Source: a virus (lineage: Duplodnaviria > Caudoviricetes). From it: a DNA stretch of 38,569 nt. The translations under genes were made by a program, and so were the position numbers. The stretch is from positions 1 to 38,569 of the IMG/VR virus record IMGVR_UViG_3300019872_000007; one strand, written 5' to 3'. The notes below the pieces were generated by a model. That model saw only the letters and a program-made list of their open reading frames with translations, was not told the DNA's origin and ran no database searches. How positions within the stretch are numbered: position 1 is the stretch's first letter; each line of letters starts with the position of its first letter. Shown here in pieces: positions 1 through 38,569 of the stretch.

Positions 1-157
1 ACATGCGTCAGGGGTGCTGGCAAAAACCAAGCCACTGAAGAATATCCTGTTGCAAATCCCACTGCCCCTCTAGCTCCAGCAAGAGCACCAAATTTCATTG
101 AGTCAACTACAATATGTCGAATGGGCGTATCTCTCAAGAATTGGGTATCTTCATATT
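1..157. repeat. Terminal direct repeat / circular overlap, copy 1
   Basis: 1-157 equals 38413-38569 except G123 vs A38535. Confidence 0.97.
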
Positions 158-257
158 GCTCAATCTGCTCATCAAGATCTAATCGTTCGAGTATAGGATG
201 CAAGGGAAGGGTTATCCCTGGGATATTTTGGCAAAACATGTAAGGCGCGATCATCAT
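1..257 (-). CDS. 5' part of junction-spanning membrane protein (continues to 38169; about 166 aa)
   Basis: ATGs at 257/254 after AAGAGGA; open frame MMIAPYMFCQNIPGITLPLHPILERLDLDEQIEQYEDTQFLRDTP, in frame with the 38169..38549 ORF. Confidence 0.75.
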   Translation of the reverse strand, partial: MMIAPYMFCQNIPGITLPLHPILERLDLDEQIEQYEDTQFLRDTPIRHIVVDSMKFGALAGARGAVGFATGYSSVAWFLPAPLTH

Positions 258-271
258 TTCCTCTTTTTTCG

Positions 272-487
272 TTAGTCATTCTCAAATTCTTCTATCGGAA
301 TCCACTTCAAAACAAACACGGTTTCTTCTGTTTCACATCTTTTCCATCCCTCAAATGGTGAAAAAAATACATCTACATATCCCATCCAACAAGTTGTGTC
401 TTTATTATCGCCTTTGCAAATATAAGCTAGGCATCTAGTTGACTTATTTAGAGGGGGTAAAGTCTCTTTTGAGTTTCTCCAGTTCAT
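272..487 (-). CDS. DUF551-like phage protein
   Basis: N-terminal MNWRNSKETLPP and C-terminal WIPI, typical of DUF551; AAGGA RBS. Confidence 0.6.
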   Translation of the reverse strand: MNWRNSKETLPPLNKSTRCLAYICKGDNKDTTCWMGYVDVFFSPFEGWKRCETEETVFVLKWIPIEEFEND

Positions 488-510
488 TTTTAATCCTTTC
501 TTTTTATGTA

Positions 511-538
511 ACGTCTGATAATTAAGGTTATGTTGATA
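511..538 (+). other. XerC/XerD dif-like recombination site
   Basis: ACGTCTGATAA-TTAAGG-TTATGTTGATA: 11-6-11 layout with ATAA and TTATGTT flanking the spacer, as in E. coli dif GGTGCGCATAA-TGTATA-TTATGTTAAAT; intergenic. Confidence 0.65.
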
Positions 539-640
539 AAGATCTTATTTTAGTAGCTTTATAATGGGAAATAATGTAGAATTTTTTGTGACTTTTTCAT
601 ATGTTCAGTCAATTTTACAAATTTCATAGTTTTTGCATAA

Positions 641-823
641 TTATTCATTTCCATTCACCATTTCTTCAAAGGTTATCTGATAATTTATAGGGTGAAATGT
701 CCCAAACCATAAGCAATTCTTACATAAATCTATAGGTTCGATCTCTCCGGTTTCCATGTTCTCAATGCCCATACGATGAGAAGCCTCGCATTTTTTGCAC
801 GGAGGATATATTATTTTACTCAT
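641..823 (-). CDS. Small zinc-finger protein (start revised to ATG 823)
   Basis: MSKIIYPPCKKC...CKNC; revised start avoids overlap with the upstream ORF. Confidence 0.55.
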   Translation of the reverse strand: MSKIIYPPCKKCEASHRMGIENMETGEIEPIDLCKNCLWFGTFHPINYQITFEEMVNGNE

Positions 824-842
824 ATGATCCCTATCCTTGAAA

Positions 843-1034
843 TCAATTGCTTTTATTATAAATGCATACTTCACATTGACATATATTACCTGGAAAATGT
901 CTATCGCAATACGAAGGCATCTCTTCATTAACTGTATCAAAGAATTTTGCTTTTTCTTCACACATACTGCATTTTTTTCCTAATTGAGCAAGCTGCACTT
1001 TAGATATAAGAATATACCCATTATCATCGGTCAT
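843..1034 (-). CDS. Small Cys-rich hypothetical protein
   Basis: CSMC...YCDRH...CQCEVC; tiles the operon. Confidence 0.55.
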   Translation of the reverse strand: MTDDNGYILISKVQLAQLGKKCSMCEEKAKFFDTVNEEMPSYCDRHFPGNICQCEVCIYNKSN

Positions 1035-1275
1035 CGTAGAACTTCTCAAATGCAATTTTCACATCGTTCTCTGTCTTATCAAATAAGTTTCTACATGCTT
1101 TAGATTGCATAAAACATTGAATTCTTACGTCTATACCATCCCTACAGGTGATGATCACCTTCGGCGAATTTTCATCCCAGCATTTACAATATTCGCCATT
1201 TGCCTCAGCTTTCAACTTAGTCACATATGACCAATAGGTTGACTGGCCATAGCCAAAACCATCATATGGGATCAT
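1024..1275 (-). CDS. Hypothetical protein
   Basis: 83 aa; ATGA overlap with the upstream gene. Confidence 0.6.
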   Translation of the reverse strand: MIPYDGFGYGQSTYWSYVTKLKAEANGEYCKCWDENSPKVIITCRDGIDVRIQCFMQSKACRNLFDKTENDVKIAFEKFYDDR

Positions 1276-1541
1276 GACAAATCCTCATATGAGGCCCAAT
1301 CAAAATTTGGGAATTCCTCCTTCAATTCTCGATAAACTTCATCTGTAACATCTTTGAATTTGTGCTCGTCTATAGTAGACATATCATTAACAATCTTAAA
1401 ATCATACCCTTGACAATTCTTCAAAGCTATCATTTGAGGCAATGGATGATTTGGGAAGTAAATACATTTATCAGAAAATTTTAACGGCGCCCACATTTGT
1501 TCTTTAACTGAGTAGTCAACAGCGAAATAATATATCCCCAT
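1272..1541 (-). CDS. Hypothetical protein (start revised to ATG 1541)
   Basis: MGIYYFAVDY begins 1 nt after the upstream stop at 1543. Confidence 0.6.
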   Translation of the reverse strand: MGIYYFAVDYSVKEQMWAPLKFSDKCIYFPNHPLPQMIALKNCQGYDFKIVNDMSTIDEHKFKDVTDEVYRELKEEFPNFDWASYEDLS

Positions 1542-1542
1542 A

Positions 1543-1884
1543 TCATTCTGCCCCCATCTTGCAGCCACATTTTCGACAATAAAAGTTCCCGCTCCAGTCT
1601 GCATTATTCTTATCTTGCCATTGGCTTGTGCGACATCGCTTACAAGTAAATTGCACGCCACTATCAATTTGCTTTACATGTCGAGTCTTCAGAAGCTTAG
1701 AGTGATAATATCCAGAAGATCCATGCAAAAAAACCGCATAGAATAGCAAAGGCAAAAGCAGACATAAAAATTTCGCGACCATCCATGTCTCTACCCTTTT
1801 TTCTGCCTTATTCCTGCGAGATAATTTCTCATCATATCGCAATTTCTGGATCTCTTCGTCAAGCCATTCGTTTTTTGGATTCAT
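1543..1884 (-). CDS. Membrane-anchored zinc-ribbon protein
   Basis: Hydrophobic segment FLCLLLPLLFYAVFL; C-terminal CKRC...CRKC. Confidence 0.6.
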   Translation of the reverse strand: MNPKNEWLDEEIQKLRYDEKLSRRNKAEKRVETWMVAKFLCLLLPLLFYAVFLHGSSGYYHSKLLKTRHVKQIDSGVQFTCKRCRTSQWQDKNNADWSGNFYCRKCGCKMGAE

Positions 1885-2035
1885 TATCAACCCTTTTGGA
1901 TTTTTCGTTTATAGCATCCCTTATCCATTCAGTTTTTGTCATGCCATATTCTTGCCTCAATGCTCTGTCCAAGCGAGTTAAATTCTCAGGAGATAGCCGA
2001 AGACAGAATTTAGTATATATTATTTTTTCTTCCAT
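1859..2035 (-). CDS. Ribbon-helix-helix (Arc/CopG-like) DNA-binding protein, 58 aa, absent from the ORF track
   Basis: Hand translation MEEKIIYTKFCLRLSPENLTRLDRALRQEYGMTKTEWIRDAINEK...; beta-strand FCLRL, helix, G-x-T-K-T-E-W-I-R helix; AAGGA RBS. Confidence 0.75.
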   Translation of the reverse strand: MEEKIIYTKFCLRLSPENLTRLDRALRQEYGMTKTEWIRDAINEKSKRVDNESKKRMA

Positions 2036-2042
2036 ATCTTCC

Positions 2043-2071
2043 TTGACGTAATTTTACTTAGAATATACGAT
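2043..2071 (+). promoter_or_regulatory. Sigma70-type promoter
   Basis: TTGACG-17-TACGAT upstream of the 2103 ORF. Confidence 0.7.
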
Positions 2072-2090
2072 ATATACCACACATACGCAA
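2062..2090 (-). promoter_or_regulatory. Sigma70-type promoter for the RHH operon
   Basis: TTGCGT-17-TATATT; -10 overlaps that of the plus-strand promoter. Confidence 0.6.
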
Positions 2091-2102
2091 GGAAAATCTC
2101 AA

Positions 2103-2381
2103 ATGAAAAATTCATCGTGGAAATTGGTCGATTCCCTACCAGAATATACTCAGTTGCTTTTATTTCCCCCTACAGAAATGGAAGTTTTGACAATCCGAGT
2201 TAAGCAATTTGAAGCAGAGGTTAAGGACAAATTAGACCGCCAAAGGAAATCTCAGTTCGCTAAAATTGGAGCTTTACAGAAATCCGTCGATGAACTAAAA
2301 CAAGATCTTGACATCATCAAGCGTGGTTTATGTCAACAAAGTAAAAATTGTGATATCGTTGAATTGCAATGGGCGAAATAA
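2103..2381 (+). CDS. Coiled-coil hypothetical protein
   Basis: 92 aa, heptad pattern, AAGGA RBS, promoter upstream. Confidence 0.7.
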   Translation: MKNSSWKLVDSLPEYTQLLLFPPTEMEVLTIRVKQFEAEVKDKLDRQRKSQFAKIGALQKSVDELKQDLDIIKRGLCQQSKNCDIVELQWAK

Positions 2382-2388
2382 GGTCAAA

Positions 2389-2577
2389 ATGAAAAAACTT
2401 CTTCCTCTAATGTTTCTGCTTTCTTCCTGTAGCTGCTCTCTGCAAGTATGGGAAATTCAATATGAAAGCGCTCTGCAAATGGCCGAAAAAGAAGTGACCG
2501 CACCTGAAAATTATCAGCCCAAGACCGACGGCATGAATGGACCAGATAGAGCTCTTTATCGATCAGCCGTCATCTAG
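2389..2577 (+). CDS. Small lipoprotein (start revised to ATG 2389)
   Basis: MKKLLPLMFLLSS-C: signal peptide with lipobox. Confidence 0.7.
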   Translation: MKKLLPLMFLLSSCSCSLQVWEIQYESALQMAEKEVTAPENYQPKTDGMNGPDRALYRSAVI

Positions 2578-2578
2578 C

Positions 2579-2606
2579 TTGACGGTTTTTATTGAGTTGC
2601 CGTCAA
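2579..2606. terminator. Hairpin between convergent genes
   Basis: TTGACGG...CCGTCAA inverted repeat; no clear U tract. Confidence 0.4.
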
Positions 2607-2621
2607 ACTCCATCTACCCGA

Positions 2622-3293
2622 TTATTTTAGGCAATTAATATTCAAAGTCGCCACTGTTACAGGGAATATGATTCCGACTGTATTTGGAGTCATATCCACG
2701 CTATTTGAGCTAGCATTCCGCAACTTCAGTACATCACCCGCAGCAATAGCAATCATAACTTCTCCCGTGACCTGCAAAGTGTCATCAGAACCCGCTTGAG
2801 TAAACCCTGAGATCGTTGAACCAGGAACTAGAACATTATTTAGCCATAGACCAAATGAAAAGCTTGGAATTGGAAAAGGAATAGGCTGGCTTACTTTAGC
2901 TTCTGCCCCAAAGTTAATTCTATAAACGCCGGCTTTCAGAAATTTCACGGATCCATCAACAGCCATTTTAGTCAAATCAAAATCAGCTGCTATAATAGCA
3001 TTGGTAGATTGGAATAAAACAGCATCTGCACCTGTACCAAAAGCCGCTATTACTTGTGGTGGTTGTGCCCAGATATTAGCGTAGGATACGCAGCCAACTC
3101 CCCCGTTGCCCGTGCCAGTGCAATCACAATCTTTACCTGGAGCACCTTGCATACCAGCTATTCCTTGTATGCCTTGCAACCCCATAATACCTTGTACGCC
3201 TTGTGGACCCTGTAACCCGGGAACGCCTTGCGGGCCTTGTTCACAACAGCAAGCACAATCTTTTTTGTACATATCATCTTTACACATAAACAC
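2622..3293 (-). CDS. Collagen-repeat protein with BclA-C/C1q-like head
   Basis: About 12 Gly-X-Y triplets flanked by Cys clusters, followed by beta-sandwich motifs [27 protein letters not shown]. Confidence 0.8.
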
Positions 3294-3335
3294 CTCAAAA
3301 TTATGAGTTTCGGACGGAACTTTTCGCCATCGATA

Positions 3336-3476
3336 TCATTTTTTCCTAGGAATTTTGGCGCCTGATTTTCTGGCTACATTAAGAGCGATAGCGATAGCTT
3401 GCTTAGGTTTTTTCCCTGCCATTTCCTCTTCTTTAATGTTATGGCCGATGTTCTTTTTCCCTTTCAATAAAGGCAT
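3336..3476 (-). CDS. Small basic phage protein, 46 aa, absent from the ORF track
   Basis: MPLLKGKKNIGHNIKEEEMAGKKPKQAIAIALNVARKSGAKIPRKK; KQAIAIAL motif typical of small phage proteins. Confidence 0.75.
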   Translation of the reverse strand: MPLLKGKKNIGHNIKEEEMAGKKPKQAIAIALNVARKSGAKIPRKK

Positions 3477-3482
3477 GTCCAC

Positions 3483-3575
3483 CTACTTTTTGGTATTCTC
3501 TTTCTTGATTTCTTCGTCTTCAGCTTTCTTAATCTTCTTTGCTTTTCGATGTTCTTTCCCCTTACCCTTAGACAT
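3483..3575 (-). CDS. Lys-rich 30-aa peptide
   Basis: MSKGKGKEHRKAKKIKKAEDEEIKKENTKK; GGAG RBS; fills the operon gap. Confidence 0.5.
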   Translation of the reverse strand: MSKGKGKEHRKAKKIKKAEDEEIKKENTKK

Positions 3576-4251
3576 TTTTCTCCGGTGGTTTTTCGGTTAA
3601 ACATTCCATAAATGCACCTGCAACTCCTGCATGGTCTAATCGGATGCTAGGATCTACCCATATTCTGAATCCTGCCTGTCTAGCTCTACGACAAAAAACA
3701 TAATCTTCACCCCAAAATTCTCCTTCCCAAACTTCAGTATCAAATAAACAATGACCTTCAGTATGTTTCAGAGACTCTTCTTTAGGGATATAGTGTAAAT
3801 TAGGGAAGAATTCAATCATTTTTTCCAGCAGATTTCTAGTCAAAAGCATAAATCCCGCTGGGATATATTGCATCTCAAGAAGTCCTTTAGGCGAGACATC
3901 CATACGCTTATCTTCTCCGTACACTCCACGAAAAAGAAAACAACGATCTGGTCCCCTTGCGGGATATAGTGCCGCAACAAAATCCTCATCCATATTGATC
4001 ATTCTTTGCACATCTATAGGATTCCATGCAATATCTGAGTCAATGCATAACATATGCGTGCAATCAGATTCTAGAAAGGCCTTAATCAAGTCATTACGCT
4101 CACGTACAAGCAATGATCCAGAAGTATGTATCCTCATAATGGTTTCAATAGCATGGGAAGCTAAATAAAGCCGTGTATCAGCTAGTGAACAGGCATAGGA
4201 AACGTTTACTTTTCCGTCAAAAGCGGGTGTGGCGATAAATAATTTTGTCAT
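3568..4251 (-). CDS. GT-A fold glycosyltransferase-like protein
   Basis: LFIATP, RN, LCIDSD (DxD), GFMLL, GEDYVFC, IWVDP..L.H motifs. Confidence 0.8.
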   Translation of the reverse strand: MTKLFIATPAFDGKVNVSYACSLADTRLYLASHAIETIMRIHTSGSLLVRERNDLIKAFLESDCTHMLCIDSDIAWNPIDVQRMINMDEDFVAALYPARGPDRCFLFRGVYGEDKRMDVSPKGLLEMQYIPAGFMLLTRNLLEKMIEFFPNLHYIPKEESLKHTEGHCLFDTEVWEGEFWGEDYVFCRRARQAGFRIWVDPSIRLDHAGVAGAFMECLTEKPPEKNV

Positions 4252-6176
4252 AGAGCCCTTATATATAATCCTCTTTTATAATTATTCAGCCATTCTGTAG
4301 TAAGTTGTCCATTTATCGCGGCATCAGTGGGGACCTGAAATTGTGTCGCAGGATTATAAGCATATGTTGAATTTGAAGTTTCAAGAGTACTTGCAGCGGA
4401 ATTTGTAGCTATAAATACCGAGCCCCCTGCAGCGCTTACATTTGCAGAAGCAATATTTCCAGGGTTTTGAGTCCATGTTATAGCATCTGTGGATGAAAGC
4501 ATCGTTGTAGTACTTGCGACGCCTGCTATATAAGATGAACCAGAAAAAGCCAATCCGCTTACAGTTGTTGTAACTGTGCTGGCCCTAGATGTCCAGGATT
4601 CTCCATCGGTTGAGGTAGCTATAACACCACCAGCACCAGATATAACAAAATTAGAACTATATATTGCGGATGATAAACTTGATGAAGTAAATAATCCTGT
4701 ATTATTTGTCCATGTTGTGCCATCTGTGGAAGTATATATTGAATTAAATCCGCCTGCATAAAACAGAGAATTATAAAATACTGAATATAACTGATTTCCT
4801 GTTGGGCTTGTCCTACTTGTCCATGTGATTGCATCCGTTGAGGATTGAATTGCACCTCCCGCTCCGACTGCAACATATGCTCCGTTTCCAAATGCTATTC
4901 CGTAAATTGAGGATGTGGTTGCGCTTGTTCTTGATGTCCAGGTTGTTGCATCAGTTGATGTCCCTAAAGCTCCATTCGCTCCAGCATATACATGCAAACT
5001 ATTACCAAATCCTAATGAATAAATAGAGGAAATAGTATTACTAGTTCTAACCGTCCAAGTAATGGCGTCTGTTGAGCTTGCTACAACTCCTCCCGCACCT
5101 GCATATACATAAGCCGTTCCATAGATTAATGAATTAATTACACTCGCTGTATTACTGGTTCGAGCCGTCCAAGTTGTTCCATCAGTTGATGTACCCAAAC
5201 CGCCTCCATTCGTTCCATAAACGTGTACGCCTCCGCTAGAATATGTTAAAGCGTTAACTTGACTAGTCGTATTACTTGTGCGAGCTGTCCAGGTAATTGC
5301 GTCAGTTGAACTCGCTATTAAACCTCCAGTTCCTCCATAAATATAAGCTGTGCCATAAGTAAGGACATTTAATACACTGGTTGTCCCTGATGATCTTCCG
5401 GTCCAAGTTAGGGCATCTGTAGATGTAGAAAGGATCCCATTGCTTGAACAACAAACATATAATGAGTTTCCAAATATAAAGGGCCTATAACCATTTGTGG
5501 ATGCATTTTGCAGCCCAATACTAGGAGTTTTTGTATTCCAAGTTGTGCCATCAGTTGAGGTCACAATTGTTCCAAGACTGCCGACTCCTACATATTTATT
5601 ATTTCCAAACGCTGCTGAAAAAATTGTAGTTGTTGTCGGCGAATTTCTGGCAACCCAAGTTATTGCATCAGTTGATGAAGATAAACCACCATTACCTGTG
5701 ACATATACATAAACTGAACCATATGTTAGCCCATTAATATTACTCGTTGTACCACTTGTCCTACTTGTCCATGTGATTGCATCTGTAGAAGTCGCTAAAG
5801 CGCCTCCTGATCCGGCATAAACATATAAAGAATTGCCAAAAGTTAAAGCAGATATGTTACTTCCTGTCCCACTTGTTCTTGCTGTCCAGGTTATACCATC
5901 AGTACTTGTGGAAAGTCCTCCATTTGCTGTTCCAAAAACATATACACTACCAAAAGTTAAAGAAGAAATACCACTTGCTGTACCACTAGTTCTAGATGTC
6001 CAAATAGAACCGCCAGGATTCAATAAACCTAATCGATTAAATAGCGCCTGATATGTAGCTTGAGAATATGTTGCGCCATCACATAATAGCCATCTGCCAT
6101 CAAGGTATGCCGCTCCATTAGCGTTACTAAAATAGGCCACTTCACCTACTGGACTCCCATCATCGCCAAATGCCAT
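4248..6176 (-). CDS. Tail fibre/receptor-binding protein: tail-collar domain plus Asp-box beta-propeller repeats
   Basis: PVGEV...WLLCDGATYSQATYQALFNRLG collar motif; about 14 repeats of about 39 aa with S-T-D-x-x-T-W. Confidence 0.85.
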   Translation of the reverse strand: MAFGDDGSPVGEVAYFSNANGAAYLDGRWLLCDGATYSQATYQALFNRLGLLNPGGSIWTSRTSGTASGISSLTFGSVYVFGTANGGLSTSTDGITWTARTSGTGSNISALTFGNSLYVYAGSGGALATSTDAITWTSRTSGTTSNINGLTYGSVYVYVTGNGGLSSSTDAITWVARNSPTTTTIFSAAFGNNKYVGVGSLGTIVTSTDGTTWNTKTPSIGLQNASTNGYRPFIFGNSLYVCCSSNGILSTSTDALTWTGRSSGTTSVLNVLTYGTAYIYGGTGGLIASSTDAITWTARTSNTTSQVNALTYSSGGVHVYGTNGGGLGTSTDGTTWTARTSNTASVINSLIYGTAYVYAGAGGVVASSTDAITWTVRTSNTISSIYSLGFGNSLHVYAGANGALGTSTDATTWTSRTSATTSSIYGIAFGNGAYVAVGAGGAIQSSTDAITWTSRTSPTGNQLYSVFYNSLFYAGGFNSIYTSTDGTTWTNNTGLFTSSSLSSAIYSSNFVISGAGGVIATSTDGESWTSRASTVTTTVSGLAFSGSSYIAGVASTTTMLSSTDAITWTQNPGNIASANVSAAGGSVFIATNSAASTLETSNSTYAYNPATQFQVPTDAAINGQLTTEWLNNYKRGLYIRAL

Positions 6177-6182
6177 AATACC

Positions 6183-6560
6183 TCAAGAATAATAGCCTAT
6201 TAATGCAACACGTAACACATAAGTTGTCGCTGTGGCTGGCGTCGTCACTTTAACAGAAATAGCTGTCGAAGGAGCAACGGATGGTATCACAGCGACCAAA
6301 GGCAAATTTATCATTAAATTCGCTGCGCTGACACCTGTCAAGGCTGTAATTGGCAATATATTACTCACTCCCACATCTGTCCCAATCGACAGGGATGCTG
6401 CCACGGCAAACCCGGTCGTTGACTGTAGTTGTATACTTACAAATAGAGGCATAAACCTTTCGCCTGCGTTAGTCGTGATAATCGACGTTGTTGCGGCAGA
6501 AGTTCCATCAATCCCACCCAATTGTATTACTCTGAGCTCTAAAGGTTGGTTGTATGACAT
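6183..6560 (-). CDS. Putative virion structural protein
   Basis: 125 aa, beta-rich, within the fibre cluster. Confidence 0.65.
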   Translation of the reverse strand: MSYNQPLELRVIQLGGIDGTSAATTSIITTNAGERFMPLFVSIQLQSTTGFAVAASLSIGTDVGVSNILPITALTGVSAANLMINLPLVAVIPSVAPSTAISVKVTTPATATTYVLRVALIGYYS

Positions 6561-7190
6561 CTATTGCACGTGTTTCCATGTTTTTCCTTGACCGACTAAA
6601 GAGATTGCCATAAAACTAACTCCATATTTTCTTGAAAGAAAGGCTTTTGTAACACCCAAAGAAAGCATTTTTCTAATTTCAGGGATATCGCTGTCTTTAA
6701 GCTTTGCAAGGGGTCTAGATTCTCCATGACACGATCTTCCTTTTTTTACACTGTCCTCACTATTCTCTTTGATAGACCCAAGCCATAAGTGCTCAGGATT
6801 CGTACAAGTCGGGTTGTCACAAGAATGACAAACTAAAAATCCTTGGGGAATATCTCCCTTATACATTTCATAGGATAATCTATGCGCTTTATAATGTTTA
6901 TTTTTTCCTGCATAAATATAAGCATATCCGTTTTTATCTAATGAATCTTTCCATCTCCAACAGCCTTTCTGCCTAATGACTTTTTCTTCAAATGAAGCTA
7001 TCATTCTTGCTCTTTTTTCTTCATCAGTAGCTGTAGGCCAAAAAAGACGTTTTTCATTTCCTTTTATCCCAAAATCACGATTTGTACATTTTTTTCCACA
7101 AAATCTTGCGTCTGGTTGCGAATCATGCCTTCTCCATTCAAACTCTCTTTCACATGTTTCACAAACTGATTTTCCTAATTTACATGCCAT
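6561..7190 (-). CDS. HNH homing endonuclease (start ATG 7190)
   Basis: CW-W, AHRLSY, VCHSCDNPTCTNPEHL...N motif; N-terminal zinc finger, C-terminal HTH; GGAGG RBS. Confidence 0.92.
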   Translation of the reverse strand: MACKLGKSVCETCEREFEWRRHDSQPDARFCGKKCTNRDFGIKGNEKRLFWPTATDEEKRARMIASFEEKVIRQKGCWRWKDSLDKNGYAYIYAGKNKHYKAHRLSYEMYKGDIPQGFLVCHSCDNPTCTNPEHLWLGSIKENSEDSVKKGRSCHGESRPLAKLKDSDIPEIRKMLSLGVTKAFLSRKYGVSFMAISLVGQGKTWKHVQ

Positions 7191-7241
7191 ATAGCCTCCT
7201 GTCATAGAGGATACATTATCATATACTGTGATTAATCACAA
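7189..7241 (-). promoter_or_regulatory. Promoter plus RBS-sequestering hairpin of the HNH gene
   Basis: TTGTGA-17-TAATGT; hairpin ATGTA.CCTCT/GGAGG.TATAT; palindrome TGTGATTAATCACA at 7227-7240. Confidence 0.5.
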
Positions 7242-7244
7242 AAT

Positions 7245-8333
7245 CTACAAGACGCGCCAGCTACTCCCAGTGTATAGGCAATCCACGCTCCCCCAATTGC
7301 TGCTGATAACATAACTAGCAGCCCCATCGATCGTTCCTGCATTTGGTGTTATAGTGATATTAAATGCTGCCGCAGTGCCGACGTTATCTTTGATACGATA
7401 TGTGGTACCAGTTACTGGGGTGGCTATTAAATTAATGGTTCTAGCCGCTGAAGTGTCCACTAAAATCACATAATCGGTTGTGAGTGTTGTGTAGGGGTAT
7501 GCTCCAGGAACGGTTGTTTTTACCACACGACCAGAGACAGTATTAATAACCCCTGCTATATACGTCTGCAACTGTTGGCCTGTGCCAGAGCCTTGCGTGC
7601 CTAGGCGCATTACATTCGATTCTCCAGTAACACCTATATTCCCTATGATAATATTACTCGCTTCTGCTGCCGTATATTGGCTGCCTACCTCCCACCCAAT
7701 TCCAATATTGTCGCTTCCTGTTTTTAGAGCGCCTAAAGAAGCATTTCCTAATGCCGTATTTCTCCCTATTGCCGTCGTTAATTGAGCTAAACTTGAGGCG
7801 CCTATTGCGGTATTTGATACAGAAACTGTTGCTACTTGTAGGGCAGCATATCCGAACGCGACGTTTATTCCTCCAGTTGTTAACGCATTTCCAGCGCCAT
7901 TACCTACAGCCGTATTTGCGTTTGCAGTAGTAGTTGCGTTTAAAACTAGCTGACCAAGTCCAGTGTTTAAAAGTCCTGTTGTTCGATTGGGTAATGAGCT
8001 TCCCAAAACAAGATTTGAAAGACTGAAATTCAATACTCTTGAGCCTGCAACATTAGCAAATTGCGGCGTGGCATTTGAAGTAACTACATTTAAAGCGCCC
8101 GCATTTGCGACAGCTGTTATATTTGGCGAAGAAAACCCGAACGTTATTGAGCTATCCGGAGAAGTTAATGTACCAACATTGATATGTGTACCTCCAGCAT
8201 TTACAGCAGTTGTACCGATCAACATTTGGCCGTTTGTCAATATCTGACCTGTAGGCGTTGCCCCACCGCTAAAATCTACGTTTTTGCTATAGACCAACTC
8301 TATATCATTGCCATCATGTGCGAATCCTGACAT
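7245..8333 (-). CDS. Tail fibre with YadA-head-like beta-roll repeats
   Basis: About 14-aa NTAxG repeats; C-terminal YRIKD...TIDG...W domain common in fibres. Confidence 0.75.
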   Translation of the reverse strand: MSGFAHDGNDIELVYSKNVDFSGGATPTGQILTNGQMLIGTTAVNAGGTHINVGTLTSPDSSITFGFSSPNITAVANAGALNVVTSNATPQFANVAGSRVLNFSLSNLVLGSSLPNRTTGLLNTGLGQLVLNATTTANANTAVGNGAGNALTTGGINVAFGYAALQVATVSVSNTAIGASSLAQLTTAIGRNTALGNASLGALKTGSDNIGIGWEVGSQYTAAEASNIIIGNIGVTGESNVMRLGTQGSGTGQQLQTYIAGVINTVSGRVVKTTVPGAYPYTTLTTDYVILVDTSAARTINLIATPVTGTTYRIKDNVGTAAAFNITITPNAGTIDGAASYVISSNWGSVDCLYTGSSWRVL

Positions 8334-8334
8334 A

Positions 8335-8889
8335 TCAAGCCTGTGCCTCTGTTGCGGTTACATAGTCAATAATGGCAGTCCAATTTATCGTAAAAGCTGC
8401 CACCCCAGTCACCTGAATTAAGACATTTGTCCCTGAAATTGTAAATGTAGCTGACCATGAAGATAAAGCGGCATCGTTATTTCGAGTCACCTCCACATCC
8501 TGGATCACTGTGAGCGATCCGGCAACATTTCTTACAGCTCCAATCAATTCAGCCCCTATAGCGACGCCTGAAGCTTTTGCATAACCTGCAATATTTGCTC
8601 TAATATTCACTACAGAATTGCTAGTCGGCACAGGAACCACAGAGGTAAAAGTCGAGGAACCTGCATCTACTGTTTGCGCCGTTCCTGAAAGAAAAGTGTC
8701 TGTGAGAGTAATCAAAAGTGTATTGCTAGATCCAGGCGCTGAAGTGATAATGCCTTGTGTGCCTCCCCCAGGCGTGATAACATTTAATATGTTCCCTGCC
8801 GGTGTAGCAGTTCCATTATCTGTTATAAAAGATGTGGGAACGGATGGAGGCAATCCACCAGCTGTAACAGCTTGAAAAAACTGACTCAT
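8335..8889 (-). CDS. Putative tail/fibre protein
   Basis: 184 aa, T/G/S-rich, tightly coupled to its neighbours. Confidence 0.7.
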   Translation of the reverse strand: MSQFFQAVTAGGLPPSVPTSFITDNGTATPAGNILNVITPGGGTQGIITSAPGSSNTLLITLTDTFLSGTAQTVDAGSSTFTSVVPVPTSNSVVNIRANIAGYAKASGVAIGAELIGAVRNVAGSLTVIQDVEVTRNNDAALSSWSATFTISGTNVLIQVTGVAAFTINWTAIIDYVTATEAQA

Positions 8890-9230
8890 CTATAGCCTAT
8901 AATTTGTAAAAAATTTGCATTGGCAGCCGTTTTTCCATACAAAATTTGTCCTTTTCTGACTATTAGTGTTCCTGTGCCATATGAACCACCATCATAATGA
9001 TTCGTTTGGAAATCTACGATCAAAGTGCCTAAAGGAGGTATGAAATCATGGTCATTAACTCCATCAAGACTTATGTCAATCGATACAGTTGTTGAACCAT
9101 TATATAGTTTCAAAATCTTTGCTGAATCTGAAAAACCCGCACCATTTAAAGCCTGATAAGTGCCTGTAAGTGTGGCTGGGTCAAAACTCGCTTTTGTAAC
9201 ACATTGGACATATGATAATTCATCCGACAT
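8886..9230 (-). CDS. Putative virion protein
   Basis: 114 aa beta-rich; GAGGTG RBS; ATGA overlap. Confidence 0.7.
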   Translation of the reverse strand: MSDELSYVQCVTKASFDPATLTGTYQALNGAGFSDSAKILKLYNGSTTVSIDISLDGVNDHDFIPPLGTLIVDFQTNHYDGGSYGTGTLIVRKGQILYGKTAANANFLQIIGYR

Positions 9231-9231
9231 T

Positions 9232-9471
9232 TCACACCTCTGTTATTGTCTCTTCAGGAGCACAGCTTTCTTGTGCAAGATCTTGATGGGCTTTTGCTTC
9301 AAATTCTTTTGCAGCCATTTGAGCCTTTACATTATCTTCAACAGATCCAATATATTTTTGGAACTGAAAAAGAGCTTCCTTGATATGCTCAATGGGAGAA
9401 TCATTTTCACAAGTCAGATGATAAGCCTTTTCTGCGATAATAATTTCTAGTCTTGCGATATTTTTTAGCAT
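9232..9471 (-). CDS. Hypothetical protein (possible fibre chaperone)
   Basis: 79 aa; GAGGA RBS. Confidence 0.7.
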   Translation of the reverse strand: MLKNIARLEIIIAEKAYHLTCENDSPIEHIKEALFQFQKYIGSVEDNVKAQMAAKEFEAKAHQDLAQESCAPEETITEV

Positions 9472-9484
9472 TTTGAATCCTCAT

Positions 9485-9521
9485 TATGGGTTTCCACACT
9501 TTTACATGGTGGAAACCCATA
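9485..9521. repeat. Perfect 13-bp inverted repeat
   Basis: TATGGGTTTCCAC-N11-GTGGAAACCCATA, intergenic. Confidence 0.85.
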
Positions 9522-9532
9522 TTTCAAGCAAA

Positions 9533-11449
9533 TTATACAGGCCTGACAATGATATATGCGTAAGAAGAAACGTCACCCACTAGGATGGTTGCTGTCGTAA
9601 CTCCTAATGATGTCACGGTGAAACTAGTCGCGTTGATTATACTATAAACAAGTTCTCCTAATGCAGTGCTTGCATTAACTGCTGTGCGAGTTAAGAAAAT
9701 CATGTCATTAGTGGCAATGTTTGTATTAGCAATTGTCTGAGTACCAGCTGTTAAAACGCCTGTTCCTCTAAAATCAGTCACAGCGCCACCCTTCCATTGA
9801 AGCATTTTAGCTGCGCCATTAATGATGATATTGCCTAATGTCACCGTGAAATTTCCTGCTGGAATTAAAGTGTTTCCCGTTGAATTACCAATATTCACCG
9901 CTCCTGTGCCCGAAACCCCTATATTTGTAGTCGCTGCACCAGAATTGTTAATATTTGCAGCGCCTACTTGTGTTAAGGCTGCAAGAGTCGTTAAACCAGT
10001 CACCCCTAATGTGGTGGAAATTGTCAGCGCTCCAGTCAATATTGTGTTACCTGTTGCGTTCCCTAGGGCCAACGTTCCAGTTCCACCTGTAGCTATTGTC
10101 GTAGCTGCTGCTCCAGAAGCATTAATCTGTGTAATCCCTACTTGTGTTAAGGCTGCCAATGTTGTTAATCCTGTCACTCCTAATGTGGTGCTAATAGTTA
10201 ATGCCCCTGTTAATGCAGTGTTCCCGGTTGCATTTCCAAGATTAAGCGCCCCTGTTCCACCAGTAGCAATACTTGTTGTAGCTGCGCCAGATGCATTAAT
10301 CTGTGTAATTCCTACTTGTGTTAAAGCGGCTAAAGTTGTTAATCCTGTCACTCCTAATGTGGTGGAAATTGTCAGCGCTCCAGTCAATATTGTGTTACCT
10401 GTTGCATTTCCCAAGGCTAACGTTCCTGTGCCTCCCGTAGCTATTGTCGTGGCTGCGGCTCCAGACGCATTAATCTGTGTAATTCCTGCTTGTGTTAAGG
10501 CTGCCAATGTTGTTAATCCTGTCACTCCTAATGTTGTAGAGAATGTACCCGAACTAAATGTTGATGCTCCTGTTACACCTAAAGTAGTACTGAATGTTCC
10601 CGAACTAAATGTTGATGCTCCTGTTACGCCTAAAGTTGTGCTGAAAGTTCCCGAGGTTGCACTTAAAACCCCAATAGTTGAAGTTCCCGTAACGCCTAGA
10701 GTGCCGCTAAATGTTCCATTGGTGGCATTAACCGCCGCCAAAGTGGTTGTGCCTGTAACCGCTAATGTAGTACTAAACGTTCCAGAAGTTGCACTTAATG
10801 CGCCAATTGTGGATGCACCCGTAACGCCTAGAGTGCCGCTAAATGTTCCATTGGTGGCAACCAGAGCGGCGATTGTCGTAGTCCCTGTAACTCCTAAAGT
10901 TCCACCAACTGTAGCATTACTTGAAGCTGCAAGAGTTGTGAAAGCTCCCGTAGAGGCAGAAACACTGCCAATTGGGCCGGGAGAAGCATGCATTGTAGCA
11001 ATAGACGACACTGGAACCACTGTATTAGGGCCTAATGTACCCGCATAAGTGGGCACTACCATTAAATTAGACGCTAGATATACGAATCCTTGTTGCGCCA
11101 CTGTTGCAGGAACTCCAGCCCCAACGACAACGGCGGCTAATGCTGCCGCGACATCATTTGCTGATGAAACATAACTGGCGCTAGGAGCCCCACCCGATGA
11201 AGTTTGTGAAGTTGTAGCTAAAAAAACACTACCTAACAATGTATTTGTAGCAGGAGGGCCACCACCAGTTTCCCAATTTCCTGCACCCGTAGTTTCATAG
11301 ATTACTCCAGGATTTACACTACCATCAAGCCAGCGAGTGCCAGGATTTTCAATATCTCCTGCCATTGGCGGTCTATTAGCTGTAATAAATCTAGGATATA
11401 CAAAATTATCTGTATCACCATCATCGAAAGGGAATCCACCGAATGGCAT
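9533..11449 (-). CDS. Long repeat-rich fibre protein (start revised to ATG 11449)
   Basis: AAGGAG RBS before MPFGGFPF; TTLGVTG repeats of 17-22 aa and 58 aa. Confidence 0.85.
   Translation of the reverse strand: MPFGGFPFDDGDTDNFVYPRFITANRPPMAGDIENPGTRWLDGSVNPGVIYETTGAGNWETGGGPPATNTLLGSVFLATTSQTSSGGAPSASYVSSANDVAAALAAVVVGAGVPATVAQQGFVYLASNLMVVPTYAGTLGPNTVVPVSSIATMHASPGPIGSVSASTGAFTTLAASSNATVGGTLGVTGTTTIAALVATNGTFSGTLGVTGASTIGALSATSGTFSTTLAVTGTTTLAAVNATNGTFSGTLGVTGTSTIGVLSATSGTFSTTLGVTGASTFSSGTFSTTLGVTGASTFSSGTFSTTLGVTGLTTLAALTQAGITQINASGAAATTIATGGTGTLALGNATGNTILTGALTISTTLGVTGLTTLAALTQVGITQINASGAATTSIATGGTGALNLGNATGNTALTGALTISTTLGVTGLTTLAALTQVGITQINASGAAATTIATGGTGTLALGNATGNTILTGALTISTTLGVTGLTTLAALTQVGAANINNSGAATTNIGVSGTGAVNIGNSTGNTLIPAGNFTVTLGNIIINGAAKMLQWKGGAVTDFRGTGVLTAGTQTIANTNIATNDMIFLTRTAVNASTALGELVYSIINATSFTVTSLGVTTATILVGDVSSYAYIIVRPV
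9930..10900 (-). repeat. Intragenic tandem repeats (174-bp x about 3.5; 51-bp x2; 66-bp degenerate)
   Basis: CCTAATGTGGTGGAAATTGTCAGCGC at 10005 and 10353 (2x174 apart); CCGAACTAAATGTTGATGCTCCTGTTAC at 10549 and 10600. Confidence 0.85.
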
Positions 11450-11463
11450 AAATACGCTCCTTG

Positions 11464-12159
11464 TTAATTCAATTTTTGGTAGGGGTATCCCCCTTGTTTG
11501 ATCAAAGCGCTGAAGGCTGCGCCTAAAGATGGATTTTTTCCAACCCACCATTGACCATGTTCATTTTTGCCTTCTGTTTTTGCTGGAACCGCGCCATTAG
11601 CAAAAATTTGATATATTTGTTTTGGTACTCCTTGATATCCGTATATGGCTCCGGACTGGAACCGGACTTTGAGCGCTCCACTTTTCGGATCATACTGGAA
11701 TCCATAAATGTTACTTGAGTCTAAAGGCGCTCTATCTATGCTATCAGCGGAGCCTCGCTCACCTTGCGGCATTTGTTGTTCTAGCCTTGCCAATACACTC
11801 GCTAAAGCCTGCGGATTATTAGCTAAGGCATTCAATGCAGCATCAGGAAAAGTCCTGGCATAGTTTATAAATGCATCGGCTTGCCCACCTGACAATATCC
11901 AAAGCAGATCAGCCCCTTGAGGCATTGGAGCATTTATAGGGCCTTGGGCCTCCGGCGATCCTAGCTCTTCAGATGGTTGTGACTCTCCAATTTGGCTACT
12001 TATCTGATCAATTTCATCTGTTAATTGGCTTAATTCCTGTGCTATCTGCCCTTGAAATTCATCACTTAATACTTCGCCAGATTGCAAAACTTCCTGAATT
12101 CCTGCTAAAAGTTCACTCAATAATTTCTCAAGTTCTTCTCTTCGGGCAAATAAATTCAC
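11464..12159 (-). CDS. KTSC-domain protein
   Basis: C-terminal SSNIYGFQYDPKSGALKVRFQSGAIYGYQGVP...SLG. Confidence 0.8.
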   Translation of the reverse strand: MNLFARREELEKLLSELLAGIQEVLQSGEVLSDEFQGQIAQELSQLTDEIDQISSQIGESQPSEELGSPEAQGPINAPMPQGADLLWILSGGQADAFINYARTFPDAALNALANNPQALASVLARLEQQMPQGERGSADSIDRAPLDSSNIYGFQYDPKSGALKVRFQSGAIYGYQGVPKQIYQIFANGAVPAKTEGKNEHGQWWVGKNPSLGAAFSALIKQGGYPYQKLN

Positions 12160-12755
12160 TGCTGGCCTCTAGATTGCTGAATCTTTTGCAATATAGCCAT
12201 TAAAGCTTGTTGACCTTGTCCGCCTTTCTGCTGTTGATTCGCCGGTTCTTGACCTTCAACGCCGAAATCCGTCTCCAATATTGAAGAAAAAGGAATCTTG
12301 TGATCTTTGCTCATTTTCGAGATAATATCGTTGAATTTTCCTTGAGCTTGCGCTACAGCTCCCGCTTGTATTGGACTCCGGCCTTTTTGAATTTCTTGCA
12401 TTATAAATTGTTTTAACTCGGGAGAATATTGTTCTATGATGCCACGGGACTCTTTTGGATTTTCTTGGGATTCCTCTGAGCCTTGAATCTTTTCTTTTAT
12501 AAAGTCTTTAACTTCTTGGAAACTTTTACCTTCAGATAATGATTTCGATATAAATTGACCGAATCTAGGGTCAACTTTAGATAATCCTTTTATTGCTAAC
12601 TCTTCTGGAATATACTGGCTAAGAAAAGGGATTACACGACTAGCAATACCCGCTCCTACGCCAGGAAGTGCTAATGAAGCTGCAGCAGCAGCAAATTTTA
12701 AGGGTCTTTCAGTTTGCTTTTGAACTTCTTGAGAAGCTTCTCTATAAGGAATCAT
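12156..12755 (-). CDS. Putative internal virion/ejection protein
   Basis: Helical, Q-rich; position after the tail genes. Confidence 0.55.
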   Translation of the reverse strand: MIPYREASQEVQKQTERPLKFAAAAASLALPGVGAGIASRVIPFLSQYIPEELAIKGLSKVDPRFGQFISKSLSEGKSFQEVKDFIKEKIQGSEESQENPKESRGIIEQYSPELKQFIMQEIQKGRSPIQAGAVAQAQGKFNDIISKMSKDHKIPFSSILETDFGVEGQEPANQQQKGGQGQQALMAILQKIQQSRGQQ

Positions 12756-12764
12756 GTTTATCCT

Positions 12765-14051
12765 TTATTCTAATCCAGAAAATGAAGAAAGCCACCAATC
12801 ATTAAAAGTGCCTGTAAGAGGATTGGGAGTATCAATTTGCCTACCTTGATCCTCTGTAAGCTTTAATCTATTCCTATTATCCGTTAAATATTGCAAGAAT
12901 GCTTGGGAATCATAATTTTTCTTTTCCAATTCATATGCAATTGCGAGAGGACTTGCCCCCTTTTTTATATATTCAACTAATTGCGGTGCTATTTTTAATG
13001 TTTTTTTGGTGGCTTCTGGAGAAAGATTTGTTCCTGTTAAAGTTTCTATTGTCTGCAAATCTGCAAAACCTTTCAAAGTCTGTCCCAATCCTGGTATTTT
13101 TGAAACAGGCTCAGCAATAGCATAGGAAAATTTAGGAGATAGTTTATTTACTGACTGTAATCTTTTAGCAAAATTTTCGGTATCGCCTCTTTTTGCAAAC
13201 CCTTCTTGTAGGCTCTTTAGGCTCCTTAAGGTTTCGTTTGCGGGTCTAGAAGCAATTCCCCAATTTCCTACGGTATTCATAGTTTCATAATCTCTCGAAG
13301 CATTATCCAATTCTTTCCCATATGTTTTCATAGCCTGTTGTTCTGTAAGCCCTTCCCCACCTTCACCCTTTGGTTTTGTTGCTTGTATTGCCTTATCTTC
13401 AATTATACTATACGCATCAGGGGGGATTTTTACGCCAAGAGCTCCAGCATGCTTGGAAAGCCTTTCAATAACATTATCTTGAAGATGTGTCAAATTAGCA
13501 TGTTTGTTAAGTTGTGCTTTATCTATTTTTTCTAATTGATTAAAATGTTGTTCAGATGCTTCGCGCGCTTTGTCTGGATCATTCCCGAATCTTTGTGGAG
13601 ATTTTTCAAATAAATCTGCAGCAAATGCTTCTTTTTCTTCAAGAGTTGGAGGAATATACCCTTTTTGAATTTCTTCAAGAGGTTTAGCCTGTGTGATAGA
13701 AGGCACTTTGTTTTCTTGTCCAGGTATAGCTTGTGATTTATTTACGAATCCCGGACCAATTTTTTCTTGGCCTTTACCTGCCTGAATTAAAGCTTGTCCT
13801 CTTGCTTGCTGTTTTCCAAGTTCACCAAAAGACTGAATCATCTGCGGAGTAATTCCAGGAATTGCTGAAAGCCTTGCAAGCTGCTGCATAAGAGAAAGAT
13901 TAGCGCTTTCTTTCTCAAATTGCTGCAATCCAGAAGCAAGTCTATTTCGTTCAATTTCTTTAGGCACTTGCTCAGCCAATCCTTGACCAATTCCAGAGCC
14001 TATCCTGCCGAAAATATTTCCTTGCTGAACTTTATAGCTAGAACTTGCCAT
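12765..14051 (-). CDS. Putative DNA ejection protein
   Basis: GRIGSGIGQGL N-terminus, helical; synteny with podovirus ejection genes. Confidence 0.55.
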   Translation of the reverse strand: MASSSYKVQQGNIFGRIGSGIGQGLAEQVPKEIERNRLASGLQQFEKESANLSLMQQLARLSAIPGITPQMIQSFGELGKQQARGQALIQAGKGQEKIGPGFVNKSQAIPGQENKVPSITQAKPLEEIQKGYIPPTLEEKEAFAADLFEKSPQRFGNDPDKAREASEQHFNQLEKIDKAQLNKHANLTHLQDNVIERLSKHAGALGVKIPPDAYSIIEDKAIQATKPKGEGGEGLTEQQAMKTYGKELDNASRDYETMNTVGNWGIASRPANETLRSLKSLQEGFAKRGDTENFAKRLQSVNKLSPKFSYAIAEPVSKIPGLGQTLKGFADLQTIETLTGTNLSPEATKKTLKIAPQLVEYIKKGASPLAIAYELEKKNYDSQAFLQYLTDNRNRLKLTEDQGRQIDTPNPLTGTFNDWWLSSFSGLE

Positions 14052-14719
14052 TAGAATCCTCTATTTGGTAGCTGAAAGTTTTGCTGAGGCATTTGCTGAG
14101 CTGATGGGTTACTACCATAAGGCGATGAGTTCTTGCCCACTTGTGAACCGCCAAGAGAGTTTCCTAATTGATAGCCCATCATCGCACCTGATGGGCCTCC
14201 TAAAAAAGCCCCAGCGGCAGCCCCAGCTAATGGTGATATCTGTGATAAAAACCCTTGGGTGCCTGGTTGTGTCGTCACATCTTGACTGTAATTCTGTAAG
14301 CCCATTCCACCTAGATTAGCAAGTCCGGCGGCCCCTTGTTGTCTAAGTTGCGCTCTAATGGCGCCCAATCTTTCGGAAAGATCCGTGCCCGCATTTACAG
14401 CCGCATTCCTAAATCCGCTTGAGCTTAAGCCCCCGGCCCCCATACCTGCAAATTGCTCTGAAAGACCCGGTATAATATCTTCATTGAACCGCCTTTGTTC
14501 GGGGGCAAACATAGATTGAGCTGTCTGACTATCATCACTGAGCAGGTCTCTATAATAGTCCGCAGCTGCGCCAAATGATCCACCAGCTCCTTGCTGCATA
14601 TTTGCATTCTGTAACTGCTGATAAAGAGGTTCTTGCTCGGGCCTGAGGGTTGAAACCCTTTTATGTTTCTCTGGGGTTCCGGTAAGGAACCTTCCAATCG
14701 ATTTAAAAAAACCTGGCAT
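14051..14719 (-). CDS. Putative DNA ejection/pilot protein
   Basis: G/A/Q-rich; GGLSSSG motif and hydrophobic GAAAGAFLGGPSGA. Confidence 0.6.
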   Translation of the reverse strand: MPGFFKSIGRFLTGTPEKHKRVSTLRPEQEPLYQQLQNANMQQGAGGSFGAAADYYRDLLSDDSQTAQSMFAPEQRRFNEDIIPGLSEQFAGMGAGGLSSSGFRNAAVNAGTDLSERLGAIRAQLRQQGAAGLANLGGMGLQNYSQDVTTQPGTQGFLSQISPLAGAAAGAFLGGPSGAMMGYQLGNSLGGSQVGKNSSPYGSNPSAQQMPQQNFQLPNRGF

Positions 14720-14720
14720 A

Positions 14721-15197
14721 TTATAGTTCCTGTATGTATTCTACGAAGGCAAAAGCTCTATCAAATGCCTGCGGAGAGTTTATCACTAAATTTGTTGCGT
14801 CCATGACTACATTATTACCACTAATATCCCTAGCTGTCAAAGTTACGGAATTAGTGCCAGCAACCCATAAATCAATAAGAGTAAAATTAGAATCAAAAAG
14901 AATCCCATGTGGTTTACCTCCATTTGCTCCCGAAACTAGAGGACTAACATCGATCACTTTTCTTAAGACCTGCCTAAATTCTCCTGGGTTATTCCCTGGA
15001 ATCGTCGCACCAGGGATAAACGCCTGACCCGAAAGTAATTCCTCATCAAGAAGAAACCCAATGGTTCTTGCGTTGACAACATTCGAAACTTTCTTCAGCA
15101 CTTCCACTAGAAAAGGCTTTGCTTGCTCCCACTCTTCCGGTACAGCGTCATAAACAGGAAGGTAAGCGTCAAAAAATGTTGAATCATTTGAGTTCAT
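14721..15197 (-). CDS. Putative tail protein
   Basis: 158 aa; TAATG coupling; ends VEYIQE. Confidence 0.65.
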   Translation of the reverse strand: MNSNDSTFFDAYLPVYDAVPEEWEQAKPFLVEVLKKVSNVVNARTIGFLLDEELLSGQAFIPGATIPGNNPGEFRQVLRKVIDVSPLVSGANGGKPHGILFDSNFTLIDLWVAGTNSVTLTARDISGNNVVMDATNLVINSPQAFDRAFAFVEYIQEL

Positions 15198-15820
15198 TAG
15201 TTACCTATTGCCATCCAATAAAAACCTTTATAGTCCGTAGAATTAGTATAAAATTGCCAATCAAATATTGTCTCTGAAAGAGTACTATTTCTTACTTGTA
15301 TACTTGCTTGGCTGTTGGGATTAGCTGCGTTAATAAAAGGGGTTGTCTGCACAATAAAACATGCATTTGGAAAAGGGATACTATTACCGGGCGATCTTGA
15401 CTTAAAAGTAACCGTTCCTGATGTACTGCCTGCCGCAAAATTTTGAGTAACTCTTCCCCATTGCAATAATACGCCACCTATCCATTGATATCCTTCTTTT
15501 GCGGCACTATTACCTGTAAGTTGTGAAATTCCACCCGCAGCAGTTCTTGCAAATAGCTGTATATCGGGTCCAGATGCTGGGGCAGTATCGGGGGTATATG
15601 ACTTTGCATATACGATATTTGTTCCTGCAACTGCTGTGGGATTTGAAGTCCCTTGTGAAATTAAATGAACTGGCTTATGGAAGCCTATATTTGTCACCCC
15701 AGTAAAAGGAGTATGATCGATCCCAAAAGATGTATTTGCAGCAGAAAAGTTATTCTTAATTTGTGGCTGACTGTCACTCAAGAAATCTGTAGGGTTAGGA
15801 ATATTTGGATTGTAGGTCAT
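15197..15820 (-). CDS. Tail fibre-like protein with gp53-like C-terminal domain
   Basis: GGVLLQWG...VTF...PFPNAC...YWMAIG motif. Confidence 0.75.
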   Translation of the reverse strand: MTYNPNIPNPTDFLSDSQPQIKNNFSAANTSFGIDHTPFTGVTNIGFHKPVHLISQGTSNPTAVAGTNIVYAKSYTPDTAPASGPDIQLFARTAAGGISQLTGNSAAKEGYQWIGGVLLQWGRVTQNFAAGSTSGTVTFKSRSPGNSIPFPNACFIVQTTPFINAANPNSQASIQVRNSTLSETIFDWQFYTNSTDYKGFYWMAIGN

Positions 15821-18112
15821 TTATGCTCCAGCAGGTAATTGTTTTCCAGCTCTTCTTATATAAAGTATTTGTGCATCAATTTGAACATCACACCCTTGCT
15901 CTGGGCCGACTAATTGTGCATTGGATAATGTCCATTCTATTGTAATGAATTGTCCACGCACTGGACAAACAACCCTTTGCCATGCCTTTGAAGATTCAAG
16001 AGTTCCCAATTGAAATGTAGGAACGATAGAATTGAAAAAAGTGTCGGGCGTTTGGTTTAGAGCATCAGGAAGTTGATTCTGTGGAATTTGATTTATCGGC
16101 TCACTATCATTATAATTCAGATAAACATTACATGTTATAAATCCTTCAGCAGGATCATTACTTGTTGTATCCATTAACACATCTAAATATCCCATTTGGA
16201 TATTTTGACCTTCCTCTGCAAAATTAAACTTCTTACTGACTATGCTAAATCCATCGCGTATCGCTATTCGACCAGCACTGAAATATATTCCATCTGTAAT
16301 TACTACAGGGATATCGAATTTTCCAGTATCGGGATTATAAGTAAAAATCTGAAATATATCCTTGTCTAGGATAACAACCCCATAAATACCATTATCTAAT
16401 GCGAAAAATGGATCGGTAGCGGCTATATCAAATATTTGTATTACGTCATTTGTAAGTAAGTTATGATCATAACTTGTAACTACAACCGTATCTAAACTTC
16501 CTTGAATTCCTGTGATTGCTAGACTTACATCGTTCCCCGTTTGTACATCGAGATACTCAACAAAACCTTGCTGATTCCCTCCAATAATATCAGGTTGTAA
16601 AGCTTGTCGTTGTACCCATGTAAAGTTTAAATTTTTCCATTGATTTGACACTGATGGGCGTGGAAAATCTATCCATCGCGCCCCAAGTTGCGGTTGAAAA
16701 GTCCCAAGAGTTGTCAAGGAATCGGTAAAAATAGCCCAACTATCATTTTCATAATTATAAACTAGTCTCCGATTTGGAAACGTGATAGCATATGGCGCTT
16801 CATCGGGAAGAAAAGGGTAAGTCCAGTAGGCTAATTTCTCTATGAAATCTCTTACCCCATGAACTCTTTTAGGCCCTTCTTGAAGATTATTAAATTCAAA
16901 TATTAAATTAGGTATTTTTATATCAATACGTTCACTTTTGAAGCTGTCACATTCAACAATCCCCTTGTCACCTACACCTACAAGAGATGTATCAAACTGA
17001 ACACTGCTAAAGGTGCTCTCTGACCCGAGTTCACTATTGACGCGCTCAATCTGAAAAGGAGCAATTGATCTTCCAGTATATCGAAGTTGCCAAGTAGAAT
17101 GCTCGCAAAAGACTACCAAATTATCACGCACGAATCCAAAGGAAACAATATTTTCAGAGGTTGGGATATCTAGAAACCCTCCCTGACCGCGAATGTCATC
17201 TCTCCAGGCATTTACATTAACCGTAGTCACAATCGCACTCACATCACTAAATGGAGTTCCAATTGCCGCCCACCGAATTCTTTGAGGGTGAGGATTGTCC
17301 GTTTCTATGGTATTCCCCACTACCATTCTGCCTCTAAATGTAACCATAACCAAGGCATTAATTAAACGATCTCCAGCGGCATTGATTATTGGTGAAAAAT
17401 CGATCCACGCGCTTAATGTCGTATTGGTATATCTAATCGGATCAACAAAATTTGTTTCCCAAAATATCTTTAGAGCTCCGTCACCTACCCAGTAATTTGT
17501 TGTCCAAAAGAAATCCGAATCCGATCCCGTCCATATAGTTCCTGGAATCAACTCTTGCCATCCAGTTCCTTGAAATCGGTAAGCGTAGACTGTGTCAAAA
17601 GCCACTGTTCTTTCAGCGTTAATCCCATTTAATTCTTGCTGGGTTAGGCCCATGACAGGCAACCCGGGAAAATAATTGAAACTTATTGTGGCAGCACCCG
17701 CTCCCGCAGGCTTTGTGATGCTAATTGCGCCTGTCTGGTAATTAATTGTACCACTCCATCCAGCGTTAGGAATAAAAGTCCCATCACCAGCATCTCGAAG
17801 AATAATACCTCTAGTGATAACAACTGATCCAGCCTCAATCTCTGCGTGAGCTTCAGGAGTAATTGGAGGAACAAGAGTTGACCAAATTGTAAAGTTCCAC
17901 GTAGTTCCCGCTGGAGCATTGCCCAATGAAAGAGCTGTTAAAACTCTTCTCAATCGACCTAAAAGCTTATATCCTTGCTTTCTTTTTATTCTTTCTCGCC
18001 ATATAAAGGCATTTTCCAAAACTGGGTAGGCGTCATTAGGCAAGATAAAATTTTGCCTTGATTGCACAAGCCCCGTTTCCATGCCTGCAATGTATAGGGG
18101 AGAATAGCTCAA
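15821..18112 (-). CDS. Tail nozzle/hub protein (P22 gp10 / T7 gp12 analogue); TTG start 18112
   Basis: GGAGGT RBS 8 nt upstream of TTG, overlapping the upstream stop; beta-propeller-like (RIRW, LVVF, LVYNY...SW); size and synteny. Confidence 0.65.
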   Translation of the reverse strand: MSYSPLYIAGMETGLVQSRQNFILPNDAYPVLENAFIWRERIKRKQGYKLLGRLRRVLTALSLGNAPAGTTWNFTIWSTLVPPITPEAHAEIEAGSVVITRGIILRDAGDGTFIPNAGWSGTINYQTGAISITKPAGAGAATISFNYFPGLPVMGLTQQELNGINAERTVAFDTVYAYRFQGTGWQELIPGTIWTGSDSDFFWTTNYWVGDGALKIFWETNFVDPIRYTNTTLSAWIDFSPIINAAGDRLINALVMVTFRGRMVVGNTIETDNPHPQRIRWAAIGTPFSDVSAIVTTVNVNAWRDDIRGQGGFLDIPTSENIVSFGFVRDNLVVFCEHSTWQLRYTGRSIAPFQIERVNSELGSESTFSSVQFDTSLVGVGDKGIVECDSFKSERIDIKIPNLIFEFNNLQEGPKRVHGVRDFIEKLAYWTYPFLPDEAPYAITFPNRRLVYNYENDSWAIFTDSLTTLGTFQPQLGARWIDFPRPSVSNQWKNLNFTWVQRQALQPDIIGGNQQGFVEYLDVQTGNDVSLAITGIQGSLDTVVVTSYDHNLLTNDVIQIFDIAATDPFFALDNGIYGVVILDKDIFQIFTYNPDTGKFDIPVVITDGIYFSAGRIAIRDGFSIVSKKFNFAEEGQNIQMGYLDVLMDTTSNDPAEGFITCNVYLNYNDSEPINQIPQNQLPDALNQTPDTFFNSIVPTFQLGTLESSKAWQRVVCPVRGQFITIEWTLSNAQLVGPEQGCDVQIDAQILYIRRAGKQLPAGA

Positions 18113-19416
18113 GGGTAACCACCTCCAGAATATCCACCATAAACGCAATAGCCTTGAGTAGAATTAAAAAGCTGAAAATTAGGCTGCCCAATTTCTTCCA
18201 CACCTTGACGCTCTAAGACAAGCGCTTCCTGCCGACTAAAGCCTTCTCTTAAGCCCTCAACGCCGTCAAAGTCATTTCGATCTCTTAAAATCTCCATAGC
18301 TGCAATGTAGGCTAAATACTGCGCCCACTGATTGAGTATAGGAACCTGCGTAGAGTCATAAAATTGCACTGGCGTCAGATAGGTTTCAATCTCCACTTTG
18401 TGGATCAATTTTGGAATAGGCCTAATAGTGAATTCATTATTCCAAAATAGCATGCAATAGGGGCGCCCTGTTTGATATTGGGCTATCCAGATGGTAAATA
18501 GTTCCCCATTTCCTAAAGAAACGCCGCTGGGTAAAGCAAAATCGATTAGTCCTGTGACATAATCCACGGTGCCAATATTGGTTGGATTGAGTAGGCCTGG
18601 ATTTCCAGTATTGATATTATACATTCCTGGCAATGCAGGATTGGTGTTTTGAGCAGGGATAGAGATTACTGAATTTGGGATAAGGTATTGAAGATTCCCA
18701 TTACCATCATCGTTAATTGTTATGGGATTGCCACCAGTATCTACACCACCTATCACGACTTCTTTACTCAAAAATGGGGCAGGCAAAGTAAAAGAAAATG
18801 TCTGATTATTTGACGTCCAAGTTCCTCCAGAAACATAAGCAGAAAAATTGACTACATCAGTGCCAACCAAATTAAACGAATTCACTTGATTAGGCGTCAG
18901 AGTGATTTCATATGAGCTTCCATTTAATTCCGTTGTGCCAACAACACCTTCAATTGTTACTACAGCGCCACTCGGCAGCCCATGAGCAGTGGAAACCACT
19001 CTAACAGTGCCGAGTGGCGTCGTCAAACCTGTTAAGTCAACGCTAGTTATTGTGCCTGTTAATGAGTCTGTGCCTTGCTGAAATTTCGTTGGCCACCTAG
19101 GCCATAAATTAAAAAATTGAGTTCGATCCTTGAAAAATGACCCTAAAATCCCTTCCACATACAAGGGCGCTCTAATTCCTTGATTGAAATTAACGTCTAG
19201 TGGATATCTGTCCCTATAAGGTTCAGTAAAGAAGGTATATACTGAACGCATCTGATCCATTTTAATAGCATAAGGGAAGTCATTCAAAAGCGCATTGTTG
19301 AGGTACTCATCAATGGATGCTGTAGTCAAAATAGATTCGCTTGAGGAAGCAGTAAGTCGTCTGATCTTTCGACGCATGAAATCAACTGTTGAACTTCCTG
19401 GACCTACTGCTGACAT
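18109..19416 (-). CDS. Head-tail adaptor (P22 gp4 / T7 gp11 analogue) with inserted FCCH-like domain
   Basis: Helical N-terminus IDEYLN, IRPIP, helical C-terminus YLAYIAA; internal AHGLPSG...GTTELNG...YVSGG. Confidence 0.65.
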   Translation of the reverse strand: MSAVGPGSSTVDFMRRKIRRLTASSSESILTTASIDEYLNNALLNDFPYAIKMDQMRSVYTFFTEPYRDRYPLDVNFNQGIRAPLYVEGILGSFFKDRTQFFNLWPRWPTKFQQGTDSLTGTITSVDLTGLTTPLGTVRVVSTAHGLPSGAVVTIEGVVGTTELNGSSYEITLTPNQVNSFNLVGTDVVNFSAYVSGGTWTSNNQTFSFTLPAPFLSKEVVIGGVDTGGNPITINDDGNGNLQYLIPNSVISIPAQNTNPALPGMYNINTGNPGLLNPTNIGTVDYVTGLIDFALPSGVSLGNGELFTIWIAQYQTGRPYCMLFWNNEFTIRPIPKLIHKVEIETYLTPVQFYDSTQVPILNQWAQYLAYIAAMEILRDRNDFDGVEGLREGFSRQEALVLERQGVEEIGQPNFQLFNSTQGYCVYGGYSGGGYP

Positions 19417-19425
19417 AAATACCTC

Positions 19426-19845
19426 TTAAAATGATACGGGTAAAAACCTGTGGATCCAATCCCCATCCATATCTTTATCTAATGGTGACCCGTCGGATTT
19501 TACCTTTTCCCCGTCTACTTCTATAAGCCCGCTACGTTTTGGCATTTTCACTGCATTAACTTCTTTAACCAATCCATAAGGCACATCATATGTTCTTCCA
19601 GGAATGAAGCTAAAGATTAATATTGGCTCTCCAGCATATCTACAATATGGTTTAATTAGACGTTCATGCCTTCCAGTACGGTTGATATATTCCGCTTTAA
19701 CAATGCGTCCATCTTCTTTTTTCTCTTTCTCAATTTTCGCTTTATTTGTTGGTGTCATTGCCTTGAAATCATCGAAAGGAACGGAATTGGTCAATGTATT
19801 GATCAGCCCGTGTAATTCACCGCTTGCCGTAGATTGTAAAATCAT
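19426..19845 (-). CDS. Conserved-looking hypothetical protein (head module)
   Basis: 139 aa; TAATG coupling. Confidence 0.7.
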   Translation of the reverse strand: MILQSTASGELHGLINTLTNSVPFDDFKAMTPTNKAKIEKEKKEDGRIVKAEYINRTGRHERLIKPYCRYAGEPILIFSFIPGRTYDVPYGLVKEVNAVKMPKRSGLIEVDGEKVKSDGSPLDKDMDGDWIHRFLPVSF

Positions 19846-20246
19846 TAGTTACCTATATTATTGAGGCTCTGAAAAGGCACCTGAGCCATGTCATTGTTTA
19901 AAGTTAAGTTTCTAGATCCGTTCGGTGCAATTGTTGCAACCTGATAATTTTTTCCTGTAGGGACTGTAAAGACATCAAATTTAGATGTATTTAAATCTAG
20001 AGCCAGATCATTGCCATTAACGGCAAGGATTAAAGGCGTTAGGCCATCAGCTTGAAACATTCCATAAGTTATGGGCACATTCAACTTGATTGCTTGCCCT
20101 GGGATGTAAGTGTTAGCTTCTGTAACCGCATTAACAGATACCGTTGCTATTGCGGGATATCCATTCGTCAAAGCTACCAACGTTAGAGAGCTTGGTATGG
20201 CTATAACCCCTGGCAAATATGTATTCGCATTATTTGGTATTGTCAT
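19845..20246 (-). CDS. FCCH-like domain virion protein (start ATG 20246)
   Basis: LTNGYPAIAT...GQAIKL...YGM...DLNTSKFDVF resembles the domains in 20921..21946. Confidence 0.65.
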   Translation of the reverse strand: MTIPNNANTYLPGVIAIPSSLTLVALTNGYPAIATVSVNAVTEANTYIPGQAIKLNVPITYGMFQADGLTPLILAVNGNDLALDLNTSKFDVFTVPTGKNYQVATIAPNGSRNLTLNNDMAQVPFQSLNNIGN

Positions 20247-20256
20247 CTTTCCCTTC

Positions 20257-20295
20257 AAAAAGCCGGCTACCCAATTGGATGTGATCGGGTAGCCG
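20257..20295 (-). terminator. Rho-independent terminator after the capsid module
   Basis: CGGCTACCCGAT-loop-ATTGGGTAGCCG followed by GCTTTTT. Confidence 0.75.
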
Positions 20296-20314
20296 TCAAC
20301 CTACGACGGTTAGT

Positions 20315-20857
20315 TTATATACTTATGTCCAGAAGCTTTCCGTGGGTATGTCTATGACACGTCTTACATAGCCAAATGATTTCAAGTCGCTTCTCATAGT
20401 CTTCATGATGGGCTTCAGGCTTACATTCTTTACAACACTTCTCACACAGAGAAGGTCTAATTAATTTCCCTCTAGAAATTTGTTTATAAACATAATTTCT
20501 AGCTAATTCTTTTGGTCTATCCTGAAGCCTTCTCGCCTTCTCTGTTTCTGCAAATCTTTCTGGATTATTTTTTCTCCAGTTTTTTACAGATTCATTGTTG
20601 ACTTTTCTTCGCTCAGGTGTTCGACGCCTTTCATTTATTTTATCCTTATTTTTTTCTAAGGATCTCCTGGTCTGTTCTTTTACTTTTTCAGGATTCCTTT
20701 CCCTCCAGGAAGAAACGAGAAGTCTTCGTTTCTCTTTCCCTTCTGGTGTTTGATTCCTTCTCTTGCAATATGCCTTCCAACACTCCTTACAGTCATCATG
20801 ATTTTTGTAAAAATCTGAGACTTCTTTATTGCTTTCACACACCTTGCATTTTTTCAT
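20315..20857 (-). CDS. Zinc-finger HNH endonuclease (start ATG 20857)
   Basis: KCKVC...FY...CKEC N-terminus; CEKC...AHHEDY...WLCKTCH. Confidence 0.8.
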   Translation of the reverse strand: MKKCKVCESNKEVSDFYKNHDDCKECWKAYCKRRNQTPEGKEKRRLLVSSWRERNPEKVKEQTRRSLEKNKDKINERRRTPERRKVNNESVKNWRKNNPERFAETEKARRLQDRPKELARNYVYKQISRGKLIRPSLCEKCCKECKPEAHHEDYEKRLEIIWLCKTCHRHTHGKLLDISI

Positions 20858-20858
20858 A

Positions 20859-20910
20859 ATGGTATCCTCCGTTTTATTAGAGAATACCATATTGCTATTT
20901 CACTGAAAAC
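20859..20910 (-). promoter_or_regulatory. RBS-sequestering hairpin with overlapping extended -10
   Basis: ATGGTATTCTCT-N8-GGAGGATACCAT; TG-G-TATTCT lies in the 5' arm. Confidence 0.65.
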
Positions 20911-20920
20911 TAATTAGTTT

Positions 20921-21946
20921 TCAATTCTCCATTTTATATGCCATCCAATTAATAGTATCCAATGCTGCACCACCAGGAGATTGTGCGCCTCCTGCCAAGA
21001 ACATAAAGGGCGTAAATTGGCCTGTATGAAAAGCTTGATACTGAAAATTATACCCAGTCTCAACAAACGTATTAGGATCTCTCTTCGTGGCTGCACCAGC
21101 AGGAGCCAAAGTAGCGAATAAAGCCGCTGTTGGTGATAGTGTTGTCAAAGGGAAAGCAAACGTTGTAAAGGCCGTGCTATCAATATCTACAGTTAGTGTA
21201 TAGTTTGTAGCACTAACAGCAACGATTGTTCCAGTAAGCTGATTCATTTCATACATGCCAAAAGAATAAGGAATGCTGAAATGTATCTTCATGCCCACGA
21301 CATAATAAAGCGTTGGATCTACTGAAGTCCTTACAACTGCTTGGGTTGCCTTGGTAATTTCTGTGATATACAAGAATTGTGGATCAACTGCTGCATATTT
21401 AGAAATACGCCTTGTAAAACCTGCTGTTCCTGGTGCTAGGCCAGCGGCTCTCAGGCCAATCAATGTATAACCTGAACCTGAAACGGTAGAAATTTGGAAG
21501 TTCATCCCTGCAATCTGCAACATTCCTGTAGTCCCATAAAACTGTAAGATATCGCCTTCGCTATATGTTTGAGTTTGTGTAACTACCGCCGGACTCGCTG
21601 CCGTAATTGCTGTAATCGCATTAGCTGCTTGTGGCTCAACAACCGGCGCCACTTCAACATAAGTGAAACCGTTAGATGCTGTAGTCGTTGAAAATGTATC
21701 GATATTTACAGCATTTGTGGATAAAGTCTTTTTCCATCTTAATCCATCATTTGCAGCAGTTGCGCCAGCGCCAAATTTCCTGCCAAACCACTCCCCACCA
21801 ATAACCACACCGGGGTTAGGCGCTAAAGGCATCTGTGTAATGTTCCATGTACGGAAATAATCTGTTGAGCTTGGTACTAAAATCTTTTGCCCGACAGCTG
21901 TTGCGCCTTGGGTAAAAGATCCGCCTGTAATAATTGTAAACGCCAT
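20921..21946 (-). CDS. Capsid-associated protein with two E1-FCCH-like domains
   Basis: ITAITAASPAVVT...GM and ITEITKATQAVV...GMYEMN...IDSTAFTTF; directly after the capsid gene; AGGAGG RBS. Confidence 0.7.
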   Translation of the reverse strand: MAFTIITGGSFTQGATAVGQKILVPSSTDYFRTWNITQMPLAPNPGVVIGGEWFGRKFGAGATAANDGLRWKKTLSTNAVNIDTFSTTTASNGFTYVEVAPVVEPQAANAITAITAASPAVVTQTQTYSEGDILQFYGTTGMLQIAGMNFQISTVSGSGYTLIGLRAAGLAPGTAGFTRRISKYAAVDPQFLYITEITKATQAVVRTSVDPTLYYVVGMKIHFSIPYSFGMYEMNQLTGTIVAVSATNYTLTVDIDSTAFTTFAFPLTTLSPTAALFATLAPAGAATKRDPNTFVETGYNFQYQAFHTGQFTPFMFLAGGAQSPGGAALDTINWMAYKMEN

Positions 21947-21958
21947 TCATGCCTCCTA

Positions 21959-22927
21959 TTAGCTTGGGGTAGTTGTAGTGCAGTTTAGGCCAGATATCCA
22001 GTTTTGGTTAGTGATTGCTCTCGCAATCGCAAACTTAGCATATAACTGGCTGTTCTGCGCTACAGATGAAACTACCCAAGGTGGTCTATAGCCGATAACA
22101 GCTGTATAGTTATTCTGTTCGATCTTAGCCGCTGCTTCTAGACCGTACATAGGAACGGTATAGACCGTACGCCCAAGCATAGAAATCCCCGGTGTCTTTG
22201 CAGCTTTTGATGACACGAAGAATCGGAATCGTGAGATCGAGCAATACTCTTCAGGGCGCAAACCTTCCTGAGACGGGTAAGCATTCTTGAGCAATACGCC
22301 CTGAACTTTCTGAAGATCGTTCGTCAAATTAGTATTTGCCAAAGCTATGAAGGCGTCTCGGGTTGGGCCTGTTGAAAACTTATCCATCGCATCTATGCTT
22401 ACAAGCATTGTGCGAGCATCATTACCAAGCAAAATGGTTTCAATATTGTTAATATCATTGAGACTTAAGTTGCTAGGCTGATCCCCGTTACCACCACCAG
22501 TTGCATTGATGTAAGATACGCTTGAGGCGAAAAGATCACGCATTAGCAGGTCTTCTTTTTCACGAAGCCATTGACCAAGCAATGCAGTGAACTTTGTTAG
22601 CGTCTTACTATTTTCATAGAGGACAACTTGTTCATTGGTAATTATTGACTTTGCATAGATCTCCATCGTCGCATCGATATCTGTGCGTTGTGGCACTTCA
22701 GAAGCTGGATCAACGCCTGAACCATCAAGTTGGCCACCATCCGTAGATAGGCGCTCAAATCGAGACATACGTGTAGTCTTGCCGATATAGGCTTCTGCAT
22801 GGTGTAAATCTACACCGAAGCTATGAATCAAATTAAACATTGGCGTGCTGAGCAAGTCTTCCGCAGCTTGCACGGGCAGCTCAGGCGCAAAGTTATTTAT
22901 ATTGGTGATCCCTGTGGGGAATGACAT
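21959..22927 (-). CDS. Major capsid protein, N4-gp56-like (start ATG 22927)
   Basis: GKTTRMSRFERL, TDIDATMEIY, EDLLMRD, YPSQ...EEYCS..RFRF; GAGGTG RBS; synteny. Confidence 0.85.
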   Translation of the reverse strand: MSFPTGITNINNFAPELPVQAAEDLLSTPMFNLIHSFGVDLHHAEAYIGKTTRMSRFERLSTDGGQLDGSGVDPASEVPQRTDIDATMEIYAKSIITNEQVVLYENSKTLTKFTALLGQWLREKEDLLMRDLFASSVSYINATGGGNGDQPSNLSLNDINNIETILLGNDARTMLVSIDAMDKFSTGPTRDAFIALANTNLTNDLQKVQGVLLKNAYPSQEGLRPEEYCSISRFRFFVSSKAAKTPGISMLGRTVYTVPMYGLEAAAKIEQNNYTAVIGYRPPWVVSSVAQNSQLYAKFAIARAITNQNWISGLNCTTTTPS

Positions 22928-22931
22928 GTTT

Positions 22932-23040
22932 GCACCTCGCAAAACAGGTTGATATGTATCCTAGCGGCGAACTAGTAATATCTGCCTGCACTGGCGAGGT
23001 GCGATTCAGCCTGGGCTAGCGAAGCCCCGATCAGCTGAGT
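22932..23040 (-). promoter_or_regulatory. Structured 5' leader of the capsid mRNA
   Basis: Three hairpins with YTCGCYR loops; 9-nt anti-SD. Confidence 0.65.
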
Positions 23041-23062
23041 CTATGTATAGCGATTTAACTTT

Positions 23063-23320
23063 TTATTGTAAAGAATTTTTTCGATCTTGCCTAATTTGTT
23101 CAAGTTTTATCTTATATACATTTTTCAGCACATCCTCTAGAAAATTATTTCGATTTTCAATTTGCCTCTTCTCATGCTTCGTGTCTTGCCAATAATCTGC
23201 ATACATTTCTTCATTACATTTATGTATCGACATGCAAGATTTTTGATGCTGATCATGGGAATACCAAAATACATTTGATAATATAACTATAACTAATAGA
23301 AAATATTCTAATATGGTCAT
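23063..23320 (-). CDS. Small membrane-anchored coiled-coil protein
   Basis: N-terminal TM segment; GAGGAG RBS; ATGA overlap. Confidence 0.65.
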   Translation of the reverse strand: MTILEYFLLVIVILSNVFWYSHDQHQKSCMSIHKCNEEMYADYWQDTKHEKRQIENRNNFLEDVLKNVYKIKLEQIRQDRKNSLQ

Positions 23321-23553
23321 TTTTTATTAATCTCCTCAATAGCACATAGCCTTCCATGAAAGGCTTTAATTTCTTCATGAATAGTTTGATGTAATAGATC
23401 ACTGCGAGCATTCGCAGCATCAATTCTATGAGAATTAGATATAATCATAGCAATTAGAAGGCTAGCAATAGCTAGATTCAACGCCATAATGGCGAATGTA
23501 TCAGCATGTGATTTGAAAAAGTCTTGTTTATGCGAATGATGCTTTTTTGACAT
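23317..23553 (-). CDS. Small membrane protein with C-terminal FHGRLCAIEE coiled coil
   Basis: TM segment FAIMALNLAIASLLIAMII; AGGAGG RBS. Confidence 0.8.
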   Translation of the reverse strand: MSKKHHSHKQDFFKSHADTFAIMALNLAIASLLIAMIISNSHRIDAANARSDLLHQTIHEEIKAFHGRLCAIEEINKK

Positions 23554-23579
23554 GTCAACCTCCTGTTGTTGTCCGATTT

Positions 23580-23634
23580 GAAAAGTATGCCAGGTAAGCG
23601 GAATCTTACTTTTCGGGTGCGCGCCCTAGGCATA
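23580..23634 (-). promoter_or_regulatory. Structured leader (three-way junction with an alternative fold)
   Basis: TATGCC/GGCATA encloses GGG.GCGC.CCC and GTAAG/CTTAC; alternative GAAAAGTA/TACTTTTC. Confidence 0.5.
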
Positions 23635-23639
23635 ACAAT

Positions 23640-23668
23640 ATTGTAAACTATTGATCGATTATTTACAA
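23640..23668 (-). promoter_or_regulatory. Sigma70-type promoter
   Basis: TTGTAA-17-TACAAT; TTGTAAA/TTTACAA inverted repeat. Confidence 0.7.
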
Positions 23669-23687
23669 GACGCAGACTTTAATTGAG

Positions 23688-24401
23688 TTAACCAGTAGTA
23701 CTTCTAATAAGCTTTTGCATTCTATCCCAGTTAGCGGCCTTCCTTGCTTCATCTAATTTATAGGATGGGATGGATGCAGATCCTTGAGCGTTCCCCATAG
23801 CAGAAAGAGAGCCCGGCTTATTCAGATTTTTATCCGCTTTTAGGGATTCTCCCTTAGAGTCTGTATTAGGAACGAACTTTTTAACCGCTTTATAAATGGA
23901 GGACCATTTTTCAAATCCATCAGGCATATGCTTAAAGGGTGTTGCCAATTCGGGATAATGATATTCCAGGTAATCAAGATTTTCACTCGAACACACCTTG
24001 TTAAAGTCGGAATAAATTGTACGTAACTTTTCAGGATATTCGGCTTGCTCTTTTTGAGCTCTTTCCTTTTCATATATAGATTCACGTTCAGCAATAATCT
24101 CTCTGACACGTTTTTCAATGCGCGCATCTTCACTTTCTTCTTGCTGCTCATATTGCTGGGTTTGCTGTATCGGCTTGTTTGTGATAGCTTCTAGAGCCGC
24201 TCGCAAGGCTGCTGCTTCTTCCGCCTTCTGTTGAACCATCTTATCAGCTTCAAATCTAGCTTTTCTTTCGGCCTCTCTTTGGTCTCTAAATGCTTTCCAG
24301 TTAGCTTGATTCTCTTCAGTTTTAATTATGGGTTGCGCTTCAGCTTGGGTCACAGGTTGTATTTGATTTTGCTCTGTGCTAACATTATTTTCATCACTCA
24401 T
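23688..24401 (-). CDS. Putative capsid scaffolding protein
   Basis: Charged coiled coil, low-complexity linker, C-terminal helix; lies between portal and capsid genes. Confidence 0.7.
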   Translation of the reverse strand: MSDENNVSTEQNQIQPVTQAEAQPIIKTEENQANWKAFRDQREAERKARFEADKMVQQKAEEAAALRAALEAITNKPIQQTQQYEQQEESEDARIEKRVREIIAERESIYEKERAQKEQAEYPEKLRTIYSDFNKVCSSENLDYLEYHYPELATPFKHMPDGFEKWSSIYKAVKKFVPNTDSKGESLKADKNLNKPGSLSAMGNAQGSASIPSYKLDEARKAANWDRMQKLIRSTTG

Positions 24402-24415
24402 GGAGACTCCTTTTT

Positions 24416-24691
24416 ATGGCTAATACTATTCCTAAAACGACTGTCCGTAAGATAAACAAGAAACTAGTTGAAAGTCTAGAGAATTATCAAAAAATGATAG
24501 GATATATGGCCGGAGATTTGCCTCTGCAATGCCTATGCCTTCCTAAAAAGTGTGAGAGGGCATTAATCGATGCAGGCTTCTTGCGGGTCTATGAACTGTT
24601 TGACTTGAATCTTATCGAAATCGAAGGGATCGATATCGTCGGGGCTAGGCAATTGACCGCCTGCTTGAATCAATTCATCTCGATGCGCTAG
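24416..24691 (+). CDS. RNA polymerase alpha-CTD-like (HhH) protein
   Basis: DLPLQCLCLPKKCERALIDAGFLRVYEL...IEGID resembles the alpha-CTD pattern I-x-x-L-x-L...L-x-x-AG-I-x-x-V-x-D-L. Confidence 0.65.
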   Translation: MANTIPKTTVRKINKKLVESLENYQKMIGYMAGDLPLQCLCLPKKCERALIDAGFLRVYELFDLNLIEIEGIDIVGARQLTACLNQFISMR

Positions 24692-25204
24692 AAAATATTC
24701 ATGTTCTGAAGGCATATCGATTTTCTGATCTTCTCTAATGAACTTCCAGAAGTAAAAAGGATCAGAGTTGAAAAACTTTCCATTAATAAGCCTCCACCCC
24801 TTATAAAAAGCGTCGGACCATGCTTTCATGGTTGCGTATCGTTTATCTACAACAGAGAGACTGTGTAGCTCTGCCATTACCACATCTGATGGCAATACCC
24901 ATAGGCGATGGGTTATTCTGTCTAAACTCTTATTATAGAGAAACACAGCCTGATTAGGCCGAGGCTTTGGAAGGTATGGCCAAGCATAGAACTTTCGCCG
25001 CTGAAGATTAGATATCAAAGGATCTTTAGAGATCAACATGATTACGCAAAACTCATTCTCATCAATGATATTGACATGATTCTCAATGCATTTAAGCAAA
25101 TGAGGCTTGATATCATCGGCAAGAGCATGACCAACTTCTAGAGCGCTGTATTTCGTTGTGTCAGATAGGGCTTTATGTGATAGCTGGCCTGCTGTTTGTC
25201 TCAT
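24563..25204 (-). CDS. Conserved-looking hypothetical protein
   Basis: 213 aa, globular; LPKPRPNQAVF, LWVLP. Confidence 0.8.
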   Translation of the reverse strand: MRQTAGQLSHKALSDTTKYSALEVGHALADDIKPHLLKCIENHVNIIDENEFCVIMLISKDPLISNLQRRKFYAWPYLPKPRPNQAVFLYNKSLDRITHRLWVLPSDVVMAELHSLSVVDKRYATMKAWSDAFYKGWRLINGKFFNSDPFYFWKFIREDQKIDMPSEHEYFLAHRDELIQAGGQLPSPDDIDPFDFDKIQVKQFIDPQEACID

Positions 25205-25362
25205 AATCCGTTATGCCTATTCAGAGAAAATGAAATAAGATCTAAAATATCATCTGAAGAAAACTTCATTCCCTCGAGCATAGGAAATTTATGTTTATAT
25301 ATTTCTTCTAGTCTAAATCTTGTCATGATTTTAAAAATTTCTATTAAATCATATTTATTCAT
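25201..25362 (-). CDS. Hypothetical 53-aa protein, absent from the ORF track
   Basis: MNKYDLIEIFK...NGL; TAATG and ATGA coupling at both ends; GGAG RBS. Confidence 0.55.
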   Translation of the reverse strand: MNKYDLIEIFKIMTRFRLEEIYKHKFPMLEGMKFSSDDILDLISFSLNRHNGL

Positions 25363-25709
25363 TAAACATAACTCTCCAACTCATGCTGCATTTCTTTTGC
25401 ATATTTTAAGATGGTCCGTAACGTCATTGAAAAATTGAATACCTTTTTTTTCTTCAAGCAGTAAAAAAGAGTTAGATCTTTTAAAAAATTTAAGCTTTTT
25501 TCATCGATGGTGCATGATAGTTGCGGTGTAATTCTTTTTTGTTTAGTTCTTTTTTTTAAAATATCCCGGTCTTTTTGTTTTTGTTTTTGTTTAACAATTT
25601 CTTTATTCGCATGGTAATATTTTAACGACGCAGCTATTTTGACCTGTCTATTATTAATATATCTTATTCTGTCTTTTTCTTTTTTAGTTAATTCTAATGT
25701 TTCATTCAT
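25362..25709 (-). CDS. Basic protein with C-terminal RHH-like segment
   Basis: K/R-rich helix, then QLSCTIDEKSLNFL...FSMTLRTIL. Confidence 0.55.
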   Translation of the reverse strand: MNETLELTKKEKDRIRYINNRQVKIAASLKYYHANKEIVKQKQKQKDRDILKKRTKQKRITPQLSCTIDEKSLNFLKDLTLFYCLKKKKVFNFSMTLRTILKYAKEMQHELESYV

Positions 25710-25798
25710 TATTCTAAACACCACTTTTTAAACGCTTCAAGCAACGCGTTATAGTCTTTATCTTTATGATATTTTTCAATAATCTCTTTTAAGCTCAT
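25709..25798 (-). CDS. 29-aa coupled peptide
   Basis: MSLKEIIEKYHKDKDYNALLEAFKKWCLE; TGATG and TAATG overlaps. Confidence 0.4.
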   Translation of the reverse strand: MSLKEIIEKYHKDKDYNALLEAFKKWCLE

Positions 25799-26016
25799 CA
25801 ATGGTCACACTCGTTTATCATTTTATGGGGTTGTGGCCTTACTCTTCCATTTCCAGCAAGAAAAGCACCCTTCGGATTGTCTTCATATTTCGGGAATACT
25901 GAACTACCAACATCTTTTACCCAATGCTCTTGAGGATTAGCTTCACCCCATCCTTTAGGAATCACGTCGGCATCTTTATTCTTGGCATAATCTGGGGCAT
26001 GATGCTTCTTTTTCAT
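25798..26016 (-). CDS. Small basic hypothetical protein
   Basis: 72 aa; GAGGT RBS. Confidence 0.7.
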   Translation of the reverse strand: MKKKHHAPDYAKNKDADVIPKGWGEANPQEHWVKDVGSSVFPKYEDNPKGAFLAGNGRVRPQPHKMINECDH

Positions 26017-26035
26017 ATAACCTCTGTGTAAAAAG

Positions 26036-26123
26036 GTATAAGCTGAAGATGATATTTTTATAAATTACAAGACCCTCGGCATCGTGAGAGCTTTAATTTG
26101 AAATATTTCTCTACAGCTTATAC
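26036..26123. other. Long imperfect hairpin
   Basis: GTATAAGCTG/CAGCTTATAC with nested ATATTT/AAATAT and AAATTA/TAATTT. Confidence 0.65.
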
Positions 26124-26126
26124 AAA

Positions 26127-26327
26127 TCAAGGATACTGCATTTTATTCTTTTTTGTATATGCTGCAAGCATATTTACAGACTTTTTGCAATGCTCAGGAT
26201 TGTCCATTTCACCGGAACAATATTTGCCATCGGCCACATTAGTTTCGCCTTGGTCTTTTGTCCAGTGACCTTTATTAAAATCACCTAAGCCATTCATCTT
26301 GGCTTGTGCTTCTTTGCTGTGTGCCAT
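26127..26327 (-). CDS. Small hypothetical protein after the portal
   Basis: 66 aa; GGGGA RBS. Confidence 0.7.
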   Translation of the reverse strand: MAHSKEAQAKMNGLGDFNKGHWTKDQGETNVADGKYCSGEMDNPEHCKKSVNMLAAYTKKNKMQYP

Positions 26328-26336
26328 GTTATCCCC

Positions 26337-28370
26337 TTAGCCCACTTGGGCAGTTTGTGGCTGGTTAGCCGTTTTCATCGCTTGTGCTAGGTCAAATGCG
26401 CTCTTAAGCTGATTGAATTGCACATCTTCAAGCTCCATAGCTAGTTTGACAAGATTTAGATCTGATTCCATCATTTTATGTTCGGCAGTAGCATATAAAT
26501 CTTCAATCTTAGCGACACGTTCTTGGGCTGAAACCATTAGATCTTTCTCTCGCGCCATGTCTACTTTAGCTTTTGCAAAAGATTCCATTATTTTAGCATT
26601 ATCCATTTTTTCTTTTGCTTGGGCTTCTGCCTGTTGAGCTTGCATTTGTTGTTGTTGGGCCTCTTCCATATCCTGCATGACTTGCTTTTTATTCGTTATA
26701 ATTGCGGCGCGAATAATGGATTTGTCTGCAATGGCCATGCCGATTTCTTTGAAGTGCAATAGCTGCTGTAATTCTGTTTGTCTTTGTGTTGCTGAGTAGT
26801 TGCCCTCTTCGACCCTAAGACCATATTTCTGGCTATGTGATGTCCAGAATCGTGGATCTGCTTCATGACCGAGAATGTTTCGTATCTTACCTTTAGAAAA
26901 GTTCTTTCGAATTGCCTGCAGTCGTATCTTACCGTACAACCTTTGTGTGTAATCAATCTTATCAAAGATAGTCTGCAATGTGGTGAGTCCTGCGCCCTGT
27001 CGAAGCATTGAAAGTATGCCGGATTTGTCATCAGTCGCCGAGCCGAGAAGTTCTTCATTTACACCACATATCTTTGTTATATCTTCTGCTAAGCTTTGTG
27101 AAAGCTCAAGAAGGCTTTGAGGGATCGCTGCGGCTTCAATCCTTTGGATCTCATTTGGAAGGTGGCCTGCCTTTAGTGGTATTAAAAAGCCTTGTCCAGA
27201 CTGCCTGAAAGCTTTGGGGTCTGTCACCGCATCGATCGGATATATCCAACCTGAATTTATCTGAGATTGGAGAATTTCAAGCTCAATAACTTTACGCATA
27301 TTGTATAGAAACTGAGCATCTCTAAGGTTTCTAATCATACCCATGCACCGCCATGCCGGAGATGTTACATCTGGCTCATAATAGCATATTGAAGGTACAC
27401 ACGGGTACGAATCAATATTAAGCAAATTAGGGCCATTATAGACTTCTTTGTCCCCTAAAGAAATGCAAAGCTTGACAGTTGGAATATAAGTTTTTTTAAC
27501 CTCTAACCAAGGTTGCTCCGCTAAAACCCGATCAAGCATATCTTCCGGATCTTGATCATCGGGTTCCCACTCTGTCGCTTCCCCAGTTTTTGGATCTAAT
27601 ATGATCGTGGCGAGCCTGGAATCCATATAATGGAATTCGTCATATGTAAATAACTTGTTCAAGGCGACATTCTGAAGCTCTGCTTGGACGGGAAAACGAC
27701 CGTCTTTCATCCCACCAGGATTCATTTTTTCAATTTCATTCGCGTAGCCTGGCAATAATCGTTTAGCTCCTTCTTTAGATGTCCATCGACGACGTTGAAT
27801 ACCATTACAGTCGGAAAGATCTTGCTTACGAAAATATTGATCGATTAGAAAATTATTATATGAAACCATATCGTCAAAAATATCCCCTGAAATAGGATCA
27901 AGGGTGTAGTCCATATACATCCATAGCAATGTCATGCCTGTGTCACATGAGCCCTCAAATGCTTCTGAGAGGTATTCTTGGAAACCAGATCGATCTTCAC
28001 AATATTTTAAGCAAGCATTGTAATCATCTGCTATCTGATCATCATTTTCCAGCACAGGAATAACAAGAGTAGACTTGCGATTTCGCCTTTGAAAACCACA
28101 GACCATATTGATATGGCGTCTAATTAGATTGAAAAAGAATCGGTAGGAATTTTGATTGTAATTATTACCCGCAACTTGGCTGTAGAGGGATTGATCTCCC
28201 ACTTTGAACCGCTTGTCTATAAAGCCTTGAGCCCACCATTGGCTATTGCCGGGATAATTTGCCTGGTAGAAATCTTCTTTACGCTGTTTTAGATGCTTGG
28301 AGGCTTGATCTGTGGGATCGATATACCCCGAAGTATTTGTGACGAAGCCGCCACGGTCATAGCTACCCAT
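26337..28370 (-). CDS. Portal protein (P22-like)
   Basis: FNLIRRHINMVCGFQR, GMIRNLRDAQ..YN.R, ICGVNEELLG, SG...RQ..G, Q-rich barrel tail; follows TerL. Confidence 0.88.
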   Translation of the reverse strand: MGSYDRGGFVTNTSGYIDPTDQASKHLKQRKEDFYQANYPGNSQWWAQGFIDKRFKVGDQSLYSQVAGNNYNQNSYRFFFNLIRRHINMVCGFQRRNRKSTLVIPVLENDDQIADDYNACLKYCEDRSGFQEYLSEAFEGSCDTGMTLLWMYMDYTLDPISGDIFDDMVSYNNFLIDQYFRKQDLSDCNGIQRRRWTSKEGAKRLLPGYANEIEKMNPGGMKDGRFPVQAELQNVALNKLFTYDEFHYMDSRLATIILDPKTGEATEWEPDDQDPEDMLDRVLAEQPWLEVKKTYIPTVKLCISLGDKEVYNGPNLLNIDSYPCVPSICYYEPDVTSPAWRCMGMIRNLRDAQFLYNMRKVIELEILQSQINSGWIYPIDAVTDPKAFRQSGQGFLIPLKAGHLPNEIQRIEAAAIPQSLLELSQSLAEDITKICGVNEELLGSATDDKSGILSMLRQGAGLTTLQTIFDKIDYTQRLYGKIRLQAIRKNFSKGKIRNILGHEADPRFWTSHSQKYGLRVEEGNYSATQRQTELQQLLHFKEIGMAIADKSIIRAAIITNKKQVMQDMEEAQQQQMQAQQAEAQAKEKMDNAKIMESFAKAKVDMAREKDLMVSAQERVAKIEDLYATAEHKMMESDLNLVKLAMELEDVQFNQLKSAFDLAQAMKTANQPQTAQVG

Positions 28371-28544
28371 GAAACCCCATAGATTAAAATGTAATCTATA
28401 TCATTTTGATGTAGATATTTGCATCTTTAATTTGACACAAATTTATGCGGGTTGTTATGGTGGGGATACAACGAGAGTTCAAGTCCACCATATGACACCC
28501 GATAAGCCTTGCACGGCCTCGGGTGTTTCGCATTCATATGACAT

Positions 28545-29831
28545 TTAGAAATATCCCCCACCCATTTGAGGATTCATATATCCATAACCATCGTCATCAT
28601 AAACTTTACGTCGCAACTGTTCAATTGTGAGTTGTGAATCAGGGTTGCCAAAGTCAGCCGACAATAAAAATGGCGTGCAAGCATATCTAAGGGAATCTAC
28701 CGAATGATCGTCTTTCTTAATGGGCTTATCTTCTCCCCTATCTTGAGCCTTCGGACACCATGCATAGCTTTGCAACTGCTCAATTAAATTCTTACAGCTC
28801 TTATGTATGACAATATTCTTACCAGATATGAATTTGCTCATTGTTTTGATGCCAAGGAGCACATCATTATTGGCGTCATTAACTGGAAGATCTTCATTGC
28901 GCAAGGCTATCTTAAATGAAGCCGCTGCTGGGTCTACATAAATGCAAGTGACATTTTTATGTGCAACGAAGCGTTTTATCTCTGTTACTAGTTGTGCATC
29001 GGTCTTAGGGATGCCTGTCTTGGAGGAATCAAAATAATATTCTTCTTCAACTCTCACTTGTGGCCATTGTTTTGGGGAGACAGCTAATAGCACGGCGGAA
29101 GTCGGGTTGGTGGTACCATAGTCAATACCACAAAGATAGTAGCTGGGTGATGGGAAAGGATTAACAAATTGATTATCATGATCAAAGTCAGGGAAGATTG
29201 CGCCTGTCGCTTGGCACCATTCCCCTAGAATGAATCGTTTATACCACATCCCCGAAAAGGAAGATTTTATGCTCTGCTTGTATTTCTCATCCAGTACCGG
29301 ATTATCATCTAGATTAAAATCCCAATGAATGAGATCAAGATCTCCAGCCCGATCAATATATTGCTTCTTTAGAAAATGCGATGGTCCTTCAGGGTTGGCG
29401 GTAGCAAATAGCTGAGCACCAGGAACACTAAGCCGAGTCTCTAGCATCTTCCAAAAAGCTTCAGGTATACAAGTGGCTTCGTCTACGTAGGCATAAGCTA
29501 AAGTAGAGCCCTGAATAGTAGTAACCGCAGATACATCCGGGGCACCAACGAAATAGACGTCGCGACCATATAGCGTTACTTTATTACACATAGGTGAAGG
29601 CGCCGGGTGGCCCAACATACGATAAATAGTAGTAATGACATTTCTTTGTATTGATCCTCGGTTAACGCCAATGATCATGGCATCGCCTGGGACACCATGC
29701 TTTAAACGATCAAGGAATTTACGGATGCTTGAAAAAGTTTTTCCAGATCGTACAGCGCCAACCCAGATATTGAAACGATGAGTTGATTCAAGATAAGATT
29801 GATTTTGCTTATCACTAGTTACAAAGGACAT
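28545..29831 (-). CDS. terL: Terminase large subunit, PBSX-like (start ATG 29831)
   Basis: Walker A GAVRSGKT, Walker B YVDE, TANP, GIDYGTTNP, VDPAA, DDHSVDSLRY. Confidence 0.95.
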   Translation of the reverse strand: MSFVTSDKQNQSYLESTHRFNIWVGAVRSGKTFSSIRKFLDRLKHGVPGDAMIIGVNRGSIQRNVITTIYRMLGHPAPSPMCNKVTLYGRDVYFVGAPDVSAVTTIQGSTLAYAYVDEATCIPEAFWKMLETRLSVPGAQLFATANPEGPSHFLKKQYIDRAGDLDLIHWDFNLDDNPVLDEKYKQSIKSSFSGMWYKRFILGEWCQATGAIFPDFDHDNQFVNPFPSPSYYLCGIDYGTTNPTSAVLLAVSPKQWPQVRVEEEYYFDSSKTGIPKTDAQLVTEIKRFVAHKNVTCIYVDPAAASFKIALRNEDLPVNDANNDVLLGIKTMSKFISGKNIVIHKSCKNLIEQLQSYAWCPKAQDRGEDKPIKKDDHSVDSLRYACTPFLLSADFGNPDSQLTIEQLRRKVYDDDGYGYMNPQMGGGYF

Positions 29832-30273
29832 CAGCCTCTTTTTTAAGCTTGGCTTTAACAAGCATAAGCTCGTTCTCTAGCTCTTTAATTTGCTCATCTT
29901 TAACATTTATTTCATCTTTACTCAAAGCTTTTCTAGATTCCCTTTCAATTTGAGCGTCTGCATCAGAATCTTCCCTTTTCCTTAGATCTTTAAAGTATAC
30001 TCTTTGCCATCTTTGTTTAAGTGATGGTTCAATTGGAGAATCCTTTTTTAGATACTTAAATCCTACTAATTTAAGTGCTTTTTCATAATAGGGGAAAAAC
30101 TCTGGAGCTACTTGCATAGTATCCCATTGTTTGTCAGTATAACTTTTGTGTATAGAATACCATTGAGATAGATGAATAGGATCATTTTCAATGATCCATT
30201 GTAGCATTTCCTCCCCAAGTTCAATCATTTCATCGGGAGAAAGAGAAACTGTTCTGGGACGTCCACCTGCCAT
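29815..30273 (-). CDS. Terminase small subunit (putative)
   Basis: MAGGRP start, helical, immediately upstream of and overlapping terL. Confidence 0.7.
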   Translation of the reverse strand: MAGGRPRTVSLSPDEMIELGEEMLQWIIENDPIHLSQWYSIHKSYTDKQWDTMQVAPEFFPYYEKALKLVGFKYLKKDSPIEPSLKQRWQRVYFKDLRKREDSDADAQIERESRKALSKDEINVKDEQIKELENELMLVKAKLKKEADVLCN

Positions 30274-30617
30274 TAGAATGGGCACTCCTCAAAAAAACTA
30301 GCCTGTTGATAATTCGGACTACTAATCGGTTCTTGCATCGGCAAGATCTTACTTGGCGATTTACTCTCCCAAGATCTGGCCTCTAAAAAAGACATTATAT
30401 CTTTTGCGAGAAAATTGCTATCCCATTCGAGAGAGTGCCTAAATTTTTTCTCCCCGTTGATAGAAACACTAGTGGACATGGGGGACCAGAAAAGGCCGCC
30501 ATCTTTTCTATTCTTTCGAACGTAAGCGAATCTAAATTTGGAATCGACCGAGAGGTAACAAATTTCTTTGGTGTAGGGATCGTCGGGAAAATATTCGTGA
30601 GAAATAAATTCAATCAT
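30273..30617 (-). CDS. SpoVG-like/ssDNA-binding protein with an SSB-type tail
   Basis: KDGGLFWSPMS motif; disordered linker; acidic EECPF C-terminus. Confidence 0.55.
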   Translation of the reverse strand: MIEFISHEYFPDDPYTKEICYLSVDSKFRFAYVRKNRKDGGLFWSPMSTSVSINGEKKFRHSLEWDSNFLAKDIMSFLEARSWESKSPSKILPMQEPISSPNYQQASFFEECPF

Positions 30618-30745
30618 TAGCATTTTCCTTTCATTTTTGCCTTCGCAACGATCTTGTCTTGTTTCTTATCGGCGTTCAAGAGGCCTTTGAGCTGCTTGCC
30701 TTCCTTAGCATTCTCACCCATAATTTTTTTAATCTTCGCGTCCAT
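30617..30745 (-). CDS. Lys-rich 42-aa protein, absent from the ORF track
   Basis: MDAKIKKIMGENAKEGKQLKGLLNADKKQDKIVAKAKMKGKC; AGGTGA RBS; TAATG coupling. Confidence 0.65.
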   Translation of the reverse strand: MDAKIKKIMGENAKEGKQLKGLLNADKKQDKIVAKAKMKGKC

Positions 30746-30914
30746 TGTCTTCACCTAATTTTATTTCATCTTGCACAACTTTTAATCTGGAGGAGATAGT
30801 GCCTAATATAAATGCACATCCAATACAATTTGCTTCAGTCGTATGATCGCCAAGCAATACAGAAGCTGAAATGACTGAATCAATTATACTTTCGACCTCT
30901 TGAGAAAGTAGCAT
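30729..30914 (-). CDS. Small helical protein
   Basis: CAFILGTISSRL; similar to the upstream neighbour. Confidence 0.6.
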   Translation of the reverse strand: MLLSQEVESIIDSVISASVLLGDHTTEANCIGCAFILGTISSRLKVVQDEIKLGEDNGRED

Positions 30915-30916
30915 AT

Positions 30917-31099
30917 TTAGCACCCATGGAGTTGGTTATCATTGTCATTTTTTTCTTCTTCCAAATAATCATGAATAATTTGTAATCGTTGAGCAATAGC
31001 GCCCAGCATAAAACAGCATTCCAAGGGTTTACTTTCGATTATGCGAGGCATTTCATAGAGGTCTTCTATCATATCAGCAAGAGTGGCTTGGATCTTCAT
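30917..31099 (-). CDS. Small helical protein
   Basis: CCFMLGAIAQRL; ATGA overlap. Confidence 0.6.
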   Translation of the reverse strand: MKIQATLADMIEDLYEMPRIIESKPLECCFMLGAIAQRLQIIHDYLEEEKNDNDNQLHGC

Positions 31100-31341
31100 T
31101 CTTTTTTGAACTCACTAATTTGCTCTAAAACGTTGTGGCAATCTTGAATGACATGATCTAAAGCGTCGCTACCAAAATGACGCGATTGCGTTAGGCATTC
31201 AATGATTTCGAACTGATCTTCAAGCAAGGTGCGCATCTCCAAAACCTGGTCTGTCTCAGGCATGACGCCGAGCAACTGCAGGCAAGCAGTGGAAACGCTC
31301 AATGAGGCAATCAAATGGTGTTCAGCGTATAAAATCGTCAT
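31096..31341 (-). CDS. Hypothetical protein
   Basis: About 81 aa, acidic, helical. Confidence 0.55.
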   Translation of the reverse strand: MTILYAEHHLIASLSVSTACLQLLGVMPETDQVLEMRTLLEDQFEIIECLTQSRHFGSDALDHVIQDCHNVLEQISEFKKE

Positions 31342-31414
31342 CGTCACACTTCAAGCTTAGTGATAAGATCATAAAGACAAAAAAAAATAGGGCACAAATG
31401 CCAAGGACGAACAT
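31322..31414 (-). CDS. 30-aa single-TM peptide
   Basis: MFVLGICALFFFVFMILSLSLKCDDDDFIR; begins right after the rusA stop. Confidence 0.35.
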   Translation of the reverse strand: MFVLGICALFFFVFMILSLSLKCDDDDFIR

Positions 31415-32056
31415 TCATTTATCTCGAATTTTGTTCAATTTCTGAGCATATTCATTGGCAAACGTAATAAGTTCAAGGCTAGCATGTTCAGCCATAAAGT
31501 TTTTTTCATTCTCAGGACAAGACTCAAATTGGGCGAGAGCGTTTTTTAAGACACACAGATGCACATTCAGCAGCTCAAGTTCTGAAGGCGAGAATATTTT
31601 AGCTATTTTTTTAGTATTTTCAGTCATAAGTTTTTTTATAGGGGAGACGTCAATAATCGTGCAAGGATTTTCAGAATATTTTTGAAAAGCATGTAATTCG
31701 ACAATCTGAGCATCATCACGCCAAAGAATACCATTGCAAAGGTCGAGCACAAGTTTAATCAGGTTATCGATATCGGGCTTATGTGATGGCAATTCAAAGT
31801 GCCACTTCTTTGCGTTTTTAAGGGCCGCCGAGCCCGTCTCAGCCACTGGCATGAGGAAAGATAGGGCAACCCTCAACGGAAGGCTAAAATAGCCCTCAAA
31901 ATCATCCGGGCTATCTTGCTTAACCAAAAAGGACAATTCAGCCTTTCTTTCATCGCAAAGCTGCTTTTGCGGATCGTAAGCCACAGCATGCTTGCCACGA
32001 ACGCAGAATTTAGGCCTAGCTTTAGCTATGGGATTTCCAGGTATGACAATTCGCAT
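31415..32056 (-). CDS. rusA: RusA-family Holliday junction resolvase with C-terminal extension
   Basis: IPGNPIAKARP, KPDIDNLIKLVLD, WRDDAQIV. Confidence 0.9.
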   Translation of the reverse strand: MRIVIPGNPIAKARPKFCVRGKHAVAYDPQKQLCDERKAELSFLVKQDSPDDFEGYFSLPLRVALSFLMPVAETGSAALKNAKKWHFELPSHKPDIDNLIKLVLDLCNGILWRDDAQIVELHAFQKYSENPCTIIDVSPIKKLMTENTKKIAKIFSPSELELLNVHLCVLKNALAQFESCPENEKNFMAEHASLELITFANEYAQKLNKIRDK

Positions 32057-32231
32057 TTTTTTTGAATCCAACATCATAAAGTTTACTTTTTTCAAGACTT
32101 ACTAATCGTTTATGAATAGTCGAGACACTCAATCCTAATTTTTTAGCTGTTTTTCTTACACTTTGAAGTTCTTCATAAGTAGAAATCACTATTTCATCCG
32201 GAATTTTTTTAATCCCTCTTCCATAATTCAT
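32022..32231 (-). CDS. HTH DNA-binding protein
   Basis: SVRKTAKKLGLSVSTIHKRL. Confidence 0.7.
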   Translation of the reverse strand: MNYGRGIKKIPDEIVISTYEELQSVRKTAKKLGLSVSTIHKRLVSLEKSKLYDVGFKKNANCHTWKSHS

Positions 32232-32404
32232 ACTTTTTCCCCTTTTTTCTGATGGTAGGCAAATCGTTTACATTTTTTGCAGATATCAGTAAACCGGTAA
32301 CCTTTCTTAACGAAGTGCTCTAAGAATGCCCATTCTAAGCATTTTTTACATTGTTGCATGCTCATTTCGGGGGGTTCCTCCAAGTTAATAACCTTCTTCT
32401 TGAT
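32228..32404 (-). CDS. Zinc-finger protein
   Basis: CKKC...F...CKKC. Confidence 0.6.
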   Translation of the reverse strand: MKKKVINLEEPPEMSMQQCKKCLEWAFLEHFVKKGYRFTDICKKCKRFAYHQKKGEKV

Positions 32405-32684
32405 ATCCATACAGGTCATCTAGGAAGGATTTCACATTGCTCTTTTGATAAACTTTCCTCAAAACCTGAAATTGTTTTTTTGAAATATATCCATGGCAGT
32501 CCATGAAATCAGAAATTGAGCCGTTCTGTGACAGAAAGCCATGTAGTTCAAGCTTTTTTTCATCGCAAAGCTGCTTTTGCGGATCATAGGCCATAGCATG
32601 CTTGCCGCGAGCAGAGAATTTAGGCCTAGCCTTGGGGATGGGGTTGCCGGGGATTATGATTCGCATATTTTTGACAATATCCAA
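32385..32684 (-). CDS. Chimeric protein: RusA N-terminal duplicate fused to an unrelated C-terminus
   Basis: MRIIIPGNPIPKARPKF...LEL nearly identical to the RusA N-terminus; catalytic Asp motifs absent. Confidence 0.6.
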   Translation of the reverse strand: MDIVKNMRIIIPGNPIPKARPKFSARGKHAMAYDPQKQLCDEKKLELHGFLSQNGSISDFMDCHGYISKKQFQVLRKVYQKSNVKSFLDDLYGYQEEGY

Positions 32685-32687
32685 TTT

Positions 32688-32957
32688 TTAAAGTTTTCGC
32701 ATTATATCTTCGATATCTGAATGTGCCTTATGATATTTTTCGAGATTATCAAAATAAAATTTAGCAAACCCAATTAAAGATTCCTTTTGAGATCCAAAAG
32801 GGCCATAATTTTGCCATCCGTCATCATTGAAAAAAAATAAATTGTCTTTCTTCCAAAATGTAATGGTCACCTGTGCAAATTTAATTTCGTCTACAAATTC
32901 ACATCCGTCGCAAGGCGGCAATTCTTTACTGCATTCAAACCAAATATTTTCCATCAC
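32688..32957 (-). CDS. Hypothetical protein (DUF551-like N-terminus)
   Basis: WFECSKELPP; GTGA overlap with the loader gene. Confidence 0.55.
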   Translation of the reverse strand: MMENIWFECSKELPPCDGCEFVDEIKFAQVTITFWKKDNLFFFNDDGWQNYGPFGSQKESLIGFAKFYFDNLEKYHKAHSDIEDIMRKL

Positions 32958-33538
32958 TGCCTTAAATCATAGCCATCAAGGATTTCAATAATACAGTTTT
33001 CTTTAGAAAAAAGCCGACTTGAAACTCTTTCATGAAAAAATTCCTTGAATTCTTTGATTGAGAAATTACTGGTTACGATTGTGGGTTTCATGGTGTTGTA
33101 TCGTTCATCGATGGCATCAAAAATAATTTCTTTCCTCCAGTCGTTGAGGCCTGTACTTCCGATATCATCAAGCATCACAAAGTCATCATCGATTAAATAT
33201 TGCAATGCTTCTAGATAGTCGCCTTTGCAGTCGTCCATCGAGGATCGAATTCGTTTTAAAAGCTCCGATTCATTCCAATATCGAACACTTTTATATTTTG
33301 TGAAAATGGCAGCAAACATTGCAGCACAAAAATAAGTTTTTCCAATCCCGGCATTTCCTAAATAAACTAAAAAATTGTGTCTACCGTTGATCCATTGTAA
33401 AATCCGCTCTGCCGAAGCATCTCCCCCAAATTGGATTTTTGACAAGGAGGCTCCGCGGTATCTTTTTCCGAAGATTTGTTCTTGCCTGTCGGCGATGAGT
33501 TTTTCGAGTCTTTCTCTGAAGTTGAGTTCTTCGAACAT
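32954..33538 (-). CDS. DnaC/IstB-like AAA+ helicase loader
   Basis: GNAGIGKT, LDDIG, IDERY, TSN, ERVSSRL, G.DLR; AAGGA RBS. Confidence 0.92.
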   Translation of the reverse strand: MFEELNFRERLEKLIADRQEQIFGKRYRGASLSKIQFGGDASAERILQWINGRHNFLVYLGNAGIGKTYFCAAMFAAIFTKYKSVRYWNESELLKRIRSSMDDCKGDYLEALQYLIDDDFVMLDDIGSTGLNDWRKEIIFDAIDERYNTMKPTIVTSNFSIKEFKEFFHERVSSRLFSKENCIIEILDGYDLRQ

Positions 33539-34197
33539 GGTTTTTCCTTAAGCTGTTGATTTTGTTCTATTAAACGATTCTTTTTGATGATTGAGTCAAT
33601 ATAGTTTACAGGATTTTCGATATTTCCGGAATAACGAATGTAGGACGGCCAAGCTTTTTCGATTTCCAGAGTAGTCCAATCTTTATCCAGTTTTTCGCGA
33701 GCGAAAAATAAGTCGTCTTTAGAAAAGTTATGAACATTTCCACAATCCGTCGCGCGCGCACACTCGGGCGCGTCATCATCATTTTCTTTAATCCTTTCTT
33801 TCTTATATGTATTGTTTTCCAAATGAGGGGGGTACCGCGTTGGTACTAGGGGGGGTACCACGTTGGTACTAGGGGGGGGTACCGAATTGGTACTACCCCC
33901 CCCCTCATGTACAACTAGTTCATAATAAACCTCTTCTGTACCTAACACGCCAACTATTTCCTTACAAACCAACCCTTTTTCAATTAAAGAATTTAATGCG
34001 GTGCATATATTTGTTCTATTAGATCCAGTCAGGTTTTGAAAGGTTGAAATACTTATTTTATCTTTTTTTCGATGCCAACCAAAAGTTTTTCTCATGATAA
34101 CAAGCAAAACCTTAAGTTCGACTTCTCCAAGTTTGGGAAGCCATTCATCAAAAAGATCGTTAGGCGTCTGAGTAAAGTTTGGTGCGGGAATTCTCAT
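33367..34197 (-). CDS. Lambda O-like replication initiator
   Basis: FTQTPNDLFD...LKVLLVIMRKTFGW.KK.D.IS winged helix; internal iterons; upstream of the loader. Confidence 0.88.
   Translation of the reverse strand: MRIPAPNFTQTPNDLFDEWLPKLGEVELKVLLVIMRKTFGWHRKKDKISISTFQNLTGSNRTNICTALNSLIEKGLVCKEIVGVLGTEEVYYELVVHEGGGSTNSVPPPSTNVVPPLVPTRYPPHLENNTYKKERIKENDDDAPECARATDCGNVHNFSKDDLFFAREKLDKDWTTLEIEKAWPSYIRYSGNIENPVNYIDSIIKKNRLIEQNQQLKEKPCSKNSTSEKDSKNSSPTGKNKSSEKDTAEPPCQKSNLGEMLRQSGFYNGSTVDTIF
33781..33904. repeat. Replication origin: three iterons plus an AT-rich tract
   Basis: G6/G7/G8-TACC-N3-TTGGTACTA at 33827, 33849 and 33872, then C9; AT-rich 33781-33825. Confidence 0.85.
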
Positions 34198-34391
34198 TAG
34201 CAAGCCCCCCGAAAAATATTGAAATAAAAATTAGGGATTGTGCTAAAATTGGGATTAGGAATATATTGCATGCATTGTCTCCTGATTTGTGTTGTGTAAT
34301 TGGGATTCATGAGCCATCCTATGAAAGTGGGTGGCAATTGTTTTGTTGAATACATTGTCTCCTTTTTTACGTGAAAGTTAATGGGATTCAT
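34197..34391 (-). CDS. Hypothetical leader ORF with nested starts
   Basis: TAATG-coupled to the initiator; three RBS-ATG units. Confidence 0.4.
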   Translation of the reverse strand: MNPINFHVKKETMYSTKQLPPTFIGWLMNPNYTTQIRRQCMQYIPNPNFSTIPNFYFNIFRGAC

Positions 34392-34487
34392 GTGCTGGTC
34401 CTTTTTTTAGGTCTATTAATTGGTCCTTTTTAGGAGCTAATATTAGGGCTAGATTGTTGTATTGCATGTACTGATCCTTTTTTTAGG
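34264..34487 (-). repeat. Degenerate 76-81 bp periodic repeats
   Basis: CATTGTCTCCT at 34273/34353; TGGGATTCATG at 34301/34382; 21/23 match at 34389/34465. Confidence 0.75.
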
Positions 34488-34658
34488 GTTGGTGATAGTG
34501 GTTATCTGATTTTTGATTTCTACTCCTTTCCTTGAAGGGTTGAGGTGATGGATCTCTCTAAAGCATTTACCGCTATAGCATATTAGGTATTTCTTCAACA
34601 GCTTTAACTCCTGTTGAAGGCGAAAGTTTGTCTCCACTTACTTTTGAACTCGTATCTT

Positions 34659-34683
34659 CCCCAGTCCTAGGACTGGGGTTTTT
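34659..34683 (+). terminator. Hairpin/terminator with the U tract on the plus strand
   Basis: CCCCAGTCCTAGGACTGGGG perfect palindrome followed by TTTTT. Confidence 0.65.
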
Positions 34684-34687
34684 CATT

Positions 34688-34915
34688 TCAGCCAACTTTC
34701 TGTTTGCTGAAACCTTCAGGCACTTTCGTTTCTTCAAAAACCGTTCCCTCTTTTACCCAACCTTCTGTTGCAAATTCAATCAGCTTTAAGGTCTTCTTAG
34801 AGGGCTGTCTTTTTCTATTCAAGATTGATGAAATGTAACCTACATGAAATCCCGCTCTTTCGGCAAATTCTTTTACAGACATTTCTTTATAAAATAGATA
34901 TTCCTTAATATTCAT
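34688..34915 (-). CDS. Cro-like XRE-family HTH regulator
   Basis: MSVKEFAERAG...YISSILNRKRQPS...IEFATEGWV; AAGGAG RBS. Confidence 0.88.
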   Translation of the reverse strand: MNIKEYLFYKEMSVKEFAERAGFHVGYISSILNRKRQPSKKTLKLIEFATEGWVKEGTVFEETKVPEGFSKQKVG

Positions 34916-34956
34916 AGAAAACTCCTTTTTTGAGTTTCGATTATTTCATATGCTTC

Positions 34957-34985
34957 AATATATCTCAAGTGAGATTTGTAGTCAA
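34957..34985 (-). promoter_or_regulatory. Early promoter (PR-like) with operator palindrome
   Basis: TTGACT-17-TATATT; ATCTCA-AG-TGAGAT in the spacer. Confidence 0.8.
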
Positions 34986-35010
34986 TATCAGATATTTTCG
35001 TCGATGAATG

Positions 35011-35039
35011 TTGACGAATATTCATCAATGTGATATATT
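35011..35039 (+). promoter_or_regulatory. Early promoter (PL-like)
   Basis: TTGACG-17-TATATT with extended TG; near-palindrome TTGACGAATATTCATCAA. Confidence 0.8.
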
Positions 35040-35153
35040 CATGGTATCGAACGCAAGTCTCCCTCAGTTGTCCGGAATTCCCGGAGAGGTCGCAGCGGCT
35101 AAGATAAGTAGGATGTGAAAAACAAACTTAAAAACCAGAAATAAGGTAAATAC

Positions 35154-35336
35154 ATGAAAAAATATATGTTAAATGCTTTGGGCGATTGCTGGATATTTGA
35201 AGGCAATACAGAAAAAGAAGCCGAAAAAGAATACCTTTGTCAACTTGGATTAGAGACACGCAAACAATATGACGACTTTTGTGAATCTTGCGGATTAGAC
35301 GCAACATTAGATTTTAAAGAGATTGTGAAAAAATAG
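35154..35336 (+). CDS. Hypothetical protein
   Basis: 60 aa; AAGGT RBS. Confidence 0.6.
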   Translation: MKKYMLNALGDCWIFEGNTEKEAEKEYLCQLGLETRKQYDDFCESCGLDATLDFKEIVKK

Positions 35337-35375
35337 ACCAGTTCACACAATAAAAATTTTAAAAGGAGATAAAAT

Positions 35376-35642
35376 ATGAGTTATGCACGACACGAATATG
35401 ATTGCTACGACTACATTGATGAAGATAAATCCCCCGATGTTAAGAAGCTTGAAAAGCGCATGGAACATGCTGCGGATCATATGCAAGGGCTGATTGACGA
35501 ACTTACAGGGTGCGAGGAGCTAGACTTGAATGTGCTATACTTTCACATCGGTGAAATCTGTGCAGCTGTAGGAAAGAATGATGAGTTTGGCATCTTGAAA
35601 GTCATTCGCAACACAAAAATTATCAAATTCATGGAGGCTTAG
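35376..35642 (+). CDS. Hypothetical acidic protein
   Basis: 88 aa; AAGGAG RBS. Confidence 0.75.
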   Translation: MSYARHEYDCYDYIDEDKSPDVKKLEKRMEHAADHMQGLIDELTGCEELDLNVLYFHIGEICAAVGKNDEFGILKVIRNTKIIKFMEA

Positions 35643-35643
35643 C

Positions 35644-36288
35644 ATGAATCAGTCACCACAGCTAGACCAATTATTTACAGCCTTGGCGAAAGCTCAGGGC
35701 GAAATGACTGGAGCCGCCAAAGATTGTGCGAATCCGTTTTTTAAATCTCGCTATGCAGATCTCTCTAGCATCTGGACCGCATGCCGGGAGCCTTTAAGCA
35801 AATATGGCCTTACAGTCCTTCAAGGCCCGTATGAACAAGATGGACGAATGTACATAGAAACAATGCTAGGACATTCATCGGGGCAGTTTGTAAGATCTTA
35901 TCTACCCATAAATGTTAAAATCGAGGGAAAAGGTGCAAATGAACTGCAAGCTTTAGGGGCGGCAATCACTTACTTGAGAAGATTTTGCTTATCAGCATTA
36001 GTTGGTGTGGCTCCTGATGACGATAATGATGGCAATGAATCGAACTATAAAGCTCGGCCTAAACAAGAACCTGTCTCTGTTCCTCAAGTTACTCCCAGTC
36101 AAGTTGCAGAGATTCGCTCTATGCTTGCGTCTTGTGATAATGCCTACATTGCGAAAATCATGGACTGGCTTGGAACGTATAAGATCACTAATCTTGAGAC
36201 AATGCCTGTCACTTTCTACTCTACAATTAAGACTCGGGTTCAGGCTCATCTTGATGTGCCACAAACCGCAATAGTGGGGGATGCGTGA
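35644..36288 (+). CDS. erf: ERF-family single-strand annealing protein
   Basis: NPFFKSRYADL, HSSGQ, QALGAAITYLRRF.L, DDDNDGN. Confidence 0.95.
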   Translation: MNQSPQLDQLFTALAKAQGEMTGAAKDCANPFFKSRYADLSSIWTACREPLSKYGLTVLQGPYEQDGRMYIETMLGHSSGQFVRSYLPINVKIEGKGANELQALGAAITYLRRFCLSALVGVAPDDDNDGNESNYKARPKQEPVSVPQVTPSQVAEIRSMLASCDNAYIAKIMDWLGTYKITNLETMPVTFYSTIKTRVQAHLDVPQTAIVGDA

Positions 36289-36425
36289 ATCTAATCCAAG
36301 ATATCTATTGCGAATGGGTGGAGGACTTAGGTCTTTCACCAGTTGAGATTTTGATGGTGTTGCTTGAGAAAGAAAGACAGATTAACGAAGATTTAAGGAA
36401 GAGGCTTGCGAAGTATGAAAATTGA
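36285..36425 (+). CDS. 46-aa coiled-coil protein (GTG start), absent from the ORF track
   Basis: GTGA overlap with erf; GGGGG RBS; MNLIQDIYCEW...KYEN. Confidence 0.55.
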   Translation: MNLIQDIYCEWVEDLGLSPVEILMVLLEKERQINEDLRKRLAKYEN

Positions 36426-36609
36426 AATAAAAATACTATCCCATAGGGGAATTATAATTGATGACTCAGAATACCCACCAACAGCACATATCGATAAAAA
36501 ATATATCAGAGAAAAAATTGAAAAAGTTTTGAGAAATTGGCATTTATGTGTAATGGTATCGCCCGATGATTTTAATCAAGTACTTGATGAATGTGTGGTG
36601 GATTTATGA
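36415..36609 (+). CDS. Hypothetical protein
   Basis: 64 aa; ATGA overlap with the exonuclease gene. Confidence 0.55.
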   Translation: MKIEIKILSHRGIIIDDSEYPPTAHIDKKYIREKIEKVLRNWHLCVMVSPDDFNQVLDECVVDL

Positions 36610-37466
36610 AAATCATTGAATTAACTCAGAATACTCCCGAATGGCTTGAATTTCGAAAGAATAAATTAGGTGCCAGCGATGCTCCCATCATAATGGGTGA
36701 TAGTCCGTGGTGTTCACCGTCTCAATTATGGGAAAGAAAAATAGGTATAACACCCGATCAAACAGAAAACTTTGCAATGCGTGAAGGCAAAGAATTAGAG
36801 CCAGTAGCTAGAGAAAGCTTCAATAAGATTATGGGTAAGGTATATACACCTTACGTTGTACAACATGAAACCTTCGAATGGATGATAGCTTCATTAGACG
36901 GACTATCATTATGCGAAAAATGTGCTGTTGAAATAAAGTGTCCTGGCCGAGAAGCTCACCTTTCGGCTCTTGCTGGGAAAGTCCCCGCATATTATATCCC
37001 TCAATTGCAACATCAGCTTGCAGTTACTGGGCTAGATATGATATACTACTACAGTTATGACGGGAAGCAAAACGCTTGCATCGAAGTGCATCGTGATGAA
37101 AAAATGATTGATCATATGATCAAAGAGGAATTAAAATTCTATAATTGCCTAATAAAAGCAATTCCTCCAGATCTGACCGATCAAGATTATAAAGTAAGGT
37201 TTGATGGAAAATGGGAAAATGCAACAGCTTATTGGCTGAGATCGCAGGCAAATTTAAAAGATGCCGAATTCCACGAAAAGAGGGCAAGAGAACAAATAAT
37301 AGCTCTTTCAGAATCTCGGAACTCGAAAGGTTGCGGGGTGAAAGTCCAAAAGATTATGCGTCAAGGGTGTGTCAACTACTCCGCAATTCCTGCATTAGAG
37401 GGGATCGACTTGGATCAATATAGGAAGCCGACAAGTGAATCGTGGAGGATTACGTTAGATGGATAA
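36606..37466 (+). CDS. YqaJ/lambda-exonuclease family recombination nuclease
   Basis: QNTPEWLEFR, GASD, G.ELE, ASLDG, EIKCP, YYIPQLQHQL. Confidence 0.95.
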   Translation: MKIIELTQNTPEWLEFRKNKLGASDAPIIMGDSPWCSPSQLWERKIGITPDQTENFAMREGKELEPVARESFNKIMGKVYTPYVVQHETFEWMIASLDGLSLCEKCAVEIKCPGREAHLSALAGKVPAYYIPQLQHQLAVTGLDMIYYYSYDGKQNACIEVHRDEKMIDHMIKEELKFYNCLIKAIPPDLTDQDYKVRFDGKWENATAYWLRSQANLKDAEFHEKRAREQIIALSESRNSKGCGVKVQKIMRQGCVNYSAIPALEGIDLDQYRKPTSESWRITLDG

Positions 37467-37472
37467 AAAATG

Positions 37473-37664
37473 TTAGTCAACTGTCAGTTTGCTACATCCT
37501 TTGCAACATATTTCCTTAGTCAAAATTGAATCTGGGTTATTACAAAATGTACATGTCTGTTCCACATCATATTTTTTTTCTAATCTTCTAAGTTCTTTTC
37601 TACATATTTCACATGGGCATTTTGAAAGCAATCCTATAAGTTTTAAAGCATGTGCCGGTATCAT
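37473..37664 (-). CDS. Cys-rich small protein
   Basis: CPCEIC, CTFC, CCKGC. Confidence 0.5.
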   Translation of the reverse strand: MIPAHALKLIGLLSKCPCEICRKELRRLEKKYDVEQTCTFCNNPDSILTKEICCKGCSKLTVD

Positions 37665-37697
37665 AGTCTAAGCCTAGCTTGCAATTCCTTCATCTTG

Positions 37698-37889
37698 TCA
37701 AAGATTGCCGGATGGCATCCATACCACCCGGCTATCTCCGTTACGCATTTCATAGAAAAGAATATGATCGTTTTTTATGCATTCTGTTGAATCCATGCAC
37801 ATTTGATATGTTGAAGCGGGAGACGTATATAGTAAACATAAATCTCTTTTTTGACAACCATTTCCGCAACACTTTGTGATATCAGACAT
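37698..37889 (-). CDS. DUF7723-like Cys-rich phage protein (MxDITKC.G.GC...C..Y)
   Basis: Recurrent small-phage-protein N-terminal pattern (family number from memory); TGATG coupling. Confidence 0.6.
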   Translation of the reverse strand: MSDITKCCGNGCQKRDLCLLYTSPASTYQMCMDSTECIKNDHILFYEMRNGDSRVVWMPSGNL

Positions 37890-38161
37890 CAGAATATTCG
37901 TTCTGGCTTACGTGTGGTAGAAACTATCAGCATTGAAATGCTTAGTATTATATTCAGCGTTACTACAGGCATTAGAATGGTGGGGGAAATCGCCAAAACG
38001 TTAAGTAAATATATACTACCCGACCAGCTTGACGCAAGAGCTTTCAAGGCCATAGATGCGATATTTACAATAAGTGCGCCGGCTGTCAGCCATTCACAAA
38101 CGGGCAGGATTCGCGTAATATCTTTACCCAAGTCAGTCGCTAAAGAGTTTATTGCTATCAT
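37889..38161 (-). CDS. Two-TM hairpin membrane protein (start ATG 38161)
   Basis: GAGGA RBS; long bilobed hydrophobic region with basic tail RKPERIF. Confidence 0.65.
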   Translation of the reverse strand: MIAINSLATDLGKDITRILPVCEWLTAGALIVNIASMALKALASSWSGSIYLLNVLAISPTILMPVVTLNIILSISMLIVSTTRKPERIF

Positions 38162-38168
38162 ATGTTCC

Positions 38169-38569
38169 TCAAGTAAGTTGTTTATGCTGGTTTTTAAAAT
38201 ATGAATACGCAATCCTTAACTGATTCTGGCTAGGATTATGAACATTCAAGACAGATGTGACAACGATAGATAAAATTGAAGGCAGATTTTTTCCAATTTC
38301 ACTAATTTTACCCTCGATTCTTTCTACGCGTCTTTGAGTCAATAAGTCATATTTACAGCTATTGCTCATAAAGAATCCTGTTGAAAAAACAAACCCAGTT
38401 ATAGCCCCAATTACATGCGTCAGGGGTGCTGGCAAAAACCAAGCCACTGAAGAATATCCTGTTGCAAATCCCACTGCCCCTCTAGCTCCAGCAAGAGCAC
38501 CAAATTTCATTGAGTCAACTACAATATGTCGAATAGGCGTATCTCTCAAGAATTGGGTATCTTCATATT
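38169..38569 (-). CDS. 3' part of junction-spanning membrane protein
   Basis: Gly/Ala-rich bilobed hydrophobic region followed by a short coiled coil. Confidence 0.7.
   Translation of the reverse strand, partial: YEDTQFLRDTPIRHIVVDSMKFGALAGARGAVGFATGYSSVAWFLPAPLTHVIGAITGFVFSTGFFMSNSCKYDLLTQRRVERIEGKISEIGKNLPSILSIVVTSVLNVHNPSQNQLRIAYSYFKNQHKQLT
38413..38569. repeat. Terminal direct repeat / circular overlap, copy 2
   Basis: Matches 1-157 with one mismatch; an ORF reads through the junction. Confidence 0.97.

What the first reader, a model, noticed from the sequence alone, without database searches (positions are those of the whole stretch)
1..38569. Complete genome with no recognisable lysis module; possible phage of an intracellular (Chlamydiae-like) host
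Seen: no lysozyme, amidase, peptidase or transglycosylase motif in any ORF, although the genome is closed. It carries a lipoprotein, sigma70-type promoters and bilobed membrane proteins. Known: Chlamydiae have reduced or transient peptidoglycan in several lineages, and their isolated phages are ssDNA microviruses. My unverified recollection is that the FHGRLCAIEE small protein and FCCH-domain virion proteins occur in environmental chlamydial assemblies. Inference: a tailed phage of a protist-dwelling bacterium with a non-canonical exit route.
Basis: inference. Interest (0 to 1): 0.72.

Follow-up and report, generated by a model that had tools for sequence, protein, structure and literature searches.

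The report
Lysin-free tailed phage of environmental chlamydiae
This is a complete 38.4-kb short-tailed phage genome with no detectable cell-wall-cutting enzyme, from a large uncultured phage family that likely infects chlamydiae living inside protists and would then escape without digesting a wall, which matters because the chlamydial phages isolated so far are small single-stranded ones.

Summary
Largely supported. The window is a closed 38,412-bp P22-like podophage; re-assembled contigs cross the end-start junction. No muralytic enzyme was detected in it, in ORF surveys of 50 near-complete relatives, or in six-frame GH24, SLT, Amidase_2, M15 and patatin searches (0 of 50 each). ORF 24563-25204 has no muralytic fold match (best PDB Z 3.2). 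The only GenBank capsid match (25% identity) does carry a GH19 endolysin.

Host evidence is indirect. Relative G019 (capsid 87%, portal 64%) carries CT583/Pgp6, whose 120 of 120 plasmid matches are Chlamydiae, beside a DnaB whose 6 of 6 organism-named matches are Parachlamydiaceae (72-77%). Distant relatives carry hairpin-plus-U-box cargo. The window itself has no host marker.

Protochlamydia has a full sacculus, so 'no wall' is not the whole answer. The exit route (membrane failure plus host rupture) is inferred. This scan reported the same idea on other DNA (e1-10428789).

The parts
1..157 (.). assembly overlap of a circular / circularly permuted genome (copy at 38413-38569)
28545..29861 (-). 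terminase large subunit
   Evidence: Pfam Terminase_3/6N, phrog_2; 21 of 21 genomes
29815..30285 (-). likely terminase small subunit
   Evidence: position; the protein at this place in relatives hits TerS PHROGs weakly, E 1.7e-4; inferred
26337..28370 (-). P22-like portal protein
   Evidence: PF16510, 228 bits
   Evidence: 21 of 21 genomes; AF2 pLDDT 81.5 (76); best PDB Z 3.2 (84); BFVD hits uncharacterised
23688..24401 (-). likely scaffolding protein (coiled coil before the capsid gene)
   Evidence: position, 21 of 21; inferred
23317..23553 (-). FHGRLC-family single-pass membrane + coiled-coil protein; holin-like architecture; lead candidate for membrane permeabilisation
   Evidence: KD peak 2.58 and AGGAGG upstream; family in 13 of 21 close genomes; function inferred
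23063..23320 (-). orphan small protein with N-terminal transmembrane segment, directly after 23317
   Evidence: KD peak 2.01, no homologue in fetched loci
21959..22942 (-). major capsid protein, N4-gp56 family
   Evidence: TIGR04387 61.6 bits > cut-off 60; 647 relatives
19845..21946 (-). two related conserved virion proteins (341 aa and 137 aa) with an inserted endonuclease gene (20315-20890)
   Evidence: cluster 5, 21 of 21; phrog_2340
19426..19845 (-). conserved unknown c11; small GINS-B/L9-like domain; possibly a gpFI-like head assembly factor
   Evidence: AF2 pLDDT 87.8 (86); Z 5.7 GINS, Z 2.9 gpFI-C, both weak; role inferred from position
14721..19416 (-). short-tail module: FCCH-containing adaptor (18109-19416), nozzle-like 775 aa (15821-18148), Gp53-like fibre (15197-15820), conserved 158-aa protein
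   Evidence: nozzle and adaptor roles inferred (PDB sequence search empty)
11464..14719 (-). likely ejection proteins (222, 428, 199 aa) and a KTSC-domain protein (231 aa); no lytic-transglycosylase domain detected
   Evidence: SLT 0 of 50 relatives
2622..11551 (-). fibre/spike genes (672, 362, 642 aa with repeats), HNH gene, glycosyltransferase-like 227 aa, collagen/BclA-like 223 aa; the late operon ends with no lysis cassette
   Evidence: contrast MW202713.1
32954..34203 (-). lambda O-like initiator (with three 23-nt iteron-like repeats at 33827-33896) and DnaC-like loader
31415..32095 (-). RusA resolvase (partial duplicate at 32385-32684)
34688..34915 (-). Cro/CI-like HTH beside divergent promoter-like sites (34957-35039)
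35644..37466 (+). ERF annealase and YqaJ exonuclease
37889..38569 (-). orphan cargo at the variable site: a two-TM ORF (37889-38212) and the C-terminal part of a Gly-rich hydrophobic ORF that starts at 257 and crosses the junction
   Evidence: no family hit
2392..2577 (+). orphan lipobox-bearing small ORF
   Evidence: sequence; not conserved

Best explanation
This is a complete P22-like short-tailed dsDNA phage with no detectable peptidoglycan-cutting enzyme, from a widespread uncultured family that likely infects environmental Chlamydiae (likely Parachlamydiales) inside protists and likely leaves by making the bacterial membrane fail, with release when the bacterium, its vacuole and the host cell rupture. 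SHOWN: closed genome; P22-like portal, terminase, capsid and fibre genes; lambdoid O/DnaC replication and ERF/YqaJ recombination; no integrase in this genome; no lysin by profile, six-frame or fold search, here or in the relatives surveyed; chlamydial DnaB and CT583 in relative G019; U-box cargo in distant relatives. INFERRED: (1) the window's host is chlamydial like G019's (about 0.75); (2) it replicates from the iteron-bearing O gene using the host's DnaB and packages headfuls from concatemers; (3) small single-pass membrane proteins such as 23317-23553 and 23063-23320 act like holins on an osmotically protected reticulate body with a thin or septal wall, while developmental arrest and the host's own wall-remodelling enzymes complete the rupture (about 0.4); (4) hairpin/U-box cargo is exported by the host bacterium into the eukaryote (about 0.4).
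For: Closure. Lysin absence: window; 261 representative ORFs from 20 close relatives (PHROGs 107); 150 further ORFs from loci; 239 representatives from 30 more genomes with capsid identity 20-87%. Six-frame searches were 0 of 50 each for GH24, SLT, Amidase_2, M15_4 and patatin, with controls ringing in 3, 8, 6, 1 and 8 of 14 genomes. Positive control: MW202713.1, the only one of 50,697 GenBank phage records matching the capsid (25%), has a GH19 (43 bits) and a small ORF right after its tail genes. Host: G019 has capsid 87%, portal 64%, TerL 62% identity to the window and nests inside the family trees. It encodes UPF0137/CT583 (217 bits); 120 of 120 plasmid records matching it are Chlamydiae, where it sits near DnaB/ParA. 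Its DnaB passes NCBIfam PRK06321 (786.8 > 751; general DnaB model 495.9). 6 of 6 organism-named rows among the best 120 are Parachlamydiaceae/Parachlamydia at 72-77%, and the two best non-self clusters hold Parachlamydiaceae-named members. The same DnaB lies on separately assembled 36,323- and 37,007-nt contigs, which argues against a chimera. U-box above Pfam cut-off in G664 (31.3 bits) and G696 (29.2), below it in G675 (20.2); a fourth family member in G685. Rival hosts: capsid found in 1 of 203 Legionellales-order and 1 of 401 Paceibacteria-class genomes, in each case only the binned contig itself. Literature: phage WO lacks the canonical lysis system and has a single-TM coiled-coil holin-like gene (PMC9203015, passages); chlamydial phages exit by altering development and disintegrating the inclusion (PMC5062602, passage).
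Against: The window has no chlamydial marker of its own. CT583 was found only in G019 (1 of 50, 1 of 50; none other in viral contigs). G019 differs in GC (49% vs 40%) and has a long TerL branch, so hosts could differ within the family. The U-box carriers share only 27-34% capsid identity with the window. No integrated copy in a chlamydial chromosome was seen, and the GTDB scan's 7 hits include no Chlamydiae. Protochlamydia amoebophila (Parachlamydiaceae) forms a complete sacculus, whereas C. trachomatis has a ring and Simkania none detected (PMC5814848, passage), so a wall may still need breaching. The FHGRLC family is missing from 8 of 21 close genomes, is often multi-copy, and often lies on the strand opposite the late operon, which is unlike a timed holin. 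Several core proteins (c13, c14 N-terminus, c16, c27, c8, c12) were not folded. ORFs under 95-110 aa without relatives, and 67 long or GTSAN-rich representatives, were left unscanned. The GH108 search had no positive control.
Confidence: 0.6

Rival explanations
1. The host is chlamydial but walled, and the phage breaches the wall by a hidden single-gene route: a small protein that blocks peptidoglycan synthesis or switches on the host's amidases, or a hydrolase of unknown fold.
For: The nearest named DnaB donors are Parachlamydiaceae, a family with a demonstrated sacculus (PMC5814848 passage). Many small orphan ORFs and several unfolded core proteins remain. c10 has 26 invariant residues and a fold without a solved match.
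Against: No unknown core gene was found across the wider clade by profile: c10 11 of 30, c11 16 of 30, c13 20 of 30, c14 4 of 30 (128), though divergence may hide some. c10 and c11 sit among head genes. The likely ejection proteins also lack muralytic domains.
Confidence: 0.2
2. The family spans several wall-poor intracellular phyla, and this member infects another one (Babelota/Dependentiae, Rickettsiales, Holosporales); G019's genes reflect one chlamydial branch or gene flow inside shared amoebae.
For: GC ranges from 31 to 49% among close relatives. Chlamydial genes occur in one genome only. Protists co-host these lineages (PMC12644861 passages).
Against: Capsids are 86-94% and portals 64-79% identical across the 20 close relatives. 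No marker of another phylum appeared in the scans. Legionellales 1 of 203.
Confidence: 0.13
3. An ordinary phage of a free-living walled soil or freshwater bacterium whose endolysin is simply unrecognisable; G019 picked up chlamydial DNA by chance or by mis-assembly.
For: Family contigs are binned with Paceibacterota, Bacteroidetes, Nitrospiraceae, Legionellaceae and an archaeon; one capsid record is labelled Chloroherpetonaceae. Uncultured phages often lack annotated lysins (general knowledge).
Against: The bins are taxonomically incoherent, the contigs are stand-alone and phage-sized, and relatives of those bins lack the capsid. G019's DnaB-CT583 block occupies the replication slot and recurs on separate assemblies. 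No known lysin class was seen in 51 surveyed genomes despite highly variable cargo, while the distant control has one.
Confidence: 0.07

Closest known systems
P22-like podophages (Salmonella phage P22 / Lederbergvirus layout)
   Same: P22-type portal (PF16510); order TerS-TerL-portal-scaffold-capsid-adaptor-nozzle-ejection-fibre; ERF recombination; O-type replication; about 38-40 kb (layout comparison partly recalled).
   Different: N4-gp56-family capsid; no integrase in this genome; no holin-endolysin-spanin cassette; TerL only about 41% to the best isolated phage; no isolate close on the capsid.
Phage WO of Wolbachia (proposed Wovirus, Symbioviridae; PMC9203015, PMC5062602)
   Same: Tailed phage of an obligate intracellular bacterium; canonical endolysin-holin-spanin absent; small single-TM coiled-coil holin-like gene; eukaryote-type cargo.
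   Different: WO has a patatin cassette (0 of 50 here), a baseplate and tail module, a large serine recombinase and an ankyrin-rich module. This family is short-tailed with a P22-like portal, and no replacement lytic enzyme was found.
Chlamydiamicroviruses (ssDNA Microviridae of Chlamydia)
   Same: Likely host phylum; exit by developmental disruption and inclusion rupture (PMC5062602 passage).
   Different: Those are small ssDNA tail-less phages of Chlamydiaceae; this is a 38-kb dsDNA tailed phage likely of environmental lineages. No shared genes were detected.
Chlamydial plasmid core (Pgp1 helicase, Pgp5 ParA, Pgp6/CT583, Pgp7/8 integrase; PMC7846284)
   Same: Relative G019 carries CT583 next to a DnaB and a tyrosine recombinase.
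   Different: G019's DnaB is of the chromosomal type (PRK06321 787 bits, versus 394 for the Simkania plasmid helicase); no ParA detected. The window has none of these genes. The phage-derived genes reported on chlamydial plasmids include a tail-tip L gene, and the window's portal has no plasmid match.
MW202713.1 (uncultured podovirus, GenBank)
   Same: Only GenBank capsid match (25%); similar size and gene order.
   Different: Has a GH19 endolysin, an integrase and a small ORF after the tail genes.

Membership tests
Caudoviricetes, P22-like short-tailed layout | Terminase, P22-type portal, HK97-lineage capsid gene | tested here: met
Caudoviricetes, P22-like short-tailed layout | No tape-measure, tube or sheath genes; ejection-type proteins instead | tested here: inconclusive
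   no such family hit except a weak FCCH-region hit to phrog_584 (E 8.9e-5); morphology not observed
Lederbergvirus (P22 genus) | Close sequence identity to P22 proteins, integrase, holin-endolysin-Rz/Rz1 cassette | tested here: not met
   capsid matches 1 of 50,697 phage records, at 25%; no integrase or lysis hits
Wovirus / phage WO | Patatin-like phospholipase lytic cassette | tested here: not met
   PF01734 0 of 50 including the window; control rang in 8 of 14
Wovirus / phage WO | Large serine recombinase, PAAR/baseplate module, ankyrin-rich eukaryotic association module | tested here: not met
   no such Pfam/PHROG hit in 71 window ORFs
Chlamydiamicrovirus | Small ssDNA genome with microvirus capsid and Rep | tested here: not met
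   38.4-kb genome with terminase and portal
Phage of Chlamydiota | Host-derived, phylum-restricted genes in the family | tested here: met
   G019 CT583 and DnaB; one relative only, not the window
Phage of Chlamydiota | Provirus or CRISPR spacer in a chlamydial genome | not testable with these tools
   no Chlamydiota genome handle was reachable; the single GTDB scan, limited to close capsid matches, gave 7 non-chlamydial bins
Holin (single-TM, class III-like) for 23317-23553 | One N-terminal TM, under 150 aa, coiled-coil charged C-terminus | tested here: met
   criteria from PMC9203015 passage
Holin (single-TM, class III-like) for 23317-23553 | Conserved late-operon position next to a lytic enzyme; timed membrane lesion | tested here: inconclusive
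   late operon in the window but scattered, multi-copy and present in 13 of 21 genomes; activity untested
Muralytic enzyme for 24563-25204 | Lysozyme, amidase, peptidase or transglycosylase fold | tested here: inconclusive
   none listed among 51 rows at Z>=2, best Z 3.2 (84); a missing match does not exclude a fold

The most novel reading that the evidence does not exclude
A widespread, diverse family of tailed dsDNA phages of environmental Chlamydiae that has dispensed with all muralytic enzymes, for entry as well as exit, swaps replication and plasmid-maintenance genes with its hosts, and carries hairpin-U-box effectors aimed at the protist: a three-level phage-symbiont-eukaryote system and a source for the unmatched CRISPR spacers and phage-derived genes of chlamydial genomes.
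Probability: 0.4. Interest if true: 0.85.

Novelty: new variant of a known kind. Interest (0 to 1): 0.68.

Why it matters
The chlamydial phages described in the papers read here are ssDNA microviruses. Chlamydial plasmids and islands carry phage-derived genes, and Protochlamydia has CRISPR spacers with no database match (PMC7846284, PMC5010888, passages), so dsDNA phages were implied but not identified. A common tailed family (capsid found in 276 IMG/VR stretches) would supply them. It gives concrete sequences to match against chlamydial spacers and single-protist genomes, a route of gene flow in a phylum thought to be genetically isolated, and a testable case of tailed-phage release without an endolysin or patatin.

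Tried and rejected
dif/XerD half-site motif (recalled): 29 matches vs 32.9 expected, no signal. Sigma70-like sites at chance level. Conserved spanin pair: lipoproteins in 5 of 21 genomes by a strict rule that missed the window's own candidate; rejected. FHGRLC protein as a chlamydial chromosomal marker: no plasmid match; ESM Atlas top clusters unnamed, mixed Planctomycetota/Verrucomicrobiota, score about 0.9, a lead only; no organism names; only contigs of at most 41.9 kb among the 80 listed, 49 of which hit family gene clusters, including low-specificity fibre clusters. Chlamydial Pgp2 reading of G019's 357-aa ORF: no plasmid match; it resembles the hairpin-U-box ORFs only weakly (pairwise E 4e-6 over the hairpin, 91; not hit by the profile, 128). 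G019 DnaB against plasmids was uninformative. Weak leads below cut-off: Pgp3-C in G022 (21.9 < 25), F-box in L186 (19.6 < 24.3), SSB of G665 best on PRK06293 (88.7 < 156; the chlamydial meaning of that model is recalled; plasmid search uninformative, 131). PDB profile searches of c10, c11, c13, c12 gave nothing significant, and c14 only KTSC (69-73); the nozzle gave nothing. No muralytic fold was listed for c10 or c11. The GH108 search had no ringing control. YqaJ against plasmids and TerL against phages gave generic matches at 42% or less. Sequencing runs: no RNA holder listed; besides the two soil runs that may be the source, only small shares that I did not lay. No tRNA (4). Three Legionellales-order genomes were not scored. 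Literature searches (listings only) showed no description of a tailed dsDNA phage family of Chlamydiae; the library lacks most subscription papers, and older electron-microscopy reports of phages in amoebal chlamydiae (recalled) could not be checked. 'PRK06321' gave 0 papers. Supplements of PMC12644861 (viruses predicted to infect Chlamydiales) and PMC5010888 (spacers) were not read and may bear on the host claim and on novelty.

Full report
1. What the window is. 154 ORFs of at least 50 aa were listed; 71 were translated and scanned. The genome has a terminase (28545-29861), a P22-like portal (26337-28370, 228 bits), an N4-gp56-family capsid (21959-22942, TIGR04387 61.6 > 60), fibre genes with internal repeats, a lambda O-like initiator with three 23-nt repeats inside it, a DnaC-like loader, RusA, ERF, YqaJ and a Cro/CI-like HTH. 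No integrase, tRNA or lysis gene was found. The first and last 157 nt are repeated with one mismatch. Two Logan contigs cross the junction with a single copy: the 13,260-nt record covers window 36000-38569 at 3406-5975 and window 1-7442 at 5819-13260, and the 5,928-nt record does likewise. The unit genome is therefore 38,412 bp, and no lysis cassette can be missing off the ends. These runs may be the source sample.

2. It belongs to a large uncultured family. The capsid has 647 relatives in the protein collection and 276 confirmed stretches in IMG/VR, but only 1 match among 50,697 GenBank phage records, at 25%. I fetched 20 near-complete close relatives (capsid 86-94%, portal 64-79%) and clustered their ORFs with the window's. 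Twelve clusters are in 21 of 21 genomes, and the late gene order is constant. A wider clade was reached with a capsid alignment and the FHGRLC family; 30 more genomes were fetched (capsid 20-87%, no capsid hit in one).

3. Lysin search. Window: none. Close relatives: 101 cluster representatives and 160 singletons of at least 95 aa, no muralytic Pfam; 145 proteins against PHROGs, no lysis-category hit. Loci from capsid and metagenome scans: 150 of 174 novel representatives; the other 24 went to PHROGs and 19 of them to Pfam; none. Wider clade: 239 of 438 representatives scanned, none; 67 long or GTSAN-rich and 134 short singleton representatives were dropped first. Six-frame family searches on sets of 50 genomes: GH24 0 (second set, window not included), SLT 0 (134; window not included), Amidase_2 0 (135), M15_4 0 (136), patatin 0 (143), each with controls ringing; GH108 0 without a control (137). 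The second core unknown, 19426-19845, gave a small GINS-B/L9-like domain (Z 5.7, rmsd 3.2, 65 aligned; gpFI-C Z 2.9). As a control, the distant GenBank match carries a GH19 enzyme after its tail genes, and the same Pfam scan detects it. Absence is thus a family trait at the limit of these methods; a hydrolase of unknown fold or a very small lysis protein is not excluded.

4. Host. The one GTDB scan found 7 close capsid matches, all on stand-alone contigs of 2-38 kb in bins labelled Paceibacterota (2), Bacteroidetes, Nitrososphaeraceae, Legionellaceae/Legionella (2) and Nitrospiraceae. Relatives of two of these bins lack the capsid (1 of 203 and 1 of 401, each the bin itself), so I read them as mis-binned (inference). 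The positive evidence comes from relative G019 (37,049 nt, terminal repeats). In the slot where others have O plus DnaC it has Rep, DnaB (L095:12064-13548) and CT583/UPF0137 (L095:11097-11768), next to a tyrosine recombinase and a 357-aa hydrophobic-hairpin ORF. CT583 matches 120 plasmid records, all Chlamydiae; on the Simkania and Protochlamydia plasmids it follows ParA, and Pgp6 is placed on the ancestral chlamydial plasmid (PMC7846284, passages). The DnaB passes PRK06321. All 6 organism-named rows among its best 120 matches are Parachlamydiaceae or Parachlamydia at 72-77%, one on a 1.12-Mb contig, and the two best non-self clusters contain Parachlamydiaceae-named members. The same protein lies on 36,323- and 37,007-nt contigs from another assembler. 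G019 nests within the portal and TerL trees (many inner forks unresolved, no outgroup). Independent of G019, three distant relatives carry about 335-aa hairpin-plus-U-box ORFs (G664 31.3 bits, G696 29.2, G675 20.2; cut-off 21.4) and a fourth a homologue. U-box domains are eukaryote-type and point to a host living inside a eukaryote (established knowledge plus inference). Limits: CT583 was found in G019 only; the window has no marker of its own; no provirus or spacer link could be tested.

5. Promoter-like sites 46 vs 46.8 by chance; dif-like motif 29 vs 32.9; lipoprotein-like ORF unconserved; two hydrophobic orphan ORFs at the variable site are real but unassigned. The FHGRLC family is large (86 representatives; 548 metagenome and 220 viral stretches). 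The 80 listed metagenome loci are all on contigs of at most 41,865 nt, so here it behaves as a marker of these phages; its presence in chlamydial chromosomes was neither shown nor excluded.

6. How it likely works. Entry: long fibres, and ejection-type proteins without a detected muralytic domain (inferred). Replication: iteron-bearing O protein loading the host DnaB through a DnaC-like loader; G019 instead carries a captured host DnaB; ERF/YqaJ circularise and RusA resolves (established for lambdoid phages, inferred here). Many relatives have a small serine resolvase (13 of 21) and ParB-like proteins, and a few have integrases, so an episomal or temperate state is possible; the window has neither resolvase nor integrase. 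Exit: I commit to membrane failure without wall hydrolysis. The 23317-23553 protein meets the four holin-like criteria used for phage WO (PMC9203015, passages) and sits in the late operon with a second single-TM ORF. Chlamydial microviruses are reported to exit by disrupting development and the inclusion (PMC5062602, passage). Against this: the family is absent from 8 of 21 close genomes and often lies on the opposite strand, and Protochlamydia has a complete sacculus (PMC5814848, passage). I give the host about 0.75 and this exit step about 0.4.

7. Comparison and novelty. It works like phage WO (endosymbiont phage without canonical lysis genes) but fails WO's defining features (no patatin, recombinase or baseplate). 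It shares a likely host phylum with chlamydiamicroviruses but no genes. It has a P22-like layout without being a P22-genus member. Papers seen as passages: PMC7846284, PMC5010888, PMC12644861 (unclassified viruses predicted to infect Chlamydiales; tailed ones there linked to free-living bacteria), PMC5814848, PMC9203015, PMC5062602. Ten searches were seen as listings; none showed a described tailed dsDNA family of Chlamydiae, within an open-access library. This scan's note e1-10428789 reached the same idea on another genome. It is unreviewed and is not counted as support; its Babelota and integrated-relative claims were not verified here. Verdict: new variant of a known kind, interest 0.68.

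Noticed in passing
L095:8359-14696 (G019): Block of tyrosine recombinase, hydrophobic-hairpin ORF, CT583/Pgp6, chromosomal-type chlamydial DnaB and Rep inside a complete phage genome: a phage carrying chlamydial plasmid-maintenance-type genes.
   Followed up: yes
L392:3204-4205, L418:10357-11370, L133:5723-6745, L407:5493-6338: Recurrent family of about 335-aa Gly-rich hairpin plus U-box proteins in distant relatives; effector-like cargo.
   Followed up: partly
L186:4933-5463; L101:2941-3420: Weak F-box-like hit and weak Pgp3 C-terminal hit, both below Pfam cut-off.
   Followed up: partly
window 33827-33896: Three 23-nt direct repeats inside the O-like gene; likely origin iterons.
   Followed up: no
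window 31937-32062 and 32547-32672: 126-nt duplication (83%) giving a partial second RusA N-terminus.
   Followed up: no
window 11464-12159: KTSC nucleic-acid-binding domain in a core late gene (20 of 21 close genomes) directly after the likely ejection proteins.
   Followed up: partly
window 25798-26327: Two small His/Lys-rich conserved ORFs between portal and c10 (16 and 11 of 21 genomes); unknown role.
   Followed up: no
L111:18131-18718 and relatives: Small serine resolvase in 13 of 21 close genomes and ParB-like proteins in 16 of 21, suggesting plasmid-like maintenance; both absent from the window.
   Followed up: no
L123:16228-17406; L178:531-1505; L394:4786-5412; L388:15440-16198: RNA-repair cargo (RtcB in 3 of 21 genomes, RNA ligases, RlaP) in several relatives.
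   Followed up: no
L402:11053-11472; L388:9094-9696; L418:16394-17164; L428:15438-15833: Host-like RNA polymerase alpha-CTD, sigma70 region 4 and GroES domains in relatives; possible transcription or chaperone modulators.
   Followed up: partly
G032 (L115/L116): Capsid and following gene appear at both ends of the 40,543-nt record; probably a long assembly overlap.
   Followed up: no
window 3568-4251 and 4248-6176: The 642-aa repeat fibre and the glycosyltransferase-like gene are shared as a pair with only one close relative (G028); a swapped receptor-binding module.
   Followed up: no

Follow-up and report, generated by a model that had tools for sequence, protein, structure and literature searches.

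A dif-like site in a closed tailed-phage genome

The stretch of DNA analysed here (38,569 nucleotides, hereafter the window) is the closed 38.4-kb genome of a tailed phage, in which a 157-bp terminal direct repeat with one mismatch (positions 1-157, plus strand, pairing with 38413-38569) marks a circular assembly. On the minus strand lie a major capsid protein (21959-22942; its nearest ESM Atlas clusters are capsid proteins, and it is 80-95% identical across the close clade), a P22-like portal (26337-28370; PF16510, E 2.5e-67), a PBSX-type large terminase (28545-29861; PHROGs and Pfam), a DnaC-like helicase loader (32954-33538; PHROGs and Pfam), a lambda O-like replication initiator (33367-34203; PF04492 and PHROGs), and, ahead of O, a short Cro/CI-type HTH protein (34688-34915; PF01381) with 41% identity to an HTH in a chlamydial prophage discussed below (G324). 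The plus strand encodes an Erf-like single-strand annealing protein (35644-36288; PF04404 and PHROGs), the likely source of circles and multimers, and a YqaJ/RecE-like exonuclease (36591-37466; PF09588) located ~1.5 kb from the dif-like site on the circle, while RusA is also among the window's genes (PHROGs and Pfam). No peptidase-bearing CI, ParA, or plasmid Rep was found in the window with PHROGs and Pfam, and no ParA among 61 representatives of the relatives' protein clusters. The virion gene block further holds two free-standing HNH/endonuclease genes (6561-7205 and 20315-20890) and a protein with an E1_FCCH domain match (18109-19416), and a collagen-repeat tail protein shows a weak BclA_C match (2622-3293).

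Between two minus-strand open reading frames (ORFs; 272-487 and 641-961), an intergenic 28-mer on the plus strand (511-538) reads ACGTCTGATAA / TTAAGG / TTATGTTGATA, and both the sequence and the 11-6-11 dif layout are as the first-pass annotation of this DNA had described them. An intact XerC-type arm (511-521) is followed by a 6-bp spacer (522-527), compared below with 30 sampled host spacers, and by an XerD-type arm (528-538) whose inner part is intact when set against supplement 2 of Kono et al. 2011 (PMC3025954), the host profile, and the family's sites. Among the 26 rows returned from that supplement, the left arm is identical to the arms of Protochlamydia amoebophila and Chlamydophila abortus, and the same arm also occurs in Syntrophobacter, Desulfococcus, and Acidobacterium. 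The core pattern by itself is weak, with one match in the window and one also in 9 of 100 shuffles. Scored with a Chlamydiota dif profile, for which 30 chromosomal sites on long contigs supplied the arms, the window's site reaches 32.5 bits, against 9.5 bits for the next-best window site and a maximum of 18.3 bits in 200 shuffled windows; the 30 hosts themselves score 21.5-34.9 bits, in-sample and with inner columns fixed by the pattern that found them. The background comparison proposed at first pass came out in favor of the site, and the Chlamydiota profile suggests a chlamydial host. A relative (G001) carries a dif identical to the window site at 25 of 28 bases, with a left flank only 38-44% identical. 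Overall, the locus has the properties of a dif-type core site, i.e., 11-6-11 arms matching host-phylum dif, a non-coding position, a single copy, and arms conserved in relatives, among which 2 of 17 placed dif sites overlap an ORF of at least 70 aa. It resembles the chromosomal dif of Chlamydiae in layout, left arm, intact inner right arm, single copy, and intergenic position, as far as the Kono et al. 2011 supplement represents these (PMC3025954), while it lies on a 38-kb phage rather than at a chromosome terminus and its spacer is off the host consensus.

Regarding a recombinase that might act here, neither an integrase nor a resolvase was found among the 68 window ORFs with PHROGs or Pfam, NCBIfam likewise returned none, and six-frame searches of the window with PF00589, PF00239, and PF07508 were empty, whereas control searches were positive in 14, 13, and 6 of 14 genomes. 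Outside the virion block, every stop-to-stop frame of at least 150 codons coincides with an ORF scanned with PHROGs and Pfam. A hidden integrase was rejected on these searches, and the closed genome has no recognisable tyrosine or serine recombinase, as had been claimed; in having no recombinase of its own by PHROGs, Pfam, and six-frame searches, the phage is like an IMEX. Because of the site's sequence, its conservation, and the lack of a phage recombinase, its reading as a predicted substrate of host XerC/XerD is well supported.

The first-pass annotation had also placed a degenerate second dif copy at 554-582 (plus strand), which scores -0.9 bits and is background, with 12 window positions equally good with a 7-nt spacer. 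The window therefore has one dif site only, and the suggested swapping of accessory cassettes falls away, as it would need a genuine second site; nor do pairs of dif-like sites flank a cassette here, as they would in a pdif module. Beyond the core site, a non-coding block common to the window and G001 (611-652; 37 of 42 bases identical) holds a 14-bp palindrome, separated from the XerD arm by exactly 95 bp; of 35 family sites, 2 have a palindrome at this distance, and of 30 host sites none does. The palindrome resembles an ARG box, and candidate roles for the block are those of an operator or an accessory site. A cer-type accessory site was considered and rejected: the palindrome is on the wrong (XerD) side and recurs at that distance in just those two family sites, and no accessory region for PepA with ArgR or ArcA lies beside the XerC arm.

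Exchange of dif with a serine resolvase gene among relatives

The phage belongs to a large family, with 4,685 terminase matches among 7,998 scored candidates, the best 120 of which are 66-89% identical. A first sample of 30 near-complete records was picked by terminase or capsid, independently of dif; these records and the window have at most 4% of 21-mers in common and are not near-copies. With a threshold of at least 18 bits and spacers of 6 or 7 bp, dif was called in 9 of the 30, and the protein cluster most clearly linked to its absence was a small serine recombinase (Resolvase + HTH_7). One record had both elements, eight dif only, 18 the resolvase only, and three neither (p 2.2e-4), and nine later records gave zero, four, four, and one, respectively. 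For the combined 39 relatives the counts are 1 with both, 12 with dif only, 22 with the resolvase only, and 4 with neither (p 5e-6, uncorrected for kinship). In a quick portal tree of 42 rows, six of them picked by the dif pattern, the dif and resolvase labels each change at least 6 times on branches with support of at least 95, and only 2 of 56 resolvase loci also show a dif site. Conservation in related phages, a check proposed at first pass, held for the arms, which are kept where the site is present; the site as such was found in only 13 of 39 relatives.

The exceptions are few. The sole relative in the set of 39 with both elements (G007) has a weak dif site, and another (G017), with a dif score of 15.3 and hence below the cut-off, was counted as resolvase only. 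One relative with neither element (G444) carries a tyrosine recombinase, and no recombinase was found in the other three (G008, G440, and G465, with PF00589 applied to the first two). Terminase matches in six genomes were dropped from the family (G267, G241, G283, G040, G316, and G129), with no family portal or capsid in the stretches examined, and two more stand outside the counts, one with the terminase and two tail genes only (G165:C25) and one with the terminase and RusA only and a GC content of 61% (G021). No protein cluster was clearly tied to dif as an activator gene, the best being RusA-like (11/19 vs 3/23, uncorrected p 0.003), and neither an accessory sequence nor an activator that could replace FtsK was found among the family sites and linked protein clusters. 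Two family dif sites have 7-bp spacers with intact arms, in G443 (L435) and L421, at 32.9 and 29.6 bits.

The relatives' enzyme is a Resolvase + HTH_7 protein of 155-225 aa, 59-60% identical to plasmid recombinases, and in 16 of 19 genomes its gene is found upstream of the terminase, at a distance of 1.3-8.8 kb. Serine recombinases this small resolve or invert DNA and do not integrate it. A tail-fibre invertase was considered and rejected on gene position and on the absence of long inverted repeats, with none of at least 22 bp within 8 kb in 31 genomes and no invertible segment, although by sequence the enzyme is indistinguishable from invertases. A search of 300 bp upstream and 330 bp downstream of the resolvase genes revealed no res site. 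The serine resolvases and invertases of Tn3/gamma-delta, Tn552 (Bin3), and Gin are alike in representing the type of gene that the relatives carry instead of dif, and they differ in that the window has no such gene and that neither a res site nor an invertible segment was found in the relatives.

Across relatives, dif occupies many different intergenic places, which bears on whether the site recombines at all. A site without a recombination role, for instance a promoter or operator look-alike, an Xer or FtsK decoy, or a host-derived relic, would suit the AT-rich intergenic setting and the presence in a minority of relatives; with arms conserved while spacers are free, at many unrelated positions, and with the exclusion between the site and a recombinase gene, we consider this very improbable. 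A further reading, that the site is mainly a crossover point between co-infecting phage genomes in the manner of pdif-like module shuffling, draws on several junction signals. Between the window and G001, identity rises from 38-44% left of the site to 57-88% over the next 110 bp. An independent freshwater run (X3) contains a 446-bp contig that matches 93-535 exactly and breaks off inside the XerD arm, and a second contig whose DNA before 503 is different. Such signals may reflect crossovers at dif, whether between phages or with a host. However, the X3 signal consists of single contigs of a relative, each genome has a single site and no paired sites, and module shuffling leaves the dif-resolvase exclusion unexplained, so that as the site's main function it is improbable. 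Separately, G001 is a mosaic, with a capsid only 33% identical to that of the window but YqaJ at 71%, Erf at 61%, and dif-adjacent accessory genes at 41-64%, and thus early and accessory modules move between distant virion types.

A probable chlamydial host and spacer variation

The pattern CTGATAA-N6-TTATGT occurs, mostly singly, in 261 of 301 Chlamydiota genomes (about 25 for the reversed control, by visual count), compared with 14 of 151 Patescibacteria, and it is contained in 14 of 14 Chlamydiae dif sites in the Kono 2011 supplement, two of which have the window's exact left arm (PMC3025954). Stand-alone contigs of 31-40 kb with family portal and capsid were binned in Chlamydiota (G037, G038, G039, and G435), and one family contig in a Chlamydiota bin is circular (G039:C102), though such binning is no proof of host or of circular maintenance. 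A capsid homolog was found in 7 of 400 Chlamydiota genomes. The three closest genome-bin matches are labelled Bacteroidetes and Paceibacterota, none of them Chlamydiota, protein matches in the ESM Atlas gave no host, and GenBank phages and PLSDB held no close relatives. On balance, the host is probably an environmental member of Chlamydiota. In the literature covered, phages named for Chlamydia are microviruses (PMC3091885), and published accounts also mention two chlamydial plasmids with phage genes (PMC7846284) and unclassified viruses predicted for Chlamydiales (PMC12644861); the present data point to tailed phages of Chlamydiota, one prophage at dif among them, and suggest the dif site as a host tag for uncultured phages.

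Several other elements in Chlamydiota bins deserve mention. A capsid gene 70% identical to that of a family member lies on a long chlamydial contig (G211:C4:208707-209366), with no family genes within 1.5 kb. Further dif-like sites were seen in G267:C2:63629, G089:C7, G174:C65, G240:C9 and C22, G332, and G095:C10, some perhaps on plasmids, and in G095:C10 two such sites 793 bp apart resemble a pdif module. Two myovirus-like elements also carry a dif-like site, one of 98 kb (G219:C3) and one circular, of 73.5 kb (G298:C52), the latter encoding ParA, a primase-helicase, a tyrosine recombinase, AbiE, Fic, and a heavy-metal resistance block; it has in common with the window the ORF at 3568-4251 (52% identity) and a tail fibre (30%).

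Unlike the arms, the spacers vary widely. Across 50 phage sites the inner arms are intact in 41 and 47, respectively, while there are 42 different spacers, and only 8 of the 50 have a spacer equal to one of the 30 sampled host spacers, compared to 19 of 30 in host-to-host comparison. None of the 30 host spacers is identical to the window's TTAAGG, which is one change (position 5, on the XerD side) from one of them; G at this position occurs in 17 of the 50 phage sites and in 1 of the 30 from hosts. Five Chlamydiota bins contain a phage contig of its own with dif (G037, G039, G298, G219, and G291, two of which belong to another phage lineage), and in all five the phage spacer and the presumed chromosomal spacer disagree at 2-4 positions. 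From Xer chemistry, recombination of a site with itself should tolerate any spacer. With these 50 natural variants, the homology requirements of chlamydial Xer recombination can be put to the test.

Proposed multimer resolution and possible integration at dif

The first-pass annotation had proposed that host XerCD serve for integration at dif, for resolving dimers of an episome, or for cassette swapping, and among these three uses dimer resolution is best supported, because dif exchanges with a serine resolvase among relatives; integration was seen for the distant relative G324 only. We therefore favor, with a probability of roughly 0.55, the reading that the site would be the phage's own multimer-resolution site, with host XerC/XerD acting on a circular, non-integrated genome. 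Two observations underlie it: a site matching Chlamydiota chromosomal dif in a genome with no recognisable recombinase, and relatives with either dif or a small serine resolvase gene. Mechanistically, Erf/YqaJ recombination would circularise the genome after injection, and dimers would arise during O/DnaC theta replication. Host XerC and XerD would then recombine the two identical sites on a dimer to give monomers, which would be the resolvase's job elsewhere, and the non-host spacer would keep self-by-self recombination but disfavor full recombination with the chromosome. In a host that is probably an environmental member of Chlamydiota, the phage might be kept as a circle, or the site might act in lytic replication alone. 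On the simplest reading, a 28-bp site and a resolvase gene solve one problem, i.e., multimers of a replicating circle, which phage-plasmids are described as facing (PMC7969092). That dif stands in for a resolvase gene is comparative evidence on the job of dif in tailed phages without an integrase, which could not be read from the site by itself. Counting against resolution are the 4 of 39 relatives with neither element, in three of which no recombinase was found, and the one with both.

Integration is a strong alternative that we nevertheless regard as less probable: the site would be an attP, and the phage an IMEX integrating reversibly at chlamydial dif via host XerC/XerD in the manner of VGJ-phi and gokushoviruses (pairing on the XerC side only), with the resolvase-bearing relatives being plasmids. 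The dif-resolvase exclusion would also be expected if dif meant "integrate" and the resolvase "stay a plasmid". The strongest case is a 137,359-bp chlamydial contig (G324:C1). The one intact dif of its bin lies at 41,988, and 35.7 kb further on, at 77,699, comes a direct repeat that shares its spacer but has two altered bases in the XerC arm; the interval (41988-77720) holds YqaJ, a capsid homolog (22% identical to the window's), and a P22-type portal. No PF00589 match was found on this contig and no PF00239 match in the bin. At the left junction, three ORFs without family match lie left of the first site, and family-like small ORFs lie to its right; just inside this end, an addiction-module antidote and a DUF29 gene were also seen. 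With this prophage, integration at chlamydial dif is shown to be within reach of the wider group. Its right end, however, is known from a 22-base match alone, its terminase differs from the window's, and the integrated form has a crippled arm and identical end spacers, whereas the window has two intact arms and an off-consensus spacer.

The spacers speak to both sides of this question. The first spacer half was seen in a host for 23 of 34 phage sites (random 23%), and the window's single change from a host spacer, on the XerD side, is the pattern described for the VGJ-phi attP (PMC5357621). Precedents for integration exist in LME-1 (PMC9765430, PMC12407071) and in gokushoviruses, whose dif sites with variable spacers are described as integrating (PMC7062461). 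In 4 of the 5 bins, however, the co-binned free forms differ from the host spacer on the XerC side too. The search for homologous prophages or split reads suggested at first pass yielded the distant relative between dif repeats but no integrated close relative: no host junction was found in the 395 loci examined, and in both possible source runs a contig crosses the site unbroken. Resolution and integration may also both occur at one site.

For the multimer-resolution reading, the state of the genome matters. Contigs of the close clade do not exceed genome length: none of 80 metagenome contigs is longer than 40,153 bp, none of 120 portal clusters is longer than 39,944 bp, and 119 of the best 120 terminase clusters are at most 41,420 bp, the remaining one having a 76,118-bp contig and an IMG/VR record (G460) that is resolvase-positive. 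Chlamydial chromosomes are, we infer, rarely assembled in metagenomes, and short contigs are therefore weak evidence for a free state. Because no ParA or CI was found, the phage may exist in a multicopy carrier state or the site may serve early lytic replication alone. Phage-plasmids have plasmid replicase and partition genes (PMC7969092), whereas the window has O/DnaC replication genes and no ParA. More tentatively, there could be a wide family of tailed phages of environmental Chlamydiae that are partition-less circles swapping a host-dif mimic, a serine resolvase, and a tyrosine recombinase, and in which a member becomes a prophage at dif when the mimic's spacer matches that of the host and its XerC arm is crippled. 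If true, a single element, tuned in two ways, would give resolution sites and IMEX attachment sites, and such phages would be genetic tools for Chlamydiota.

Known systems differ from the window phage in instructive ways. Sites such as cer and psi and the Cre/lox system of P1 have the same proposed job, multimer resolution of an extrachromosomal circle (PMC5357621, PMC7969092), whereas the window has no XerC-side accessory region, no phage recombinase, and neither ParA nor plasmid Rep. That a tailed phage uses dif is less new than the first-pass annotation implied, as LME-1, a short-tailed Legionella phage, already integrates at Legionella dif; as would be the case for the window phage, it has an intracellular, amoeba-associated host and uses host dif/Xer (PMC9765430, PMC12407071). 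LME-1 differs in a 22-bp att identical to the host site, a single recombinase (XerL), and stable integration, while the window's site is of the XerC/XerD type, both of its arms are whole, and none of the close relatives was seen integrated. Dif-integrating microviruses are also already in print (PMC7062461). We found no report of dif-resolvase exchange or of tailed chlamydial phages at dif in the literature covered, which included few subscription papers.

VGJ-phi, TLC-phi, GGI, and dif-bearing gokushoviruses likewise have no integrase and one dif-like site, but they are filamentous, satellite, island, or ssDNA elements, unlike this tailed phage (PMC5357621, PMC7062461). The VGJ-phi spacer departs from the host's on the XerD side, while in TLC and GGI it is the XerD arm that is degenerate (PMC5357621). 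Neither arm of the window site is degenerate, and the G324 prophage has a degenerate XerC arm at its right repeat, the reverse of the TLC pattern. The TLC/GGI-type combination of a host-equal spacer and a degenerate XerD arm is absent from the window, as judged against 30 sampled host spacers from which the actual host's may differ. Finally, two small viral contigs unrelated to the window phage (L031 and L051) each carry two identical inverted dif-like sites ~100 bp apart, resembling a CTX-type fold-back attP.

Follow-up and report, generated by a model that had tools for sequence, protein, structure and literature searches.

The window analysed here (38,569 nt, the whole of IMG/VR record IMGVR_UViG_3300019872_000007) is a 38.6-kb phage with a P22-like portal and lambdoid-type replication and recombination genes. 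The seven MAG contigs that bear on its host disagree, pointing to unrelated taxa, and the cluster members add one more. A 115-nt leader on the minus strand precedes the gene for a major capsid protein, whose start codon lies at 22927 (Table 1). The assignment of this downstream gene as the capsid gene agrees with an HMM search, marginally, since TIGR04387 scores 61.7 bits against a cut-off of 60; the protein has no Pfam or PHROG match. The gene upstream of the leader region probably encodes the scaffolding protein. A scaffold-like gene is present in 170 of 189 loci, and its product has an all-helical predicted model with no family match for the protein and no fold match for the model. The other two genes considered here, encoding a KTSC-domain protein and a Thr/Gly-rich protein, lie elsewhere in the window.

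Table 1. Leader elements and genes of the window discussed in the text.
Feature	Coordinates	Strand	Basis or remark
Likely scaffolding protein, 237 aa, helical, candidate reader	23688..24401	-	Position and family; name inferred
Likely sigma-70-type promoter, TTTACA-17-TATACA	23044..23072	-	Read by eye; imperfect match
Module 1 partner strand X1, AGC-U-G, pairs with loop 1	23032..23036	-	Covariation
Hairpin 1, GGGC-TTCGCTA-GCCC, loop UUCGCUA	23013..23027	-	Sequence, folding, alignment
Module 2 partner strand X2, GGC-U-G, pairs with loop 2	23007..23011	-	Covariation
Hairpin 2, GCAC-CTCGCCA-GTGC, loop CUCGCCA	22988..23002	-	5' arm and loop are the anti-SD; 3' arm opens the OFF-rod inner helix
Module 3 partner strand X3, GGC-A-G	22982..22986	-	Partner either loop 3 or 22945-22955 (OFF rod)
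Hairpin 3, CTAG-TTCGCCG-CTAG, loop UUCGCCG, tip of OFF rod	22961..22975	-	Folding, alignment
OFF-rod inner helix, 3' strand	22945..22955	-	Folding, partner-swap test
Shine-Dalgarno (SD) region GCGAGGUGC, paired in OFF rod	22932..22940	-	Folding, partner tests
Major capsid protein, N4-gp56-type, 322 aa, first gene below leader	21959..22927	-	TIGR04387
KTSC-domain protein, 231 aa, candidate reader	11464..12159	-	Pfam PF13619, E 2.6e-11
Thr/Gly-rich fibre-like gene, 638 aa	9533..11449	-	Starts about 14 nt past the KTSC stop; no array in window

The capsid leader and its distribution

The original prediction described three hairpins with a common loop, and an anti-SD switch, ahead of the capsid gene. 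All three hairpins are present in the minus strand with the stems and coordinates given in Table 1, and the 9-nt segment GCACCTCGC (22994-23002) is the exact complement of GCGAGGTGC (22932-22940). The leader region is unusually stable on folding (z = -4.2; 0 of 200 shuffles equally stable), and its lowest-energy fold retains hairpins 1 and 3, with hairpin 2 melted and paired with the SD. The original prediction could not place the leader in a named RNA family, and Rfam 15 gave no match to the window leader at E <= 5, nor to 11 related loci at E <= 1.

To define the set of relatives, 117 loci without a capsid gene, 92 duplicate leaders, 7 short ones and 4 partial ones were dropped, leaving 190 from which the mis-assigned locus L404 was also removed. 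A further 24 distant loci (29-40% identity) were classed by eye as scaffold-abutting, the scaffold stop lying no more than 40 nt from the capsid start in 23 of them. The remaining 165 leaders comprise 162 with capsids at 66-100% identity and three at about 37%. Two or more loop-motif hairpins were found in 139 of these 165 unique related leaders; the corresponding counts are 66 of 825 for shuffled and 4 of 24 for scaffold-abutting leaders. The array is therefore kept in the leaders of homologous capsid genes. Capsid leaders of these phages, which are uncultured and widespread, carry two to four modules, four being found in L216, L351 and L387. When 1.9 Mb were scanned with a strict finder, 107 of the 113 tandem arrays sat in capsid leaders. 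A covariance model built with the stems only, pseudoknot pairs left out, has one match in the window and recognises L387 (E 1e-5), L386 (E 4e-3) and, weakly, L391 (E 0.44); it found no leader among the 24 scaffold-abutting loci. Three complete scaffold-abutting genomes had no match to this model at E <= 0.1, and the sole match in a fourth (49 nt, E 0.06) is inside a coding region. Judging from sequence matches, the leader is present as far as capsids that are only 37% identical.

A first pattern scan returned mostly chance matches and at least five with stems and further modules, all of them capsid leaders of this family, and a stricter scan returned 13 matches, of which two were without structure, three were family leaders and eight were on contigs or loci already in the set. 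An unconstrained module finder was dropped as too permissive because it gave similar counts in shuffles. The locus search with distant-capsid alignments met sequences too diverse for it, and P0130 gave nothing.

Ahead of the first module, 70 of 158 leaders have a sigma-70-like promoter scoring at least 8/12 (shuffles, 20%), and in 56 of these 70 good matches the -10 hexamer ends 6-7 nt ahead of the first partner base. Since the position of the promoter is fixed relative to module 1, the mRNA would begin with module 1. A transcription start downstream of the hairpins, named in advance as contrary to the original prediction, is not what these predicted promoters suggest. In the window, the first base of module 1 would be the approximate transcription start; the promoter scan of the window does not list the site read by eye and lists one 21 nt farther upstream (23093-23065). 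The module occurs where the gene has a promoter of its own and is lacking where the gene comes right after its upstream neighbour, a pattern suggesting that an RNA switch can replace translational coupling.

A second leader class comprises 24 loci (L028, L032, L050 and 21 others), which have at most one canonical module together with a variant anti-SD hairpin, GAGCC-TACG-CCTC, located about 75 nt before the capsid start. The loop of this hairpin follows the SD flank, and the hairpin pairs better with its own partner in 22 of the 24 loci. The class is scattered over the capsid tree, which suggests exchange of leaders between phages. Leader types are in fact mosaic across the trees of the capsid, the scaffold and three neighbouring proteins, and because this holds for all five trees no partner is singled out.

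Strand-loop pairing within the module

Comparison of relatives showed base pairing between loop positions 3-6 and a strand lying upstream, with one base bulged out. The module is about 25 nt long and consists of a 5-nt strand RRC-W-G, an A/U-rich linker of 2-9 nt, a stem of 3-6 bp and a 7-nt loop Y-U-C-G-Y-N-A. The strand/loop pairs seen are AGC-U-G/CGCU, GGC-U-G/CGCC, GAC-W-G/CGUC, GGU-U-G/CACC and GGC-U-A/UGCC, with rarer flips. The repeated loop of the original prediction has thus been upheld, while its exact consensus, YUCGCYR, has to be replaced by one that co-varies with the upstream strand.

The own upstream strand scores at least 4 for 306 of 418 hairpins, compared to 9% for strands swapped in from modules with another loop, and within one leader the own strand beats the other in 580 of 696 comparisons and loses in 83. 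This test picks the best register, and for that reason it was repeated with the strand fixed by the motif alone on 315 modules, with the 24 variant leaders and low-scoring motifs left out. Watson-Crick pairs were then found in 302 of 315 modules at loop position 5 (188 expected), in 263 at position 6 (144 expected) and in 302 at position 3 (275 expected). The value at position 4, 311 pairs against 309 expected, is set by the anchor, and positions 2 and 7 showed no pairing excess in the same modules. On the capsid tree, position 5 changes 17 times in the loop, 17 in the strand and 17 jointly for the last module, and 28, 29 and 30 times, respectively, for the penultimate one. A 40-sequence alignment, biased in that most members were picked for three well-paired modules, gave 97-99% pairing for the three crossing helices. 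All eight stem pairs predicted by RNAalifold in hairpins 1 and 2 change on both sides, as does the stem of hairpin 3. The covariation in relatives to which the original prediction had looked for confirmation is therefore present both in the stems and in the strand-loop pairs. The classical topology, in which the loop pairs with a downstream strand, was rejected (15%, compared to 73% for the own upstream strand).

As each loop pairs with the strand just upstream and shows compensatory changes, the unit is a repeated pseudoknot-like module, and both crossing helices covary, as expected of a pseudoknot. The stem and the crossing helix probably coexist in one molecule; alternating hairpins or intermolecular pairing would give equal covariation. 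A 1-nt link between a paired loop and its stem is unusual for a classical H-type pseudoknot, and on the 3' side such a link fits a loop-strand 'kissing' geometry better. The bulged base is U, A or C and is missing in about a tenth of the well-paired modules. Among the 306 well-paired modules, 268 have Y at loop position 1, 207 have a 7-nt loop, and 297 have U at position 2, a count to which the search motif itself contributes. At its 5' side the loop follows the YUNR sequence rule, so the loops resemble the U-turn layout, the backbone turn itself being a prediction. YUNR loops of hok/Sok-type antisense systems offer the next three to four bases for pairing (PMC6562991), and the likeness extends to the 7-nt loop starting Y-U-N-R whose following bases pair with a single strand. 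In those systems the partner is a separate antisense RNA (PMC6562991), whereas in the capsid leaders the loop pairs in cis, with a strand lying a few bases upstream, and the unit occurs in several copies.

These pairings bear on what could recognise the leader. The reading first proposed, in which a protein binds free, identical loops, was rejected on the strand-loop covariation at positions 3-6; because the loops are paired, any reader would see a tertiary fold and not a single-stranded motif. A rare loop variant is common to all modules of a leader in 11 of 17 cases, which come from few lineages and a loose finder. Leaders of the L291, L086 and L014 types carry one rare variant across all modules despite different stems, and such shared variants may mark altered reader specificity.

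Tandem pseudoknots beside an expression platform resemble riboswitch layouts, a similarity that would suit tandem aptamers for a small molecule or ion. We consider a riboswitch very unlikely, since the four paired positions tolerate compensatory change and the bulge varies, leaving few invariant unpaired bases, and since there is no Rfam match and structural genes would be unusual targets. It is also conceivable that strand and loop, which are near reverse complements located just downstream of the promoter, act at the DNA level as half-sites of imperfect inverted repeats for a transcription regulator. The variable spacing (2-9 nt), the independent covariation of the stems in each module, the occurrence of G-U pairs, and an anti-SD pairing that would be meaningless in DNA make this explanation hardly credible.

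The competing fold and the Shine-Dalgarno region

In a competing rod, designated OFF in Table 1, the SD region is taken up by the penultimate hairpin, whose 3' arm joins the last partner strand in pairing with the stretch before the SD. Since the rod uses the middle hairpin and the last partner strand, it consumes exactly what modules 2 and 3 would protect, and pairing of X2 with loop 2 masks the anti-SD. The longer outer stems originally proposed around two hairpins have different standings. That of hairpin 3 corresponds to the conserved inner helix of the RBS-hiding rod, while the one proposed around hairpin 1 would recruit the partner strands belonging to modules 1 and 2.

Of 88 three-module leaders, 79 have the penultimate module as the best match for the RBS region, and this module pairs with its own RBS at -12.8 kcal/mol compared to -8.8 kcal/mol with the RBS of other leaders. 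Own-RBS pairing ranks in the top tenth for 55 of 134 penultimate modules; the figures for the other modules are 18 of 134 and 8 of 88. Likewise, the inner helix of the rod forms better with its own partner in 99 of 111 leaders, and it ranks in the top tenth in 55 of 111 as opposed to 5 of 82 for a control strand. In 112 of 134 leaders, compared to 119 of 268 shuffles, the SD is mostly paired. Because the SD itself is conserved, the anti-SD helix shows only weak column-wise covariation, a level reached by 17 of 500 shuffles. The relatives thus conserve an SD-hiding fold that is mutually exclusive with the modules, and conservation and partner-swap tests support the two-state translational switch with the middle hairpin as anti-SD that had been envisaged. 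We regard the two-state RNA anatomy as highly probable.

With pseudoknot energy excluded, the median cost of keeping hairpin 2 is 10 kcal/mol, and 18 of 134 leaders need less than 2 kcal/mol; on the same terms, the window leader pays 16.6 kcal/mol to retain all three stems. As a point against the switch, forcing the modules raises median SD accessibility only from 0.17 to 0.39, with values above 0.7 in 5 of 134 leaders. The small gap in those 18 leaders, and the omission of pseudoknot and Mg2+ energies, by which the ON state may be underestimated, leave some room for the opposite polarity, in which the modules would sustain translation and unassembled capsid protein, or some such factor, would drive the rod as negative feedback. 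Feedback repression by a structural protein has a precedent in the P22 scaffold. This polarity is nevertheless improbable, as three 4-bp pairings could hardly cover the gap of the window and a module-binding protein would stabilise the ON state.

Module 1 lies outside the rod, yet it is kept, in both leader classes as well as in the second leader described below, and its partner strand is at about +1. The modules could accordingly serve mainly to protect the 5' end of the mRNA or to stall nucleases, the rod just tuning a basal rate. Protection alone needs no rod that consumes loop 2 and strand 3 with partner-specific covariation, and we think this account decidedly improbable.

Proposed regulation of the leader and a second array

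The KTSC gene is followed by a Thr/Gly-rich gene that in many relatives is preceded by a second array. A whole-record search with the covariance model found a second module array in 3 of 10 near-clade records, and 16 of 26 loci around the KTSC gene match the model at E <= 0.1. Where this could be checked, the second array precedes a homologue of the fibre-like gene of the window, and two further cases are weak or were judged by eye. The first module of the second leader lacks the bulge; the leader also contains a GGC-U-G/CGCC module and an anti-SD rod of its own. Its SD is paired in 13 of 16 cases and its stem and anti-SD pairs form at 90% and 82%, respectively, with own-partner preference in just 9 of 16. 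In three KTSC loci, including the window, the fibre-like gene begins 7-70 nt after the KTSC stop and there is no array; in three others, L423, L424 and L432, the intergenic region before the gene is free of modules, and three more could not be judged. G002 and G005 likewise lack modules ahead of their fibre homologue. A repeated TGTCAAACCAT-like motif common to L423 and L432 may be another control element. The Thr/Gly-rich proteins range from 227 to 887 aa and have no family match and no PHROG or PDB sequence match; their composition, repeats and variable length suggest a virion fibre. The presence of the second array in 16 of 26 loci points to a regulon.

The mechanism that we favour, and to which we give a probability of about one half, is a capsid switch that would be off by default and held on by a phage protein binding the modules. 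The modules would form first during transcription from the adjacent promoter, and the unaided RNA would then relax into the rod, which, leaving pseudoknot energy aside, is the more stable by some 10 kcal/mol. Through the folded modules, an RNA-binding protein of the phage would hold translation on; by binding two to four of them at once it could block both entry points of the rod, and would license the capsid gene and, in many relatives, the fibre-like gene. A trans-acting reader is favoured by the reuse of the element before two genes, by the retention of module 1 outside the rod and by the variants shared among modules.

These three features are also what a ligand-free kinetic timer, in which metastable modules would delay the rod so that each new transcript is translated for a limited time, leaves unexplained, together with the four-module leaders L216, L351 and L387. 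Such a timer would have the same two-state anatomy and a precedent in the MS2 maturation leader (PMC4615214). Prefix folding of the window leader, in which the rod forms only once the SD has been transcribed, is compatible with it. It would also need no specific partner, as expected from leader types that move freely among phages and from the lack of a protein that tracks the modules perfectly. A timer would cap output, which would be odd for the most abundant virion protein. We rate timing without a ligand as possible but rather unlikely.

If a reader protein holds the switch on, as we prefer, the KTSC protein and the scaffold are about equally likely to be that reader, together accounting for perhaps half of the odds. 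The KTSC domain has been described as RNA-binding. Its gene is present in 29 of 30 near-clade records, in none of 13 distant records without the leader (four of them complete) and in none of three distant module-bearing records, one of which is complete; it is missing from G002, a complete genome with four modules, and from G021, which is 91% complete. None of 5 related records has the SpoVG-like protein named in the original prediction (30273-30623, an assignment made in this analysis), the capsid leader yielded no Com-like protein, and by co-occurrence no candidate fits every genome. An Arg-rich helix of the scaffold (mean 3.9-4.0 Arg in 18 aa against 2.3) was discarded as a clue to the reader because it is confounded by clade. 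Near the scaffold gene, a 213-aa protein (24563-25204, -) is conserved in near and distant relatives; its predicted model is confident (pLDDT 85), and the fold search gave no clear match for it (best Z 3.0). Between the two genes, on the opposite strand, lies a 91-aa gene (24416-24691, +), which occurs in 118 near loci and was not found in the three distant module-bearing records. As a lead only, its product resembles the RNA polymerase alpha C-terminal domain.

A more extended proposal, which we hold tentatively and at less than even odds, is that translation is the level at which these phages control their late genes, that host-type promoters transcribe genes for high-copy virion proteins into locked mRNAs, and that one phage protein, with a KTSC domain or the scaffold, would recognise a repeated, sequence-flexible pseudoknot with an anticodon-like loop and so unlock a small regulon. 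How tailed phages match capsid output to the supply of scaffold and fibre is little understood. If correct, the proposal would bring an RNA tertiary motif and a phage regulon that are both new, and it might give a KTSC domain, or a scaffold in the role of activator, its first defined RNA target. The strong covariation of the modules, the defined competing fold, the two target genes, the 115-nt length of the leader and the small number of candidate proteins make the question testable. Such a compact, repeatable and sequence-flexible switch could also serve as a regulatory part.

The P22 scaffold has been implicated in translational autoregulation, which Wyckoff and Casjens reportedly described in 1985. 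In T4, a phage protein regulates translation through the leader structure, the operator pseudoknot of gene 32 (PMC10690425). The T4 leader is comparable in having a pseudoknot and the P22 case in concerning a morphogenesis gene; both are negative autoregulation of the protein's own gene, whereas module binding here would activate other genes. In the Com/mom system of phage Mu, mRNA folding conceals the start signals, and binding of a phage protein to a hairpin close by exposes them (PMC6483171); should a protein activate the capsid leader, it would work alike. As described there, Com reads one sequence motif in one hairpin loop, whereas the capsid leader has two to four sequence-variable pseudoknot-like modules, a long two-part rod and structural genes as targets. 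Once the maturation 5' UTR of MS2 (Levivirus) has reached its final fold, the SD is paired with a complement located upstream of it, and this complement is sequestered by a metastable structure (PMC4615214). The capsid leader similarly has an upstream SD complement and a competing fold, and would work alike if timing decides. On the other hand, MS2 is an RNA phage whose leader controls a low-copy protein through one transient hairpin (PMC4615214), while the present element is found in DNA phages, before the major capsid gene and also before a second gene, and its loop-pairing modules are repeated. The capsid leader is a member of neither type.

A literature search returned no description of this capsid-leader element. 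The word 'capsid' is absent from the main texts of Weinberg 2017 and of the Minerva preprint. The candidates DNAVirus_3698 and DNAVirus_865 of Fremin et al. 2023 are structured RNAs within 25 bp of capsid_maj_N4 genes (37 and 4 cases, respectively), each with two covarying bases (PMC10690425). The first is mostly marine and lake, the second scores as coding (RNAcode p 1e-8), and the text compared describes no pseudoknot or switch for either (PMC10690425). The module motif strings were not found in the readable supplements, a search that left out the alignment archives and one table. As these candidates are set apart by table rows and not by alignments, a prior automatic detection of this element is possible. 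It is likely that the repeated module, which is uncatalogued, and the proposed two-gene regulon are new, the translational leader switch being of a known kind.

Other elements are found at or near these loci. The leaders L226, L228, L240, L262, L293, L294, L297, L323 and L327 have long extra hairpins or repeated TGTAAAGC/GCTTTACA-like palindromes between modules 1 and 2. In the window, an int-alpA-like RNA (23572-23636, -; 35.1 bits compared to a gathering score of 35.8) with its own promoter-like site (23668-23640) precedes two small ORFs located between the scaffold and the capsid leader. A similar RNA is found in L005 (1693-1756, +; 36.7 bits), which also has a homologue of the first of the two ORFs. 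Endonuclease-like genes (20315-20890 and 6561-7205, both on the minus strand; PHROG endonuclease and Pfam HNH_3) are inserted among the structural genes.
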